Part shown: one piece after another, positions 1-64,000 of the stretch
How the letters are laid out: each line of letters begins with the position of its first letter
How positions within the stretch are numbered: position 1 is the first letter of the stretch
Assembly: GCA_963659315.1 (NCBI GenBank)
Contig: CAVKUD010000001.1
Coordinates: 2,769 to 66,768, forward strand
Direction: 5' to 3'
DNA: 64,000 nucleotides
Source: Senegalimassilia sp.
GTDB lineage: Bacteria; Bacillota; Clostridia; Lachnospirales; Lachnospiraceae
Made by a program: the position numbers and the translations under genes
Notes under the pieces: generated by a model
The model's input: the letters and a program-made list of their open reading frames with translations, nothing else
Databases searched by the model: none
Told to the model about the DNA's origin: nothing

Positions 1-2250
1 GGCAAAGACGTAGTAATCAACGCACCTGATGCATTGGAAGCAGTAAAAAGTAAAACTGGAAAAGAAGTAACTGTAGATGAAGCAAAGCAAAACACTATTG
101 CGTATGGTATCTTAAGAGATCACAATACATCTGGAAATATGGACAAGCTCCAGATCAAATTTGACAAGCTGACCTCACATGATATTACATTCGTAGGAAT
201 TATCCAGACAGCCAGAGCTTCTGGACTTGAAAAATTCCCAATTCCTTATGTTTTGACAAACTGCCACAACAGTCTCTGTGCTGTAGGCGGAACTATAAAT
301 GAAGATGACCACATGTTTGGACTTACATGTGCCAAGAAATACGGTGGAATCTATGTACCACCTCATCAGGCAGTAATCCATCAGTTTGCAAGAGAGATGC
401 TTGCAGGCGGCGGCAAAATGATACTTGGTTCTGATTCCCATACCCGTTATGGAGCACTTGGAACAATGGCAGTTGGAGAGGGTGGACCAGAGCTTGTAAA
501 GCAGCTTCTTGAGCAGACTTATGATATCGACAGACCAGAGGTAGTAGGTATCTATCTCACAGGAGAGCCAATAAAGGGCGTAGGACCACAGGATATTGCC
601 CTTGCAATCATTGGGGAAGTATTCGGCAACGGATTTGTAAAAAATAAAGTAATGGAATTCGTAGGACCAGGCGTATCTAACTTAAGCGTAGATTTCCGTA
701 TCGGTGTTGATGTAATGACTACAGAGACCACCTGTCTTTCATCAATCTGGAGAACAGATGACAAGGTAAAGGAATTCTATGAGATTCATGGACGTGAAGA
801 GGACTATGAGGAGCTTAATCCAGGCGAGATTGCCTACTATGACAGCTTTATCGAGATTGATTTGAGCCAGATTCGTCCAATGATAGCTATGCCATTCCAT
901 CCAAGCAACACCTACACAATAGATGAGCTTAATGCAAACCTTATGGATATTCTCGATGACTGCGAGAAGAGAGCAGAGGTAAGCTTTGATGGCAAGGTTA
1001 AGCTTGATTTAAAGAGCAAGGTAAGAAATGGAAAATTATATGTAGACCAGGGAATTATCGCCGGCTGTGCAGGTGGTGGATTTGAGAATATCTGTGATGC
1101 AGCAGACATCTTAAAGGGCACATCAATTGGAGCAGACGAGTTCACCTTAAGTGTATATCCAGCGTCTACACCTATATATATGGAGCTTGTAAAGAATGGA
1201 GCAGTTGCTAACCTCCTTGCAACAGGAGCAATCGTAAAGACTGCCTTCTGCGGACCATGCTTCGGTGCAGGAGACACACCTGCAAATAACGCATTCTCTA
1301 TCCGTCATTCAACCAGAAACTTCCCTAACAGAGAGGGTTCTAAGGTTCAGAACGGACAGATTAGCTCAGTTGCACTTATGGATGCACGTTCAATCGCTGC
1401 AACAGCAGCAAACAAAGGATATCTGACATCAGCTACAGAGATTGATGTGGAATATACAAAACCAAAATATTTCTTTGACAAGACAATATACGAGAACCGT
1501 GTATTTGACAGTCATGGTGTGGCAGACCCAAGTGTTGAGATTCAGTTTGGACCAAACATCAAGGATTGGCCTGCAATGAGTGCCCTTCCAGAGAATATGG
1601 TATTAAAGGTTGTATCAGAGATTCATGATCCTGTTACAACAACAGATGAGCTTATTCCATCAGGAGAGACATCATCATACCGCTCAAACCCACTTGGACT
1701 TGCAGAGTTTGCACTTTCAAGAAAGGATCCTGAGTATGTTGGAAGAGCCAAGGAAATCCAGAAGGCACAGAAGGCTATCGAAGCTGGTCAGTGCGCAGGA
1801 GAGGCTGTTCCAGAGTTAAAGGAGATTATGGGAGTTGTAAAATCACAGTTCCCGGATGTATGTCATGACAATATCGGATTTGGAAGCACAATATTTGCTG
1901 TAAAGCCAGGTGATGGCTCAGCCCGAGAGCAGGCTGCATCCTGCCAGAAGGTACTTGGCGGATGGGCAAATATTGCAAACGAATATGCGACCAAGAGATA
2001 CCGTTCAAACCTTATCAACTGGGGAATGTTACCATTTATCATTGATGAGGGAGAGCTGCCATTTAAGAATCTTGATTATATTTTCCTCCCAGGCATCCGT
2101 CAGGCGATTGCTGACAGCAAGACTGAGTTTGAGGCATATGTAGTAAAGGATGGCAGATTAAATCCATTTACACTTAAGATGGGCGAGCTTACACCAGATG
2201 AAAGAGAAATCATTTTAAAGGGATGTCTGATAAATTATAACCGTAAGTAG
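1..2250 (+). CDS. Aconitase-family hydratase (YbhJ-like), 5' end cut by window edge
   Basis: Frame open from base 1; [20 protein letters not shown] and FCGPCFG Fe-S cysteine motifs; C-terminal swivel domain TTTDELIP / GSAREQA. Confidence 0.85.
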
Positions 2251-2261
2251 GAGGCTCATGC

Positions 2262-3533
2262 ATGGACGACGAGAAAAAGGACAAGCAGAACAACAGGAAT
2301 GAATGGATGCACATGGTCAGAATCGGCACAACAGTCTTTGTGACCTTTGTGCTGTGTATCCTCTTCTTCTTTGTGATTTATAGGTATCAGGGCTTTGCAG
2401 ATGGCTGGAACAAGATAATCAGTGCCTTACAGCCGATTATCATCGGACTGGTGCTTGCCTATATCTTAAATCCTGTTATGTTGTTTTTGCAGGAGAAAAA
2501 TTATACGTTTTTCTCACAAAAGATAAAAAAGCAAAAAACTGCGGAGAAGCTGTCGAGAGGACTTGCTGTGACAGCCTGTATATTTATCATTCTTGGATTT
2601 ATAGGCTTGTTGATTGCGGCGATTGTACCATCACTTATATCTAGTGTGACAAACCTTATAACCAGTCTGCCGTCAGATGTCAAGACCCTGATAGATGCCA
2701 TCCAGAATGGTGTATTGGGAGACAGCGAGGTGGCGGCAAAAGCCAGTGAGATTATCCAGTCACTGACAGACTATGTGGAGGATTTCGCACAGAACAAGCT
2801 GCTTCCAGAGGCACAGACCTATATAGCAGAGCTGACATCAGGTGTGATTTCACTGGTAAAGGGTGTCCTCAATTTCATAATCGGTATCATTGTAATGGTA
2901 TACGTTATGGCGATTCAGGAAACGCTTACCGGACAGAGCAAGAAAATAATTTATTCTATTTTTAAGCCTAAGACAGGAAACATAATTATTGAGACCTGCC
3001 AGAAGGCAAGTGAGATTTTTGGTGGATTTATCACTGGAAAAATCATAGATTCGATAATAATTGGAATAATAGCATATATAGGCTGTCTGATACTGAGAAT
3101 CCCATCTGCTGTGCTGGTAGCAGTGATTGTAGGTGTGACAAATGTGATTCCTGTATTTGGACCATTTATAGGTGCGATTCCAAGCTTGATTATCGTTGTT
3201 TTACAGAGCCCATTGCATGCACTGTATCTGCTGATTTTCATTATTATTCTTCAGCAGGTAGATGGTAACATTATAGGACCAAAGATTCTTGGCTCATCAA
3301 CAGGTTTGTCATCATTCTGGGTAATGTTTGCAATCCTTGTGGGTGGAGGCTGCTTTGGATTTATCGGAATGTTACTTGGAGTGCCGGTTTTTGCAGTTAT
3401 ATATTATATAATCCGCAGACTTGTAAACCACTCTCTCAGAAAGAAAAACCTTCCAGAGCGTACAAAAGAGTATGTGGAAGTGATTGCTGTAAATGAGAAG
3501 AGTAATAAGCTGATATATAAGGATAAGCAATAG
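2262..3533 (+). CDS. AI-2E family (PerM-like) transporter
   Basis: Multiple hydrophobic helices; NVIPVFGPFIG and QQVDGNIIGPKILG family motifs. Confidence 0.85.
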   Translation: MDDEKKDKQNNRNEWMHMVRIGTTVFVTFVLCILFFFVIYRYQGFADGWNKIISALQPIIIGLVLAYILNPVMLFLQEKNYTFFSQKIKKQKTAEKLSRGLAVTACIFIILGFIGLLIAAIVPSLISSVTNLITSLPSDVKTLIDAIQNGVLGDSEVAAKASEIIQSLTDYVEDFAQNKLLPEAQTYIAELTSGVISLVKGVLNFIIGIIVMVYVMAIQETLTGQSKKIIYSIFKPKTGNIIIETCQKASEIFGGFITGKIIDSIIIGIIAYIGCLILRIPSAVLVAVIVGVTNVIPVFGPFIGAIPSLIIVVLQSPLHALYLLIFIIILQQVDGNIIGPKILGSSTGLSSFWVMFAILVGGGCFGFIGMLLGVPVFAVIYYIIRRLVNHSLRKKNLPERTKEYVEVIAVNEKSNKLIYKDKQ

Positions 3534-3534
3534 T

Positions 3535-3570
3535 TAGAAAAGCACTGATTTTTTTCAGTGCTTTTTTTCT
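3535..3570 (+). terminator. Intrinsic terminator
   Basis: AAAAGCACTGA-loop-TCAGTGCTTTT hairpin with T tract right after the stop codon. Confidence 0.8.
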
Positions 3571-3647
3571 AAGTTTTTTGACATCTATATTTGCCTATGT
3601 TACACTAAAACTAGATTATTGTAACTAATTTTAGACTATATATTGAG

Positions 3648-6512
3648 GTGGCACAGTTGGATAAATATGAATACAATCTAAAGATAGATCAAATGAAAAG
3701 TCTGTTTGCAGAGGAGAATTATGAGGCTGCGGCAGAACTGGCTGACACGATCAATTGGAATAAAATAAAAAATGTAAATGCTCTTGTCAAGGCAGGAGAA
3801 GTATACGACAAGGCGGAGCGCTATCAGGACAGCAGGGATGTGCTTCTGATGGCATATGACCGCTCACCTATAGGCAGGATGATTATATATCGTCTGGCAG
3901 AGGTGGCTATCAAGATGAAGGACTTGTCTGCCGCAAACGAGTACTACGAGGAATTTGTAAAAATCGCTCCCCATGACAATATGAAATATGTGCTCAGGTA
4001 TAATATAAAAAAGGCACAGGGAGCTTCCTATGATGAGCTGATACCTATATTGGAGGAGTTCAAGGATCAGGAGTACACAGAGGAATGGGCATACGAGCTG
4101 GCTTATCTCTACCACAAGGCTGGCATGAGCGACAAGTGTATTGACGCCTGTGATGAGCTGATTCTCTGGTTTGGTGATGGCCCATATGTGGAGAGAGCCC
4201 TTGAGCTTAAGATGCTCTATCAGCCTCTCACCAAGACTCAGGAGAGCAAATACAGAAAATTCCGACAGGAAAAAGAAGGAATGACAGAAATTGGCGAGGA
4301 GGAGATGAAGCGGGCTGGTGAGTTTGTCCATGACCCGGTTGTTATCCCACAGGTCGCTGTAAATGAGAAATTTAACACTGTCAACTTACAGGAAGAAATT
4401 GTAAAAGGCATGCAGCAGATTATGGATGCGACAGAGAAGGAAACCGTGTCTGATACAATGGATAATATAAAGAAAATGGTAGAGGATATCCCTTATCTCC
4501 AGCTCCCTAAGGACGAGGAGGCTGAGCTTGACAGGGAGCACCTCAAGACAGAGGAAGAGATTGACGGTTCGCTCAAGATAAATTTTCAGGAAATGATTGG
4601 TGAGGACTATGATGGTCAGATGAGCTTTATGGTGGATGATAAAGCCATGGTTGAGAGACAGATAACCGGTCAGATGAGCATACAGGATGTCCTTGAAGAG
4701 TGGGAAAAGACAAAGCGTGCCGCTGAGACAGCCCTGCAGGAGGCTGAGCAGAAGAGACTTGAGTCTGCAAAGGCAAGAGCCTTACAGGAAGCTGACAGCA
4801 TCATGAACAGACTTACTGGTGCCATGCCAAAGCTGGATGAGGGAGTATCGCCTCATGAGCTTTTGGCAGAGCAGTATATGCAGGGTGAGGATTTACCAGA
4901 AGAGGAGTTAACAAGTGCTCCAGAGCATATGATTTCTGATATGGAGGAGCTTACAGCTCCTGATAATAATATGGAAGCCGGGGATGAGCTGAAGATTGAT
5001 GAGTTAATCCCAGATGTACCAGAGACATATGGCATACCAAGACCAGTTACTGTGGCACCAGGACTTGTGCCAGAAGCCGGAGCGGTGCCTGATATGGAGC
5101 TGCCAGGCATAGATGCAATGTCTGGGACTGGGGACTTGCCAGAGGCAGGACTTCAGGATATGGGACTAGCCGATGGGGAAGCGTCAGAGCTTGATGCAGT
5201 GCCACAGAACGAAGTGTTACCAGAGACAGATGTGATGTCCCAGACAGGAACAATACCAGAGGCAGAAGTGCTACCAGAGATAAGCCTGCCAGAAGATATA
5301 GCAGAGGAAGTGGAGCCAACATCAGAGGCAGAAATAATGTCCCAGACAGGAAGACTGCCAGAGACAGAGGTGCTTCCAGAGGTAGGTCTGCCAGAAGATA
5401 TAGCAGAGGAGCTTGAGCCAACATCAGAGGTAGATGTAATGTCCCAGACAGGAACAATGCCAGAGACAGAAGTGCTTCCAGAGATAGGCCTGCCAGAAGA
5501 CATGGCAGAGGAGCTTGAGCCATCAGCACAGGCAGAAGCAGAAGAAATCAAACAGGACAATCAGGGTGCAACCATGGTTCTCCCAAGCCTTGATGAAATA
5601 AAGGCAGCACGGGAGGAGCGCAAGGAGGATTTAGGAGCCACAAAGAGAATTCCTGACGTAAAGCATCGCACCCAGAGAATGCCGGAGATAACACTGCCAG
5701 AGGATTTGGATATACCAGATGAAGTACCAGAGATAAAGCATTTTGATGAGCTGACAGACGACCAGAAAGCCATTTTCTCATATTTTGTACCAGTAAAGGG
5801 CATGGAGGATCAGCTTTGCAAGGTTATAAACGGGGTATCATCACACCTTATCAAAAAGGAATCTGCAAGACTTGGAAATATCATAATTCAGGGAGACCAG
5901 GGCTGTGGCAAGACAATGCTTGCGACCAGCTTAATCAAAGTATTACAGAAGGAAACTGGCATGCCAAATGGCAAGGTAGGAAAGATTGATGCAGCATCCC
6001 TTAATGCAAAGGATGTACAGCAGCTTGTCAGAAAGGTATCAGGTGGCTGTCTGATAGTGGAGAAGGCAGGAGATATTGACAGAAAGACAGCAGCATCCCT
6101 TTCATTTTTGATGGAGCATGATATAACAGGAACCCTGTATATATTTGAGGATACATCAAAGGGAATAAAGAAGGCATTGTCTCAGGAGCCGGGACTTGTG
6201 TCTAAGTTTACAGAGACTGTTACAGTGCCGATTTTCACAAATGATGAATTAGTATCCTTTGCCAAGTCATATTCTGCAGAGCTTGGCTATAAAATAGATG
6301 ATATGGCAGTACTTGCGCTTTACAACAGGATAAGCAATATTCAGAAGTATGACCAGGCAACTACCCTTACAGAGGTCAAGGACATAGTTGATGAGGCGAT
6401 TGAGAGAGAGGCTCATGGAGGACTGAGGAAGGCTATTAGTATTCTGACTGCAAAGCGTTATACAGAGGATGACAGAATCGTATTAACAGAGGCTAATTTC
6501 GATTTGAAATAA
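3648..6512 (+). CDS. TPR-repeat protein with acidic linker and C-terminal AAA-like P-loop domain
   Basis: N-terminal TPR-like helices; GDQGCGKT Walker A; acidic repetitive middle. Confidence 0.7.
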   Translation: MAQLDKYEYNLKIDQMKSLFAEENYEAAAELADTINWNKIKNVNALVKAGEVYDKAERYQDSRDVLLMAYDRSPIGRMIIYRLAEVAIKMKDLSAANEYYEEFVKIAPHDNMKYVLRYNIKKAQGASYDELIPILEEFKDQEYTEEWAYELAYLYHKAGMSDKCIDACDELILWFGDGPYVERALELKMLYQPLTKTQESKYRKFRQEKEGMTEIGEEEMKRAGEFVHDPVVIPQVAVNEKFNTVNLQEEIVKGMQQIMDATEKETVSDTMDNIKKMVEDIPYLQLPKDEEAELDREHLKTEEEIDGSLKINFQEMIGEDYDGQMSFMVDDKAMVERQITGQMSIQDVLEEWEKTKRAAETALQEAEQKRLESAKARALQEADSIMNRLTGAMPKLDEGVSPHELLAEQYMQGEDLPEEELTSAPEHMISDMEELTAPDNNMEAGDELKIDELIPDVPETYGIPRPVTVAPGLVPEAGAVPDMELPGIDAMSGTGDLPEAGLQDMGLADGEASELDAVPQNEVLPETDVMSQTGTIPEAEVLPEISLPEDIAEEVEPTSEAEIMSQTGRLPETEVLPEVGLPEDIAEELEPTSEVDVMSQTGTMPETEVLPEIGLPEDMAEELEPSAQAEAEEIKQDNQGATMVLPSLDEIKAAREERKEDLGATKRIPDVKHRTQRMPEITLPEDLDIPDEVPEIKHFDELTDDQKAIFSYFVPVKGMEDQLCKVINGVSSHLIKKESARLGNIIIQGDQGCGKTMLATSLIKVLQKETGMPNGKVGKIDAASLNAKDVQQLVRKVSGGCLIVEKAGDIDRKTAASLSFLMEHDITGTLYIFEDTSKGIKKALSQEPGLVSKFTETVTVPIFTNDELVSFAKSYSAELGYKIDDMAVLALYNRISNIQKYDQATTLTEVKDIVDEAIEREAHGGLRKAISILTAKRYTEDDRIVLTEANFDLK
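5222..5527 (+). repeat. Three 102-bp (34-aa) in-frame tandem repeats
   Basis: ATGTCCCAGACAGG recurs at 5235, 5337 and 5439; unit approx. DVMSQTGTIPEAEVLPEISLPEDIAEEVEPTSEA. Confidence 0.9.
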
Positions 6513-6529
6513 AAATGTGGAGGGGAACT

Positions 6530-8434
6530 ATGAGTAATTTTACAGATATGGATTGCTACCTGTTCGGACAGGCAACCCATTACGACATCTACAAAAAAAT
6601 GGGAGCACACCCAATGAAACAGAAGGGTGTAGACGGAGTATGCTTTGATGTATGGGCACCGAATGCAGACAGGGTGTATGTCATCGGAGATTTCAACGAC
6701 TGGAACGAGACATCACACCAGATGGTGAGAGTTGAGCCTGTCACAATGGGAGTATACGAATTATTCATACCAAAGGTCAAGCTGGGAAATATGTATAAGT
6801 TTCTCATTATAGACCAAAATGGGGAGAAGCATTACAAGGCAGACCCATATGCCAACTATGCCCAGAAGAGACCAGAGACAGCGTCTATTGTCACCGACAT
6901 ATCAAAGTTTAAGTGGTCTGATGCTGCATGGATGGAGAAACGTGCAGAGATGGGTAAGGATGGAGTGTATTCAAGTCCAATCGCTATATACGAGGTACAT
7001 CCAGGCTCATGGATGAGACATCCGGGACGGGAGGATGATGGATTTTACACTTACAGGGAGCTGGCAAAGAGCCTGATTGATTATGTCAAGAAAATGGGCT
7101 ATACACATATTGAGCTGATGGGTATATCAGAATATCCATATGATGGCTCATGGGGCTATCAGGTAACAGGCTACTATGCACCTACATCCCGTTATGGCAC
7201 ACCGGAGGATTTTGCCTATCTGGTAAACCAGTGCCATAAGAACAAAATCGGCGTGATTCTTGACTGGGTACCAGCGCATTTTCCAAAGGATGCACACGGA
7301 CTGGCAGAATTTGATGGCACCAGATTATACGAATATCCAGACCCAAGAAAGGGAGAGCATCCTGACTGGGGCACAAAGATATTCAATTATGAGAAAAATG
7401 AAGTGAAAAACTTCCTTATAGGAAGTGCTCTTATGTGGATAGAGAACTATCATATTGATGGACTCAGGGTGGATGCGGTTGCATCTATGCTCTATCTGGA
7501 TTATGGCAAGGAAAACGGACAGTGGATTCCTAATAAGTATGGTGGAAATAAAAATCTTGAGGCGATAGAATTCTTCAAGCACATCAATACACTGATTCTT
7601 GGCAGAAACCCGGGAACAATGATGATTGCAGAGGAATCAACAGCCTGGCCAAAGGTTACAGGCAGGGTCGAGGATGACGGACTTAACTTCAGCTTCAAAT
7701 GGAATATGGGCTGGATGAATGACTTCCTTGATTATATGAAGCTCGACCCATATTTCAGGAAAAATAATCACAACAAGATGACTTTTGCCATGAGCTACAA
7801 TGAGAGTGAAAAATACATACTGGTATTGTCGCATGACGAAGTGGTTCACCTGAAATGCTCAATGCTCAACAAGATGCCTGGACTTGAGGAGGACAAGTAC
7901 AAAAATCTCATGGCAGGCTATGCCTTTATGATGGGACACAGCGGTAAGAAGCTCCTCTTTATGGGACAGGATTTTGCCCAGGAGAAGGAGTGGAGCGAGG
8001 CGAGAGAGCTTGACTGGTACCTGCTTGAGAATCCAAACCATCAGAAGATACAGGACTGGGTGAAGGAGCTGCTTCACTTATACCGCAAGAATCCATGTCT
8101 CTATGAGCTTGACCATAGCTGGGATGGCTTTGAGTGGATTAATGCAAATGACGCAGACCGAAGCATTTTCAGCTTTGTGAGAAAGAGCATTGATGGCAAA
8201 AACAATATGCTTTTTGTAATCAACTTTACACCAGTGGCAAGAGACGACTACAGGGTAGGTGTTCCAAAAAATAAGACCTACAAGCTGGTCTTAAACAGCG
8301 AGGATCCTAAATTTGGCGGAAAAGACACAGACAGACAGGTAAGCTACAAGGCAGTAAAGCAGGAGTGTGATGGAAGAGAGTACTCTTTTGCATATCCTCT
8401 TCCAGCTTATGGAGTTGCGGTGTTCAAGTATTAA
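6530..8434 (+). CDS. glgB: 1,4-alpha-glucan branching enzyme
   Basis: VWAPNA, SWGYQVTGYYAPTSRYG, DWVPAHFP, GLRVDAVASMLY and LSHDEVVH motifs; start placed at ATG 6530 after GGAGG. Confidence 0.95.
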   Translation: MSNFTDMDCYLFGQATHYDIYKKMGAHPMKQKGVDGVCFDVWAPNADRVYVIGDFNDWNETSHQMVRVEPVTMGVYELFIPKVKLGNMYKFLIIDQNGEKHYKADPYANYAQKRPETASIVTDISKFKWSDAAWMEKRAEMGKDGVYSSPIAIYEVHPGSWMRHPGREDDGFYTYRELAKSLIDYVKKMGYTHIELMGISEYPYDGSWGYQVTGYYAPTSRYGTPEDFAYLVNQCHKNKIGVILDWVPAHFPKDAHGLAEFDGTRLYEYPDPRKGEHPDWGTKIFNYEKNEVKNFLIGSALMWIENYHIDGLRVDAVASMLYLDYGKENGQWIPNKYGGNKNLEAIEFFKHINTLILGRNPGTMMIAEESTAWPKVTGRVEDDGLNFSFKWNMGWMNDFLDYMKLDPYFRKNNHNKMTFAMSYNESEKYILVLSHDEVVHLKCSMLNKMPGLEEDKYKNLMAGYAFMMGHSGKKLLFMGQDFAQEKEWSEARELDWYLLENPNHQKIQDWVKELLHLYRKNPCLYELDHSWDGFEWINANDADRSIFSFVRKSIDGKNNMLFVINFTPVARDDYRVGVPKNKTYKLVLNSEDPKFGGKDTDRQVSYKAVKQECDGREYSFAYPLPAYGVAVFKY

Positions 8435-8607
8435 ATTGAATATATCATCTGTATTTAGAAATACATCCCATGAATTTGGGGTGTATTTTTTTGTGCAATA
8501 AACCGATATAGATATAGAAGCGTTGCTGTAGATAATCAGCCACAGGCAGTTTATCCTGCATGCTAAGTTATAAAGTATGAAGCATAAATAATAGGTGAGG
8601 AAAAATT

Positions 8608-11600
8608 TTGATAGATATAAGAGAAAAGGTCGGAAAATCAATAGAGAGTAAATCAATAGAAAATTACTACAAGAGCAGCTCTGATTCATCAGTCAGGGTC
8701 ATAACTGATACTACAAAGAAGGAATCCTATGTGAAAAACAAGGATTCTGTAAATGTAGACATGTCAGATTCTCTGTATACAAGACCTAATGGCATAAACA
8801 ACGGTGAAACAGTTGCAGACCAGTTGATGCAGGGAAATGAGCTGGATGCACAGACAAGGCAGGATCAGATGATAGTCCTGTCAAATACCACATCAGAAGA
8901 GGACTATAAAAAGCTGCAGGAGGATGGATTTTCCCTGACAGATACAGACAGCCAGACCATAATTACAGAAACTGATAAGATAAAGGCTGTACTGGCTAAG
9001 GCTGGTGTGGATGTGTCAGCATATGGGGATGACCTGGATGAGGAAACCTTAAAGGAAATCACTGGCAGTGACGCCCTTGCTTCTATGATAATGCAGACTC
9101 TTAAACAGAATGACATTCCTCTGACAGAGGAGAATGTAAGCCAGACCGAGACTGCCTACAATCAGGCTGTAAACATGGGAAGCATCAGTGAGGATGCGGC
9201 AGCCTATGTTTTAAAAAATGGTGAGGAGCCGACCATAGATAATCTCTACAAGGCTAATTACAGTGGAGCAGGAGAGCCAGACCAGCTGACAGATGATGAG
9301 TTTAACCAGCTCAAAAACCAGCTGTCAGATATAATAGCGGATGCTGGCTTAGAGGAAAATGACAAGACCTATGATAATTGCAGATGGCTTATAGAAAACA
9401 ATATAGCAGTGACAGGGGACAATCTCAGGTATCTTGAGAAGCTGCAAATGCTTATGAATGGAGAGCTGCCAGATGACCAGGCTGTGCTTGGTGCAATAGC
9501 TGATGCTATATCAGAGGGAAAGCGTCCGGGTGATGCCATGCTGATAGACGGCTATTCCATGACAGATAAGGCAGAAAATGCAAAAGCTGTAATAGATGAC
9601 GCAACCTCTGAAAATATAGCCTACCTTGTGGAGAATAATCAGGAAATAAATATAAAAAATCTGGAGCTTGCAGAGAAGAATAATCTCACAGCACCGGTAG
9701 ATGACCAGAATCAGGCTCAGATAAAGGCAAGAAGACAGCTTGAGGAGACTCGTCTTGCCATGACAACAGAGGCAAACCTTGCCCTTCTCAAAAAAGGAAT
9801 ATCTATTGATACAAAGCCTTTGGAGGAGCTGGTTCAGAGCTTAAAGGAGCAGGAAAATGCCTACTATGAGAATTTGTTAAACAGTAATGACGTCCCTGCA
9901 ACAGAGGAGAATGTAAGTACATTTAGGGCCACAACAGAGTATGTAGATGCGTTAAAGCATGCTCCAGCATATGCCTTAAATCTCTCAAGTGCAGATGAAA
10001 GCTTAGGAGAAATAGCTGACAGGGCAGGAAATGTTGAGGATAAGCTAAAAAAAGCCAACCAGAGCTATGAGACCATGATGACCACACCTAGAAGCGATTT
10101 GGGTGACAGCATGGCAAAGGCATTTTCAAATGTGGATGACATACTAAGGGATCTGGGGCTTGATGTAAACAAATCAAACCAGAGGGCGGTAAGAATCCTT
10201 GCCTACAATGAGCTGGATATAAATGCAGAAAACATTGAGAAAATCAAGGCTGTGGATGAGGAAGTACAGAGGGCTTTTTCAAATCTGACACCAAAGACCA
10301 CGCTTGAGATGATAAGGCAGGGAATACAGCCTTTAGATATGACAATATCAGAGCTTAATGATGCGGCTACAGAGATAAAGCAGACCACAGATGAAGACGA
10401 CAATGAGAGATTCAGCAAATACCTCTGGAAGCTGGAGCAAAACAAGGAGATTACAGAGGAGGAGCGCTCATCTTATATAGGAATATACAGGCTCATAGCC
10501 CAGGTGGAGAAAACAGATGGAGCAGTGATTGGCTCACTGATTAATCAGGGAGCAGATGTTACCATGAAAAATCTCCTGACAGCCGTCCGCAATCAGAAGA
10601 AGGCGGGAATGGACTACACCATAGACGATAATTTTGAAGGTGTAAGTGCAAAGACCAGTGGCAGTAAAATTGATGAGCAGATAAATACTGCATATCAGAC
10701 AAATGTCTCATATCAGGCAAATGTTGTCTCTGATATAATGGATGTCATAAATCCGGAAGCCCTCAATAATCTGGAAGATAAATGGGAGGATATGACCCCT
10801 GAGGAGTTTAAGGAGGCTTTAAGTGAGCTGGAGGACACTCAGGAGGACACTTATGTAAAGCAGCAGCTTGCAGATTACAGAGAGGAGATTGCCTCAGCAG
10901 GCGATATATATGCTTATCTGGACAGATACGACATCAAGAATTCGCTGATAAACATTATGTCTGAGTCGAAATATATCCGCCGGCCTAATAAGCTGATGGA
11001 GGAGCTGTGGAGCGAGGAAGGACTTTCTGCGGATTCTCTTGATAAAATCAGATGGATGAAGGAAGAGCTGTTGGAGAGATTCGGGGAGGCAGTAAAGACT
11101 CCTGAGGAGATGGCTGATGCCCAGGAAGCTCTGGCAGATGTAGCTACCAATGTCATGAAAACCATGATAAATGAGAATGACAAAATTACAGCCAGAGACT
11201 TAAAGGAGCTTCGCCTCATGAATAATCAGTTCAGCCTCTTTACCCAGAAAGCCAAAGAGGAGAGCTATATGATTCCTGTGCAGACTGGTGATGATGTGAC
11301 AGGAGTATCCCTTAAGGTCATAAGAGGAAAGGAAGACAAGGGACTGGTAGACATCTTCTTCAGAGGAGAGATGATGGGCAAGGTGGCAGCAGCCTTTGAA
11401 GCCAAGGAGGATGGAATATCAGGTGTGATTGCAACAAGCGACGAGGAGACAAGACAGCTTCTGTCAGATAATCTGGGACTCTTTGCAGGCAGCCTTAACA
11501 ATGATGGAAAAGAGTCTGTTGATTTAAGAGTTGCACTTATTCCTGATTTATCGTCTGAAAAGTTTGAAGCCTCATCTCTTCAAAAGGAATTAAGCATTGA

Positions 11601-11703
11601 AAAGGATGAGACATCAAACAAGGAAAATACTGTGCAGACCAGCAGGCTTTATCATGTGGCAGAGGGATTTATCCAGACTGTTTCGGAGTTGTTCAATATA
11701 TAA
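8608..11703 (+). CDS. Large acidic flagellar-associated protein (FliK/DUF6240-like)
   Basis: Long acidic ORF; C-terminal FliK-like beta region; resembles Lachnospiraceae hook-length-control-like proteins. Confidence 0.55.
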   Translation: MIDIREKVGKSIESKSIENYYKSSSDSSVRVITDTTKKESYVKNKDSVNVDMSDSLYTRPNGINNGETVADQLMQGNELDAQTRQDQMIVLSNTTSEEDYKKLQEDGFSLTDTDSQTIITETDKIKAVLAKAGVDVSAYGDDLDEETLKEITGSDALASMIMQTLKQNDIPLTEENVSQTETAYNQAVNMGSISEDAAAYVLKNGEEPTIDNLYKANYSGAGEPDQLTDDEFNQLKNQLSDIIADAGLEENDKTYDNCRWLIENNIAVTGDNLRYLEKLQMLMNGELPDDQAVLGAIADAISEGKRPGDAMLIDGYSMTDKAENAKAVIDDATSENIAYLVENNQEINIKNLELAEKNNLTAPVDDQNQAQIKARRQLEETRLAMTTEANLALLKKGISIDTKPLEELVQSLKEQENAYYENLLNSNDVPATEENVSTFRATTEYVDALKHAPAYALNLSSADESLGEIADRAGNVEDKLKKANQSYETMMTTPRSDLGDSMAKAFSNVDDILRDLGLDVNKSNQRAVRILAYNELDINAENIEKIKAVDEEVQRAFSNLTPKTTLEMIRQGIQPLDMTISELNDAATEIKQTTDEDDNERFSKYLWKLEQNKEITEEERSSYIGIYRLIAQVEKTDGAVIGSLINQGADVTMKNLLTAVRNQKKAGMDYTIDDNFEGVSAKTSGSKIDEQINTAYQTNVSYQANVVSDIMDVINPEALNNLEDKWEDMTPEEFKEALSELEDTQEDTYVKQQLADYREEIASAGDIYAYLDRYDIKNSLINIMSESKYIRRPNKLMEELWSEEGLSADSLDKIRWMKEELLERFGEAVKTPEEMADAQEALADVATNVMKTMINENDKITARDLKELRLMNNQFSLFTQKAKEESYMIPVQTGDDVTGVSLKVIRGKEDKGLVDIFFRGEMMGKVAAAFEAKEDGISGVIATSDEETRQLLSDNLGLFAGSLNNDGKESVDLRVALIPDLSSEKFEASSLQKELSIEKDETSNKENTVQTSRLYHVAEGFIQTVSELFNI

Positions 11704-11721
11704 TTAACTCAATTTCCTACA

Positions 11722-12408
11722 TTATATGTTCGATAAATATTCACATATGCCCAGATATATACCACGGGCTATCTTGTTCTGATAAGAATCCGTGGTAAGG
11801 GCGTCTGCCTCATTATAATTGCTTAGGAACCCACACTCTACTATTATAGTAGGTGTGGGTGATTTTTTTAGGAGATAGTAGCTGTCGTTTGCCTTTATGC
11901 CTCGTGACTCAGTCATGGACAGGGTCTTATCCAGAGAGGATAAGACTACAGTGGCAAGCTCCATACTGTCAGAGCTTGATGCATAGTAGAATACCTGGGG
12001 ACCATGTACAGACTCATCTGTAAAGCTGTTCTGGTGGATGCTGACTGTGATTGCGGCATCAGAATCTGACATGATTTGAACCCTCTTTTTCATATCCTCA
12101 CGTTTATGGTTGGAGGCGTCTTCGGAGGACAGGTCGTTGCTGTCCTCACGGGTTAATACCACATTATAGCCCTTGTTTTCCAGAAGCTGCTTGAGCTTTA
12201 GGGTGATAGACAGATTTATATCCTTTTCAAGAGCACCGTTTATCCCGATTTTGCCTGGGTCATCTCCACCGTGTCCTGCATCAAGGACAATAGTGCAGGG
12301 CTTGGCGGAGGTGGAATCATTGCCATAGACGGCAAGCCCACGACCGAATATAAAAGATGTACAGAGAAGTAATACGACTAAAAAGTTTTTGATATATTTA
12401 TGCGACAT
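11722..12408 (-). CDS. N-acetylmuramoyl-L-alanine amidase (Amidase_3, CwlD-like)
   Basis: IVLDAGHGG, EK, VSIHQNS and IIVECGFLSN zinc-amidase motifs; N-terminal signal segment. Confidence 0.9.
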   Translation of the reverse strand: MSHKYIKNFLVVLLLCTSFIFGRGLAVYGNDSTSAKPCTIVLDAGHGGDDPGKIGINGALEKDINLSITLKLKQLLENKGYNVVLTREDSNDLSSEDASNHKREDMKKRVQIMSDSDAAITVSIHQNSFTDESVHGPQVFYYASSSDSMELATVVLSSLDKTLSMTESRGIKANDSYYLLKKSPTPTIIVECGFLSNYNEADALTTDSYQNKIARGIYLGICEYLSNI

Positions 12409-12429
12409 GGTTCACCTCATGAAATCAAA

Positions 12430-12458
12430 ATACCCGATGCGAATATGCATCGGGTATT
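12430..12458 (-). terminator. Hairpin / probable terminator downstream of the GH18 gene
   Basis: ATACCCGATGC-loop-GCATCGGGTAT followed by T-rich tract on the minus strand. Confidence 0.6.
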
Positions 12459-12482
12459 AGTTATTATATATTATTCAGCTTT

Positions 12483-14225
12483 TTAGTTTATATACTTGAT
12501 AATGGTGTCCCATGTAGCATCATTTTCAAATCCAAGCTTCCAGAAGGATGCGCCTGCAAGGTCTGATGAATTCATAAGCTCAAGTCTTTTCTCAAGGGAT
12601 GATGTATCCTCAAGCCAGATTTTGTAGGTTTTTCCATCAGAATTCCACTCAGCATAGTTTTGTCCTGATTCCTCATCCCAGCTGATGACAGCACCGTTTG
12701 CGTTGACTATGCTTAAGGCTGAATCCATGCCGTAGGCTGTGGAGGTTACGCTGTACTGGGACAATTCATCATCTGTGTCTGTCACATCTGTCGAATCCTC
12801 ATCAGATAGTGGGGTAAGCTCCCAAAGTCTTGTGTAGAATGGCATGCCTAAGACCACCTGATTTGCAGGTACCTGAGCCAAGGTATCGCTGACAGCCTGT
12901 GTAACCCAGCCAAGGGAAGCCACAGAGCCTGAGCTTGAACCAGCATAATGTTCGTCATATCCCATAACAACAACATAGTCTGCGAAGTTTGCCTGCTCAC
13001 TTCTGTTATAAAATTCTGTGTAAGCAGAAGGCACATAGTTATCAACTGAAAGAGTGATGCCGTTGTTGCCACACTTTATAGAGAGCTCTCTGATAAACTC
13101 GATATAGGCATCTCCCACAGCATTGCCATCCAGAGCTTCAAAATCCACATTGATTCCATCAAGCTCATACTTTATGGCAGAAGCAATTATCTGGTTTACA
13201 AGATTCTGTCTGGTAGATGAATGGGTGAGTACATAAGTGCTGTCAACATCTGAATTTTCAAGGTTGCTGACAAGTGCCCATACTTCAACTCCCTGGGAAT
13301 GGCAGTATGATACATAGCTTGAGCTTGCGATATCATGCAGATTACCATTGTTGTCATTTAAGTAGAACCATGTAGGCGAGATAACATTTATGCCCTTTGT
13401 CTTTGCCAGGACATTTGCGATATTGTCATTGGCTGATGTTGTAGTCACCTGATGCCATGCCATGCAGATTTTTCCGTCCTTTACGATATGGCTGAAGGTT
13501 TCTGCCACATATGAGTCATTTTTAAGCTCCACAGACTGCTTGTTTGATACCAGCTTTGATTTGATGTAGCCGATAACTCCATCTGCGCTCATTACCTTTG
13601 TCCATTTATCGTCTTCCTCGATTACAGTTATTGTGTCACCCTTTGCAGCTTCCTTTAAAATAGGACTCTTGATGCCGCCCTTTTGACGAATCTGGGTGTT
13701 TTTCTTTACTGTTGCTGTGTCAACTGAACCCCATGAGTTGTTAATCAGCAGTCTGTTAGGCTCAGCTACATATTCATAAGTAAAATCTGAGTACTGGCGT
13801 ACAAAATCAATGTCAATATAGCAGGAGTCAGAGTTTGCCTTGACAACAGGATGACCATAGTCAACAGAGGATTTTGTGACCTGATAGCTGTTGCTGTCTG
13901 CACTTGCTGATATAAGCTCTGAGTCAGTGGCATAGAATAAAATGTTTTCGTTTGCATCCCAATAAAATCGTGAATTGATTGTATCGTGGACAAAGGAATA
14001 ATCAAGGTATACATAGCCATTTATGACCTTTGCCTGAGACTCGTTCAGTTCCCTGTTCAGGATTATGGCAGCCTGGTCATCAGCAGTAATATTGTAGTAT
14101 TCGTTCAGGCTTAAGACATCCTTGCTGGGAGTGTATTTTTTAATCAGTGCCGATATACCTGCGATTGCGATAACAATCACAATTAAGCCTGTAACAATCA
14201 GTACTGGTATTATTTTCTTTTTCAT
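12483..14225 (-). CDS. Glycoside hydrolase family 18 with SH3 domain (chitinase / cortex-lytic-like)
   Basis: LDGINVDFE catalytic motif, MGYDEH, FWKLGFE; SH3b-like segment; N-terminal membrane anchor. Confidence 0.85.
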   Translation of the reverse strand: MKKKIIPVLIVTGLIVIVIAIAGISALIKKYTPSKDVLSLNEYYNITADDQAAIILNRELNESQAKVINGYVYLDYSFVHDTINSRFYWDANENILFYATDSELISASADSNSYQVTKSSVDYGHPVVKANSDSCYIDIDFVRQYSDFTYEYVAEPNRLLINNSWGSVDTATVKKNTQIRQKGGIKSPILKEAAKGDTITVIEEDDKWTKVMSADGVIGYIKSKLVSNKQSVELKNDSYVAETFSHIVKDGKICMAWHQVTTTSANDNIANVLAKTKGINVISPTWFYLNDNNGNLHDIASSSYVSYCHSQGVEVWALVSNLENSDVDSTYVLTHSSTRQNLVNQIIASAIKYELDGINVDFEALDGNAVGDAYIEFIRELSIKCGNNGITLSVDNYVPSAYTEFYNRSEQANFADYVVVMGYDEHYAGSSSGSVASLGWVTQAVSDTLAQVPANQVVLGMPFYTRLWELTPLSDEDSTDVTDTDDELSQYSVTSTAYGMDSALSIVNANGAVISWDEESGQNYAEWNSDGKTYKIWLEDTSSLEKRLELMNSSDLAGASFWKLGFENDATWDTIIKYIN

Positions 14226-14566
14226 GTGTAAGAATCCTTTCATAGTATATTGTAAGGACGCATGTACGTCGCTTTGCTACGCTAATTATATATCATTACA
14301 AGGGCATATTCAAACACTTAATAAGGAGACTGCACAATAAAGCAGCCTCCTCCTTCTTCTCTCTTTTTTCTTTTAGAAATTATGTTGTTCATGCTGATAC
14401 AAGCAGAAAATAAACATCAAGTCTCCTTGCATTTTTCTCAAATTTTTTTAATTGAGAGCCAGAAGCTTTGCTGATTTTTCAGAACCAGAGGACAAGTCCT
14501 ATGTAATCTGATGGTAAGAACTCAATAAACAGCTGCTTGAAAAAAATAGTATGCATATGTGATATA

Positions 14567-15163
14567 TTATTTCCTTTCTGTAATTTTTTTCAAAAACCCG
14601 AAATACTGAGAGGTAAGTTGAAACGGATTTTCAAAGAAGGGAATCCTTAATATCCGGCATCCAGCAGCCTTATTGTACTCAAAATGTAAGCTGTTTTGAT
14701 TAATCTTGCCTGGATTTCCCAGTAAAATAACATTTTCCCGAATGTTATTTAAGTAGTTATGAGTAAAACTAATAAGGTCACTGTGATGCCAGGATGATAA
14801 ATCGCAGATTGCTAATTTTAAGCTGCAACGCATAAATTCTAAATTCGTATAATGATTTGTAACACCAAAATCCAATACAAAATAATCATAATTTTTCTGC
14901 AACAGAGCTGGAAGGTCATCCAGTGTGACAGCAGAATAGAAGTCAATCCCCAGATACTTAAAATGATTATTGCCATTTCTGGTGTTCAGGTTATGAATTT
15001 CATTAGTAGAATTAACTTCAAGATAAGCTACAGATGAGAATTGTTTGTTGGCTAAAAAATTAGAAACAGCGAGGCACAATGTTGTGACGCCTATCCCGCG
15101 GTGCATACCGCAGACGCCGATTATGCACGGTGCTTTATCAATCCTTTTATTAAATCCAAATAT
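14567..15163 (-). CDS. ParA/MinD/CpaE-like P-loop protein; probable non-canonical ATA start
   Basis: IIGVCGMHRGIGVTT deviant Walker A is complete only if the ORF extends upstream of ATG 15106; AAAGGAGG lies 9 nt before an in-frame ATA at 15163. Confidence 0.6.
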   Translation of the reverse strand: MFGFNKRIDKAPCIIGVCGMHRGIGVTTLCLAVSNFLANKQFSSVAYLEVNSTNEIHNLNTRNGNNHFKYLGIDFYSAVTLDDLPALLQKNYDYFVLDFGVTNHYTNLEFMRCSLKLAICDLSSWHHSDLISFTHNYLNNIRENVILLGNPGKINQNSLHFEYNKAAGCRILRIPFFENPFQLTSQYFGFLKKITERK

Positions 15164-16488
15164 TTTAAGATTCCTCCTTTGCCTGGCAGTATGGAGTCTA
15201 AAAATCTCTCATTTGCTTTGCCAACCCTTAAGGGGTCAGGAGCAAAAGGAAACATTATAACCCTTGTGCCAAGATATGATGCCAGCTGTCCTGCCTGTCT
15301 GCGATTGCACAGATTACAGACGACCCTGACTGGAATACCCGTTTTTTGAAGATGTTTATATCTTGATTTTGCATCCTTCCAGGTCCAGCACGAGCCAGAG
15401 CATACAATAACCACAAAGTCTGAGTTTATGAAGTCGCTATCATGCTCCAAGTCATCGACAGGTATGCTGCCGAAATCGTAGATTGCATTGCCCGATGTGG
15501 GAGCTGGAATGGTTATGCCTGTACCGTATTTGGGAATACCAGCAAAATGTCTGTGATAATATATTCCATCCCTTTCCCTGAAGGAATCTCTCAATCCGAC
15601 ATAATTGTGCAAAGCTTCTGACTCATTTTTCTCGAAATAGTAGCTTTCGGATTTACGGAATCTCAAGGCGGAAGTAATGGAAAATGCTATATGTGTACAT
15701 CCGCAGCCAGGAAAACTGCTGACTACTGATATTTTGTTATAGAGATGCGGATAATTGGTTTTTTCAAATATATTTTTTATTTCAGATGCAAGTTCTTCTA
15801 CCGTTTCAAATCGAAGAGCCGGCTCTGTATTGGTTGCTTTGTGGATAATCCTAAGAACTTTTGGGTCTGGTGTAGATAAGTAAGTGTAAATATACCCCAT
15901 AAGTTTCCCAATACTAAATACGTCAGCAGCCTGTGTAATCTGGTCGCTGCTAAATACCTCTGGTGCTGAAAAATCTACGTTACCAAGGTGATTGAAGTTA
16001 TTTCCTGAAATGGAAACATAAACAGATATGCCAAAATCGATTAATTTAATCTGGTCTCTGCATACTATAATATGCTCCGGTTTTAAATCCCTGTATATGA
16101 TTGGACTTGGAATTCTGCTGTGCAGATAGGAAAATATATCACATAAGTCCAAACAAAGAGAATAAAACCTCTCATTAGAAATAAACTGTTGTTGAAGCAG
16201 AAATTCGTCAAGACTTAATCCATCGACATATTCCTCTACCAGATAAATATATGAGTCATCCTGCTCAATATCAAATATCCGAGGAATGCCTGGATGGTTA
16301 AGCTCCTTCAAAATCTGAGCTTCTGTAAAATCATTACTGATGTTGTCTGTGTTTCTGGGGATAACTTTGACTGCTCTCAGTTGATTTAAAGAAATGTGTC
16401 TGACAAGAAAAACCCTGCTGAAGGAACCCTCGCCAATGGGCTTAAGAACCTCGTACCTGTCAAACGGTATTTGAAAATTATTAGTCAT
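15121..16488 (-). CDS. Hanks-type Ser/Thr kinase fused to a C-terminal ParA/CpaE-like domain
   Basis: IGEGSFSRV, AVK, YRDLKPEH, DFG, APE; C-terminal KISVVSSFPGCGCTH. Confidence 0.85.
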   Translation of the reverse strand: MTNNFQIPFDRYEVLKPIGEGSFSRVFLVRHISLNQLRAVKVIPRNTDNISNDFTEAQILKELNHPGIPRIFDIEQDDSYIYLVEEYVDGLSLDEFLLQQQFISNERFYSLCLDLCDIFSYLHSRIPSPIIYRDLKPEHIIVCRDQIKLIDFGISVYVSISGNNFNHLGNVDFSAPEVFSSDQITQAADVFSIGKLMGYIYTYLSTPDPKVLRIIHKATNTEPALRFETVEELASEIKNIFEKTNYPHLYNKISVVSSFPGCGCTHIAFSITSALRFRKSESYYFEKNESEALHNYVGLRDSFRERDGIYYHRHFAGIPKYGTGITIPAPTSGNAIYDFGSIPVDDLEHDSDFINSDFVVIVCSGSCWTWKDAKSRYKHLQKTGIPVRVVCNLCNRRQAGQLASYLGTRVIMFPFAPDPLRVGKANERFLDSILPGKGGILKYLDLIKGLIKHRA

Positions 16489-16675
16489 ACGCTCCTTTAG
16501 AACCAGTTGCGCATCTCTTAGAATGTTTTATAACACAAAAAATATACAAATGCAAGAACTAATTTTTATGTTTTTTATAAATTTTTAATATATGCAACTG
16601 CTTTACATCAAATAAGTGTTTGATTATAATAAGTGTACGATTTACAGGAAATTTTCAGGAAAAGGAAGTGATTAA

Positions 16676-17446
16676 ATGAAAATTGAAAAAGTAAATGACA
16701 ATCAAATCCGCTGTACGTTAACCAGACAGGATTTAGCGGACAGGCAGATTAAATTAAGCGAGCTGGCATATGGATCAGAGAAGGCGAGAAGTCTTTTTAA
16801 GGATATGATAGAGCAGGCTAACTATGAGTTCGGCTTTGAGACAAATGACATTCCATTAATGGTTGAGGCAATACCCGTTTCAGGGGAATCGATTATACTT
16901 CTCATCACAAAGGTTGAATATCCGGAGGAACTGGATACCAGATTTTCCAAATTTTCAGAAGCAGGTGAAGAGTACGATTCGTCTGATGAGCCACTTTTCC
17001 AGGAAAGTATGCAGGGTGCGGATGACATCTTAGACTTATTTGAGAACATAAAGAAGGAATACGAAAAGCACGCAAATACAGCGGAAAGCGACATTCCATC
17101 AAATGATACACCGATACCTGACAAGAAGCAGATAAAGGCTGAGCAGCTGGGTGATCTGGTAAAAATGTTTGAGTTTAGAAATCTTGATGAGGTGTGCCGT
17201 GTGTCAAAGGTTATAAGCGGATTTTATCATGGCAGGAATGACTTGTACAAGGATAGTCAGAAGAACAGGTATTACCTGATGCTTCACAAGAGCAAGCACA
17301 CTCCGGTGGAGTTTAACAAAATCTGTAATGCAGTTTCAGAGTATGCATATCAGAGGGTATATACCGCAGCAGTGGGAGCTTACTTTGGAGAGCATGGTAA
17401 GCTTATCGTACAAAAGGATGCAGTGCAGGAGCTTGCAGAGCTATAG
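16676..17446 (+). CDS. mecA: ClpC adaptor protein MecA
   Basis: MKIEKVNDNQIRCTLT N-terminus and EHGKLIV...AVQEL C-terminus typical of MecA. Confidence 0.85.
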   Translation: MKIEKVNDNQIRCTLTRQDLADRQIKLSELAYGSEKARSLFKDMIEQANYEFGFETNDIPLMVEAIPVSGESIILLITKVEYPEELDTRFSKFSEAGEEYDSSDEPLFQESMQGADDILDLFENIKKEYEKHANTAESDIPSNDTPIPDKKQIKAEQLGDLVKMFEFRNLDEVCRVSKVISGFYHGRNDLYKDSQKNRYYLMLHKSKHTPVEFNKICNAVSEYAYQRVYTAAVGAYFGEHGKLIVQKDAVQELAEL

Positions 17447-17476
17447 AAAAAAGGTGGTCGATTGACCACCTTTTTT
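17447..17476. terminator. Bidirectional intrinsic terminator
   Basis: AAAAAAGGTGGTC-gatt-GACCACCTTTTTT between convergent genes. Confidence 0.85.
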
Positions 17477-17488
17477 GCTTTAGTATGA

Positions 17489-17698
17489 CTAAGCAAGATC
17501 ATGCTCTAAAAAGTCATTAATATCATTCACAAGTCCTTCTGGATCAATTCCGTGAACCATAGCTGCCTCTGCAATAGTCTCCATCTGTGAAGATGGGCAA
17601 CCAAGGCAATGCATGCCGATATTTAAAAGCAATGGAGCTACGTTCTCATCAATCTGAAGAAGTTCACCGATCATGGTATCTTTAGTTACTTTTGCCAT
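17489..17698 (-). CDS. DUF1858 domain protein
   Basis: GMHCLGCPSSQMETIAEAAMVHG motif. Confidence 0.85.
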   Translation of the reverse strand: MAKVTKDTMIGELLQIDENVAPLLLNIGMHCLGCPSSQMETIAEAAMVHGIDPEGLVNDINDFLEHDLA

Positions 17699-17782
17699 TC
17701 TAGTATCCTCCTATAAAGTTTTTAGCTTGTCTATTATAATACGCTTTTTACATAATTGCAAACTTTATAGTGCCCAGAATGT

Positions 17783-17880
17783 TAAGAAAAATTCTTTTTT
17801 GGACGATATACTATGCAGATGACAGACAAGGATAGTCGAAAAACAGCATGGATGCTTGACCGGATAAATGGGAAGGAAAA
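17783..17880 (+). promoter_or_regulatory. Putative sigma-28/SigD promoter and CsrA-type GGA sites in the flagellin leader
   Basis: TAAG-N15-GACGATAT (17783-17809); GCATGGATGC mini-hairpin plus AAGGA and CCGGA motifs before the RBS. Confidence 0.5.
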
Positions 17881-17884
17881 GACT

Positions 17885-19306
17885 ATGAAGATTAACAGAA
17901 ATATGTCGGCTGTAATAGCCAGCAACCAGCTACACAGAACAGAGAATAAGCTGTCGGTTACTATGGAGAGATTATCGACTGGAATTAAGCTTAATTCAGC
18001 AGAGGATAATCCTGCTGGAATGGCAATCTCAAATAAAATGAAGGCACAGATTGATGCACTTGATAAGGCAAGTGACAATTCAACAGATGCAATATCTGTT
18101 ATGGAGATAGCAGATGGAGCCTTAAACGAGGTGACAAGCATTATCCAGAGAATGAGAGAGCTGTCTGTACAGGCGGCATCAGGCATATATACATATGATG
18201 ACAAGCAGAGTATACAGGCGGAGATAGACCAGTTAAAGGATGAGGTTGACCGAGTATCTGCAAATACAGAGTTCAACACAAAGTCTCTGCTCGACGGCTC
18301 ATCAGATACAAGGGTCTATACAAGAAAGACAGTGACAGCGGCAGATGGCACAACAAGCCAGGAGATAACACATTCCGATATTACCAGAATCAATATATCA
18401 GATGAGGTTGCAAGCAAAAATTATAAGGTTGAGGTTACAGAAACCGCAAAGCAGGCGCAAGGCTCTGTGAATGGCTATCCTGCAGGCGGAATAACTGTAG
18501 ATGGTACAATCTCTATAAATGGTGTTTCAGCAGAGATTAAGGCTGGAACAAGCGAAGCGGACTATCTGGCGCAGATACAGGAGCTTGCCCAGCAGGCAGG
18601 TGCAAATATGGAAGTGAATGGCAACTCTCTTGATTTGACCACAACAGCATATGGCTCATCAACAAAGCTTGAAATAAGCATATCTGATGATCTGGCAAAT
18701 GCACTGGGATATACAACCCAGGGAGATGGATATTCTGAGACCCAGTATGGTACAGATGCCAAGGTTACAGCAGGAGATGGATTTACACATCCAATTGTTA
18801 CATCTGAGGGCAACAGGGTATACATATCAGATGACAATGGATTTAAGATGGATTTTCTGGTAGATGCATCAGCAGACCTGGCTGAATATGACATAGATGT
18901 AACAGATATTGGAACAATGACTATCCAGATTGGTGCAAACCAGTATCAGGAGATGGATTTGAGAATACCAGAGGTTTCTGCCCAGTCCTTATATCTGGAT
19001 GGAATAAATGTGGCTGTTTCAGGTGGCGCAACAAAGGCTCTGGGTACACTGGATGATGCTCTTGCACAGGTAAATTCTGTAAGATCAAGAATCGGAGCCT
19101 TCCAGAACAGACTTGAGTATGCAAATGCCAGTCTTGATGAGACTTCTGAGAATATGACTTCAGCATATTCAAATCTCACAGATGCAGACATGGCAACAGA
19201 GATGACAGATTATGCAGCCCAGAATATATTAAATCAGGCAGGAATATCTGTACTTTCGCAGGCAAATGACCTGCCACAGCAGGTGCTCTCACTGTTATCA
19301 AGATAG
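17885..19306 (+). CDS. fliC: Flagellin
   Basis: MKINRNMSA...RLSTGIKLNSAEDNPAG N-terminus; RSRIGAFQNRLE...QQVLSLL C-terminus. Confidence 0.92.
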   Translation: MKINRNMSAVIASNQLHRTENKLSVTMERLSTGIKLNSAEDNPAGMAISNKMKAQIDALDKASDNSTDAISVMEIADGALNEVTSIIQRMRELSVQAASGIYTYDDKQSIQAEIDQLKDEVDRVSANTEFNTKSLLDGSSDTRVYTRKTVTAADGTTSQEITHSDITRINISDEVASKNYKVEVTETAKQAQGSVNGYPAGGITVDGTISINGVSAEIKAGTSEADYLAQIQELAQQAGANMEVNGNSLDLTTTAYGSSTKLEISISDDLANALGYTTQGDGYSETQYGTDAKVTAGDGFTHPIVTSEGNRVYISDDNGFKMDFLVDASADLAEYDIDVTDIGTMTIQIGANQYQEMDLRIPEVSAQSLYLDGINVAVSGGATKALGTLDDALAQVNSVRSRIGAFQNRLEYANASLDETSENMTSAYSNLTDADMATEMTDYAAQNILNQAGISVLSQANDLPQQVLSLLSR

Positions 19307-19315
19307 AGGTAGTGT

Positions 19316-19789
19316 ATGACAGATGAATTGAGACAGGATTTCACCAGAAGGCTCAGCCAGTGCAATCAGGGTGGAATGATAGTCATTATTTATGATATTT
19401 ATTTTGCATATATGGCAGATGCCAGGGCAGGCTTTGAAAAAAAAGATGATGAGTTGTTTAAATCAGGCATCAGAAAAGCAGGGCAGACGATTGATGAGTT
19501 AATCAATGCCCTGAATATGAGCTATGCTATAGCAAAGCAGCTTCTGCCACTGTATAAGTACTGCAAGGTGCAGCTGTCAAAGGCTCTCTACGAGAACAAA
19601 TCAGAGAGGTTAGACGAGGCTGACAGGATTATGAAGCGCCTGTATGACAGCTTTGTGGAGGCTGCCAGACAGGACACATCAGAGCCGCTTATGGCGAATA
19701 CACAGCAGGTATATGCGGGAATTACATATGGTAAAAATGATTTGGTTGAAAACTGTATAAGTGATACTCAGAGAGGATTCTTGGCATAA
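19316..19789 (+). CDS. fliS: Flagellar chaperone FliS-like
   Basis: Directly follows flagellin; IDELINALNMSYAIAKQLLPLYKY pattern. Confidence 0.75.
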   Translation: MTDELRQDFTRRLSQCNQGGMIVIIYDIYFAYMADARAGFEKKDDELFKSGIRKAGQTIDELINALNMSYAIAKQLLPLYKYCKVQLSKALYENKSERLDEADRIMKRLYDSFVEAARQDTSEPLMANTQQVYAGITYGKNDLVENCISDTQRGFLA

Positions 19790-20001
19790 GGATCCTCTAT
19801 TTTTTTTACGCAGTCCAGTAAAAATTTATATCGCATGGAGACAGCTTTTACCTGATAGATGTAATAGTCAATCAAATCCGGCTCCACAACATTTCCAAGG
19901 TTATTATAGGCATCCTTTAAATCATCGGTGGTCTGCTCTAAATCACGAAGCAGCAGCTCATATCCATCATTAGTTTCGGTAGATGTTCTAAATATACTCA
20001 T
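19768..20001 (-). CDS. YaaL/DUF2508 family protein
   Basis: EPDLIDYYIYQVKAVSMRYKFLL motif; GGAGG RBS before ATG at 20001. Confidence 0.75.
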   Translation of the reverse strand: MSIFRTSTETNDGYELLLRDLEQTTDDLKDAYNNLGNVVEPDLIDYYIYQVKAVSMRYKFLLDCVKKIEDPYAKNPL

Positions 20002-20274
20002 ATTACCTCCATTTCCAGACAAATCCCTTTTTACAAGTATAAGCAGAAATGGAAAATCTATACAATAAATTTTTGTTTCTACTATTGCGCAGGACTTCAA
20101 AATGAGATGTACAAGGAAAAAGTATTGAAAAATCAGCATATATAGAGTTTTGGACATGAGAAAATACGGAAATCTTGTTGATAAAGTGGAATCTTAAAAA
20201 ATTGCACAACTACTGTAGACAGCCCATATCTGCCTTGCTATAATTCAACTCACAACAAAAGAGGTGATGCAAAT

Positions 20275-20790
20275 ATGATAATCCTGTTGGCCTTTTTAGT
20301 TATTGCAGTAATACAGGATTTTAGAAGCCTTAAGGTCAGTAATCGGCTGATACTTACAGGGATGATAGTTGCAATTTTTTATCGACTATTTTCTAATGGT
20401 TTGGAAAGTGTTTTACTTATGATTCCAAACATCATTTTTCCGATTGCAGTTCTTTATCTACTATATCTTGCAGGTGCCCTGGGTGCCGGAGATATCAAAT
20501 TATTTTCACTGGTAGGATGTTTTACAGATTTTAAAGAATTGGCTGCATGTATGGTTATAGCATTTGTCTGGGGAGCGCTTGCGAGCCTGCTAAAGCTGGT
20601 TCATACAGGAGATGTAAGACGACAATTATTCAGGGGAGGAGGTTATCTGCTTGAAATTGCAAGAGGACACTGCACCACATATCCATATGCCGAAAACAGT
20701 CTTAAAATTCATTTTTCACTGGAGATTTTGCTGGGATATGTGTCAACAATATTACTTGGCTGTATAAGCAAAGGGGGGACATTATTTTGA
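20275..20790 (+). CDS. A24 prepilin peptidase (CpaA/TadV-like)
   Basis: QDFRSLKVSN and LGAGDIKL aspartate motifs; hydrophobic; first gene of the Tad cluster. Confidence 0.85.
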   Translation: MIILLAFLVIAVIQDFRSLKVSNRLILTGMIVAIFYRLFSNGLESVLLMIPNIIFPIAVLYLLYLAGALGAGDIKLFSLVGCFTDFKELAACMVIAFVWGALASLLKLVHTGDVRRQLFRGGGYLLEIARGHCTTYPYAENSLKIHFSLEILLGYVSTILLGCISKGGTLF

Positions 20791-21797
20791 AAAAGACACG
20801 ATTAGGAATAATCTCAGACGACAAGGTGTATGAGGCTCGTCTGGTAAGATTTATTATGAACCATTACAGCAGTCAGATTGATGTGTACGAATACACAGAC
20901 AGGTCTCTGCTGACAGGTAAGGAGGGACTGGATGCATTGCTATATTGTGGGGAATATGATGATGTGAGCCATATTCCCATAAGACCTGTGGCGGTACTTG
21001 TGGATTTGGAGACTGCGTATGAGGGGCAGCAGGAGGAGGGGATTTACATTGTGGAGAAATACCAGGAGGTAAATAAGATAATAGAGGAGGTGCTGGGGCA
21101 TATTTCAGCAGAGGTCAGGCAGGTGAGAGCTGCAGGACAGCTTGTAGCAGAGACACGGATATTTGGAGTATATTCACTGTCGGAAAATGACTATCAATTA
21201 CCATTTACAGCAATGCTGGGGAACATTGTAAGTGAGAGCAGGAAAGCCATTGTGATTGATGTACAGGAAAACAGTGGATTAAGGAAATCCTTAAATATCC
21301 AAAGCCAGAAGGGGCTGGAGGAGCTGATTGTGATGATTGAAAACGACAGGTTTTCAAGGAATCTGTTTTCTGAGTGCATAGTACATGAGGGAAAGCTGGA
21401 TTATATATATCCAGTCATGAATACAGAGAGCCTGTGTGAAATCAGCTCTGCCGCATATATAAGGATGCTTCAGCTTATAAGCCAGGAGATGGGCTATGAC
21501 TGCATAGTGATAAATTTTGGCAGCAGGTTCCAGGGGTTTTATGAGGTACTCAATATTTGCAGCCAGATATTTCTGATTCAGAAGCAGGGAGGCCTGGGGC
21601 AGTGGAGAGAGTACGAATTTATTGAGGATATCAATGACAGGGGCTACAAAAATATGCTGGAGAAGGTTATTAAAATCGAGCCGCCAGTAGTTGCTATGCC
21701 AGTGGAAAGCTGTGAAAAAATTGTTGAGCAGTGGAAATGGACTGAGTTTGGTGACATGATAAGGGGTTTGTCTGTGGGGGCGGTACAGCTTGGATGA
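20787..21797 (+). CDS. Tad-locus receiver-like / ParA-like (CpaE-position) protein
   Basis: Lies between prepilin peptidase and cpaF; degenerate MinD-like C-terminal half. Confidence 0.55.
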   Translation: MKKTRLGIISDDKVYEARLVRFIMNHYSSQIDVYEYTDRSLLTGKEGLDALLYCGEYDDVSHIPIRPVAVLVDLETAYEGQQEEGIYIVEKYQEVNKIIEEVLGHISAEVRQVRAAGQLVAETRIFGVYSLSENDYQLPFTAMLGNIVSESRKAIVIDVQENSGLRKSLNIQSQKGLEELIVMIENDRFSRNLFSECIVHEGKLDYIYPVMNTESLCEISSAAYIRMLQLISQEMGYDCIVINFGSRFQGFYEVLNICSQIFLIQKQGGLGQWREYEFIEDINDRGYKNMLEKVIKIEPPVVAMPVESCEKIVEQWKWTEFGDMIRGLSVGAVQLG

Positions 21798-22659
21798 AAT
21801 AAGTGAAAAGATAAGAAAACAGGTGCTTTCTGATATTGACGTGTCAAGAGACATTGATGATGAAGAGATATGGGACATTATAAGCAGGACAGCCTCTGAG
21901 GAGGTCAAAAAGAAAAATATCAATCTAAAGGACAGGATAGAGCTGGAAAAAAGGGTGTTTGACAGCTTGAAGCGTCTGGATGTGCTGCAGGATCTGATTG
22001 ATGATACTGAGGTCACAGAGATAATGGTTAATGGTCCTGATACTATATTTTATGAAAAAAATGGTTCCATACACCAATATGCAGGCAGATTTTCATCGGA
22101 AGAGAAGATGCAGGACATAATACAGCAGATTGTGGGTAAGCACAACAGGGTTGTAAACCAGTCATCGCCAATTGTGGATACCAGACTTGTGGATGGTTCC
22201 AGGGTGAATATAGTGCTTTTTCCTATATCCCTGGGAGGTTCTGCAATTTCAATCAGAAAGTTTCCCAAAGAGCCATTTGACATGAAAAAGCTCATAGAGC
22301 TTGGGTCTGTCACGGAGGAGGTTTCCAATGTCTTAAAGCTGCTTGTGAAAGCGAGATACAGTATATTTATTTCAGGGGGAACAGGTTCTGGTAAAACGAC
22401 ATTTCTAAATGCCTTATCACAGTATATCCCAGAGGATGAGCGAATAATTACAATTGAGGATTCTGCGGAGCTTCAGCTTCTAGGCGCAAAAAATATTGTG
22501 CGGATGGAGACGAGGAATGCAAATGTGGAGGGAGTTGTGCCTATTACAATCAGGGATTTAATCAGGACTGCCTTAAGGATGAGACCTGACAGAATAATTG
22601 TCGGGGAATGCAGGGGCGCAGAGACCCTGGATATGCTTTCTGCCATGAATACCGGGCAT
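21790..22659 (+). pseudogene. cpaF: CpaF/TadA pilus ATPase, 5' part (codons 1-290), interrupted by the element
   Basis: GGTGSGKTT, TIEDSAEL, LRMRPDRIIVGECRG, then AMNTGH where similarity stops; the frame reads 32 further codons into the element to 22758. Confidence 0.95.
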
Positions 22660-22676
22660 CTAGTTCGAGCATCTTA
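22642..22676 (+). other. attL (host arm, CA crossover at 22657-22658, element arm GTTCGAGCATCTTA)
   Basis: 22663-22676 is a 12/14 inverted match to 44945-44958; symmetry centre falls on the shared CA. Confidence 0.85.
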
Positions 22677-22889
22677 CCAGAGGTCTTACCTATATTCAGC
22701 TATGACTATAGGAAAGCCAATAAACATCAAGGAATACGCGGAGAATGTGCGTTTATAAATAATAAATATATCGAAGCGAGTGTTCTTAACTGCTTAAAAA
22801 AATCTAATTCAAGTATATAGGTAATGAATCAAAAGGTACAGTCTAAATTTTCCAATACGCAAAAATTTAATAGAAAAGGAGCGATAGCT

Positions 22890-23357
22890 ATGAGAATACA
22901 GAAATCAAGTCTAATTATGGACAGCAATCATCAAAATATACTTGTAAAGGATTTTGCTAGAAATTACTCAGGCGTGGATAGCTTGCATCAGCCAGAGAAT
23001 ATAGTAAAGGTAATGAATGATGTTTTTAATGTGGCAAATCTCGCCGAAGAATACCTCTATTTAATATGTATGACAACGAGGTGTAAACCTATAAGCATTT
23101 TCGAGGTATCACATGGAACTTGTAATTCTTCATTAGTTGGATGCAGAGAAATTATGATTAGAGCATTATTATGCGGTGCTGTTAATATTGTTATTGTGCA
23201 TAATCATCCTAGTGGAAGTGTACGACCTTCATTAGAAGATGTTAAGGTGACTAAGAAGATAAAAGATGCATCTAAGCTGATAGGATTAAATTTCTGTGAT
23301 CATATTATTATTGGGCAAGATGGATATTTTAGTTTTTCCAAAGCTAATTTACAATGA
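22890..23357 (+). CDS. RadC-like JAB/MPN domain protein (copy 1)
   Basis: EEYLYL...HNHPSG...PSLED...DHIIIG. Confidence 0.9.
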   Translation: MRIQKSSLIMDSNHQNILVKDFARNYSGVDSLHQPENIVKVMNDVFNVANLAEEYLYLICMTTRCKPISIFEVSHGTCNSSLVGCREIMIRALLCGAVNIVIVHNHPSGSVRPSLEDVKVTKKIKDASKLIGLNFCDHIIIGQDGYFSFSKANLQ

Positions 23358-23414
23358 TGTATTTGGTAGAAAAATCGTGGTGAAAAACTATATGTTGTAA
23401 AATTGAAAAAAATA

Positions 23415-23443
23415 TTGACAAGTTTCCCTTTTGGGGTTAAAAT
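23415..23443 (+). promoter_or_regulatory. Sigma-A promoter for the HTH-ImmA operon
   Basis: TTGACA-N17-TAAAAT; CCC-TTTT-GGG dyad in the spacer (possible operator). Confidence 0.7.
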
Positions 23444-23476
23444 TATTTCAGAAATCGGAAAAAGGAGGAATGAGCT

Positions 23477-23827
23477 ATGGCAAATAAATTGGGTATTTTT
23501 TGTCGAAAGCTTAGATTAGAAAGAGGAGAGCTTCTTTATGATATGGCACAGAAACTAGGTGTATCATCCGCATTTCTATCAAAAGTTGAAAATGGTAAAA
23601 AGAAACCTCCAGTACAATGGAAACAGATAATTATTTCAGAATATCAATTATCTGGTAGTAGGCTGGAAGAATTTGAAGAATGTTTCTTTGATGCAATTAA
23701 TGCTGATAGTATTGATATAAGTGCATATGAGGAATCAGATAAGGAATTGATGTTATCATTTGCACGTAAGTTTGATGCTCTAGATAAGGCAATGATCAGA
23801 AGAATGTTGGATAAAGAGGAGGAATAA
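23477..23827 (+). CDS. XRE-family HTH regulator
   Basis: LYDMAQKLGVSSAFLSKVENGKK helix-turn-helix. Confidence 0.9.
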   Translation: MANKLGIFCRKLRLERGELLYDMAQKLGVSSAFLSKVENGKKKPPVQWKQIIISEYQLSGSRLEEFEECFFDAINADSIDISAYEESDKELMLSFARKFDALDKAMIRRMLDKEEE

Positions 23828-23830
23828 TGC

Positions 23831-24331
23831 ATGAATGTATCGGCTAGTCCACGTTCAAGAGAAAGAATTCGAGAAATGGCTAAATGGGTGCGAGAACAAT
23901 TACATATGAAAGATAGATTGGAGTTTCCTATTGTCGAGGTAATAGAGTTACTTGCAGCTGATGATGAAGAAGAATTTGACTATGAAATTGTAAGTCCTGG
24001 CGAAATGATTGATACTTACGGAACTACTAATACATATAGCAATATCATGAAAATTCGTGAGAACGTATATGAAGGTGCTATACAAGGTAATCCACGTGAT
24101 AGATTTACATTATGCCATGAATTTGGACATTGGTTTCTTCATCAGCCAGAAAGTGTGAGTTTTGCAAGAGGTAGTATACCAAAGTATTGTGATCCAGAGT
24201 GGCAAGCAAATACATTTGCAGCTGAATTAATGGTTCCGTATTATCTTGTAGATGGGATGAGTGTGGAAGAGATTGTTGAAAAGTGCGGAGTCTCTTATTC
24301 ATGTGCCAGTATTCAGATGAAATATATATAA
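23831..24331 (+). CDS. ImmA/IrrE-family metallopeptidase
   Basis: RDRFTLCHEFGH and EWQANTFAAELMVP. Confidence 0.9.
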   Translation: MNVSASPRSRERIREMAKWVREQLHMKDRLEFPIVEVIELLAADDEEEFDYEIVSPGEMIDTYGTTNTYSNIMKIRENVYEGAIQGNPRDRFTLCHEFGHWFLHQPESVSFARGSIPKYCDPEWQANTFAAELMVPYYLVDGMSVEEIVEKCGVSYSCASIQMKYI

Positions 24332-24363
24332 GATGTTTGGAGATTATTCGTCTCTTAACATAG

Positions 24364-24443
24364 AAAAAACCAAGTACACAATGTACTTGGTCAGTGCTTA
24401 AAAGAACAATGTCAATTAAGCCAGTTTATAATTGTTTCTAGAC
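24364..24443 (-). ncRNA. Predicted ~80-nt antisense small RNA
   Basis: Minus-strand TTGCAT-N17-TATAAT with extended -10 TG (24478-24450); minus-strand terminator ACCAAGTACA/TGTACTTGGT plus U tract (24364-24391). Confidence 0.5.
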
Positions 24444-24507
24444 AACTCAATTATAACATTGACATTATTCTTATGCAACTGATTTTTTGAGAAAGGAGTG
24501 ATGTTCA

Positions 24508-24603
24508 ATGTATATTTTTAGAACATGGATTACAAAGAACGGTCAAAGAATTTATGCCAAGGATTATGGCAAGAAAGCTTTCCGTTTCTGGGTATCAAAG
24601 TAA
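24508..24603 (+). CDS. 31-aa basic/aromatic microprotein MYIFRTWITKNGQRIYAKDYGKKAFRFWVSK
   Basis: GAAAGGAG RBS; below the ORF-track cutoff; translated by hand. Confidence 0.7.
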   Translation: MYIFRTWITKNGQRIYAKDYGKKAFRFWVSK

Positions 24604-24684
24604 ATATATTTAAATTGACAATTTATATTATACAGATAAAAGTACATTACTGGCTTTGTACTTCCTTATCGGAAGGGAGTAAAT

Positions 24685-24804
24685 ATGGCTAAGACGAGAA
24701 GTAGTAACCATGGTAAACAACAGAAAAAGATAGTAACTGTACATGGTTATACAAAATCAAATGGTGTAAAAGTAAAAGATCATAGACGTTCTACACCGAA
24801 TTAA
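24685..24804 (+). CDS. 39-aa basic microprotein MAKTRSSNHGKQQKKIVTVHGYTKSNGVKVKDHRRSTPN
   Basis: AAGGGAG RBS; followed immediately by a terminator. Confidence 0.7.
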   Translation: MAKTRSSNHGKQQKKIVTVHGYTKSNGVKVKDHRRSTPN

Positions 24805-24807
24805 TAT

Positions 24808-24838
24808 AAGGGGCTACTCGGAAAGGTAGCCCTTCTTT
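24808..24838 (+). terminator. Intrinsic terminator
   Basis: GGGCTAC-loop-GTAGCCC then TTCTTT. Confidence 0.7.
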
Positions 24839-24861
24839 AATTTTGAATGTTTCAGGAGGTA

Positions 24862-25506
24862 ATGATGAGTACAATAGAATATAATTTTATAAGATTAAAA
24901 AATATATACGAGGAAGCTCTTCGTTCCTATGATAAATCAGTTGCTTTTGATGTTAAAATAGGAAGAGGAAGATTTCTAATTCTTATGTTTTTATCAGAAG
25001 CTGACGAAAGGGATAGCTTGTTTGTATATATGAGAAACACAATGGTAATGCGAAAATTGAAGATGTATGGTAGTCATAGGAATGGTGATTTTAAAGTATA
25101 TATTTCTGATGAAGTACAGATGCGAATGAAAGCAGAGCTTCAGTTACAGGAGGGAAATGCAACATTTGATTTTGAACGATTTTTAAATGAAGTAAATAAT
25201 GCTATCCCACAGGAAATAACTATGTCTCAAAAAGTTAAAACGCTTAGAGATAATAGAAACATTATTAGAACAGTGGGGATAGATGAGATTGAAAAAACAG
25301 TATTGATTGGCACTAAAGTGTTATCAAAAGGTAAACCACAGGACAGAACTTTGCGTAAATTATACATGTATACAGAAGAAAGTGAAACAGTGATTACAGA
25401 ATTTATTAAGAATCTTAAGAAAGCAAATATGACAGTTGCATGGACAACAGAAGAACAGAGGTTCAAGGCTGCCGATATCAATGCTATGATTAATAGTCTT
25501 AAATAA
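24862..25506 (+). CDS. Hypothetical protein
   Basis: AGGAGG RBS, long ORF, terminator at about 25542-25570; no family recognised. Confidence 0.75.
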   Translation: MMSTIEYNFIRLKNIYEEALRSYDKSVAFDVKIGRGRFLILMFLSEADERDSLFVYMRNTMVMRKLKMYGSHRNGDFKVYISDEVQMRMKAELQLQEGNATFDFERFLNEVNNAIPQEITMSQKVKTLRDNRNIIRTVGIDEIEKTVLIGTKVLSKGKPQDRTLRKLYMYTEESETVITEFIKNLKKANMTVAWTTEEQRFKAADINAMINSLK

Positions 25507-25591
25507 TCATTTGGAGATTATCATATAAAATATACGATAGAGAAGAGGGTTGAAATACACCTTCTTTTTTATACCCCTTTTTAAGGAGGTG

Positions 25592-25660
25592 GTGCCGAAA
25601 AGTATACATTTAGAAACTGAATAATAAGGGCATAAAATCAGTGCCAAAAAGTAGAGACTT
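25592..25660 (+). promoter_or_regulatory. Putative res site (resolvase-binding subsites)
   Basis: GTGCC(G/A)AAAAGTA repeated at 25592 and 25641, directly upstream of the resolvase. Confidence 0.45.
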
Positions 25661-25723
25661 TCCATTATGGGAGGTCTCATTTTTTATGTAAGCATTTTAA
25701 GACCAAGGAAAGGAGCGTTAATC

Positions 25724-26353
25724 ATGAAGAGATATGGTTATCACAGAACAAGTACAAGAGAGCAGCATTTAGATAGAGGTATCAAGGAGATTACAGCATA
25801 CTGTGAGCAGAATGGTTTGGAGATGGAAAAGATTTTTACAGACCAGCAGACAGGCAAGAACTTTAATCGTCCGAGGTACCAGGTATTGAAAGAGGATGTA
25901 TTAAGAACTGGTGATGAGTTAATTATTACTGAGGTCGATAGACTAGGTAGAAATAAGCAGGAGACCTTAAAAGAGTTACAGTATTATAGGGATAATGGTA
26001 TTCGTGTAAAAATACTGGAGCTTCCTACTACACTTATGGATTTATCAAAGCTTGATAATGCTATGGCTAGGATGTTGATGGAAACCATCAATAATATGTT
26101 GATTGAGTTATATGCAGCTATGGCACAGGCAGAGATTGAGAAGAAAGAGAAACGACAGCGTGAGGGTATTGATGCTAAGAAGAATCGTGGTGAGTGGGAT
26201 GATTATGGTCGTCCTGCGATTATGTCACAAGATGAGTTCGCAGACCAGTATAAGAAAGTATTGTCGGGAGAGCTTCGCCCCTTTGAGTTAATGAAGCAAC
26301 TTGGTATGAGCAAGAGCACATTTTATAGGTATGTAAAAAAATATATTGATTAA
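25724..26353 (+). CDS. Small serine resolvase/invertase
   Basis: YGYHRTST catalytic Ser, DRLGRN, YGRP and C-terminal HTH (GMSKSTFYRY). Confidence 0.92.
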   Translation: MKRYGYHRTSTREQHLDRGIKEITAYCEQNGLEMEKIFTDQQTGKNFNRPRYQVLKEDVLRTGDELIITEVDRLGRNKQETLKELQYYRDNGIRVKILELPTTLMDLSKLDNAMARMLMETINNMLIELYAAMAQAEIEKKEKRQREGIDAKKNRGEWDDYGRPAIMSQDEFADQYKKVLSGELRPFELMKQLGMSKSTFYRYVKKYID

Positions 26354-26485
26354 AGGCAAAAATTGTTGATAGTACTAAAAAGTCAGATTGCGAGTGAGAA
26401 TGCTCAATACAAATTAGTAATTACAATAATATTGAAAAAAGTAATTATTTTTGAGATAATGATATTCGGAAAGGTTGGTAATTTT

Positions 26486-26677
26486 ATGAAAAGAAAAGAA
26501 GTAATACCTAACCACCATCAAATGACAGAGTTCTTAAGAGGTCAAGCATCAAGAATATTTGATGAAGTGGCAAAAAATGACGAGGTTGTTTTGGTAAATA
26601 AAAATAGTAAACCGCAGAATATCATTATCTCTTATGAAAGATATTGTCGTCTTAAGGAAAAAGGTGCGGATATTTAG
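26486..26677 (+). CDS. Phd/YefM antitoxin-like protein (no cognate toxin adjacent)
   Basis: MTEFLRGQASRIFDEV...VLVNKNSKPQNIIISYERY pattern; promoter TTGAAA-N17-GATAAT at 26432-26460. Confidence 0.7.
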   Translation: MKRKEVIPNHHQMTEFLRGQASRIFDEVAKNDEVVLVNKNSKPQNIIISYERYCRLKEKGADI

Positions 26678-26693
26678 GAGGAATAATTGGACA

Positions 26694-28736
26694 ATGGCAA
26701 AGAAAAATTCAAGTATCGAACCAGAGGTGGAAAGTAGAGCCAATCGTTTGTTAGCAGAAAATGGGGTAAAATGCACCGATAAGAACAAGAGCATAAATAA
26801 TGATATAGAAAATGCATTGGCTACAGCGATATCCAAACAAGGTGGTAAAGGAGGAAACAAGCCAGATATTCAGTTTTTAGCAGAGATAGGTTATAAACGT
26901 TTACCAGTTATGATAGAAGCTAAGGGTACTAAAGGTAAATTGCTAAAAGTGGGTGCTGATGGAACTATTGAGCAAGTAAATGAGAAAAAAGATGGAACAT
27001 TATCTTTCAATACTGTTAATGGATATGCTGTAAATGGTGCTGTTCATTATGCTAAAGCAATTATTAACTACACAAAGACTTGGAAAGATTGTCTTGCGGT
27101 GGGAATAAACGGATATGATGATGCGATTGGAAGACATTTTGAAGAGGCAATCTATTATGTATCTGAGGATAATTTGAATGCACCAATTTTTATAAGCAAA
27201 GATATGAAGTTGCTCTATACACAGAATTGGACAAAGCTTTTTCAGATGGTAGAAAATGCAAAACTTTCAGATGAAGAAAGAGAAGCTATTGTTAGGAAAG
27301 CAGAAGAAAATCTTGAAGTAAAAATAAAAAAAATGCATCAATGCATTTATGATGATGAAGTGCTTAAAACATTGCTTACTACAAATGAAAAACTGTATTT
27401 ATTCTGTGGACTTATAATGGCGGGATTGAAAACTAAAGATGTGGCACCATTAGAAGAAAGTGATTTTAAGGGCAACAAGAAAGAAGATAAAAATGATGGA
27501 ACAGTTATTACAGATCAGATTAAAGTATTTTTAAGCGAAAAAAAGTGTTCTGCTGATAAAGTGGATATGATTTGCGGATTATTAAATTCCGTATTTACCA
27601 AAAAAAAATTGTGGATGCCAACAAATGGCGAAAGCATATTAAAAAAATTGTTTAGAGAGGTACATGATGAAATTATTCCTTGCTTTGAGGGAAATCTTCA
27701 CCTAGACTTTACGGGGAAAATATTAAACTCACTAAATGATTGGGTGAGTATAGACAATGATGCAGAGAATGATGTTGTATTAACGCCTAGATATGTTACA
27801 AAGCTCATGGCAAAGCTTGCACGAACTGGTCGTGATTCTTTTGTATGGGATAAAGCTATGGGGTCTGCGGGATTCTTAATATCTGCAATGGATATTATGA
27901 TTAAAGATGCAAAGGATAATATAACTGATGCAAAAGAGTTAGCAGATAAAATTAAGCATATTAAGGAACAACAATTATTGGGTATTGAGATATTAGGAAA
28001 TATTTATATTTTAGCTGTGCTTAATATGATACTTATGGGTGATGGCTCCTCAAATATTTTGAATGGAAATAGTCATGATAAAGAGTTTACACTTGATAAT
28101 TTATCAAAAGATTTTGAGGATGTATTCCCTGCGAGTGTATTTTTATTGAATCCACCATATTCAGCTGATGGTAAGGGATTTAATTTTGTCGAAGAAGCTT
28201 TATCACAGATGACTAGAGGGTATGCAGCTATTCTAATTCAAGATTCTGCTGGAAACGGACAAGGATTGCCATATACCAAACGTATTCTGGAAAATAACAC
28301 TCTTGAAGCGAGTATTAGAATGCCTTCAGGTTTATTTGGAAACAAGGCAACAGTAAATGTTTATATATTTGTCTTTAAGGTACATAGAGCTCATGAAGAA
28401 GATGATATGGTTACATTCATAGATTTTTCGGAGGATGGTTACAGTAGGCAGAATAGAAAAAAATCATCACAAGAAGTTAATCTAAGAAATACTGATCATG
28501 CGATTGAACGATATGCGGAAGTTGAAGCGATTGTTTTAGGAAAGAAGCCTCAAACAAATTATTACACAACAGAAAATGGACTTGTTGTGAGAGATAGTAT
28601 TTCATTAAATGGTGACGATTGGTTATTTACTCAGCATCAAAAGGTTGATTCAAAACCGATAGAAAGCGATTTTAAGAATACAGTTGCTGAGTATTTTAGT
28701 TGGAAGATTTCTCAATTCATGAAAGGAAGTGTTTAA
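26694..28736 (+). CDS. Type IIB (BcgI-like) restriction-modification alpha subunit (endonuclease plus N6-adenine methylase)
   Basis: PD...IEAK nuclease motif; VVLTPRYV; DKAMGSAGFL motif I; LNPPY motif IV. Confidence 0.85.
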   Translation: MAKKNSSIEPEVESRANRLLAENGVKCTDKNKSINNDIENALATAISKQGGKGGNKPDIQFLAEIGYKRLPVMIEAKGTKGKLLKVGADGTIEQVNEKKDGTLSFNTVNGYAVNGAVHYAKAIINYTKTWKDCLAVGINGYDDAIGRHFEEAIYYVSEDNLNAPIFISKDMKLLYTQNWTKLFQMVENAKLSDEEREAIVRKAEENLEVKIKKMHQCIYDDEVLKTLLTTNEKLYLFCGLIMAGLKTKDVAPLEESDFKGNKKEDKNDGTVITDQIKVFLSEKKCSADKVDMICGLLNSVFTKKKLWMPTNGESILKKLFREVHDEIIPCFEGNLHLDFTGKILNSLNDWVSIDNDAENDVVLTPRYVTKLMAKLARTGRDSFVWDKAMGSAGFLISAMDIMIKDAKDNITDAKELADKIKHIKEQQLLGIEILGNIYILAVLNMILMGDGSSNILNGNSHDKEFTLDNLSKDFEDVFPASVFLLNPPYSADGKGFNFVEEALSQMTRGYAAILIQDSAGNGQGLPYTKRILENNTLEASIRMPSGLFGNKATVNVYIFVFKVHRAHEEDDMVTFIDFSEDGYSRQNRKKSSQEVNLRNTDHAIERYAEVEAIVLGKKPQTNYYTTENGLVVRDSISLNGDDWLFTQHQKVDSKPIESDFKNTVAEYFSWKISQFMKGSV

Positions 28737-29947
28737 TGATGTGGGAAAATTTTGAACTTCAAAAAATTACTACAGTTTCTTCACCGAAGAAAAGATTCAA
28801 TGCTAATACATTGACAATAAACTCTCATCCTAAAGATGGATATCCTTATGTTGTTCGAACCGCATTGAATAACGGTATTAGAGGATACATAAAAGAGGAT
28901 GAAAACTACTTGAATGCTGGTAATACGTATTCATTTGGACAAGATACAGCAACAGTTTTTTGGCAGCCTAATCCATATTTTACTGGTGATAAAATAAAAG
29001 TATTAACACCCACCCATAAATTAACTAATGAAATGGCATTGTTTATATTAATAGCAATAAGAAAAGCATTTGCATTGTTTTCATGGGGGACAGATTCATT
29101 TAATGAGGAAATTATCAAGACAATGAAAATTACCTTGCCTATCAAAAGTGAAGGTAATACTGCAATAATAGATGATACACGTTATTATCATGAAAAAGGT
29201 TTTATGCCAGATTTCGAGTATATGCATAAGTACATAGAGGATATTCAAAAAAAGCAATTCCTTGATCTTGAAAAATATTTGACAGAGCTGAAAATCAATG
29301 ATGTGAAGCTAAACAAAAAGGACAAAAAAATTCTGGCTCAGAAAACAGTAGATAAAGAATTTATTATGCATGATTTGTTTGAAAAGTTAAAAGCTCCATA
29401 TAAGGGCAAAGGGAGAAAACAAGACAATGTAAGCAAAGAAAAAAACATGGAATTTTCATTGCCATTAATCAACTGTAAAGATGGAAACAATGGTGTCATG
29501 TATTATGGAAGAAGAGAAGATTTTACTGTCCATAATAATGTATTATCCATTATATACAATGGACCACCTACAGAAGGACAGACATATTATCAAGAAGAGA
29601 TTGGTGTATATACAGATGCATATATCGTTGGATTGATAAATGATGTTCCTTTGGATAGAGAACTAGGTCTATATTTAACAACAGCGGTTAATAAATCTAT
29701 TCACAATCTCAAGAAGAAGAAGTATTCTAGAGGAAATAAAGCAACGTGGGATAATAAAGTTGAGAATGATAAAATTATACTTCCAATCAAAGTTGAAGCA
29801 GATGGAACTCCGATAATTGATTCTTCAAAGAGTTTTCATAAAAAAGGATATGTACCAGATTGGGATTATATGAGAAATTATATTGTTGCCATAGAAAAAG
29901 AGGTTGTGGCAGAAGCCGTTGATTTTAAAAATGAGATGGTAAGGTAA
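28736..29947 (+). CDS. R-M specificity (beta/S) subunit with two TRDs
   Basis: Overlaps the alpha stop; two repeated halves ending PDFEYM / PDWDYM; NNG motifs. Confidence 0.8.
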   Translation: MMWENFELQKITTVSSPKKRFNANTLTINSHPKDGYPYVVRTALNNGIRGYIKEDENYLNAGNTYSFGQDTATVFWQPNPYFTGDKIKVLTPTHKLTNEMALFILIAIRKAFALFSWGTDSFNEEIIKTMKITLPIKSEGNTAIIDDTRYYHEKGFMPDFEYMHKYIEDIQKKQFLDLEKYLTELKINDVKLNKKDKKILAQKTVDKEFIMHDLFEKLKAPYKGKGRKQDNVSKEKNMEFSLPLINCKDGNNGVMYYGRREDFTVHNNVLSIIYNGPPTEGQTYYQEEIGVYTDAYIVGLINDVPLDRELGLYLTTAVNKSIHNLKKKKYSRGNKATWDNKVENDKIILPIKVEADGTPIIDSSKSFHKKGYVPDWDYMRNYIVAIEKEVVAEAVDFKNEMVR

Positions 29948-30337
29948 TAAATATTTATAGTTTCAAAACACTTTAGATTGAAAAAGTCTAAGGTGCTATG
30001 ATTTTAGGGAAAACCAAGTATTTTTTAAGAGGAAAGAGTATTGTAATTTGAAATTTTTCGAGATACATAATTTATTTAGATGATGATAATGATTAGATTA
30101 AAGGGGTGCTGATTTACGGTCATAATGTCAAGGAACAAGTGTTAAAGAGTACATTTGAAAAGTTTGTAAATTATATAATTCGATATTCATATGAGTCCGA
30201 ATGGTGGGATTATCTGCTGTTCGGGCTTTTATTTATGTTATTGAATTTTGGTGAAGCGTGGCAGATAAGCAAAATTGACCCGTATATATTACTTTAGATG
30301 GCGGAAACCATCTAATAATATGAAAGGGGATTGTGCT

Positions 30338-30826
30338 ATGGCTGAGACAATTCTGAAAAAAATGGTAACGATTAATGGAGCTGAATATACAATTACTAGC
30401 GATGGAAAGGTATACGGAAAAGAAGGTAAGGAAATTTCTGTAAGACCTAATACATCTGGATATGCTTCTTTTACAGCGGGAAGAAAAGGAAAACGTACGA
30501 GAAAAGAGGTTCACAGATTGGTTGCTGTACTATTTGTTGATAATCCGAATCATTATGATGAAGTGGATCATAAAGATTCAGATAGAATGAATCCTAGAGC
30601 TGATAACCTAGAATGGGTAACCAGAGCTGAAAATATACGAAGAATATATGAGAGACGAGGAGATATCAATAAAAAGAGAAAATTAACCGAGGATATGGTT
30701 GTAGATTTAAGACGTAAATATAAAGCTGGAGTTTCAGTACCAGAATTAGTCAGAGAATATAAGCTGCCAAGAACTACTATAAGAAATGCAGTTAAAGGAA
30801 ATACATGGAAGAATGTACCTATGTGA
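30338..30826 (+). CDS. HNH endonuclease (HNH_3-like) with C-terminal HTH
   Basis: VHRLVA...EVDHKDSDRMNPRADNLEWVTRAEN. Confidence 0.88.
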   Translation: MAETILKKMVTINGAEYTITSDGKVYGKEGKEISVRPNTSGYASFTAGRKGKRTRKEVHRLVAVLFVDNPNHYDEVDHKDSDRMNPRADNLEWVTRAENIRRIYERRGDINKKRKLTEDMVVDLRRKYKAGVSVPELVREYKLPRTTIRNAVKGNTWKNVPM

Positions 30827-30836
30827 TGACAAGTAA

Positions 30837-31154
30837 TCAGAGAACCTTAGCAATTCGCAGTAATTGTTCTTTTTTGGAATCATCCAGTTTATCAACAGTG
30901 TTGAGCAGTTCTGTTTCAAAAGCAGTAGTAGGAGCTTTATATTCATTGCCGAGAATATAATCAACGGTAACATTCATAGCATTGCAGATAGAAACCAGAA
31001 GTGTTAAAGATACCTTGACTTTGTTCGTCTCGATATTGCTGATGTGGCTGACATTAACATCGGTTACTTTAGCAAGATATTCCTGTGTCAGTTGTCGGTC
31101 TGTACGGACTTCTTTAATTCGTTTTCCGATAAGGGCAAAATCCAAATTATCCAT
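30837..31154 (-). CDS. XRE-family repressor
   Basis: IGKRIKEVR...LTQEYLA...HISNIE; the only clear minus-strand protein gene in the element. Confidence 0.9.
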   Translation of the reverse strand: MDNLDFALIGKRIKEVRTDRQLTQEYLAKVTDVNVSHISNIETNKVKVSLTLLVSICNAMNVTVDYILGNEYKAPTTAFETELLNTVDKLDDSKKEQLLRIAKVL

Positions 31155-31221
31155 TGCACCATTCCTCCTTAAAGTGTTGTGAAAATTATAAAGAAATTAT
31201 AGTTACAGAGTAATAATCCAA

Positions 31222-31248
31222 TGCTATAATCTATATAGGTATAGATTA
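31222..31248 (+). promoter_or_regulatory. Extended -10 promoter overlapped by a palindromic operator
   Basis: TGcTATAAT (31222-31230) overlapping TAATCTATA-tagg-TATAGATTA (31227-31248) in the divergent intergenic gap. Confidence 0.55.
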
Positions 31249-31302
31249 ATATTATGATGAAAAATGCCGATAAGTATAATGAGCAAATAGAAGAAAGGAA
31301 TA

Positions 31303-32379
31303 ATGAACATGGCGTATTTTACACAAACAGATTCATTAGATGATTTGAGAAATCAATATAAAAGGTTGCTGACAAAATTTGATTATAAAGATCCTAAGAA
31401 TGCTAAGCTCTTAGCAGAGATTGATAAAGAATATAAGAAGCGCCAAACATATGCGAAGATGGCACCACTTAGAAAAGCGCTAGACGATGATGACAAGGCA
31501 AGAGTACAGGCAGAACGAGAGAGGGCTGAGTACAACGCAGAAATAAAAAGAAGAACACAAAGGCATTATACAAAAGAAGACTGTCAGAACTATTTGAATA
31601 TAGCTTGTAGAGAATTGAAAAATTACGCATATCTGAAAGTTAGATATTATATGAAATCAGCAGGTGGAGCATCTACATGTCGTAATGATTTAGATACTTT
31701 TAGAATGAATGGCAATAGAAAAACTTATATAAATTTAAGAACTCTTGGAAAACTAACTAATGATAGAGACTTATTAAAAGTAATGGAGGCTGGAAATGAT
31801 GTTGAAATAGCATTTGTAGCTTTAGCCGATAAAAATAATAAAGAACAGATATTGCAAAAATTAGAAGAAAAATTAGGTGCTGTATATGTTGCAGCCTATA
31901 AAGAAGCATGTGATAAATATATGGATGATGTAGACTACGCTAGGCTTGTAGCAAGGGAAAACAAGCAAAATAAAGCAGAAAAAATCACAAAACCAATGGA
32001 ATCAGCGTTAACTATGATAATTAGAGTAGTTGCTTCTATAGTATTGGGAACAATAGCATTTGGAGTTACCTTTGCCATTTTGGACATGTTTCTTACTTTT
32101 GTAAGTGATGCTAGTAATATCAAGCTTAGTGGCATTATCCTTTGGGGAATTGTAGCAATTGAAGTGATTGTAGCCGCTTTTGTTGCATTAGCTGTAATTA
32201 AAGTCATTAATAAGTTGATTATCGAAGATACTCGTCAAGAGGTGTCAGATAAAAAAGTATCATATAGCCGAGTGACAGAGGGTGAGAAATACGATGAGAT
32301 AAAGAAAAATGAAAATCTTTCTAAGAATACATCTGGTGTAATAAGGCTTATTGCTAGATTGTTTGGATTTCGTATTTAA
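31303..32379 (+). CDS. Membrane protein with degenerate J-domain-like N-terminus and two TM helices
   Basis: YF...SLDDLRNQYKRL...AEIDKEY resembles J-domain helices without HPD; two hydrophobic segments near the C-terminus. Confidence 0.55.
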   Translation: MNMAYFTQTDSLDDLRNQYKRLLTKFDYKDPKNAKLLAEIDKEYKKRQTYAKMAPLRKALDDDDKARVQAERERAEYNAEIKRRTQRHYTKEDCQNYLNIACRELKNYAYLKVRYYMKSAGGASTCRNDLDTFRMNGNRKTYINLRTLGKLTNDRDLLKVMEAGNDVEIAFVALADKNNKEQILQKLEEKLGAVYVAAYKEACDKYMDDVDYARLVARENKQNKAEKITKPMESALTMIIRVVASIVLGTIAFGVTFAILDMFLTFVSDASNIKLSGIILWGIVAIEVIVAAFVALAVIKVINKLIIEDTRQEVSDKKVSYSRVTEGEKYDEIKKNENLSKNTSGVIRLIARLFGFRI

Positions 32380-32412
32380 TTAAATAACATAAGAAAAGGC
32401 AGGTAATAGTAC

Positions 32413-32607
32413 ATGGGATTAATAGGATTTATAGTCATTATAGTTATTTTGGGAGTTCTGTTTGACGGAAAGTTAGGAACAACAATGGCGACTGGAGGGT
32501 TGCAGATATTGTTTGGTATATTTATTACGGCGGTTTGTTTTGCTATAAATCCAATTCTTGGGATAATTGTAGGAATTGTTTATTTTAAAGGATTATCAAA
32601 TCAGTAG
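32413..32607 (+). CDS. Small membrane protein
   Basis: 64 aa, almost entirely hydrophobic; RBS present. Confidence 0.7.
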   Translation: MGLIGFIVIIVILGVLFDGKLGTTMATGGLQILFGIFITAVCFAINPILGIIVGIVYFKGLSNQ

Positions 32608-32727
32608 CATAGTATTACATTTTCGCCAGTATAGGCAAAAAAATTATATATATTTTTGGAACTAAGCACGTATCAAACCTTAAAAGCAATTCTTAGTTCG
32701 GAACCCCACCCCTCTGTATATGGGTAT

Positions 32728-32762
32728 CAAAGACATCAGGAGAAATCTTGGTGTCTTTTTTA
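32728..32762 (+). terminator. Intrinsic terminator
   Basis: AAAGACATCAGGA-gaaa-TCTTGGTGTCTTTTTT. Confidence 0.75.
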
Positions 32763-32836
32763 TTTGACCTGAGCATGTTGTCGTTAAACTGCTCTATTAT
32801 TATGCCCTGATGTGGCAGGAAAGGAGGCACGTTACC

Positions 32837-33106
32837 ATGAAGGATTTGTTATCAAAAATCTATGACTATGTGATCAACTACGAGGCTGACAGTATAAAGC
32901 TGGGGAGTAAATTCGATGTAGAAGTTAAGAAAGCCATAGAGCCATTGAAAGAATCTATGACAGCAGAAGAGATGGAGCGTATTAAGGAAATCGTATATTC
33001 GACAGCTTATACCGCAGAAAAGAATGGATTTCATCTGGGAATCCGCACAGCTCTCACTATGTTTGTGGAAGCAATGCAGTTACCGGATGACCCTGACAAG
33101 TCATAA
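32837..33106 (+). CDS. Hypothetical helical protein
   Basis: AGGAGG RBS; AEKNGFHLG motif of a kind common in small Clostridia MGE proteins. Confidence 0.7.
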   Translation: MKDLLSKIYDYVINYEADSIKLGSKFDVEVKKAIEPLKESMTAEEMERIKEIVYSTAYTAEKNGFHLGIRTALTMFVEAMQLPDDPDKS

Positions 33107-33139
33107 AACTGTCAAATATGAGGAAAGGAGGCTGATGTT

Positions 33140-33226
33140 ATGCGTAAGCCGAATATGGTTGATGTAATCATTGCAGAAATTATTGCGATTGTATTGGTAC
33201 TGATCGTGAAAATGACTGTGGCATAA
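33140..33226 (+). CDS. 28-aa hydrophobic microprotein MRKPNMVDVIIAEIIAIVLVLIVKMTVA
   Basis: AAAGGAGG RBS; single TM segment. Confidence 0.6.
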   Translation: MRKPNMVDVIIAEIIAIVLVLIVKMTVA

Positions 33227-33266
33227 CAACATCAATAATTACAACTGAATATGGAGGTATCACAAA

Positions 33267-33338
33267 ATGGATGCACTATTTATCCAAGCAGTCATTGTAC
33301 TTGTATTCTTGTACAGATGGCTTAAAGAAAACAAATAA
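33267..33338 (+). CDS. 23-aa hydrophobic microprotein MDALFIQAVIVLVFLYRWLKENK
   Basis: GGAGGT RBS; TM segment, Trp and charged tail. Confidence 0.6.
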   Translation: MDALFIQAVIVLVFLYRWLKENK

Positions 33339-33364
33339 TTTTTTACGAAAAGGAGATTCACACT

Positions 33365-34387
33365 ATGATGAACAACAATTTAAACAACAACGGAACTAAT
33401 AACAACAGCAACAATAATTCAAACAACGGAGGTAATTTTATCATGGCAAACAACACAATCAATTCATTACAGGTATTCACAGGCATTATCAAAGAGGCAT
33501 TTACATCTGTCTATCCAGATAACAAGGTCTTTGTTCGTGAGGTAAAGAAGAACAATGGTCTGGTTCTTACAGGTCTTACTATCTGTGAGCGTAATATCAA
33601 TATTGCACCAACTATCTACCTTGATGCATATTTTGCACAGTATAAGGACGGAAGAGCCATGACGGATATTATCAGGACTATTGATGAGTGCTACAAGGCA
33701 AATCGTGTCGGCAGTGATTTTGATATTGCAGGAATTATGGACTTTGAGAACGTAAAAGACAGGGTGTGCTTCAAGCTCATTAATAAGGACAGGAATGCCG
33801 AGATGCTTTCCGATATGCCTTATATAGAGTTCCTTGATTTAGCGGTCATCTTCTATGTGCTTGTATCAGAAGATGAAATGGGTACAGGCTCTATTACGAT
33901 ACATAACAGCCTGATGGAAGCATGGGGAACTGATAAGAAAGAGTTGTTAAAGCTTGCAATGCGTAATACCCAGAGGAGATTTACAGGTCATGTCTATAAC
34001 ATGATGAGCATAATTGAATCCATGATGGGAAGATATGCAGAGCTTGATAGCGAAGTAAGAAACTGCTTCTATGAGATGGAATCAGTATATGAGGATGATA
34101 TCTGCCCTATGTATGTAGCAACGAACAGCAAAAAGTTAAACGGAGCTTGTGTGATGCTTTATGATGGACTACTTCGTGATTTCGCCAGAAAGGTAGGCAA
34201 GGGCTTCTATATTATTCCAAGTTCCATCCATGAAGTTATCCTGATTCCTGATACACTGGATATGGATATCCGTTATATGAAAGCAATGGTTAAGGAAGTA
34301 AACGGAACGGAAGTTGCTCCTGATGAAGTATTATCCGACAATGTATACAGATACGATATTGATACAGACCGCATTGAAATGATGTAG
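33365..34387 (+). CDS. DUF5688-like protein with Asn-rich N-terminal extension
   Basis: VKKNNG, IAPTIYL, LDLAVIF, IIPSSIHEVILIP, LSDNVYRYD motifs; alternative start at 33443. Confidence 0.75.
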   Translation: MMNNNLNNNGTNNNSNNNSNNGGNFIMANNTINSLQVFTGIIKEAFTSVYPDNKVFVREVKKNNGLVLTGLTICERNINIAPTIYLDAYFAQYKDGRAMTDIIRTIDECYKANRVGSDFDIAGIMDFENVKDRVCFKLINKDRNAEMLSDMPYIEFLDLAVIFYVLVSEDEMGTGSITIHNSLMEAWGTDKKELLKLAMRNTQRRFTGHVYNMMSIIESMMGRYAELDSEVRNCFYEMESVYEDDICPMYVATNSKKLNGACVMLYDGLLRDFARKVGKGFYIIPSSIHEVILIPDTLDMDIRYMKAMVKEVNGTEVAPDEVLSDNVYRYDIDTDRIEMM

Positions 34388-34432
34388 GTCTTATTTTTTT
34401 TTGCCTATTTTTAAAAAACGGAGGATTTTAAT

Positions 34433-34708
34433 ATGTTTGATAAGAAAGAAATGAAGCTCATTAACTTTGAGAAAGCCAAGAAATATCTGATGAATGGAGT
34501 ACAGGTCTATATGGTCAATCTGGACGGAAGCCTTGTTGAAATTAATGAGGATACCGACTGGAAAAAGATTTTATTCCATAACCTGAAAGGTGGCAGCTAT
34601 GCCATATACAAGAAAAAATTTACTGGTATCGGTACATTTACCAAGGATATCCATATCGGTAAGTGGGATTTCAGCGTAAGCCACACTAAGAAGGGAGGTG
34701 ATGCCTAA
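34433..34708 (+). CDS. Hypothetical protein
   Basis: GGAGG RBS; within the co-oriented operon. Confidence 0.7.
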   Translation: MFDKKEMKLINFEKAKKYLMNGVQVYMVNLDGSLVEINEDTDWKKILFHNLKGGSYAIYKKKFTGIGTFTKDIHIGKWDFSVSHTKKGGDA

Positions 34709-34887
34709 TGTGCTACTTAGAAGGACAGTCATTAAGACCAGAACTGCCAGGGCATTGTACAGAGAATTGCAGTCTGTACATGTCGGTATGTGTTCCGATT
34801 GTAACAGATGGTCTATTAGATGGCTGTGAGTGCTCAGGAGATTCATATTGTGATGAGTGCCCATACTTTGAAGAGTGTGGGAAGTAG
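34708..34887 (+). CDS. 59-aa cysteine-rich microprotein (9 Cys)
   Basis: GGAGGTG RBS, TAATG stop/start coupling; MCYLEGQSLRPELPGHCTENCSLYMSVCVPIVTDGLLDGCECSGDSYCDECPYFEECGK. Confidence 0.7.
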   Translation: MCYLEGQSLRPELPGHCTENCSLYMSVCVPIVTDGLLDGCECSGDSYCDECPYFEECGK

Positions 34888-34899
34888 AAAGGAGATTCT

Positions 34900-35223
34900 A
34901 TGAAAGAAAAAATAATAAAACGCTTAAATGATGAACTGTATGCATATCGTAAATATCTTATTTCAGGAAGTATGACAACGGAACAGCTTTTTGAAGAAGC
35001 ATATGGAATTGCATTACGTCAGTTTATTGTAGAAGCGATAGAGCAAATGGCAGATGATAACCGATTGTCAGATGTTTTATGTGACTGGCTGGATAAAAAG
35101 GATGATGTACTCGATTATCTGTATTCATTATGGATGGATTGTGATACTTCTCTTATTCCAGAGCTTGCAGACATACTTTATAACGAGGTTACGCATGATC
35201 GGGAGGTACAGGAGAATGAGTAG
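34900..35223 (+). CDS. Hypothetical protein
   Basis: AAAGGAG RBS; LDYLYSLWMDCD segment; overlaps the next start. Confidence 0.7.
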   Translation: MKEKIIKRLNDELYAYRKYLISGSMTTEQLFEEAYGIALRQFIVEAIEQMADDNRLSDVLCDWLDKKDDVLDYLYSLWMDCDTSLIPELADILYNEVTHDREVQENE

Positions 35224-36103
35224 AAATCAGGATAAAGTAAAAACAGCCCTCAAAAGTATTGATGATAGTTTGGCGACTATCAATACCAACGAGGACTGGA
35301 TGAAATACCTTAAATTTCAATCCTTATTCTACAACTACTCATTTGGAAATGCAATCTTAATTTATGCACAGAGCGGTGGACAGGCTACCTATGTAAAAGG
35401 CTATAAGTCTTGGAACAAGCTTGGACGCTATGTGAAGAAAGGAGCTAAGGGGCTGGCAATACTTGCCCCTTGCTTCCGTAAGGTTGAGCAGTTCAAAGAA
35501 CCAGACAATAAAAATGAGTACCATGATGAGCAGGGAGAGAAAGAGGTCAAGCGTGTTATCAGCGGTTTTAAGGTGACCTATGTATTTGATATTGCAGATA
35601 CGGATGGTTCAGATGAATATATCCCAGTGCTGGTAAAAGGTCTTGCAGGTAATTCCGAAGAGGAAAAGAACATATACGATAATCTCTATCGTGTATTATC
35701 AAAAAAATTTGTGATACAGGATGTAACAGGAACAGCCAGCAAAGGCAGTTACAATCTGGAAACAAAGGTTATCAGCGTGCGTTCTGACCTTGAATACTTG
35801 CAGAGAATCAAGACATTACTGCATGAAACAGCTCATGCGTATGATTTTGCAATGAATCCTGATGATGATATCCCAAGAAACCGAAGGGAACTTATTGCAG
35901 AATCGGTAGCTTTTGTTGTCAGCATGAGACTGGGACTTGATACTAGCAGTTATTCCATGGGTTACATACAGTCATGGCTCAAGGATAAAGAGGAACTAAA
36001 GATTATAGCTGATACTGTACAGAAAGTATCATACAAGATTATTACTACATTGGCAGAGTCGGAAGGCTCTGCTTTTTCTGATTTAAGAGAAAGTGAGGAA
36101 TAG
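35216..36103 (+). CDS. ArdC-like ssDNA-binding / antirestriction protein with zincin domain
   Basis: YSFGNAILIYAQ, GYKSWNKLGRYVKKG, VFDIADT; TLLHETAH and ELIAESVAF. Confidence 0.8.
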   Translation: MSRNQDKVKTALKSIDDSLATINTNEDWMKYLKFQSLFYNYSFGNAILIYAQSGGQATYVKGYKSWNKLGRYVKKGAKGLAILAPCFRKVEQFKEPDNKNEYHDEQGEKEVKRVISGFKVTYVFDIADTDGSDEYIPVLVKGLAGNSEEEKNIYDNLYRVLSKKFVIQDVTGTASKGSYNLETKVISVRSDLEYLQRIKTLLHETAHAYDFAMNPDDDIPRNRRELIAESVAFVVSMRLGLDTSSYSMGYIQSWLKDKEELKIIADTVQKVSYKIITTLAESEGSAFSDLRESEE

Positions 36104-36106
36104 AGC

Positions 36107-37042
36107 ATGAATGCAAATATTTTAGTAGAGACAGACGGATTATCAAGGGAAGAGTGGCTTAGATACCGCAAACAGGGGATTGGTGGAAGTGATGTTGCCG
36201 CCATCCTTGGTATCAGCAAATGGAACAGTGCTATTTCCTTATGGCTCAATAAAACAAACCAGACAGAGGATGATACACAGGAAAATGAAGCTATGGAATG
36301 GGGAACCATCATGGAACCGGTCATCCGTAATCATTTTGCTAAGGTTACTGGTAAGACAGTGGTTGAAGTACATGCCATGTTACAGCATCCAGAATATCCA
36401 TTTATGCTTGCTGATGTTGATGGTCTTACAGAAGATGAGGACGGAAATCCTGCTATTCTTGAAATAAAGACAGCCAGCGAATATAAGCGTTCTGAATGGG
36501 AAGAAGGTGTTCCGACTTATTATCAGACACAGGTACAGCATTATCTTACAGTCACAGGAGTTAAAAAAGCATATGTTGCTGTCCTTATTGGTGGCAATGC
36601 GTTCCGTATCTATGAAGTGGATGCGGATGAAGAGATACAGCAGATGCTTATTGCTGTAGAAAAAGAGTTCTGGAATAAGGTTAAGAACATGATTAGACCT
36701 GAAATGGATGGATCTGATGCTGCTAAGAATCTGTTAGATAACATTTATCATGGCGGGGTTGAGGATGAAATTATACTGCCTGATGATGCTGTTGAATGGG
36801 TGGATGCATACTTTGAAGCATCTGTAGAAGAGGATAATGCAAAGGCAAAGAAGCAGGAAGCAGCTAACCATATCAAGGAGTTCATGGGGGATTATGACAA
36901 GGCAAAGTGTTATGACCATTCTATTTCATGGAAAAGAGTAACCAGTGAAAGGCTTGATACAAAGGCATTAAAAGAGAATGAACCAGAGCTTTACCAGAAA
37001 TATGTTAAGAGCAGTACAAGCAGAAGATTCACATTGAGATAA
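36107..37042 (+). CDS. YqaJ-like (lambda exonuclease family) recombination nuclease
   Basis: WLRYRKQGIGGSD, MLADVDG, LEIKT, YQTQVQHYL. Confidence 0.92.
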   Translation: MNANILVETDGLSREEWLRYRKQGIGGSDVAAILGISKWNSAISLWLNKTNQTEDDTQENEAMEWGTIMEPVIRNHFAKVTGKTVVEVHAMLQHPEYPFMLADVDGLTEDEDGNPAILEIKTASEYKRSEWEEGVPTYYQTQVQHYLTVTGVKKAYVAVLIGGNAFRIYEVDADEEIQQMLIAVEKEFWNKVKNMIRPEMDGSDAAKNLLDNIYHGGVEDEIILPDDAVEWVDAYFEASVEEDNAKAKKQEAANHIKEFMGDYDKAKCYDHSISWKRVTSERLDTKALKENEPELYQKYVKSSTSRRFTLR

Positions 37043-37066
37043 GCACAGAAAGGCAGGATAAACATT

Positions 37067-37924
37067 ATGAGTAAACAGATAGATTTAAAAGCACTACTAG
37101 AGAGCAGAATGGAGAATATAGAGCCGACAGAAACCTCTAAAATGGCGATAGAACGTGCGGAAATGAATGTACCCCACAATCTTATGTTTGATGCAGAAAG
37201 CACAGAATTTAAGCCAGAAACAAAGCCAGTGACAGCATCAGGAGCAAGAGGATTAACAGTAGAAGAGGCAAAGACATTTGATGATGAAATGAACCGATTC
37301 ATTGATACTGTCCTTATTGCTGGTGTCGATTATGGTGTGATACCGCATTGTAACAAACCTACCTTATTAAAATCAGGAGCAGAAAAAATCCTTAATTATC
37401 TTGGACTGATTGCAAGAACGGAAATCAGTAATCGGGTTGAGGATTACAATGTCGGGTTCTTTTCTTATGAGGCAAAGGTCTACCTGATTGATTACAACGG
37501 CGTTGTCAAAGGTGAGGGTATCGGCATCACGAATACCAGAGAAGGTAAATATGCAAAGAGTAATGGTTATGCGGTTCAGAATACAGTCCTTAAAATGGCA
37601 AAGAAGCGTGCGTTGGTGGATGCAGCATTAAATGTCGGTAATCTGTCAGCAAGGTTTACGCAGGATGTAGAGGATATGAATATTGAGCCTGACAGTACAG
37701 GTGGTAAGAATCCTGATGAATTAAAGCAGGGAAGTAAGCCAAAAGCGGAAAAGTCTGTCACACAGAAGCAGATAAAATATCTGGAAACACTTATGAGCCA
37801 GCATAATACATCTGCGGAAGCCATGAACAAATACTGTAAATCAAACTTTGGTGTAGATGATTATAAGAAGATTACAGGTGTTCAGGCATCTACGCTGATA
37901 GAGAAATTTAAAGCTGTTGAATAA
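37067..37924 (+). CDS. Probable single-strand annealing protein (Rad52-like fold inferred)
   Basis: Follows YqaJ; DYGVIP...KPTLLKSGAEKI, NTVLKMAKKRALVDA and C-terminal TQKQIKY motif. Confidence 0.55.
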   Translation: MSKQIDLKALLESRMENIEPTETSKMAIERAEMNVPHNLMFDAESTEFKPETKPVTASGARGLTVEEAKTFDDEMNRFIDTVLIAGVDYGVIPHCNKPTLLKSGAEKILNYLGLIARTEISNRVEDYNVGFFSYEAKVYLIDYNGVVKGEGIGITNTREGKYAKSNGYAVQNTVLKMAKKRALVDAALNVGNLSARFTQDVEDMNIEPDSTGGKNPDELKQGSKPKAEKSVTQKQIKYLETLMSQHNTSAEAMNKYCKSNFGVDDYKKITGVQASTLIEKFKAVE

Positions 37925-38052
37925 TCTGATGGCATAATTTTGTGCAGCGAAATATAGGAGAACTCAAAATTGAGCTGTCCTAAATAATTTCGTATCGGAA
38001 AAGTAGTTTTATTTCACATTCGCTCCTCTATTTTGAGGAATGAAATCATACT

Positions 38053-38084
38053 GGGGATGCAGGATATCTGTGTCCCCCTTTTTT
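38053..38084 (+). terminator. Intrinsic terminator-like hairpin
   Basis: GGGGATGCAG-loop-CTGTGTCCCC followed by T tract. Confidence 0.6.
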
Positions 38085-38101
38085 GAAAGGAGCAAACGAC
38101 A

Positions 38102-38575
38102 ATGGATATAAAAACATATGATTTGATTATTGATACCAAGACCAAGCATACAGCATTACAGGTAAAGGACAGCTTTGCCTATGCTGTTGATAATTTTACA
38201 GAGCCTAAGGCGATATATGACTTAATGACAGATGGATTCCATATGGATAAAAAAGCAGATGAATATGTCTATATGGGGGCATTTAATAACAGGATGAAGC
38301 TTCTTGGAATGTTTGAGATAAGTCATGGTTTGGGAGATTCAAGCCTTATAGATGCAAGAGGCGTGTATATGAGAGCATTACAGATAGGAGCGAGCAATAT
38401 AGTGGTAATACATAATCATCCATCAGGTATTCCGCTTCCATCAAGGGATGACTTTCGTGTGTGCCGTAGAATCAGAGAAGCAGGGGAGCTGCTTGGAATC
38501 CCATTGTCTGATTTTATAGTGATAGGCTGTGATGATTTCGTCAGCTTTCAGGAAAAAGACCTGATGAATCTTTAA
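38102..38575 (+). CDS. RadC-like JAB/MPN domain protein (copy 2)
   Basis: DEYVYM...HNHPSG.PLPSRDD...DFIVIG. Confidence 0.9.
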   Translation: MDIKTYDLIIDTKTKHTALQVKDSFAYAVDNFTEPKAIYDLMTDGFHMDKKADEYVYMGAFNNRMKLLGMFEISHGLGDSSLIDARGVYMRALQIGASNIVVIHNHPSGIPLPSRDDFRVCRRIREAGELLGIPLSDFIVIGCDDFVSFQEKDLMNL

Positions 38576-38928
38576 ATAGTACATTCAGGTATTGTTTAGT
38601 TAATAATTGCATTATAATATATAGCATGTAGAATGTACTGGATGAGAGCACCTACTTTTTAATGATGATTTCCTTATTTTTGTTGTTGAATTGTAATATG
38701 GTGTGACAGAAGAATAATTCTTTCTTATTTCCAGGGGACAAAAACTCTGATTTTTATGTAATTATGTAGAGAAAAAGGCAAGAAGATCAGAGTGTAAATA
38801 ATATACCTGTAAATTTGGATGATTGCTACACATGCTATAATTTATGTAGAGAGACATACATACCGATATATACTATAAGCATTTATATGCTTGCTACTTA
38901 TAATACCTACTGAAAGTGAGATACTGAT

Positions 38929-40347
38929 ATGGATTACTTTGATGATAATAAATTGTGCTCTGTTAATGAGTTCTATGACAATGTAAAAAAGTTAAAAAGA
39001 GAGTTGGGAAATAAAGCCACTCTCACAGATAAAGAAGTTGAAGATAAAAAGGCATTATTATTAAGTGCTCAATTTGTTTCTAAAAAATATATTGAATTGG
39101 CACAAGAGTCCCCAAAGGAATATCCAGAAATTTTACCAGAGGATATAATAGGGGAAATGGATTATATAGATGCAGTATATGATTATATGAAGCAACATGG
39201 AGATGGAGGAGATGTATTAAATAGCTATCCTGTTGTTTCATTGGCTATTATGGTTAAAAATACACATTCGGAAATAAGAAATGCAGGAATAGATAATTGT
39301 GTTACTGAGAGAGTTGTGCATGCAGTAGTTCCAGCTATCGAGGCTGTTACATTAAAGGCAGTTTATAATGCACCACAATTCAATGTATCTACATCTGGTA
39401 TAATCAATGCTCAAAAAGTTTTGAATAGATATCCAGAAATCGTAAAGCTTATGACAGATGAGGCGGTAAGAACAGTTTTTACAAATAAAGCTGAAAGGAA
39501 TCAGTGGTCATCATTTACTATATATAAAGGAAATGCATCTGATAATGCATCGTTACTGTTATCTCAAAGCGTTACTGCTGACCCGAATAATAAGGTTTTA
39601 ATTGAAAGTGATTTTTCAATATATGATTGGGCGGTCATGGAAGCGGTAGCGACACTATATGCGTATGCGGAAGAAAATAGTAAGTTAGACAATGGTGCTG
39701 TGGCTATAGATATTCAGAGTATTGATAAGATACTAAAACGTGATGTTTTAATAAGAATGTCGCAAGAAACCAAAAAGAATATCCTGACATCGGATATTGT
39801 AAGAAGTTTAGTAAAATTAATGGGAAATCATGTGGAGATAGTTGATCCGGCAGGAAATCATGCTGGAGATTTGATAGATGGAGAATTAGCATTTGTATCT
39901 AATAAATTATGCTTAATAGTAAAATCTAAACCTGTTCTTTTTAAATATACAGAAAGTAATGGTAGAAATCATTTGGAGAGCATAAAAATAGATGAACTTA
40001 AACTTGATCTGAAAAAAATAAATGCATCATATTCTACAGAAACTGTTGCCATATATAGATTTTTACTAGGGAGATTAAGAGAAATATTTGGTTCATACAA
40101 GATGGACAGTAAACATATGACTCCGAAGCCAAATTATACGAATAGTGTATCGCTTGAAAGTATTATCAGTGCTGTATATCCAGAAGGTTTAGGAAAATTC
40201 AAGGATGCAGCATCAAAGAAGCGATATGTTTTAAATAATACAGAAAAAATCTGTAATGCAATGGAAAACAAAGGAATATTTTTTAAGAAGTGTGAGTTAG
40301 GTAGAAACATGAGAGAAGATTATATATTCATATTTCATAGAAATTAA
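38929..40347 (+). CDS. Hypothetical protein, candidate replication initiator
   Basis: Sits immediately before iteron-like repeats and a DnaB-like helicase; function inferred from position only. Confidence 0.45.
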   Translation: MDYFDDNKLCSVNEFYDNVKKLKRELGNKATLTDKEVEDKKALLLSAQFVSKKYIELAQESPKEYPEILPEDIIGEMDYIDAVYDYMKQHGDGGDVLNSYPVVSLAIMVKNTHSEIRNAGIDNCVTERVVHAVVPAIEAVTLKAVYNAPQFNVSTSGIINAQKVLNRYPEIVKLMTDEAVRTVFTNKAERNQWSSFTIYKGNASDNASLLLSQSVTADPNNKVLIESDFSIYDWAVMEAVATLYAYAEENSKLDNGAVAIDIQSIDKILKRDVLIRMSQETKKNILTSDIVRSLVKLMGNHVEIVDPAGNHAGDLIDGELAFVSNKLCLIVKSKPVLFKYTESNGRNHLESIKIDELKLDLKKINASYSTETVAIYRFLLGRLREIFGSYKMDSKHMTPKPNYTNSVSLESIISAVYPEGLGKFKDAASKKRYVLNNTEKICNAMENKGIFFKKCELGRNMREDYIFIFHRN

Positions 40348-40373
40348 CTGGAAGAAATCGCCTAGCTTAGTTT

Positions 40374-40436
40374 ATTAAAAGTGTAAGGAATAGCTTTTAT
40401 GTTGTTAGATACAGCATTAAAGGTGTAAGGAATAGC
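40374..40436 (+). repeat. Iteron-like 21-bp direct repeats (putative origin)
   Basis: ATTAAA(A/G)GTGTAAGGAATAGC at 40374 and 40416, 42 bp apart, with a degenerate 21-mer between. Confidence 0.7.
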
Positions 40437-40603
40437 ATTGATAAAGTCTCGAAACCGTTGAAAATAGGGCGGTTCGGGGCTTTTTCTTTTTCTATAGACT
40501 TATAGATTAATACCGAGCGATTTCTGGCAATACCAGAAAATCGCATTTGGGTATTAAATTATACCATCAGCTGATACAAAAACAGAAAGGAGTTGATGAA
40601 TCT

Positions 40604-41638
40604 ATGATTACTCAATCAAATGCTCCACCTCAACAAACAGGAGCAGTAACTATTCCTAATGCGAGTGGTGCAATCTATAAGAATAACGTAAGCTTCTATT
40701 TAAAGAAAAATCTTCAACATGAGATTAGTTCATTTATAGCAAGTGGTCAGGCAAAGACAGGATATTCAAATCTGGATGCAGTTATTGGAAAGTTATATCC
40801 TGGATTGTATGTTCTTGGAGCAGGAAGTTCACTTGGGAAGACGACCTTTTTATTGCAAATGGCTGACCAGCTTATAGCAGATTGTGAACCTGTTCTTTAT
40901 TTCACAATGGAACAGTCACAGTTAGAGCTTGTAACAAAGACATTAAGTAGAAGAGCTGCACTTAAATGTAAAACAAATCCTAAAATGGCTAAGACTGCTA
41001 TCCAGATTCGCAGAGGTGATGTTACTCAGGAAGTAAAGGATGCATTTCAGGATTATGTTGCTGATGCAGATATTTTTACGATTGTTCAGGGAGATTTTTC
41101 TACAGATATGACAGAAGTGGAAAGAATTGTAGATGATTATGTAAAGGTAACAGGAAAAGTACCTATTGTTATGGTTGATTATCTTCAGATCGTACAAGAG
41201 GATAGCCAGATGACTGATAAGGCGAAGATTGATTCTATTACAAAGCGTTTGAAAATTCTTCAGCGTAAGCATAATGCAGTTGTGATGGTCATTTCTTCAA
41301 TAAATAGAGCGAATTATATGTTGCCGATTGACTTTGAATCCTTTAAGGAATCAGGCTCAATTGAATATTCAGCGGACGTGGTTTGGGGGCTACAGCTTCA
41401 AATTATAAATGACCAAGCATTTACACAGGCTAAGGGTGTGTCTCAGAAAAGAAGAATGATTGCAATGGCTAAAGCTGCATCACCTAGAAAGGTAGAGCTG
41501 GTCTGCTTAAAGAACAGATATGGTATTGCTTCATATAATTGTGGCTTTTTATATTATCCACAGTTTGACTTATTTACACCAGACCCACAATTTAAAGCAT
41601 CGGCACCAATTTGTCCGACACCACAAATTATTATTTAA
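40604..41638 (+). CDS. DnaB-like (SF4) helicase, C-terminal domain type
   Basis: TGYSNLD, GAGSSLGKTT, MVDYLQ, SSINR, FKESGSIEYSAD, LKNRYG. Confidence 0.9.
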   Translation: MITQSNAPPQQTGAVTIPNASGAIYKNNVSFYLKKNLQHEISSFIASGQAKTGYSNLDAVIGKLYPGLYVLGAGSSLGKTTFLLQMADQLIADCEPVLYFTMEQSQLELVTKTLSRRAALKCKTNPKMAKTAIQIRRGDVTQEVKDAFQDYVADADIFTIVQGDFSTDMTEVERIVDDYVKVTGKVPIVMVDYLQIVQEDSQMTDKAKIDSITKRLKILQRKHNAVVMVISSINRANYMLPIDFESFKESGSIEYSADVVWGLQLQIINDQAFTQAKGVSQKRRMIAMAKAASPRKVELVCLKNRYGIASYNCGFLYYPQFDLFTPDPQFKASAPICPTPQIII

Positions 41639-41651
41639 TAGGAGGTCATCT

Positions 41652-41978
41652 ATGACAGAATTAGAAAAAAAACATAAATTAATGCAGAAATGCAGAATAG
41701 TTAAGCCAGATCAGACTGGTGTATGTAGATTTATAGAAATTCAGATGCAAACGTTTGAACAGGATGCATCTGGGAAATGGAATCGTACAGGAATGGCTAT
41801 TGAAAAGGGCTTGCAGTACGAAAATAAGGTTAAGCTTATTGATGGAAGAATAGTATATCTTAATAAGCCTGGAACAAAAATTGTTACAGAATATCAGAGA
41901 GTACCAGAATGGGCAACTCATGAATTGGAAGATATTTATGTTGATTATGACATGTTTGATGTTCCTGTACCATTTTAA
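41652..41978 (+). CDS. Hypothetical protein
   Basis: AGGAGG RBS before ATG 41652. Confidence 0.65.
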   Translation: MTELEKKHKLMQKCRIVKPDQTGVCRFIEIQMQTFEQDASGKWNRTGMAIEKGLQYENKVKLIDGRIVYLNKPGTKIVTEYQRVPEWATHELEDIYVDYDMFDVPVPF

Positions 41979-42035
41979 GGTCTATTAAGAATGACTGCAA
42001 ATTTTAACTATATTCAGAAGGAGAAAAAAAGTGTG

Positions 42036-42305
42036 ATGAAAGATGATAATTTGAATATGCAGAACTTATCGGATGATGAACTCATAATATTTAATGAGTG
42101 GGTACTTAATGTTGCTGCTCCTACAGTATGTTCATTATCGGAGAAAAATAAAGACAAGGTTCAATACAATATTGATATGTCAGAACAACAGATGCAGGAA
42201 ATCTATGAATGGATATTATGCGGATATGACAAAGTAGCCATGATCTTAGGAAAAACTGCATTTGGCGAATTATGCAGAAAAATGTCAATAGCATTAGATT
42301 TATGA
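42036..42305 (+). CDS. Hypothetical protein
   Basis: AAGGAG RBS; ORF track. Confidence 0.55.
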   Translation: MKDDNLNMQNLSDDELIIFNEWVLNVAAPTVCSLSEKNKDKVQYNIDMSEQQMQEIYEWILCGYDKVAMILGKTAFGELCRKMSIALDL

Positions 42306-42372
42306 TAAGGGTATTTCTATATTTCAGGGTGTTCTTAGGAGCACCCTAATTTATTAAGTGGAGGATGTAAGA

Positions 42373-42561
42373 ATGGATAATAGTAACATAGTATACAAGA
42401 TTGTTGAGGATAAAGTTAATATGGACGGAATACATACATTTGATGGACTTGAGATGGACATTCAGGCTGCGTATTTGAATATGCTTCATAGCAAAGGACT
42501 GATACCAGATAATGTTCATTCTATTGCATTAAACAAAATTACAAAAGGAGTGGTTAGATGA
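42373..42561 (+). CDS. Small protein preceding the recombinase genes (SHOCT-like tail)
   Basis: GGAGG RBS; LNMLHSKGLIP segment; overlaps the next start. Confidence 0.55.
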   Translation: MDNSNIVYKIVEDKVNMDGIHTFDGLEMDIQAAYLNMLHSKGLIPDNVHSIALNKITKGVVR

Positions 42562-43226
42562 AAGAACACAAAGCTGCAATCTATCATTTTACGGATGGGG
42601 GAAATATCAGACCTATTGTTTACCAGAAAGAACTTGATCGAATAAAACAGTTTGCGGCAGATATCGGATATTCAGATGCAGAGGTATATCTGGATAAATC
42701 TCTTAAAAAGAAAGAACAAGTACAGTTACAGAATTTATTACAGGATATAAGCAATTACAATGCCTTGATTATGAAAGACTTCTATCATCTAAGAAAGAAT
42801 ACAGGAGCATTTATGGATGACCTTATTACTCTTAGTAATAGAGGGGTAAATATCTATACCATAGAAGATGGCAGTTTTCAGTTAAGTACTGCACCATTTG
42901 AGCAACCATTAAGAATTGCTTTGTATTACTGTGGTTTGGAAATTGTCGGACGTTCAATAGAGTTACAGTTTGAGATTATGAATTATTTTGTGAGAACCTG
43001 CACTAACTGGAAAATAATTGATGAATATGCTGATACATCTGGCAACAAGAAAGATGGAAACCAAAAACAGTTACAAGAGCTTATTAAAAACCATGATAAG
43101 TATGATTTGATTCTTGTGCAGTCGTTTAATGATATCCATTGGAGAACAGCAAAATTTTGTAAAGTAAGACACCAGATACAAAGAGATATCTACAGTATGC
43201 ATGAAGAAATGTATTTGAAGTATTAA
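42558..43226 (+). CDS. Protein of two tandem degenerate serine-recombinase catalytic domains
   Basis: AAIYHFTD...VYLD and IALYYCG...SIELQ...NWKIIDEYADTSG...KYDLILVQS; the YxRVS catalytic motif is missing in both. Confidence 0.6.
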   Translation: MKEHKAAIYHFTDGGNIRPIVYQKELDRIKQFAADIGYSDAEVYLDKSLKKKEQVQLQNLLQDISNYNALIMKDFYHLRKNTGAFMDDLITLSNRGVNIYTIEDGSFQLSTAPFEQPLRIALYYCGLEIVGRSIELQFEIMNYFVRTCTNWKIIDEYADTSGNKKDGNQKQLQELIKNHDKYDLILVQSFNDIHWRTAKFCKVRHQIQRDIYSMHEEMYLKY

Positions 43227-43239
43227 CAAGGAGGAAACT

Positions 43240-44967
43240 ATGAAGAATAAAGAGATTAATGAAATTTATTTATGCGTTGAATACGCTCGTGTTTCTACAG
43301 CTAATGAAGGTCAGAAAGAAAGCTGCGAGAACCAGATAACATTGTGTAATGAATATGTTAAGAAGCATCCAGAATTACAGGTTGTAGGTACATATGTTGA
43401 TGATGCTTTAACTGGCGGTAATGATATTCGCCCAGAATATCAGAAGTTGCTTAATAGAATACAGCAGGGAGACATTCGCTACATTATAGCCAAGAGTACA
43501 AATCGTCTATGTCGTTCTACAGAGGTTGATGGTCAGTTACAAAAGATTTGTAGAGAATATGATGTGATGATTATTTTTGTTGATTCAAATTATATATTTA
43601 ATCCGTTTGATGGAGATGCGGTTACTATGCACTCTATTCAAATGATATTTGACCAGCAGTATATTTATACGCAGTCAAAGAATGGTACTATCGCCCATAG
43701 ACAGAAGTGTGAGAAGAAAATACTGGATGCTACAGATGTAAGATATGGTTATGAATGGGATAAGGAAAATAAGCGTATTGTAGTGAAAGAGAGTGAGGCA
43801 CAGTATGTTAGAAAAATGTTTGATTGGTATGTATTCGGAGGTCTTGGGGTAACAGAGATAGCACGTAAATTAGCAGAACTGGGAGTATATGGTCAAAAGA
43901 GCGGTAAGATTTTAACTGCAAATACTATATCAAGCAGATTAAGTGATGCCTCTTATAAAGGAACTTTCTATATAAATAAGAAAGGCAGCAAATTAAATAT
44001 TGGTGTTGGTGCTAAGAAAATCCGTTTTGATCGTCCGAAAGAAGAGTGGATAGCAGTACCTGGACCAGCAATTATATCAGAAGAACTTTTTGATTTAGCA
44101 CAAAGGGTTAGAGAAGAACGCTGCCATATTTATGATAAGCCTAGTAAGCAATCATCACAGGCACGTTTCAGAGGTACGCATTTATTTTCAGGAAAAGTAT
44201 TTTGTGGTGATTGTGGTACGCAGTTTCATTTTAGATATGCTGATAGAGCTAAGACGATTGGAGAGTATAAGGATTATTTCAGCAAGAAAAAGACATCATT
44301 AGATGCGGTTTGCAATAATAAAAAATACAATCGCATTAGAGAGGAAACATTGATTGAATTATGTAAGTACTCAATAAATGTATTTCTGAAAAATCATGAA
44401 AGCTGTATTGATAATATTGTTGATGTTCTTCGTGAGGCTGGCAAGGAAGCTATGAATGACAATACGCAGATAAAAGCTTATCAGAGAAAGTTGAAAAAGC
44501 TTGATATAGAGCTGAAAAAGAATTTAGAGGCTTGGCGAGATGCTACTGATTCTGATATGAAAGAGGATTTCTTACAGATGTATAAGGCTAATAAGGCTGA
44601 AAAGAATAGTATTGAACAGTATCTGGATGAGATTAAACAACAGCAGTCATCACTTGAAGATATGGAGAAAGAATTACAGGTACTGAAAAATAAGATTGAA
44701 GAGATAAAACAGATAAAGGAATTTGATAAATCTGTGGTAGATAATTTTATAGAAAGAATAATAATAGCCGCAGATGGCAAGGTAACCATTGTATTAAAAT
44801 TTGGAACTACCTTTGATGCCATAATGCAGAATAAAATGCTCTTCACTTATGACGGAAAGGGTGATGAAGATATACCATTTTTAAATTTAAAGTTCATTAC
44901 AGATATATATGAGTTCAGAAATCATATCTTATATTATCAATCGTTAAGATGTTCGGACAGGACATGA
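43240..44967 (+). CDS. Large serine recombinase (integrase)
   Basis: YARVST catalytic Ser, NRLCRS, YGY, PAIISEELF, FSGKVFCGDCG zinc ribbon, coiled coil; stop codon formed at the attR junction. Confidence 0.95.
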   Translation: MKNKEINEIYLCVEYARVSTANEGQKESCENQITLCNEYVKKHPELQVVGTYVDDALTGGNDIRPEYQKLLNRIQQGDIRYIIAKSTNRLCRSTEVDGQLQKICREYDVMIIFVDSNYIFNPFDGDAVTMHSIQMIFDQQYIYTQSKNGTIAHRQKCEKKILDATDVRYGYEWDKENKRIVVKESEAQYVRKMFDWYVFGGLGVTEIARKLAELGVYGQKSGKILTANTISSRLSDASYKGTFYINKKGSKLNIGVGAKKIRFDRPKEEWIAVPGPAIISEELFDLAQRVREERCHIYDKPSKQSSQARFRGTHLFSGKVFCGDCGTQFHFRYADRAKTIGEYKDYFSKKKTSLDAVCNNKKYNRIREETLIELCKYSINVFLKNHESCIDNIVDVLREAGKEAMNDNTQIKAYQRKLKKLDIELKKNLEAWRDATDSDMKEDFLQMYKANKAEKNSIEQYLDEIKQQQSSLEDMEKELQVLKNKIEEIKQIKEFDKSVVDNFIERIIIAADGKVTIVLKFGTTFDAIMQNKMLFTYDGKGDEDIPFLNLKFITDIYEFRNHILYYQSLRCSDRT

Positions 44968-44980
44968 TGGTTCACTGTCA
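44945..44980 (+). other. attR (element arm TAAGATGTTCGGAC, CA crossover at 44963-44964, host arm)
   Basis: Inverted match to the attL arm; host cpaF frame resumes CAT GAT GGT TCA CTG TCA ACA GGT CAT GCA AAT. Confidence 0.85.
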
Positions 44981-45319
44981 ACAGGTCATGCAAATTCGTG
45001 CAGGGATATGCTGTCCAGAATGGAAACCATGGTACTGATGGGACAGGAGCTGCCTCTCAGTGCTATAAGAAGTCAGATTGCATCTGGAATAAATATTATC
45101 ATTCAGCTGGGCAGACTGAGGGATAAATCCCGCAGGGTGCTTGAGATAGCGGAACTGGATGGAATTGTAGATGGCGAGATTGTACTAAACACGCTATACA
45201 AATTTGAAGAGATATCGGAGAAGGATGGCAGAGTTATAGGAGAGCTTGTACAAAAGGGTAAGTTAAAATCCCGGACAAAGCTTGAGGCTGCCGGCATGAG
45301 GGATGTAAATGGACTATAG
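44963..45319 (+). pseudogene. cpaF: CpaF/TadA pilus ATPase, 3' part
   Basis: HDGSLSTGHANSCRDMLSRMETM...QLGRLRDKSRRVLEI completes the ATPase begun at 21790. Confidence 0.95.
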
Positions 45320-46046
45320 GAGATACAGGCTTTCTGCAGTGGAAATAGCTGTAGTGGTTATGGAAGCGGCAGCTATATCAATAGCTGTTTCTAAATTATT
45401 CTTTGATTCCCTGTGGGGGATGGTTTTAAGCCCGGCTGTTCTTGTAATTGTGTGGAAGAAAACGGTTGCAGCAAAAATAAAAGAGCGCAGGGACAGGCTT
45501 GCCATGGAATTCCAGACCATGCTTAAAAATATAAGTGGACTGCTGTTAGCCGGATATTCATTGGAAAATTCCTTTGTGGAAGCACAGAAGGAGCTTAAGA
45601 AGATGTATGGGGCCAAATCATATATGGGCATGGAGCTGCAAAACATAAATAAAAGGGTTGGCATGAATATACCTATAGAAGAGCCTTTGGAGGACTTGGC
45701 AGAGAGGGCTGGCATAGAGGATATATACAACTTTATTGATATTTTGTCTTTTGCAAAGAGAACTGGTGGCAATTTTGTGGATATTATAGACCAGGCGGTC
45801 AGCAGGATGTGGGCAAAGTATGAGACTTCAAGGGAAATAGAGGTGGCAATATCTGCTAAAAAGCTTGAACAGAAGGTAATGAGCTTTATACCTATTGCTC
45901 TCTTAGGCTATATGCGGATTACATCAGCGGAGTATATGAGCGTGCTGTATGGAAATGTGGCAGGAGTCCTGTTTATGGCAGTCTGTCTGGCTGCCTATGT
46001 GGGGGCTATATATCTGGCGGAAAAAATATTGCAGATAAGGGTATGA
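45309..46046 (+). CDS. TadB-like (T2SS F family) platform protein
   Basis: AGYSLENSF, KRTGGN, TM helices; follows cpaF. Confidence 0.85.
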   Translation: MDYRRYRLSAVEIAVVVMEAAAISIAVSKLFFDSLWGMVLSPAVLVIVWKKTVAAKIKERRDRLAMEFQTMLKNISGLLLAGYSLENSFVEAQKELKKMYGAKSYMGMELQNINKRVGMNIPIEEPLEDLAERAGIEDIYNFIDILSFAKRTGGNFVDIIDQAVSRMWAKYETSREIEVAISAKKLEQKVMSFIPIALLGYMRITSAEYMSVLYGNVAGVLFMAVCLAAYVGAIYLAEKILQIRV

Positions 46047-46050
46047 GAAT

Positions 46051-47283
46051 ATGGATCAGGTAGAGAAGAAGCAAATTGTAAAGGTAATCATAATAGGCAT
46101 TGCATTTATAGTGCTTGCAGCGGTTATGGAGTCTGCTAATAAAGAGCTTTCAGATGAAAACCAGATACAGAGGAATGAACCAGGAGAGAGCAGCAAAGAG
46201 GTTTCCCTGATTTTAAATGGCGCAGGGTTCAAGGATTATCCCTACCAGCTTGAGATTTCTGAGGAAAAGCTTACAGCCAGTCAGGCGAAAAGCTGTTTTG
46301 AGGAAGCCGAACAGGAGATAGGGGAGTCATTTTATCAGGGAGAGGGCGGGTTAAACCATGTCAGCGAAAGGGTGTCTATTCAGGAAGCCTATGCACAAAA
46401 TATGGTTAAGGCAGACTGGATGTTCTCTGAAAATCTGATTATGGATGATGGGACAATCGATGAGGATAGACTTGAGGAATATGATGACAGGCAGGATGGC
46501 ATCCTGACTACAGCAACTGTCAGCCTGTCCTGTCAGGACTATGAGGAGGAATATCAGTTTTCCTTTATTGTATTTCCCAAGACCCTGACAGAGGAGGAAG
46601 CACTGCTTAAGCAGATTGATGAGAACCTGGCAGACCAGATGGAAAAGGCAGGAGAGCAGGCTGTAGTGCTGCCGGAAAAGCTTGGAGACAAAACTATAGT
46701 CTGGCAGGAGGCAAAAGAGCATCTGGTGTTAAAAACCATAATATTTGAGCTGGCAATAGCTGTTCTATACTGTGCGGCAAGACGTGAGAGACAGAGAGAG
46801 GCTCTCAGACAGAGAAAAAAGAGCATGGAGCTGGAATATTCTGAAATTGTCAGCAAAATGGCTATTTTACTGGGTTCTGGCATGTCTATAAAACAAGCTT
46901 GGAGCAAAATATCCGCCAGATACCTCATAAAGAGGGAGAAAAATCAAGGGCTTAACATGCCTGTATATGAAGAAATGCTGGTGACTGAAAGGGAGATAGA
47001 TGATGGCAATAGTGAGAGAGCAGCATACCAAAATTTTGCCGAAAGAGTGAATATTATGTGCTACAACCGCCTTATGAGGCTGCTAATTTCCAGTCTGGAG
47101 CGTGGAAGCAGACAGATTTGTGACAGCTTACAGCAGGAATCGGAGGAAGCTTTCGAGGAAAGAAAGGCGGTGGCAAAGAAGATGGGTGAAGAGGCAAGCA
47201 CCAGGATGCTTGCGCCAATGATGATAATGATGATGATTGTTATAGCAATAGTTATAGTACCTGCATTGTTGAGTTTTAGGTAA
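46051..47283 (+). CDS. TadC-like (T2SS F family) platform protein
   Basis: LLGSGMSIKQAW, GEEASTRMLAPM, C-terminal TM. Confidence 0.8.
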   Translation: MDQVEKKQIVKVIIIGIAFIVLAAVMESANKELSDENQIQRNEPGESSKEVSLILNGAGFKDYPYQLEISEEKLTASQAKSCFEEAEQEIGESFYQGEGGLNHVSERVSIQEAYAQNMVKADWMFSENLIMDDGTIDEDRLEEYDDRQDGILTTATVSLSCQDYEEEYQFSFIVFPKTLTEEEALLKQIDENLADQMEKAGEQAVVLPEKLGDKTIVWQEAKEHLVLKTIIFELAIAVLYCAARRERQREALRQRKKSMELEYSEIVSKMAILLGSGMSIKQAWSKISARYLIKREKNQGLNMPVYEEMLVTEREIDDGNSERAAYQNFAERVNIMCYNRLMRLLISSLERGSRQICDSLQQESEEAFEERKAVAKKMGEEASTRMLAPMMIMMMIVIAIVIVPALLSFR

Positions 47284-47297
47284 GAAAGGAGAAAATT

Positions 47298-47465
47298 ATG
47301 TTAGGATTTAATAATTTTTTAAAAGAAGAAAAGGCCGCCGGAGTGGTGGAATTGATATTGATTATTGTTGTTTTGATAGGAATTGTCCTGATTTTTAAAA
47401 AGCAGCTGACGGATCTTGTAAATGACATTTTTGATACCATTACAAGTGAAGCTGGAAAGGTATGA
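47298..47465 (+). CDS. Flp1-like type IVb pilin (55 aa, not in ORF track)
   Basis: AAAGGAG RBS; MLGFNNFLKEEKAAGVVELILIIVVLIGIVLIFKKQLTDLVNDIFDTITSEAGKV. Confidence 0.88.
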   Translation: MLGFNNFLKEEKAAGVVELILIIVVLIGIVLIFKKQLTDLVNDIFDTITSEAGKV

Positions 47466-48904
47466 GGATAAAAGGCAGCCTCACTGTCTTTGCTGCATTG
47501 GTCATAATGCTTATAACAAGCTTTATATTTGCCATGCTTGAGGCTTCACGATATGTGGAATTAAACAAGCTGGCAGATATGAGGGCTGATTCTGATATCG
47601 AATCCCTCTTTTCCCAATACAATATTCCTTTGTATGAGGAGTATGGACTGTTGGGTTATGACTGCAGGGGAGCTGATACAGAGGGCTTTCTAAAGGAGCT
47701 GTCGGATGATAATTTCAGTGTTTCCAGGGATATTCTGGGCAGGGAAAAGCTTAATCTGCTGCGGCTAAACATGGACTCAGCAGATGTCACTGCCTATACC
47801 CTTATCACGGATGGGGATGGTGCTGTATATGAGGCGTGCGTAGCAGAGTATATGAAGGATACTGTGGCATATGGCACTGCCCGATTAATTTATGACACGT
47901 ACATGGATGCGGCAGGCATGGAGGCTGAGAGTGGGGATGTGGATAAGAATGTGGATGATGCTATTGCACAGCTTGAAGAACTGGAAAAAAGTGATGATAC
48001 AGACACGGATTCTGCGGAAATGGCTGATGAGAGGGTGGAGGATGACACCTTTGATGTCGTAAAGGAAACAAAGGCATCTGGGGTACTGGCGCTTATATTG
48101 GGAAGTGATACCAGCATATCTGGAAGTGCCATGGACACATCCCAGAGCCTGTCTAAGAGGAGCAGGAACAGTGGTGTAAACGAACAGATTCCCGACACTG
48201 ACTGGCTGGATTATGTATGCATGGAACAATACATAATCCAGAATATGGGGAATTATACAAGTCCTGCAGATGGCCATGCCCTAAGCTATGAGGCTGAATA
48301 TATAATCGCAGGTAAATCAAGCGACAGCGATAATTTAAAAACAGTGATAAATGAGCTTATCCTGACCAGAGAAGCAGCAAATTTCCTGTATCTGCAGGGG
48401 GATGCCAGCAAAAAGGAGGAGGCTCTTGCACTGGCAACTGCTATTGCTGGAGCCTCTGCCAATCCAGTAGTTATTGAGGCTGTGAAGCAAGGACTGCTGG
48501 CGAGCTGGGCATATTGTGAGAGTGTTCTGGATGTGAGAACCCTGTTAGCAGGCGAGAGGGTTCCTTTTGTAAAGACAAAGGCAAGCTGGACATCGAAGCT
48601 ATCTAATATAGCGGCATTACTGTCGGGTGAAGCTAAAGCCAAGGCTGTGACAGATGGAATGTCATATAAGGACTTCATTGGAACCCTGCTTTTGCTTAAA
48701 GGGGTAAAAAGTATGGCATACAGGGCAATGGATATACAGGAGGCGACAGTAAAAATGGCAGATGGATACGAAAATTTCTGTATGGATAATGTTATATCAA
48801 GAATTAATATCACGTTTAATTATAGCTATAATCATGTGTTCTACGATTATAAGCCTGTCGGGCAGATAAGCAGGAGCGCAGATTATTCCTACATAAGTAA
48901 ATAG
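47462..48904 (+). CDS. TadE/G-like large pseudopilin (DUF5702-like)
   Basis: KGSLTVFAAL prepilin-like N-terminus; YEAEYIIAG..SD..NL. Confidence 0.7.
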   Translation: MRIKGSLTVFAALVIMLITSFIFAMLEASRYVELNKLADMRADSDIESLFSQYNIPLYEEYGLLGYDCRGADTEGFLKELSDDNFSVSRDILGREKLNLLRLNMDSADVTAYTLITDGDGAVYEACVAEYMKDTVAYGTARLIYDTYMDAAGMEAESGDVDKNVDDAIAQLEELEKSDDTDTDSAEMADERVEDDTFDVVKETKASGVLALILGSDTSISGSAMDTSQSLSKRSRNSGVNEQIPDTDWLDYVCMEQYIIQNMGNYTSPADGHALSYEAEYIIAGKSSDSDNLKTVINELILTREAANFLYLQGDASKKEEALALATAIAGASANPVVIEAVKQGLLASWAYCESVLDVRTLLAGERVPFVKTKASWTSKLSNIAALLSGEAKAKAVTDGMSYKDFIGTLLLLKGVKSMAYRAMDIQEATVKMADGYENFCMDNVISRINITFNYSYNHVFYDYKPVGQISRSADYSYISK

Positions 48905-48929
48905 GCAGCAAAAATAGAAAGGCAGGTGC

Positions 48930-49781
48930 ATGAGGGTGTCTCGTTGTTTCACATTAATATATCAAGTAAGTTCAAAATCTCTCCCAAAGATTAGTACCGA
49001 ATACATTTCCCAAACCGAGCACAAGGAGACACCCTCATGCACCTGCAAAAAAGCCTCTTATACCTTGGAGGCGGCAGTTATATTTCCTGTAGTTGCGGGG
49101 TTTATAGTGTATCTGCTTATGTTTTTCAGAATTTTACAGGTGCAGACAAGTGTAGAGGCAGCACTGGTGTATGCCGCAAGAATGACAGCTGTGGAGGCAT
49201 GTACTGTGGACTCAGAGCCTGCGCTCCTGTTGTCGGCAGAGGGCTTTATGCTTAGTAAGCTTAGGGAGGATGAAACAATAGATGAGTATGTAAGTGGCGG
49301 AATGGCAGGAATATCGCTGCTTTCATCGAATCTCTCAGGAGAAAATGTCGAGCTTAAGGCTGATTACAGGGTGAAGCTTCCGATTAGTTTTTTCACAATA
49401 AGCGGTTTTGACATATCCCAGAAAAGTATAAGCAGGAAGTGGATAGGACGGACATTTGACAGCTCAGACCACTGCTATGTATATATTACAGATTATGGAA
49501 GTGTGTATCACAGGAGCAAGAGCTGCAGCTATCTCGATTTGAGCATAAGCAGCACGGATATTGCCCAGATTCCTGTCATAAGAAACAAAAATGGGGCAAA
49601 ATACAGCGCATGTTCTAAATGCGTGGCAAAAAAATCTGACGTTGGAAGTGTCTATATAACAGATTATGGCACACTGTATCATAGTGATATTTCCTGCAGT
49701 GCATTAAAGAGGACAATATATATGGTGGAAATATCGGAGGTGAGTGATATGCCGGCATGTAGTAAGTGTGGAGGGACATAG
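48930..49781 (+). CDS. TadE-like pseudopilin with C-terminal Cys/His repeats
   Basis: ASYTLEAAVIFP; two VYITDYG..YH...C...CSKC repeats. Confidence 0.8.
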   Translation: MRVSRCFTLIYQVSSKSLPKISTEYISQTEHKETPSCTCKKASYTLEAAVIFPVVAGFIVYLLMFFRILQVQTSVEAALVYAARMTAVEACTVDSEPALLLSAEGFMLSKLREDETIDEYVSGGMAGISLLSSNLSGENVELKADYRVKLPISFFTISGFDISQKSISRKWIGRTFDSSDHCYVYITDYGSVYHRSKSCSYLDLSISSTDIAQIPVIRNKNGAKYSACSKCVAKKSDVGSVYITDYGTLYHSDISCSALKRTIYMVEISEVSDMPACSKCGGT

Positions 49782-50207
49782 ATGATAAATAATTTGGCAT
49801 TAATAATGGGTCTTATAATATTGGGGGCAGTAGATTTTATCACTAAAAGACTGCCGCTTCCGGTAATAGGTTTGTGGGGCGCACTGGCAGTATTTATACA
49901 GGTGTATGAAGGTAATCTCTTATGCCAGACAAGACTTATTGCGATTATTCCAGGAATACTTTTGTTTATACTGGCGAGGGTGACGGGTGAAAAAATCGGA
50001 TATGGTGACGCATGGGTTGTTTTAATCATGGGAATATACATGGATGTAAACAAGCTGATGGCAGCAGGAATGATTGCGATAAGCATATCAGGTATAGCAG
50101 CACTGATATTAATAGCCTTCTGTAAAAAGAAGATGAATTATGAAATACCCTTTATCCCATTTCTGCTTGTGGGCTGTGTGGCGGAACAGGTCATATACAT
50201 GCCTTAG
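49782..50207 (+). CDS. Second A24 prepilin peptidase-like protein
   Basis: IGYGD and EIPFIPFL; hydrophobic. Confidence 0.75.
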   Translation: MINNLALIMGLIILGAVDFITKRLPLPVIGLWGALAVFIQVYEGNLLCQTRLIAIIPGILLFILARVTGEKIGYGDAWVVLIMGIYMDVNKLMAAGMIAISISGIAALILIAFCKKKMNYEIPFIPFLLVGCVAEQVIYMP

Positions 50208-50284
50208 TATGCAGAAAAGCTGCCAGTGGCAGGTTTTCTGTATGAGCAAGCTGTGAGTGCCGGCAGGATAAGAAAGGATTAGCT

Positions 50285-50500
50285 ATGATGGTACATGCAA
50301 AATTAAAGGGCAGTTATACAGTTGAAGCTGCTATTATAATTCCAGTTTTTATATTTATTCTGGCTATTGGCATGAGGGCTGGACTGATTCTGTATGAGGA
50401 GATAAGTCAGGAAGAGGAGCAGGAAATTGTGAATGGAATGTGGGCTGTGGATGATTTTTACAGATATAAATGTATGGGTGAGGTAATAGATGGAGATTGA
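50285..50500 (+). CDS. Small TadE-like protein
   Basis: KGSYTVEAAIIIP. Confidence 0.7.
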   Translation: MMVHAKLKGSYTVEAAIIIPVFIFILAIGMRAGLILYEEISQEEEQEIVNGMWAVDDFYRYKCMGEVIDGD

Positions 50501-51752
50501 GTATGAGAGAACACTGACGGGCAGCTATATGAAAATAGCAGCAGCCTGCAATGATGGATTTGATGAAAAGATAATGTTGAAAAATAAGATGCCAGGCTTT
50601 CTGAAGGTGGAAAAGAGCCATGTAAACGGGGAGGGGATGTACTGGTATGATATTTCCGGCTATCAGTCTCTTGCAGTAATATGCCAATTTAAGAAGCTGG
50701 ATATTAATTTTATAGAAAAGTTTATTTTAACGCTTTGTGACCAGATTGAGACTATGGAGAGAAATCTTGTGGATATAAACTGTCTGCTCCTGGATGCGGA
50801 CACAATCTTTATATCAAACATGGACGAGAGCATAAGGTATGTCATATATCCGGAAGGCTTTGAAAGCCTGTCAGTGTATGTGAGGGATGTGATGGAATAT
50901 ATGCTCACCAAGCTGGATCACAGCAATAAGGCAGAGGTGCAGACAGTATATGACATATATGAGAAGACGCTGGACTCTGATTACAGCATTATGGATATTA
51001 AGGACATGATACTTAAGAGGAGACAGGAGGCGGTAAAGGAACAGGTAAGCTATGAGACTATAGCAGATGTGCAGCTGCCGGAGGTCATAGAGGATAAGCC
51101 AGAGCCAATAAGTGACGAGGCTTCTGGCTCAGAAAATAAAATTTTAAAGAAGCTGTCAGACCTTATAGAGGAGTATCTGGGGATAAATCTCATAGAGCTT
51201 TTTAAGCCCAGAGAAAGTAAGCTCAAAGAAAGTAAGTCCAGGGAAAATAAGCCATATAAGGAAAAGACATACGGTGATAAAAGTCCAGATACAGAAAGAA
51301 AAAAGAAGCGTAGGACCAGAAACTCAAGGCGCAAGTCAGAGCTTGTGGTTGAGCCTGAACGGGAGGCAGCAGACTCTTGCAGCCAGAGACTTAAAGAGCA
51401 GAAGTCAGAGCCCGTAAAGCAGATACATCCTACCGTGTGCCTGACGGATTACAGGGAGCATCCCCAGGGACTCCTCTTGTATGAGGGATATGAGGGGCTT
51501 GGCAATATAACGATAACAGGGCAGGAGACCAGAATAGGCTTGTCAGAGGAGATGGACGCTGTGATAGACAAAACCACTATCAGCAGGATTCATGCCTGTA
51601 TAGCTCAGGAAGATGGAGAATTTTATCTGTCAGATATGAATTCAAGTAATGGAACATTCGTCAATGATAAACCTGTGGCATATAGAGAAAGATGTAAACT
51701 AAAGACAAATGATATAGTCCGTTTTGCAGATGTAAAATACCGATTTGTTTAA
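50490..51752 (+). CDS. DUF6382-like protein with C-terminal FHA domain
   Basis: YDISG.QSL N-domain; ISRIHA...DMNSSNGTFVN FHA motif. Confidence 0.8.
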   Translation: MEIEYERTLTGSYMKIAAACNDGFDEKIMLKNKMPGFLKVEKSHVNGEGMYWYDISGYQSLAVICQFKKLDINFIEKFILTLCDQIETMERNLVDINCLLLDADTIFISNMDESIRYVIYPEGFESLSVYVRDVMEYMLTKLDHSNKAEVQTVYDIYEKTLDSDYSIMDIKDMILKRRQEAVKEQVSYETIADVQLPEVIEDKPEPISDEASGSENKILKKLSDLIEEYLGINLIELFKPRESKLKESKSRENKPYKEKTYGDKSPDTERKKKRRTRNSRRKSELVVEPEREAADSCSQRLKEQKSEPVKQIHPTVCLTDYREHPQGLLLYEGYEGLGNITITGQETRIGLSEEMDAVIDKTTISRIHACIAQEDGEFYLSDMNSSNGTFVNDKPVAYRERCKLKTNDIVRFADVKYRFV

Positions 51753-51822
51753 GCTCTTGATTGAATTCCCGAGGTAGAACGATTATAATTAATCTGATAA
51801 AAGCCGACAGGAGAGTAAGTCA

Positions 51823-52812
51823 ATGAATATTAATATATACTATGGAGGAAGAGGTCTTTTAGATGATCCTACACTATATGTTATAGGAAAAATGGAGGAC
51901 GTCTTAAGAGAGCTCAGGGTTCAGGTTAAGCGTTATAATATATTTGAGCACAAAAACGAGATAGCGACTCTGCCACAGACCTTTAAGGATGCAGATGGAA
52001 TCATTCTGGCAACCACAGTAGAATGGCTTGGCATAGGTGGATTTATGCAGCAGTTTCTGGATGCATGCTGGCTGTATGGAGACAAGGAAAAAATAGCAAC
52101 CACATATATGCAGCCGATTGTCATGTCCACAACATACGGAGAAAGAGATGCTGAGACCACGCTCACAAATGCGTGGGAAGTATTAGGAGGTCTGCCTTGT
52201 GCAGGCTTATGCGGCTATGTAGAGGATTTGGCTACATTTGAGACAAATAAGGAGTACAACCTTATTATAGAGAAAAAGGCAGAAAATCTTTACAGGACAA
52301 TATCCCAGAAAATCAGAAGCCTCCCTACAAGCAACCAGGCGGTTAAGCGCAGCGTGTTCAGGACACAGCAGCTTGAGCTTACACCACAGGAAAGTGAGCA
52401 GCTATCTAAATATGTATCAGATGATACTTATGTAAAGCAGCAGAAAGAGGATATAGAGGAGCTTGCTTCTATGTTCAAGGACCTGCTTGGTCAGGACAAG
52501 GATAAGGAGCAGAACCTGTTTATCAAAGAGCTGGAATCACATTTTACACCATTAGATGACTTTGAGGCGAGCTATTCACTCATTATAGAGGGAATCAGGA
52601 ATCCATTATACATAAGAGTCAATGACAGGGATTTGCTTATCCAGTATGGTAACGAAGAGCAGATTGATGTGGTAGCAAAGCTTGGCATGGAGGTTATGCA
52701 GAGCATCGTAGAGGGCAGAATGACCTTCCAGAGAGCTTTTATGACAGGTGAGATGACTGCGAAGGGCAATTTTAAGACCTTAAGAACCCTGGATCAGATA
52801 TTCCCATTCTAA
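51823..52812 (+). CDS. Flavodoxin-like fold protein with C-terminal SCP2 sterol-binding domain
   Basis: ADGIILATTVEW; C-terminal FQRAFMTGEMTAKGNF. Confidence 0.7.
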   Translation: MNINIYYGGRGLLDDPTLYVIGKMEDVLRELRVQVKRYNIFEHKNEIATLPQTFKDADGIILATTVEWLGIGGFMQQFLDACWLYGDKEKIATTYMQPIVMSTTYGERDAETTLTNAWEVLGGLPCAGLCGYVEDLATFETNKEYNLIIEKKAENLYRTISQKIRSLPTSNQAVKRSVFRTQQLELTPQESEQLSKYVSDDTYVKQQKEDIEELASMFKDLLGQDKDKEQNLFIKELESHFTPLDDFEASYSLIIEGIRNPLYIRVNDRDLLIQYGNEEQIDVVAKLGMEVMQSIVEGRMTFQRAFMTGEMTAKGNFKTLRTLDQIFPF

Positions 52813-52835
52813 GGATATACAGCAAAAATAGAAAG

Positions 52836-53264
52836 GTGGACTATAAAATGAAAGATGATAATTGTATTTTCTGTAAGCTTGCAAACGGACAGATACCGAC
52901 AAATTCAATCTATGAGGATGAGGATTTCAAGGTTATTCTGGACGCAAGCCCAGCTACAAGGGGACATGCCCTGATTTTGCCAAAAGAGCATTATGCAAAT
53001 ATTTTTGAGATTGATGATGAAGTTCTTGCAAAGGCAGCAAAGCTTGCAAAGAAAATCATGATAAGAGAGAAGGATGCCTTAAAGTGTGATGGCTACAATC
53101 TGGTTCAGAACAATGGTGAGGTTGCAGGACAGACTGTATTTCATTTCCATATGCACCTGATACCTCGTTATGCAGAGGATGATAATGAGGGAGTTATCGA
53201 GTGGAAACATCTTGAACTGACAGATGATGAATTTAGTGAAATTAAGAATAAAATGTCGATGTAA
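52836..53264 (+). CDS. HIT family nucleotide-binding protein
   Basis: CIFCK, GHALILPK, GQTVFHFHMHLIPR. Confidence 0.92.
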   Translation: MDYKMKDDNCIFCKLANGQIPTNSIYEDEDFKVILDASPATRGHALILPKEHYANIFEIDDEVLAKAAKLAKKIMIREKDALKCDGYNLVQNNGEVAGQTVFHFHMHLIPRYAEDDNEGVIEWKHLELTDDEFSEIKNKMSM

Positions 53265-53393
53265 TATGCGTGGTATGGGGCTTAATAAGCCCCATATTCT
53301 ATATCTACGCCCTTGAATTAAGGTTTATTTAATAGTATAATTTCCACGATTGAATAAATTGAAGAAAAGTTTAAATCAGGAGGACTCTTAATT

Positions 53394-54974
53394 ATGGTTA
53401 AGTGGAACAATTTGGATACTCTTGCTTCATTCAAGGAACTCTCAGATGCAAAGAGAGTAAACCTTCAGGATGTAATGTCAGGTGAGAACGGAGCAGAGCG
53501 AGTAAAGAAATACAGCATTGAGATGGCAGAGGGACTTACATATAACTATGCCGCTAAAGCTGTTGATGATGAAGTACTTGCAGCACTTGAGAAGCTGGCA
53601 GAGGAAGCACAGCTTGCAGAGAAGTTTGAGGAGCTTTACAACGGAGCAGTAATCAACACAGGAGAGAATCGTCTTGTTCTTCACCATATGACACGTGGTC
53701 AGCTTGGAAATGCAGTAGAGGCAGATGGCGTTGATAAACGTGCATTTTATGTAGAGCAGCAGGAGAGAATTGCAGATTTTGCAAATAAGGTTCATGCTGG
53801 AGAAATCACAAACGCAGCAGGAGAGAAATTCACTACTGTAGTTCAGATTGGTATCGGTGGAAGTGACCTTGGTCCTCGTGCAATGTACCTTGCACTTGAG
53901 AACTGGGCAAAGAAGAACAATCTCTTTAAGATGGAGGCTAAGTTCATCAGCAATGTAGACCCTGATGATGCAGCAGCAGTTCTTAATTCTATAGATGTAG
54001 CACATTCACTTTTCGTACTTGTATCAAAATCAGGTACAACACTTGAGACTCTTACAAATGAGTCATTTGTCAAGGATGCATTGAAGAACGCAGGACTTGA
54101 CGCATCAAAGCATATGATTGCAGTTACAAGTGAGACATCACCACTTGCAAAGAGCGATGATTACCTTGCAGCTTTCTTCATGGATGATTATATCGGTGGA
54201 CGTTACTCTTCTACATCAGCAGTTGGTGGAGCAGTATTATCACTCGCCTTTGGACCAGAAGTATTTGCCCAGTTCCTTGAGGGAGCAGCAGCAGAGGATA
54301 AGGTTTCTGCAAACAAGAATGTATTAGAAAACCCAGCAATGCTAGATGCACTTATCGGTGTATACGAGAGAAACGTGCTTGGATATCCTGCAACAACAGT
54401 ATTGCCATATTCACAGGCATTAAACCGTTTCCCTGCACATCTTCAGCAGCTTGATATGGAGTCAAACGGAAAGTCTGTTAACAGATTCGGAGAGCCTGTA
54501 GATTATCCAACAGGCCCAGTTATCTTTGGAGAGCCTGGAACAAACGGACAGCACTCATTCTATCAGCTCCTGCATCAGGGAACAGATATTGTGCCATTAC
54601 AGTTTGTAGGCTTCAGAAACAACCAGATTGGAACAGACGTAGTAATCCAGGACAGCACAAGCCAGCAGAAGCTCTGCGCAAACGTAGCAGCCCAGATTGT
54701 AGCATTTGCATGTGGAAAGTCTGATGACAATAAGAATAAGAACTTTAAGGGCGGACGTCCATCAAGTATTATCATTGGAGACCAGCTCAATCCAAAGACA
54801 CTTGGTGCTCTTCTTGCACACTTTGAGAACAAGGTTATGTTTCAGGGATTTGTATGGAATATAAACAGCTTTGACCAGGAAGGTGTACAGCTTGGAAAGG
54901 TGCTTGCTAAGAAGGTGCTTGCACATGAGACAGATGGAGCATTAAAGGTCTATAGTGATTTGTTAAATATCTAA
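53394..54974 (+). CDS. pgi: Glucose-6-phosphate isomerase
   Basis: IGIGGSDLGP, SKSGTTLET, GGRYS, QQLDMESNGK, SFDQEGVQLGK. Confidence 0.95.
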   Translation: MVKWNNLDTLASFKELSDAKRVNLQDVMSGENGAERVKKYSIEMAEGLTYNYAAKAVDDEVLAALEKLAEEAQLAEKFEELYNGAVINTGENRLVLHHMTRGQLGNAVEADGVDKRAFYVEQQERIADFANKVHAGEITNAAGEKFTTVVQIGIGGSDLGPRAMYLALENWAKKNNLFKMEAKFISNVDPDDAAAVLNSIDVAHSLFVLVSKSGTTLETLTNESFVKDALKNAGLDASKHMIAVTSETSPLAKSDDYLAAFFMDDYIGGRYSSTSAVGGAVLSLAFGPEVFAQFLEGAAAEDKVSANKNVLENPAMLDALIGVYERNVLGYPATTVLPYSQALNRFPAHLQQLDMESNGKSVNRFGEPVDYPTGPVIFGEPGTNGQHSFYQLLHQGTDIVPLQFVGFRNNQIGTDVVIQDSTSQQKLCANVAAQIVAFACGKSDDNKNKNFKGGRPSSIIIGDQLNPKTLGALLAHFENKVMFQGFVWNINSFDQEGVQLGKVLAKKVLAHETDGALKVYSDLLNI

Positions 54975-55025
54975 TTGATTTGATGTTAAGTCTGATTTGA
55001 TATGTTAATGAGTGTGAAGCGTTAT

Positions 55026-55252
55026 AGAAAAACTTCACACTCAAAATGTAAAAATAAACCGAAGGGCATACAGTTGTTTATCAGAAAACAATATGAACTG
55101 CCATGGGGTTCCAGAATCATGGAAATGGAAACTGCATTACAAATTTGTAAGCCCTATCCGCAATTAAATCCCATGGCTGACTTCATATTTTTTCTGAGAA
55201 ATACACTGTATGTTCTTCGGTTTTTAAATACCTCTAGGTGTGAAGTTTTTCT
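55026..55252. repeat. ~227-bp imperfect palindromic element (MITE/REP-like)
   Basis: Perfect 15-bp terminal inverted repeat AGAAAAACTTCACAC (55026-55040 / 55238-55252) plus ~55-bp imperfect internal arms. Confidence 0.75.
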
Positions 55253-55259
55253 GTTTCAC

Positions 55260-56327
55260 CTACTTAGCTTCAGATTTAATCAAATCAACAATAGTCCCAA
55301 TAGAATCCATCTGCCCACTCTGCGCCATAGCGTCAATATATTTCTGACTGTTATCATACACTTCCTGCACCGCTCTAAGAAGCGACTCTGCTGTCAGATG
55401 CTCCTCCTCCAGTACATAAGAAAATCCCTGCTTCTTAAATGAATTGGCATTTAAGACCTGGTCTCCCCTGCTTGCAGCAGCAGAAAGAGGAATGAGGATG
55501 TTTGGCTTATGTAATGCAAGAAGCTCACATATGGAGTTGGCGCCGGCTCGTGAGATTGCCATATCAGCAAGAGCAAACATATCTGTAAGCTCTGAGCTTG
55601 CGTATTCAAACTGGGCATATCCGATTGTTCCAGACAGTGAGTTGTCCAGATTTCCCTTACCGCACAGATGAATTATATAGAATTTTTCCAGTAATTCAGG
55701 CAATACCTTGCGCACAGCCTCGTTTACAATCTTAGAACCAAGACTGCCACCTATAATAAGAAGAACTGGCTTGCTGTGATCCTTAAAATTGCAGAGTTTT
55801 AAGGCGTTTTCCGCATTTCCTGAGAAAAGCTCACGGCGGATAGGAGAACCTGTGAGGACTGCCTTATCAGCTGGGAGATACTTCATGGTCTCAGGAAAGT
55901 TGCAGCAGACCTTTTTGGCACCCTTTATGGCAATCTTGTTTGCCAGTCCCGGAGTGATGTCTGACTCATGTATGATGGCTGGAATATGACAGTGCTTTGC
56001 AGCCAAAACTACAGGAACAGATACAAATCCACCCTTTGAAAATACCACATCCGGCTTTATCTTTTTCATAAGGGAAACCGCCTGACCATAACCCTTTATA
56101 ACCCTGAATGGGTCTGAAAAGTTTTTCCAGTCAAAGTAACGGCGGAGCTTACCGGATGATATTCCGTGGTAAGGTGTTCCGGTGGCTTCGATAAGCCCTT
56201 TTTCCATACCGTTTATGGAACCGATGTACTCGATGTCAAAGCCTGCCTCCTTTAAGGCTGGCATAAGAGCTATATTTGGGGTTACATGTCCGGCAGTGCC
56301 GCCACCAGTCATAATTATTTTTTTCAT
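55260..56327 (-). CDS. murG: UDP-GlcNAc:lipid I transferase MurG
   Basis: [36 protein letters not shown]. Confidence 0.95.
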
Positions 56328-56526
56328 AGACTTACCTCATTATTAATTAGTAAATAGTTTGTTCGTTCATTATATGTAAATATATATAATGTCATTCTCT
56401 GATATATCTTATACTGACGAAATAAAAAGTCAAGCCCTGATAAATGTCGAAACTTGCGACCGAAACAGGGGTGAAAGAGGGAAAATCCTGGGGTATAATT
56501 TAGGACAAAGGGAGGATGTTTGTAAA

Positions 56527-56913
56527 ATGACAGAACACTACATACAGCTTCTAAAGACAAATCCTGGAGCATTATTCTGGGGACAGGCTCTTGCGGTAAT
56601 AGTCATTGCCGTAATCATAATTGTACAATTTATAGTGATGCTTGTCCTGTGCAGCAGGTTAAAAAAACAAATGAAAAGAATAGACACAACTATAAATCAT
56701 GCAAAGCAGTATCTGGATGTGATTTTAGAAGGCGATGACAGCGAGCTGGATAGAAACCTGTCATCACAGAAGACAGGTATATCTGCCCTGGCAGCCGGCA
56801 GGACAGCATATAAAGGCGGCTCTGCAGGAGCTGGGGAAAATGTCGGGAAATCTGGCTATGGAGAGGATACAAACCGCATAATATCTGCTGTTTTGGACGA
56901 GGTATTCCAGTAA
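56527..56913 (+). CDS. Hypothetical single-TM protein
   Basis: GGAGG RBS before ATG 56527; one hydrophobic helix. Confidence 0.6.
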   Translation: MTEHYIQLLKTNPGALFWGQALAVIVIAVIIIVQFIVMLVLCSRLKKQMKRIDTTINHAKQYLDVILEGDDSELDRNLSSQKTGISALAAGRTAYKGGSAGAGENVGKSGYGEDTNRIISAVLDEVFQ

Positions 56914-57089
56914 GCTCTACTGTATGGAAAATCACACTGATTTGGATGAAAACACCCAGAATTTGACAAAATGTAAATATTCTGCTAATATGCCACTGTA
57001 ACATGTTTGTAACATTTGAAATAAAATGTTTAAAAACGAAACATAAGTGTAATAATAATAGCATATTATTACACCATGGAGGACTAAAA

Positions 57090-58295
57090 ATGATGCTAAA
57101 CAAAAAAGTGATTGAGAGCGCTGCTGTGCTTGGACTTGCAACAGTATTATCAATCACGGCGGTTACTAACAGCGATAAGGCTGTGATAGCAAACACCAGA
57201 GTAGAGTATGATGGAATAGCCGGTGTTACAGCAGCACTTGCTGGTTACCAGCAGGCAGCGGCAGATGAATACGATATTGCAGTTTCTGTACAGAAGGATG
57301 ATGTGGTGCTGGTTGCAGCAACACAGGATGAGACAGAAGAGACAGCAGTGGAGGAGCTTTCACCAGAGGAGCAGGCATGGCAGACAAATCTCATGGCAAA
57401 TGTAGATGATTTCCTAAATGTCAGAGAGGCAGCCGACGGTGAATCAGCCATAGCAGGAAAATTATACAAGGGAGATGTAGCCACAATCGTTGAAGCTGGA
57501 GACGAATGGACACTGGTTACATCAGGAAATTTAACAGGATATGTTAAAAACGAATACTGCCTGACAGGCACAGAGGCATATGCTTATGCACAGAGCAATT
57601 GTGAAACAGTTGCAGAGGTAAACACAAATAACCTCCGTATCCGTTCAGAGCAGAGCGTTGACAGCAAAATACTAAACACTGTGTCAACAGGAGCAGAGCT
57701 TACAGTTGATACAGAGGCGGAAGTCACAGATGGCTGGGTAGCAGTGAAGAGCGGCTCACAGACAGCATATGTAAGCTCTGATTATGTGACAGTAAAGCTC
57801 AATACAGGTGTGGGAATTACACTTGCAGAGGAGCAGGCAGCCATTGAGGCAGAGCAGGCAAGGGCAGCGGAGGAAGCTGCAAGACTTGCAGAAGCACAGG
57901 CAGCCCAGAGCACACAGGCTGTAGAGACAAGTCAGGGAGCTGGCGTTCCAGCAGCAGTAGATGATGTGACACTGCTTGCAGCAATCATCCAGTGTGAGGC
58001 TGGTGGTGACATATATGAGTCCCAGCTTGCAGTGGGAGCAGTGGTAATAAACAGAGTAAAGAGTGGAGCTTATCCTAATTCAATCTCAGAGGTAATCTAC
58101 CAGAGAGGACAGTTTGGACCAGCAAGCTCAGGAAAGCTCGCAAGAGTACTTGCATCAGGAAGTATCAGTGGAACAGCTTATCAGGCAGCCACAGATGCGA
58201 TAAACGGTGCAGACAATACAGGTGGATGTACTGGATGCCGTGGAGCATCATCAGGACATGCAGGAATCGTAATAGGAGCCATGGTCTTCTATTAA
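57090..58295 (+). CDS. Cell wall hydrolase (two SH3b domains plus SleB/Hydrolase_2)
   Basis: LNVRE / LRIRS SH3b repeats; LLAAIIQCEAGG...AVGAVVINRV...YQRGQF. Confidence 0.88.
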   Translation: MMLNKKVIESAAVLGLATVLSITAVTNSDKAVIANTRVEYDGIAGVTAALAGYQQAAADEYDIAVSVQKDDVVLVAATQDETEETAVEELSPEEQAWQTNLMANVDDFLNVREAADGESAIAGKLYKGDVATIVEAGDEWTLVTSGNLTGYVKNEYCLTGTEAYAYAQSNCETVAEVNTNNLRIRSEQSVDSKILNTVSTGAELTVDTEAEVTDGWVAVKSGSQTAYVSSDYVTVKLNTGVGITLAEEQAAIEAEQARAAEEAARLAEAQAAQSTQAVETSQGAGVPAAVDDVTLLAAIIQCEAGGDIYESQLAVGAVVINRVKSGAYPNSISEVIYQRGQFGPASSGKLARVLASGSISGTAYQAATDAINGADNTGGCTGCRGASSGHAGIVIGAMVFY

Positions 58296-58314
58296 AATAA
58301 AATCAATCATACTC

Positions 58315-58342
58315 AGGCTTCGCCAGATGGCGGAGCCTTTTT
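58315..58342 (+). terminator. Intrinsic terminator
   Basis: AGGCTTCGCC-agat-GGCGGAGCCT then T tract. Confidence 0.8.
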
Positions 58343-58415
58343 CTATACATAAAAAAACTTGCGTATAACAGGCAAAAGGGGTAAAATTACTTAAACTTAA
58401 AGGGAGGAAAGAGCA

Positions 58416-59405
58416 ATGAACTTAAAGGGAAGAAACTTTTTAAAATTAATGGATTACACACCAGAAGAAATTACATACCTGATTGATTTATCAGCAGAGC
58501 TGAAGGAAAAGAAGAAAAAAGGAATCAGACATGACGACTTGGCTGGCAAAAATATTGCACTGATTTTTGAAAAGACAAGTACCCGGACAAGATGCTCTTT
58601 TGAGGTAGCAGCACACGATTTGGGAATGCATGTTACATACCTTGACCCAAGCGGCTCTCAGATAGGCAAGAAGGAGAGCATAGCTGACACAGCAAGAGTC
58701 CTGGGCAGAATGTTTGACGGAATCGAATACAGAGGCTTCGGACAGGATATAGTAGAGGAGCTTGCCCAGTATGCAGGAGTACCAGTATGGAACGGACTGA
58801 CAAATGAGTTCCACCCGACACAGATGATAGCAGACATGCTCACAATCAGGGAGCATCTTGGAAAGCTCAAGGGAGTCAAGTTTGTATACATGGGAGATGC
58901 CCGCTACAATATGGGAAATTCCCTTATGGTGACATGTGCAAAGCTTGGCATGGATTTTGTGGCATGTACAAATAAGAAATATTTTCCAAATGATGAGCTT
59001 GTAAAATACTGTAAGGACGTAGCTGCCCAGACAGGAGCAGGCATTACGCTTACAGAGGATGTGGCAGAGGCAACTAAGGACGCAGACGTAATCTACACAG
59101 ACGTGTGGGTATCAATGGGTGAGCCAGAGGAAGTATGGGCAGAGAGAATAAATGACTTAAAGCCATATCAGGTAAATGCAAAGGCATTTGAAAATGCCAA
59201 GGACAGCGCAATCTTCATGCACTGCCTGCCAGCTTTCCATGACTTAAAGACAACAATCGGCAAGCAGGTATATGAGAAGTTTGGTCTCTCAGAGCTTGAG
59301 GTGACAGATGAAGTATTTGAGGGAGAGCGCTCGGTTGTATTTGATGAGGCAGAGAACAGAATGCACTCAATCAAGGCTATTATGAGAGCCACACTGGCTG
59401 AATAA
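58416..59405 (+). CDS. argF: Ornithine carbamoyltransferase
   Basis: [28 protein letters not shown]. Confidence 0.95.
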
Positions 59406-59521
59406 TAAATAACTAAGATTTCCCACACAAGAGATATGTGTTATCTTTTCGGATTAGTGAAGATTATCTGTGGGAAGCCTGGGCTATAATATAAAAGAAA
59501 GATATAAAAAAGATATAACAT

Positions 59522-60502
59522 ATGAAAACACAGATATTAAGAATGCTCCGTGAGACCGACGGCTATGTGTCAGGTCAGGAGCTGTGTAACAAATTTGGCG
59601 TGAGCAGGACAGCAGTATGGAAGGCTATAAACCAGCTGAAGGAGCAGGGCTATGAGATAGATTCAGTTCAGAATAAGGGCTATCACATAACAAAGGCTCC
59701 AGACGTGATGACAGAGGAAGAGCTGCAAAGCTGTCGCAGAACCAGGTGGGCTGGTCAGGAAATCATGTATTTTGACCAGATAGATTCAACTAACATAAAG
59801 GCAAAAGAGCTTGCGGAGCAGGGCTATCCAAGCGGCACCCTTGTCGTGGCAGATAAGCAGGTGGCAGGCAGAGGCAGAAGGGGCAGAAACTGGGACTCAC
59901 CATCAGGAACAGGAATATTTATGACCATGATGTTAAAGCCTGAGATAAATCCAAACAACGCATCAATGCTTACACTGGTAGTAGCCCTGGCAGTTGCCAA
60001 TGCCATAAAGGACGTAACAGAGCTGGATGCCAGGATAAAGTGGCCAAACGATATAGTGATAAACGGCAAGAAAATATGTGGTATTTTAACCGAGATGAGT
60101 GCCCAGTTTGATTATATAAACCATATAGTAATCGGAATCGGCATAAATGTTCACAACGAAGCATTTCCAGAGGAGATATCGGCTGTGGCAAGCAGCCTGT
60201 TGCTGGAGAGTGGCGGCAAGCGATTCAGGAGAGCCGAGATAATAGAAAAGGTACTGGAGTATTTTGAGGAATACTACGAGATATATTTGCAGACAGAAGA
60301 TTTGTCGGCTCTGACAGGAGAGTATGATAAGCTCCTTGTAAATATGAATAAGCAGGTTAAGGTTTTGGACCCAAAGGATGAGTTTGAGGGCAAGGCAATG
60401 GGAATAACCGCCAAGGGTGAGCTGATAGTGGACACCTGGGAATCAAGAAAGCTCGTCTCAAGCGGCGAGGTATCGGTGAGAGGAATATACGGATATGTCT
60501 AA
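59522..60502 (+). CDS. birA: Bifunctional biotin repressor / biotin-protein ligase
   Basis: N-terminal HTH (VSRTAVWK), DSTN, GRGRRGR, KWPND. Confidence 0.95.
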   Translation: MKTQILRMLRETDGYVSGQELCNKFGVSRTAVWKAINQLKEQGYEIDSVQNKGYHITKAPDVMTEEELQSCRRTRWAGQEIMYFDQIDSTNIKAKELAEQGYPSGTLVVADKQVAGRGRRGRNWDSPSGTGIFMTMMLKPEINPNNASMLTLVVALAVANAIKDVTELDARIKWPNDIVINGKKICGILTEMSAQFDYINHIVIGIGINVHNEAFPEEISAVASSLLLESGGKRFRRAEIIEKVLEYFEEYYEIYLQTEDLSALTGEYDKLLVNMNKQVKVLDPKDEFEGKAMGITAKGELIVDTWESRKLVSSGEVSVRGIYGYV

Positions 60503-60857
60503 TGAAATAAAAAACGCAACTGGAGATAACGAGGAGATACTGTGTGTATCAAACGGATACCAGAAAAAGTATTACCTGAATGAGCATTTTCAGAAAATGC
60601 CTGAGACAATAAAGGATGAGCTTAAAATCATGTGTGTGCTCTACACAGAAGATGTGGGAGGAATCCTTGAATTATTTTTTGACGAGGATGGAAACCTTGA
60701 TTTCAGGACATCCTGCCAAGAGAACGACTTCATGTATGATGAAATCGGAAGCGTGCTTAAGATAAAACAATACCAGAGTGAGAGAAGAGAGCTGCTTGAG
60801 TCAGTAGAGACATACTACAGGATAATGTTTCTGGGCGAGGGCTTAGAGGAGGACTAG
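60495..60857 (+). CDS. Conserved hypothetical protein (DUF6145-like)
   Basis: YQKKYYLN...[16 protein letters not shown]...DEIGS.LKIK; between birA and coaX. Confidence 0.65.
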
Positions 60858-60859
60858 AG

Positions 60860-61636
60860 ATGATACTGGCTGTAGACGTGGGGAATACAAATATAACATG
60901 TGGTGTGTTTAAGGGAGATGAGATAGTGGCATCCTTCAGAATCACCACCAAGATGCCGAGAACCTCAGATGAGTATGGTATGATACTTGGCACCCTGCTT
61001 GAGAAAAATCAGGTGGAGGAGAGCGCTATAAAGGATGCAATCATAGCATCAGTTGTGCCAAATGTGATGCATTCACTGCAAAATGCCATAATAAAATACC
61101 TTGGAATCACACCGATTATAGTGGAGGCAGGCATCAGGACAGGCATTAGAGTTGCCACACCAAATCCACAGCAGATAGGTGCGGACAGAATCGTGGATGC
61201 AGTGGCAGCCTATGAGCTTTATGGTGGACCAGTGCTGGTAATTGATTTTGGAACAGCGACTACATATGACTTTGTGGACGAAAACGGGTCTTTCCTTGGT
61301 GGAGTAACAGCCCCAGGAATCAGTATTTCGGCAAAGGCACTGTGGGAGGATGCAGCAAAGCTTCCAGAGATAGAAATTAAAAAGCCGGAAAACATACTGG
61401 GAAAAGATACCATAAGCAGTATGCAGTCAGGACTTGTCTACGGACAGATAGGTCAGACCGAGTACATTATAAACAGGGTAAAGGAAGAAAACCATGTACC
61501 AGAGGCAAAGGTTGTAGTGACAGGTGGACTTGGCAGAATCATAGCAAACGAGACTGCAACAGTTGATATTTATGACCCAAATCTCACATTAAAGGGTATA
61601 AACATCGTTTATAAGAAGCAAAATAGAAGAAAATAG
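60860..61636 (+). CDS. coaX: Type III pantothenate kinase
   Basis: [26 protein letters not shown]. Confidence 0.95.
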
Positions 61637-61644
61637 GATATAAA

Positions 61645-62631
61645 ATGATTAATAAATTGAATATAGGCGGCGTAGAGCTGCCCAACAATTTAATATTAGG
61701 ACCTATGGCAGGCGTGACAGACCTGCCATTTCGTCTATTATGTAAGGAGCAGGGAGCAGGACTTCTGTGCATGGAAATGGTCAGCGCCAAGGCTATTTTG
61801 TATAAGAATAAAAATACTGAGACCCTGCTTGCGATAGATGAGAGGGAAAAGCCTGTGTCCCTGCAGCTCTTTGGCTCAGACCCTGAGATAGTGGCAGGCA
61901 TAGCGCACCAGATAGAAGACAGACCCTTTGACATATTAGACATCAATATGGGCTGCCCCGTGCCAAAGATAGTCAACAATGGTGAAGGCTCAGCCCTTAT
62001 GAAAAATCCAGTCCTGGCAGGCCAGATAATCGAGAAAACAGTAAAGGCAATCAAAAAGCCTGTCACGGTAAAAATCCGAAAAGGCTTTGATGATGACCAT
62101 GTGAACGCAGTGGAGATGGCAAGGGTAGCCCAGGAGAGCGGAGCCAGTGCAGTGGCAGTCCATGGCAGGACGAGAGAGCAGTACTATTCGGGCAAGGCAG
62201 ACTGGGACATAATCAGGCAGGTCAAGGAGGCTGTGCAGATTCCCGTAATAGGAAACGGAGACCTGCTCACAGCAGAGGATGTGATATCCATGAAGGAGCA
62301 GACAGGCTGTGATGGCTTTATGATAGCCAGAGGAGCCCAGGGAAATCCATGGATATTCAGCCAGATACTTGAATATTTTAGTACAGGACAGATAAAACCC
62401 AGACCGGGCTTTGATGAGGTCAGGGAGATGATACTGCGCCAGGCGAGAATGATGATTGATTTCAAGGGCGAGTATATCGGAATCAGGGAAATCAGAAAGC
62501 ATGCCGCCTGGTACACAACAGGCTATCCTAATTCATCTAAGATGCGTGATGCCATAAATACAGTGGAGACATATGAGGCGTTAGAGGCGCTGCTACTTGA
62601 CATAGACAGCGTGATTAGCTATAATACGTGA
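61645..62631 (+). CDS. dusB: tRNA-dihydrouridine synthase B
   Basis: PMAGVTD, DINMGCP, VHGRT, IGNGD. Confidence 0.92.
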   Translation: MINKLNIGGVELPNNLILGPMAGVTDLPFRLLCKEQGAGLLCMEMVSAKAILYKNKNTETLLAIDEREKPVSLQLFGSDPEIVAGIAHQIEDRPFDILDINMGCPVPKIVNNGEGSALMKNPVLAGQIIEKTVKAIKKPVTVKIRKGFDDDHVNAVEMARVAQESGASAVAVHGRTREQYYSGKADWDIIRQVKEAVQIPVIGNGDLLTAEDVISMKEQTGCDGFMIARGAQGNPWIFSQILEYFSTGQIKPRPGFDEVREMILRQARMMIDFKGEYIGIREIRKHAAWYTTGYPNSSKMRDAINTVETYEALEALLLDIDSVISYNT

Positions 62632-62679
62632 GTTGAATTAGACCAAAAATAAATTATTATAAAGAGAAGGGCAGCAAAA

Positions 62680-63159
62680 ATGGAAAAGAAAAACATACTG
62701 ACATATGAAGGACTTAAGAAACTCGAGGACGAGTTAGAGGATTTAAAGGTAGTAAAGCGTAAAGAGGTATCACAGAAAATCAAGGAGGCTCGTGAACAGG
62801 GAGACCTTTCAGAGAACGCTGAGTACGATGCAGCTAAGGACGAGCAGCGTGATATCGAGGCAAGAATCGAGGAAATCGAGAAGATTCTTAAGAACTCAGA
62901 GGTAGTACTTGAGGAAGAGGCAGACTCAGACAAGGTAAGCATTGGATGTATGGTAAAAATCCTTGACTGCGAATATGATGAGGAGCTTGAGTACAAAATC
63001 GTAGGCTCTACAGAGGCAAACAGTTTAAAGGGAAAAATCTCAAATGAGTCACCAGTAGGACGTGCGCTTATTGGAAAGTCTGTAGGAGACAGCGTAACAA
63101 TCGAGACACAGGTTGGAGAATTAACATACAAGATTCTTGAAATCTCAAAATCAAACTAG
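62680..63159 (+). CDS. greA: Transcription elongation factor GreA
   Basis: [20 protein letters not shown]. Confidence 0.96.
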
Positions 63160-63186
63160 AATCAGGAATTTTTAGGAGGAAGAAAA

Positions 63187-64000
63187 TTGGCTGAGCAGAA
63201 CAACCAGAAGGGCGGACAGCAGCAGGACGTAAATCAGCTGCTCAAGATTCGCCGTGAGAAATTACAGAATTTACAGGAAGCAGGAAACGACCCATTCGTA
63301 ATCACAAAGTATAATCAGACACATCATTCAGATGAGGTAAGAGCGCTTTATGAAGAGCATGAAGCTAAATTACTGGCTGGAAGAGCAGCTGTAAATACAG
63401 AGGGAATGGATGAGGCGGCAGCAAGAGAAGCCGTAAACAACGATTACAACGAGAGAAGAGCAATCATGGATGCAGACCCAATCGAGGTAAGTATCGCAGG
63501 ACGTATGCTCTTTAAGCGTGTAATGGGAAAGGCTTCATTCTGCAATATCCAGGACTTAAAGGGCAAAATCCAGGTATATGTAGCAAGAGACTCAATCGGA
63601 GAGGACGCATATGCAGACTTCAAGAAATCCGATATCGGAGATATTTTTGGAGTAAAGGGATATGCTTTCAGAACAAAAACTGGTGAGATTTCTATTCATG
63701 CTGAGGAGCTTGTAATGCTTTCAAAGAGCTTACAGATTCTTCCAGAGAAATTCCACGGACTTACAGATACAGATGCAAGATACCGTCAGAGATATATCGA
63801 CCTTATCATGAATGAGCAGAGCAGGGATGTATTCGTAAAGAGATCCCTAATGATGAAGGAAATCAGAAATTTCCTTGCATCTCGTGATTTCATGGAAGTA
63901 GAGACACCAATGCTGGTACACAATGCAGGTGGAGCAGCAGCAAGACCATTCGAGACTCACTACAACTCACTCAATGAGGACGTAAAGCTCCGTATATCAC
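63187..64000 (+). CDS. lysS: Lysyl-tRNA synthetase (class II), cut by window end
   Basis: TTG start after AGGAGG; VSIAGRMLFKRVMGKASF, LPEKFHGL, RYRQRYIDL, FMEVETPM, GGAAARPF. Confidence 0.93.
   Translation, partial: MAEQNNQKGGQQQDVNQLLKIRREKLQNLQEAGNDPFVITKYNQTHHSDEVRALYEEHEAKLLAGRAAVNTEGMDEAAAREAVNNDYNERRAIMDADPIEVSIAGRMLFKRVMGKASFCNIQDLKGKIQVYVARDSIGEDAYADFKKSDIGDIFGVKGYAFRTKTGEISIHAEELVMLSKSLQILPEKFHGLTDTDARYRQRYIDLIMNEQSRDVFVKRSLMMKEIRNFLASRDFMEVETPMLVHNAGGAAARPFETHYNSLNEDVKLRIS

Follow-up and report, generated by a model that had tools for sequence, protein, structure and literature searches.

The window analyzed here, a stretch of 64,000 nt from Senegalimassilia sp. (Lachnospiraceae; GCA_963659315.1, contig CAVKUD010000001.1, positions 2,769-66,768, forward strand), contains the genes for a Tad (type IVc) pilus in one locus, namely, those for TadZ, TadA/CpaF, TadB, TadC, Flp, TadE, and prepilin peptidase, with the TadZ and TadE matches below cut-off. 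The ATPase gene cpaF is split by an element of 22,306 bp located between two CA dinucleotides (Table 1), at the His codon of the NTGH-DG motif. The GC content is 34.8% in the element and 40.5% and 42.4% in the flanks. On the element side, the two arms are inverted repeats of each other centered on the CA (matching at 16/25 positions, compared with 6-10/25 for other arm pairs), which is as expected for an attP with a 2-bp core. No long terminal repeats above chance were found in the element, and a search for RNA families returned none. When the element was deleted in silico, a single open frame of 1,224 nt was obtained, confirming the claim of an earlier note on this DNA that joining the two cpaF parts at the CA gives an ATPase of 407 aa (290 + 117). 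The same note described both parts and the other tad genes as intact, and the remaining tad genes are indeed full length.

Table 1. Features of the split Tad locus and the inserted element (LSR, large serine recombinase).
Feature	Position	Strand	Basis
Upstream tad genes: prepilin peptidase (20275-20790), TadZ-like (20787-21797)	20275..21797	+	Pfam Peptidase_A24; TadZ-like_ARD below cut-off
cpaF/tadA 5' half: Walker A at aa 196, Asp box at 221, Walker B at 269; last residue is the first His of the His box	21790..22658	+	PF00437 E 1e-49; motifs
attL: host arm, CA core (22657-22658), element arm	22639..22676	+	Arm comparison
Detached last 53 LSR codons, in the LSR frame only with element ends joined	22659..22820	+	LSR fusions in database proteins; pN/pS 0.15-0.49, no stops
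RadC-like JAB protein, HTH and IrrE/M78 peptidase pair, 219-aa protein without assigned function	22824..25506	+	Profile matches
Cargo: small resolvase, Phd/YefM-like, type IIG restriction-methyltransferase and specificity subunit, HNH endonuclease	25667..30826	+	REase_MTase_IIG E 8e-153
Cro/C1-type HTH regulator, divergent	30837..31154	-	Profile match
Backbone: DUF5688, DUF3848, ArdC-like anti-restriction, YqaJ exonuclease, partner protein, second RadC	31303..38575	+	Profile matches
Putative replication module: 472-aa protein, DnaB-like helicase	38929..41638	+	Profile matches
222-aa resolvase-fold protein lacking the YxRxS catalytic motif; candidate accessory/directionality factor	42558..43226	+	Pfam Resolvase; motif read by eye
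LSR, integrated form, 575 aa; frame crosses the core, stop supplied by host cpaF DNA	43240..44967	+	Domains, frame reading
attR: element arm, CA core (44963-44964), host arm	44945..44982	+	Arm comparison
cpaF/tadA 3' half, 117 aa from 44966	44965..45319	+	Sequence comparison
Downstream tad genes: tadB, tadC, flp pilin (47298-47465), DUF5702, TadE-like, second peptidase, TadE, DUF6382-FHA	45309..51752	+	Profile matches

For the 472-aa protein of the putative replication module, Rep3_N was found in 2/30 look-alike hits with a low recognition score, which provides a lead only. The 222-aa resolvase-fold protein is kept next to the LSR in 15/18 related loci; its position and conservation make it a candidate recombination directionality factor. 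T4SS and virion genes were not found in the element, none of 28 ORFs compared with PHROGs encodes capsid, terminase, tail, or lysis functions, and no relaxase or conjugation genes were identified among the element ORFs scanned, several of which have no assignment. Transfer would thus depend on a helper. The sole PF03432 match of this genome is on a different contig from the element. Viral and phage collections contained no close LSR or att arm, and the att-arm patterns were absent from viral contigs. A free plasmid or phage form of the element was also considered and rejected, with matches at 25-31% only. Scanning the vicinity of the LSR for promoters and terminators gave results at the shuffle (chance) level.

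What the earlier note missed is that the LSR gene is cut by the same event as cpaF. The crossover site lies within the LSR gene and is the same site as the insertion point in cpaF, such that integration cuts both genes at once. The integrated LSR ends at a host stop codon, and joining the element ends adds a tail of ~50 aa from the far end of the element. This LSR has resolvase, recombinase, and zinc-ribbon regions (the last just below cut-off), its catalytic S19 is invariant in 32 sequences, and its fold matches are serine integrases; it is predicted to recombine attP with attB. The LSR frame passes through the core in 12/16 related loci and in 11/11 of those with at least 39% identity. Of the public homologs, 174 have an identity of 50% or more and a length of 500 aa or more; among these, 91 terminate exactly at the core, 64 have tails that decode as cpaF in a shifted frame (p <= 0.02 vs. 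shuffles), nine bear the attP (joined-end) tail, and the other 10 comprise short and unassigned proteins and those lacking the motif. Two fragments (P0346 and P0347) provide further examples of the joined-end form. A 437-aa protein of Eubacterium plexicaudatum ASF492 belongs to a related cluster. These attP-form LSRs are known as proteins alone, and their tails differ from that of the window element. Two LSRs at 80-82% identity share nearly the same tail as one at 99%; given such mismatched combinations of tail and body, some of these proteins could have arisen through tandem arrays, swapping of ends, or chimeric assembly.

The detached tail is conserved. Homologous open tail frames were found at three left ends in G266, a genome with a nested second left end. 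With the att arm excluded, the tail has pN/pS of 0.15-0.49 and no stops in 6/6 pairs when read in the LSR frame, compared with the two alternative frames, which give 0.86-5.0 and contain 2-7 stops; the six pairwise tests share sequences, and three of the four tails are from G266. At the sequence level, this comparison demonstrates purifying selection on the detached tail as a protein. The tail has no Pfam match, and structure prediction gave no confident fold (the tail had a pLDDT of <50 when the full-length protein was modeled and of 44 overall when modeled as a fragment). The possibility that unsplit LSRs normally end in this tail was rejected, as the tail profile did not match them. By eye, hydrophobic ends resembling the tail are visible in unsplit LSRs.

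Among metagenomic LSRs with 32-80% identity, the cpaF C-half is located downstream in 16/17 loci, and the 17th is cut by a contig end. This pattern, seen in 16/16 informative related loci, points to cpaF as the target of a cpaF-specific LSR clade. The specificity is not absolute, since one LSR at 70% identity sits in a uvrA-like gene (labeled by eye). A cpaF C-half match is present in 341/401 genomes, and by this comparison, a conserved attB is predicted in most genera of Lachnospiraceae. Among the best 29 cpaF matches in relatives, NTGH[D/A]G is unbroken in 28; the remaining one (G020) is split, but at a different site. Foreign DNA breaks cpaF in 7/149 listed family matches and 3/135 genus matches. 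Several other short cpaF frames are not insertions, but result from a frameshift (G406) or contig ends (G293, G512, G521, and G523), and judging from their coordinates, those in G278, G003, G474, G491, G552, and G573 are located at contig edges.

The element is polymorphic among close relatives. The sister genome G508 has ~95% DNA identity over both flanks and an unbroken cpaF without the element; its cpaF halves have 99 and 100% protein identity to those in the window. In sequencing runs X7 and X9, which contain a host at ~98% identity, contigs continue straight into the cpaF C-half (29/30 letters match) and the element is absent. X9 is an RNA library, and its contig with an intact cpaF junction is a weak hint on piliation, because DNA can be present in such libraries. 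In X1, the first 3.1 kb of the element was found at 99.4% identity (host depth <1 vs. 9), with tad DNA limited to 44-nt collinear patches on the contig that carries the left end; this left end is located in a diverged tad locus elsewhere. In X2, the left end is preceded by 255 unlike letters, which are compatible with either the host or attP. Furthermore, LSRs with 98-100% identity terminate in several different host cpaF sequences, sister elements differ in cargo and replication genes, and unrelated elements with several unrelated recombinase systems also occupy cpaF.

Regarding excision, the claim that the element is precisely excisable is consistent with its anatomy and with the joined-end forms in relatives, but neither the empty site (attB) nor the joined ends (attP) were found in its own assembly. 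No excision product of the exact window element was seen in the runs, where the reads placed could not span both ends. The earlier note had also named relaxed selection on tad genes as evidence against its proposal. The dN/dS values relative to G508 are 0.00-0.11 for tad genes, except for one peptidase (0.41 on 11 changes), and similarly 0.04-0.20 for flanking genes. However, the insertion is recent and most of the divergence from G508 predates it, such that these low values cannot discriminate a switch from a parasite, and we rejected dN/dS as a test of switching.

The anatomy, the target specificity, the polymorphism, and the selection acting on the tail are shown by the data above, as is the existence of joined-end forms among relatives. 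We consider it probable that this is a horizontally mobile integrative element with a dedicated LSR that inserts into cpaF at conserved codons of the His box and carries its attP inside the LSR gene. Integration would remove the last 117 aa from the pilus ATPase and strip the LSR of its ~50-aa tail, leaving a protein that terminates either at a stop codon of the host or in meaningless residues translated from cpaF out of frame. Excision would rejoin the ends and restore both genes. No second intact cpaF was found in this genome, where just two distant ATPases at 26-27% are present, and carriers would be pilus-negative except for occasional excision. More tentatively, and by analogy to Mx8, the long LSR made from the free circle may be integration-proficient and the short form less active, which would stabilize the integrated state; a role of the 222-aa neighbor in assisting excision is conceivable at a slightly lower confidence. 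In its distribution, the element behaves as a spreading parasite at a common landing site, not as a proven pilus switch.

The choice of cpaF may have a functional reason. If Tad is a DNA-uptake pilus, disabling it would shield the element from being purged by transformation, which we regard as possible yet doubtful. The targets of LSRs are enriched in competence genes and PF00437 (PMC10083194), and a Tad locus is needed for transformation of Micrococcus luteus (PMC6668835). The assembly contains ComEC and has no ComGA match above cut-off, although it is only 87% complete; by eye, the other two related ATPases that it encodes resemble conjugative ones. On the other hand, a literature search found no evidence for DNA uptake by Lachnospiraceae Tad, and any gene that is conserved but dispensable offers a suitable landing site, regardless of what it does. 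This explanation complements that of a mobile element rather than replacing it, and the disabling of a candidate DNA-uptake or receptor pilus fits better than a switch.

The earlier note was correct in placing an LSR element precisely inside cpaF, with ends that recombine in relatives, but its proposal of a host-adapted pilus switch is not supported. Signs of domestication are lacking: the element is missing from ~98% identical hosts and from G508, near-identical LSRs are found in different cpaF hosts, and cpaF is also occupied by unrelated elements that use other recombinases. A regulated reversible switch, in which excision signaled by the host restores cpaF and pili and a circle with full-length LSR re-integrates, is neither supported nor contradicted, and we consider it unlikely. 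The exact restoration of the frame, the intact tad genes, a putative replication module that could maintain an episome, the joined-end forms known from relatives, and a long LSR made just when re-integration is required are compatible with such active lysogeny, and Listeria comK provides a precedent (PMC4701971). The same distribution among hosts and the occupation of cpaF by unrelated elements argue against it. The comK prophages are mobile as well, so the mobility of the element remains compatible with a switch. Marginally less likely is a coupled two-gene toggle, in which host-triggered excision would restore the Tad motor and complete the integrase, the regained tail would drive re-integration and close the pilus-on window, and the dead resolvase-fold partner would set the direction. 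If true, this would provide reversible and strain-variable control of piliation or DNA uptake across Lachnospiraceae.

A trapped relic, with an LSR crippled by integration and exit dependent on full-length LSR from an incoming relative, as in archaeal suicidal integrases, is improbable. The lost tail is under selection, the shuffled body/tail combinations are consistent with rescue by relatives, and such a model has been proposed (PMC8371274). However, the short LSR retains the catalytic, recombinase, and zinc-ribbon regions, Mx8 integrase is still active after its C terminus is swapped (PMC6070905), and many hosts carry near-identical LSRs. Finally, a chimeric join in this metagenome-type assembly of 313 contigs, for which no run examined spans the exact junction with the window host, is hardly credible given that both ends lie on a single CA with matching inverted arms and that these junctions recur across many independent genomes.

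With a mobile element as the preferred explanation, cpaF is identified as a site where foreign DNA has landed repeatedly in one of the major gut families, such that piliation probably varies among strains via mobile DNA. The natural pair of long and short serine integrases makes it testable whether the tail of a self-truncating integrase sets direction. In addition, genetic tools for these commensals could be integrated at the conserved attB.

The two components of this design, namely, an LSR with an intragenic target and an att site inside the integrase gene, have been published (Durrant et al., 2022; Ambroset et al., 2016; phage Mx8). The LSR elements surveyed by Durrant et al. (2022; PMC10083194) also have intragenic attB and site-specific clades on one gene, and type II/IV secretion ATPases (PF00437) are enriched among their targets (15/1069 vs. 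2/908 in the supplement). The main text and supplement of that paper do not name cpaF, TadA, or pilus, and its supplement file 3 lacks three peptide motifs of the clade, which the full LSR database may hold. As in skin of Clostridioides difficile sigK (PMC5025042) and the Listeria comK prophages (PMC4701971), an LSR element splits a host gene and excision restores the frame, here in silico only. Host-controlled excision was demonstrated for those two systems and a directionality factor proven for skin, whereas the window element offers anatomy and a candidate factor. The streptococcal rumA ICEs (Ambroset et al., 2016; PMC4701971) likewise use a serine integrase to disrupt a conserved non-essential protein gene, with att inside the integrase gene and an excised form that differs in length and C terminus. 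The likeness is one of layout; the window element differs in targeting a Tad ATPase, in that a conjugation module was not found, in its catalytically dead resolvase-fold partner, and in a detached tail with demonstrated selection. In Myxococcus phage Mx8, attP is within int and the C terminus is swapped on integration (PMC6070905); this enzyme is a tyrosine recombinase with a measured change in activity, whereas ours is a serine recombinase known from sequence alone. Archaeal suicidal integrases of the SSV1 type are similarly disrupted by their own integration, but these are tyrosine enzymes whose two fragments are described as inactive (PMC8371274; PMC5861418), whereas just the last 8% of the window LSR is detached.

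The split of both cpaF and the large serine recombinase (LSR) gene by the 22.3-kb element is real and well supported. The host tad locus contains genes for a prepilin peptidase, a TadZ-like protein, CpaF, TadB, TadC, Flp, DUF5702, TadE-like proteins, and an FHA protein. The same CA dinucleotide, the core of the attachment (att) site, forms the cpaF breakpoint at both ends, and without the intervening 22,306 bp cpaF is a single 407-aa open frame, which bears out an earlier sequence-only note that had described a precise split. The element has a GC content of 34.8% vs. 40.5% and 42.4% outside. Its element-side arms form an inverted repeat around the CA (16/25 positions; 6–10 for other arm pairs), which is the anatomy of an LSR attP (i.e., the joined element ends). 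The break interrupts the His box at its first His, 3′ of Walker A and B, so the split CpaF very likely cannot work as an ATPase; this is the only cpaF copy in the assembly (87% complete).

The earlier note overlooked that the LSR frame itself runs through the core. In the integrated form, host DNA supplies the stop codon; joining of the ends instead lengthens the frame by 53 codons, which lie at the element's far left end. A single crossover cuts both cpaF and LSR, and its reversal restores both. Tail-bearing proteins 99% identical to the window LSR occur in public assemblies, where they are known from protein sequence alone, and further tails were found in LSRs 80–82% and 61% identical and in two fragments. 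The tail frame is also open at three left ends in the related genome G266, with tails 54–59% identical to that of the window. In six of six pairs, which are not mutually independent, pN/pS in the LSR frame (att arm excluded) is 0.15–0.49 with no stops; the other two frames have 0.86–5.0 and 2–7 stops. Such a frame stays open in 2.4% of shuffled sequences. Based on the low pN/pS and open frame, the tail is conserved as a protein, though readable from joined ends only; structure prediction gave no confident tail structure. The attP-form protein tails differ from the window's tail, LSR bodies and tails appear to be shuffled, and one G266 contig carries a second left end, nested 2.26 kb from the first after a non-att arm, with the tail frame open at both. 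Tandem arrays may thus explain some joined-end junctions. Three public proteins of 54–55 aa (P0350, P0355, and P0357) are tail-like with their own start codons; they may represent errors of gene calling or free-standing forms of the tail.

The element has 28 ORFs. Among them are an HTH/IrrE pair, two RadC-like genes, and a small resolvase; also present are a type IIG restriction-modification pair, an HNH nuclease, ArdC, YqaJ, and a DnaB-like helicase next to a possible Rep protein. The right end encodes a 222-aa resolvase-fold protein, without a YxRxS motif as judged by eye, and the 575-aa LSR; of 18 related loci, 15 have the two side by side. The profile libraries used revealed no virion, relaxase, or T4SS genes among these ORFs, so that, as far as these libraries can see, the element is neither a prophage nor an ICE/IME.

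Coordinates of features in the window and in related loci
Feature	Sequence	Position	Remark
Kinase, mecA, flagellin, fliS, DUF2508	window	15121-20157	precede tad locus; order kept in G020
CA core, left	window	22657-22658	
CA core, right	window	44963-44964	
Tail	window	22659-22820	
DUF5688 protein start	window	33365-33440	Asn-rich, low complexity; varies in other runs
Two 27-nt direct repeats	window	40374-40442	89% alike, 42 nt apart, between putative Rep gene and helicase; possible origin
LSR in uvrA-like gene	L034	10446 onward	
cpaF frameshift, G406	L047	1594-1601	near aa 200; no insertion
Different LSR element, G020:C5	L031	2289-4689	splits cpaF after RMRP motif (aa 267); divergent HTH regulators
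Opposite-orientation LSR element	L214	1900-15600	
Opposite-orientation LSR element	L221	2500-16600	
Opposite-orientation LSR elements	L038, L039		
Nested left ends	G266:C87 (L237)	1150-3570	
Tyrosine-integrase/TnpV clusters	L043, L044, L045, L046, L223, L229, L230		

Occupancy varies among hosts. Contigs of four of the 20 listed sequencing runs were aligned to window positions 19500-39400. In X7 (DNA) and X9 (RNA library), with the host at about 98% identity, contigs pass from 22659 directly to the C-half, so an empty site is present in near-identical hosts. X1 has the element's first 3.1 kb at 99.4% identity and depth 9, with the window host's DNA at depth <1; over the remainder of that contig, similarity to the tad locus is confined to collinear patches of 44 nt, and we read it as the same element end in a diverged host. 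The genome G508 (about 95% identical) has an unbroken cpaF and no close LSR. LSRs 98–100% identical have C-termini from several different cpaF read-throughs.

The LSR clade is largely specific for cpaF. Among the best 17 of 79 metagenome loci examined (LSR identity 32–80%), 16 have the cpaF C-half downstream of LSR and one ends with its contig. A search of 400 family genomes gave five non-self LSR matches, each of them located at a split cpaF. The sole exception seen, an LSR 70% identical, lies in a uvrA-like gene (labeled by eye), probably a secondary site; the cpaF match of that genome ends at about aa 198 (L226 and L240). Of 174 LSR proteins (≥50% identical and ≥500 aa; redundant clusters, hence not independent events), 91 have their stop precisely at the core, 64 have tails decoding as shifted-frame cpaF, and nine have the attP tail; the rest are too short (four), unassigned (four), or lack the motif (two).

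Other elements also occupy cpaF. Short cpaF frames numbered 10 among the 149 non-self matches listed in the family search (224 more lay beyond these); the nine loci fetched comprise seven insertions at or near the NTGH target motif, one frameshift, and one contig end. In the genus search, foreign DNA breaks cpaF in 3/135 non-self matches. The occupants include the window's clade (which splits each of two cpaF paralogues in G266), an opposite-orientation LSR clade, tyrosine-integrase clusters, and other LSRs. The opposite-orientation elements are complete (13.6–14 kb), carry restriction genes, and encode a MobA relaxase, a MutH-type nuclease, and a C-5 methylase; their LSR frame appears to continue into antisense cpaF. 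The tyrosine-integrase clusters with TnpV share a near-identical right end; their insertion points, seen in four genera, lie a few codons 5′ of NTGH. Because unrelated elements converge on one gene, cpaF as a landing site fits better than a domesticated switch. We consider a reversible pilus switch by excision, one of the two readings offered in the earlier note, unlikely.

The long LSR made from the circle may integrate efficiently and the short form may be weaker, stabilizing integrated residence by analogy with what is reported for the Mx8 integrase (PMC4701971; PMC6070905). The 222-aa protein may assist excision, and transfer would need a helper. Regarding the pilus, ComEC is encoded in the assembly, and no ComGA match exceeded the cut-off. 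Tad is reported to be needed in transformation of Micrococcus luteus (PMC6668835), and the literature searched contained no report of Tad-mediated DNA uptake in Lachnospiraceae, the host family suggested by the names on LSR homologues.

In the open-access literature searched, which did not extend to the complete LSR database of Durrant et al., no paper on this cpaF-targeting LSR clade was found. According to Durrant et al. (2022; PMC10083194), PF00437 and competence genes are enriched among LSR targets. A 2021 review (PMC8371274) describes self-disrupting recombinases as exclusively archaeal; this statement is already contradicted by two bacterial cases, the rumA ICEs (Ambroset; PMC4701971) and Mx8. 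To these, the present element adds a clade-wide target, a hotspot frequency, and a tail under selection.

Follow-up and report, generated by a model that had tools for sequence, protein, structure and literature searches.

What happens to an integrase whose recombination site lies inside its own coding sequence? We asked this of a 64,000-nucleotide stretch of DNA (hereafter the window), in which positions 22659..44964 form a 22,306-bp (22.3-kb) mobile island that splits a cpaF/tadA pilus gene at a CA crossover. The GC content of the island is 34.8%, vs. 42-43% in its flanks. Its last gene encodes a large serine integrase and runs straight through one of the two attachment sites (Table 1).

Table 1. 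Features of the island, its target gene and its attachment sites (window coordinates)
Feature	Position	Strand	Description	Evidence
cpaF/tadA 5' half	21790..22659	+	290 aa, C-terminal ...NTGH	Pfam T2SSE, E 1e-49
attL	22640..22677	.	host arm, CA crossover 22657-22658, element arm P' from 22659	arm symmetry about CA; same junction in 12 metagenomic loci
Stored integrase C-terminal module	22659..22820	+	53 codons + TAG 22818-22820	dN/dS about 0.1, natural fusions, AlphaFold hairpin
Partner gene	42558..43226	+	222 aa, two resolvase-like modules	Pfam Resolvase, two stretches
Large serine integrase, integrated short form	43240..44967	+	575 aa, C-terminal SLRCSDRT	Pfam, alignments, model, structure matches
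attR	44944..44980	.	element arm P (codes RCSDRT), CA crossover 44963-44964, TGA-supplying host arm	
cpaF/tadA 3' half	44966..45319	+	117 aa, N-terminal DGSLSTGHAN...	

The island and the integrase gene that crosses its own att site

The interrupted gene belongs to a tad-like operon with a prepilin peptidase, a TadZ-like gene and two T2SSF genes (TadB/TadC-like), which follow the cpaF 3' half. The best NCBIfam match of the 5' half is a TadA-family ATPase, below the cut-off for what is half a gene. The halves join as ...NTGH/DGSLSTGHAN..., a junction that is intact in same-genus genomes, and excision, as reconstructed from the sequence, restores cpaF exactly. In 3/3 same-genus genomes the insertion was absent and the cpaF frames, of 397-417 aa, were uninterrupted.

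Only CAT is common to attL and attR (22657-59 and 44963-65). The element arms form an inverted repeat centered on CA with a 12/14 match (14/19), and moving the center by a single base destroys the symmetry, confirming an earlier claim about the arms. The crossover is CA and not CAT, as near-identical integrases elsewhere continue CA/CGACGG (runs X5 and X8; protein P0004, in which this continuation appears as a 9-residue read-through). Integrases 99% identical to that of the window run on into a different cpaF in X5 and X8, and in X3 the cpaF entered is a diverged one, a result that fixes the crossover at CA and indicates movement between hosts. The window's left end also sits in the cpaF of another host in a human-gut assembly (L023), with one synonymous change over codons 7-46, and near-identical DNA is present in pig-gut runs. 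Named homologues come from Lachnospiraceae, Agathobacter, Lachnospira, and Eubacterium. Accordingly, a lachnospire of the gut is the probable host. Searches for the family integrase gave no match in phage records, one match at 25% in plasmids, and one viral contig without attL.

After the attR element arm, the integrase ORF stops at a TGA (44965-44967) made from the T of a host His codon and the GA of the next host codon. Across the island, the integrase frame from 22659 is open for 53 codons, and stops end the two remaining frames after 32 and 0; by composition alone, 53 open codons arose in 1.1% of 20,000 shuffles. The coordinates, attR read-through, host-made stop, and extension from 575 to 628 aa proposed in a prior sequence-only reading of this locus all check. 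The protein carries the features of a large serine recombinase: a YxRxS motif, a recombinase domain with zinc ribbon and coiled coil, and a 2-bp crossover with imperfect inverted arms. Its catalytic domain matches Pfam Resolvase at 69.8 bits, with Y15, R17, and S19 kept in at least 90% of 76 aligned rows, and its recombinase domain matches PF07508 at 65.5 bits. The zinc-ribbon match (PF13408, E 5e-5) falls under the cut-off, and cysteines C322, C325, and C358 are invariant in the 76-row alignment. Coiled-coil helices lie at 409-488 in the model, and the best structure matches are serine integrases. The canonical domains end near residue 522, after which a variable linker leads to the crossover; the cut therefore removes one whole module. 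What replaces that module is set by host codons, either an immediate stop or a junk read-through of 2-83 residues.

We also considered whether the tail could be expressed separately at attL. The window holds such an ORF (22608-22820) with a host-derived ATG, but in-frame starts are not conserved, occurring at 5/15 loci in differing positions and at 1/3 in the inverted clade described below. The tail is therefore likely made only from joined junctions.

Selection on the tail and its distribution in the family

To sample the detached tail, we scanned metagenomes with no more than the cpaF arm and 16 bases from the start of the P' arm. The scan returned 14 loci, 12 attL and two chance matches outside cpaF (L026 and L027) that were removed before counting. 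In all 12 metagenomic attL the integrase frame stays open, for 50-62 codons or for 47 to the contig end. The 8/8 inner ends from seven other genomes, in two gene orientations, were also open, and the two sets together span 41-62 codons; two attL ends in G206 are open for 52 and 53 codons and one in G884 for 52. The selection test used 10 distinct attL ends over codons 7-46, beyond the arm used in the search. Pooled pS was 0.66 and pN 0.145 (dN/dS 0.10, stops in 0/10), values whose significance is overstated since the sequences are kin but whose direction is plain. Four disjoint pairs gave 55/99 synonymous vs. 29/381 non-synonymous differences (dN/dS 0.08), and variation occurred at 34/40 third positions vs. 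18 and 13 at the other two. The other five frames had stops in 3-10 of the 10 sequences and ratios of 0.36-1.6, and the alignment is gap-free, with indels only from about codon 47 on. Identity to P0189 is 27/47 residues in the tail, vs. 17/53 in the linker and 329/513 in the core. We also considered selection on the read-through in the cpaF frame (32-45 codons) and rejected it, with stops in 4/10 and a ratio of 1.07. The tail is a protein module under purifying selection, and in the integrase frame only. The expectation of a conserved open frame across attP was thus borne out, both by the 12/12 open metagenomic ends and by a dN/dS of about 0.1.

Joined forms of the gene are found in nature. 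Among the 165 full-length window-clade proteins listed, which are matches and not a census, 86 end at the junction and 65 continue into host sequence for 2-83 residues; the attL-side tail is present in 10, being cut off after 9 residues in one of them, and the remaining 4 fit none of these groups. Four of the long forms are 625 aa in length and 99% identical to the window integrase; an Agathobacter MAG protein is another, and relatives with 82%, 80%, and about 60% identity also carry the tail. As second-rank support, a contig in run X9 leads from integrase sequence into the P' arm, reaching 28 letters past the crossover where the bridging rule asks for 31; the same run has a second joined junction with the arm of another integrase. 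An assembly artifact was also considered; repeat collapse seems unlikely, as the ends share just 3 bases. We did not find the attP junction in the assembly that contains the window, which is 86.7% complete. These findings of a conserved extension and of long forms in assemblies support the proposal that two DNA states encode two integrase isoforms. The further suggestion from the sequence-only reading, that these isoforms set directionality or stability, is plausible.

Either excised circles or tandem accretion could produce joined junctions; tandem accretion is described for integrative elements in the relevant passages of PMC5704250. One tail (49-50/50 identical) occurs on three integrases that are 99%, 82%, and 80% like the window's, and three tail alleles occur with a 99%-identical integrase. 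These shared tails and multiple alleles point to tail swapping and are compatible with either a circle or a tandem source. The proteins involved (P0001, P0147, P0162, and P0003, with window 22659-22817) are in effect hybrid integrases. The truncated form makes up 151 of the 165 window-clade proteins listed. Mining integrases from integrated genomes would collect this form, and activity screens may consequently underrate such enzymes.

The family is discrete, comprising about 45 near-full-length clusters above 300 bits in a profile search of 1.84 billion representatives. By eye, many members end in cpaF read-through, in the same orientation in two phases as well as inverted. In the inverted clade, which is about 32% identical and in the other phase, elements with both ends were found in G005, G034, G314, G793, and G802; 5/5 of their inner ends are open for 41-49 codons in the integrase frame, with a two-strand pattern. 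Third-position bias in this clade is mild (7/5/10, 9/6/13, and 12/10/15), and the probability of each such frame remaining open by chance is 2-13%. In a third arrangement (phase +1) the tail was seen in P0319 only, P0291 failing the profile test (369/500). The split layout persists across clades ~32% identical, two orientations, and three phases. Of 10 family integrases in other genomes, 7 show the split at cpaF together with a far end that is open; that of G341 has no split, G866 combines a long-tailed integrase with an intact cpaF, and the G401 integrase (70% identical) ends in non-cpaF sequence, its inner end not being found. G742 encodes a distant LSR that is not at cpaF.

Two further arrangements were observed at cpaF. 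In G802 (C1, about 826,900-873,700; L045, L074, L078), cpaF is apparently cut twice, by a family element at NTGH and by a second insertion, ~27 kb long, that follows ...DMLQA a few codons upstream. G206 (L014, L017, L006) holds two cpaF 5' halves, each with attL and an open tail, and one attR was found, reflecting either two elements or bin mixing.

G341, the sole member shown unsplit by genomic context, served as a control. Its 610-aa integrase has the two-strand pattern at its end, the attR is located 2.4 kb downstream, and the attL frame is closed at 12 codons. The same family contains a 13-member all-long clade, known from proteins and placed by a quick tree with a weak root. A profile built from these 14 tails (G341 plus the 13-member clade) was matched better than shuffles by 10/10 same-orientation extensions (0-4/500) and by 0/14 host read-through tails. 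Results for the inverted-clade ends were uneven (5, 11, 27, 137, and 301 of 500 shuffles). Scores were low, at 7-14 bits, with profile-profile probabilities across clades of 0.3-14%, and common ancestry of all the tails is likely but not proven. Since a long-clade relative keeps a similar tail while its attL frame is closed, the evidence supports the long form as the complete enzyme, which integration truncates.

What the tail may do

AlphaFold2 applied to the natural 625-aa long form P0001, which matches the window integrase at 571/575 residues of their common part, gave canonical domains to about residue 522, followed by a low-confidence linker and a predicted hairpin at 584-595/612-622 (pLDDT about 50-67), so that the hairpin is a low-confidence prediction in the window's own protein. 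In P0413, a relative with a short linker, the model gives a helix and a long hairpin (545-558/561-573, pLDDT 81-86), the hairpin following DNA-binding domain 2 (DBD2) by ~25 residues. Solved SPbeta, Bxb1, phiC31, and LI integrases align to the P0413 model only up to residue 520-527, and the short form therefore keeps all the parts of a textbook integrase. The tail has no Pfam match and no solved-structure match by sequence; whole-model fold searches stop short of it, which is no evidence for a new fold. The tail is predicted to be a terminal beta-hairpin outside all canonical domains; the short form keeps every canonical domain and loses one family-specific module.

Immediately upstream of the integrase lies a possible partner. 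Both resolvase-like modules of the 222-aa protein are without the Arg and Ser of YxRxS, having YHFTD and YYCGL in their place; the motif columns were compared in 66 homologues. The protein is likely an inactive regulator, in a position like that of DsiA, and is a candidate RDF or dominant-negative partner of the integrase. Resolvase-like partner genes were found upstream of family integrases. The partner has 108 homologues, with invariant YHxT and Y..C motifs replacing YxRxS, and the resolvase-like genes upstream of the integrases in G341 and L037 are longer (348-359 aa).

We favor, with about even confidence, a reading in which the joining site within the integrase gene causes insertion into cpaF to remove the conserved tail, likely leaving a damped enzyme that keeps the island stable. 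Insertion would strip the conserved 50-residue tail, whose predicted hairpin likely packs on DBD2. The truncated integrase would then be damped, holding the inserted island stably in place, and the excised circle, or the upstream member of a tandem array, would make the complete enzyme for efficient integration, like Mx8 IntP/IntX. That the hairpin packs on DBD2 and that the integrated form is weaker could, in our judgment, go either way. The Mx8 analogy suggests the weaker integrated form, as does the relative in which the tail persists in both states. The extra C-terminal strands modeled on the DBD2 of SCCmec recombinases (PMC12286644) are a further precedent for this reading. Since elements evidently continue to leave and to arrive in new hosts, the short form would not be dead, unless long forms act in trans.

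The main, though less probable, alternative is a directionality switch, in which the hairpin acts as an internal plug for the RDF site on DBD2. In this reading the long form would ignore the RDF and integrate, and the short form would bind it (the candidate being the 222-aa partner) and excise. According to the structural sections of PMC12286644, RDFs bind the junction of DBD2 and the coiled coil, and modeled SCCmec recombinases have extra C-terminal strands able to block that site; most RDFs add a beta strand to the DBD2 sheet (PMC12286644 and, in its corresponding passages, PMC11722253). The P0413 hairpin lies ~25 residues past DBD2, and the logic of a plug matches the DNA states. The extreme C terminus of SprA is reportedly presented as a toggle in the title of one paper. 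However, the G341 integrase retains its tail whether integrated or free, a resolvase-like gene also lies upstream of it, and a strict plug would strand this element. Extended to the whole family, the same idea is tentative: these pilus-gene integrases might store directionality control as a detachable hairpin across attP. Recombination would then add or remove strands on the RDF-binding face of DBD2, the DNA state would write the direction of the next reaction, and the tails would swap as modules, a scheme that we regard as rather unlikely.

It is unlikely that the truncation is simply tolerated damage, with the tail needed by the complete enzyme and its loss a by-product of an att site in a loose linker, under no selected control. 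This would fit a short-form end that the host sets, as in the 86 junction stops and 65 read-throughs of 2-83 residues among the 165 proteins listed, and also the existence of the 13-member all-long clade in the same family. Yet the layout persists across clades even though the site can shift downstream, as in G341.

We consider it very unlikely that the island is a host-domesticated ON/OFF switch of the Tad pilus, in which regulated excision restores cpaF. Exact restoration of cpaF on excision and the occurrence of joined P-P' junctions are in line with such a switch. However, 99%-identical integrases and near-identical left ends (L023) lie in the cpaF of other hosts, the insertion is absent from 3/3 same-genus genomes, and the geometry of the inverted clade relative to the operon is reversed. 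The cargo is also of the selfish-island type, and the same module occurs on a relaxase-bearing element in G005. Coupling to pilus ON/OFF, which the sequence-only reading had raised, is therefore unsupported, given near-identical elements in other hosts and intact cpaF in 3/3 same-genus genomes, and it adds little to the interpretation.

Att sites are known to remove a degradation tag from mycobacteriophage repressors. The least probable reading, that the tail or its loss mainly alters protease sensitivity, draws on the C-terminal swap as the usual route of tag gain or loss and on an unpaired short-form linker that is low-confidence in the model, but conservation centers on two internal amphipathic strands, the last residues vary (KSNSSI, RKII, RQEEY), and short-form ends are heterogeneous.

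Island cargo and comparison with known systems

The cargo comprises two RadC genes, an HTH gene with an M78 peptidase, a resolvase, an N6-methylase with an S subunit, HNH, ArdC, YqaJ, and a DnaB-like helicase; no relaxase or resistance families were found among the island ORFs scanned with Pfam. The RadC/JAB genes lie at 22824-23357 and 38102-38575, and the first starts 3 bases past the tail stop, so that it would directly follow the integrase on a joined form. At 26634-29947, the N6-methylase (700 aa, weak MAD2 match) and type I S-like subunit adjoin a Phd-like antitoxin and the HNH gene, and this cluster is likely defense cargo. A 472-aa ORF of no known family, followed by the DnaB-like helicase (38929-41638), is a possible replication module, which could raise circle copy number. 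An 11/12 sigma-70-like promoter precedes the HTH and M78-peptidase pair (23415-24331), which we take to resemble ImmR/ImmA-type damage-inducible control. Promoter and terminator scans around the integrase were at chance level. Elsewhere, the inverted-clade module lies on a 14-kb element (L035, G005:C16:39500-55500) with relaxase-like and MobC-like genes, identified by eye, plus a cytosine methylase and an endonuclease, a cargo unlike that of the window.

T2SSE-domain genes are enriched LSR targets (15/1069 vs. 2/908) in the supplement of PMC10083194; in searches of its main text and supplement, CpaF, pilus, and the RCSDR motif had no match. Neither a cpaF-targeting family nor selection on such a tail is described in the literature searched, which left most subscription papers and bioRxiv supplements outside reach. 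The principle of an att site overlapping its integrase gene is already in print for Mx8, the rumA integrases, and DsiB, and the cpaF family and the evidence of selection were not found there. The nearest precedents are these three systems and not the mycobacteriophage repressors cited by the sequence-only reading.

One close layout is that of the Dehalococcoides ssrA islands (McMurdie 2011, PMC3146451). As described in the sections of that paper on DsiB and DsiA, the 3' end of the large serine recombinase DsiB always overlaps the att site, the gene adjoins a small resolvase-like gene, and DsiB may, its authors suggest, work fully only when on the circle or next to an adjacent island that carries the 3' fragment. 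Compared by layout, the window shares the overlapping 3' end and the small resolvase-like neighbor (42558-43226 here). The target differs, ssrA vs. cpaF/tadA, and DsiB C-termini are divergent, with no conserved module shown in those sections. In the single serine integrases with which streptococcal ICEs target rumA (Ambroset 2016), attR likewise falls within the integrase gene; the excised form differs in length and C terminus, and a functional difference is proposed in the part of PMC4701971 that treats them. There, however, 3' parts are exchanged reciprocally with rumA, whereas here cpaF is cut mid-gene and the lost part of the integrase is under purifying selection.

Two tyrosine systems offer looser parallels. 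In Myxococcus phage Mx8 IntP/IntX, attP lies in the integrase gene and 112 residues are replaced by 13 (passages of PMC4701971 and PMC6070905), the integrated, truncated form being less active (PMC4701971). IntP is a phage tyrosine integrase of unrelated fold, whereas the window enzyme has serine recombinase domains. The SSV-type suicidal integrases of archaea (Badel 2020, PMC7253208) are also split by their own site and form hybrid enzymes from halves of different origin, much as one tail here occurs on integrases 99%, 82%, and 80% like the window's. Those tyrosine recombinases are split into two inactive pseudogenes, whereas the short form here keeps all canonical domains. Domesticated gene-interrupting elements of the skin and SPbeta type are fixed in the host lineage, with regulated excision; the island is absent from 3/3 same-genus genomes and has near-identical copies in other hosts.

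The structural comparison is with SCCmec CcrB/CcrC (Shin 2025). In the modeling sections of PMC12286644, these recombinases have extra beta strands after DBD2 and a partner recombinase gene, comparable to the predicted hairpin and the partner gene here, but the Ccr strands are permanent. Against NCBIfam CcrA/B/C, the window integrase scores 57-59 bits vs. cut-offs of 700-900, and the matches end before the tail. The discussions of DsiB and the rumA integrases (PMC3146451, PMC4701971) guessed that att-overlapping serine integrases differ between free and inserted states, and PMC12286644, where it treats these strands, raises the question of whether RDF dependence hinges on C-terminal strands on DBD2. 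With natural isoform pairs that differ by one selected 50-residue module, the cpaF family offers an unusually clean direct test of both questions.
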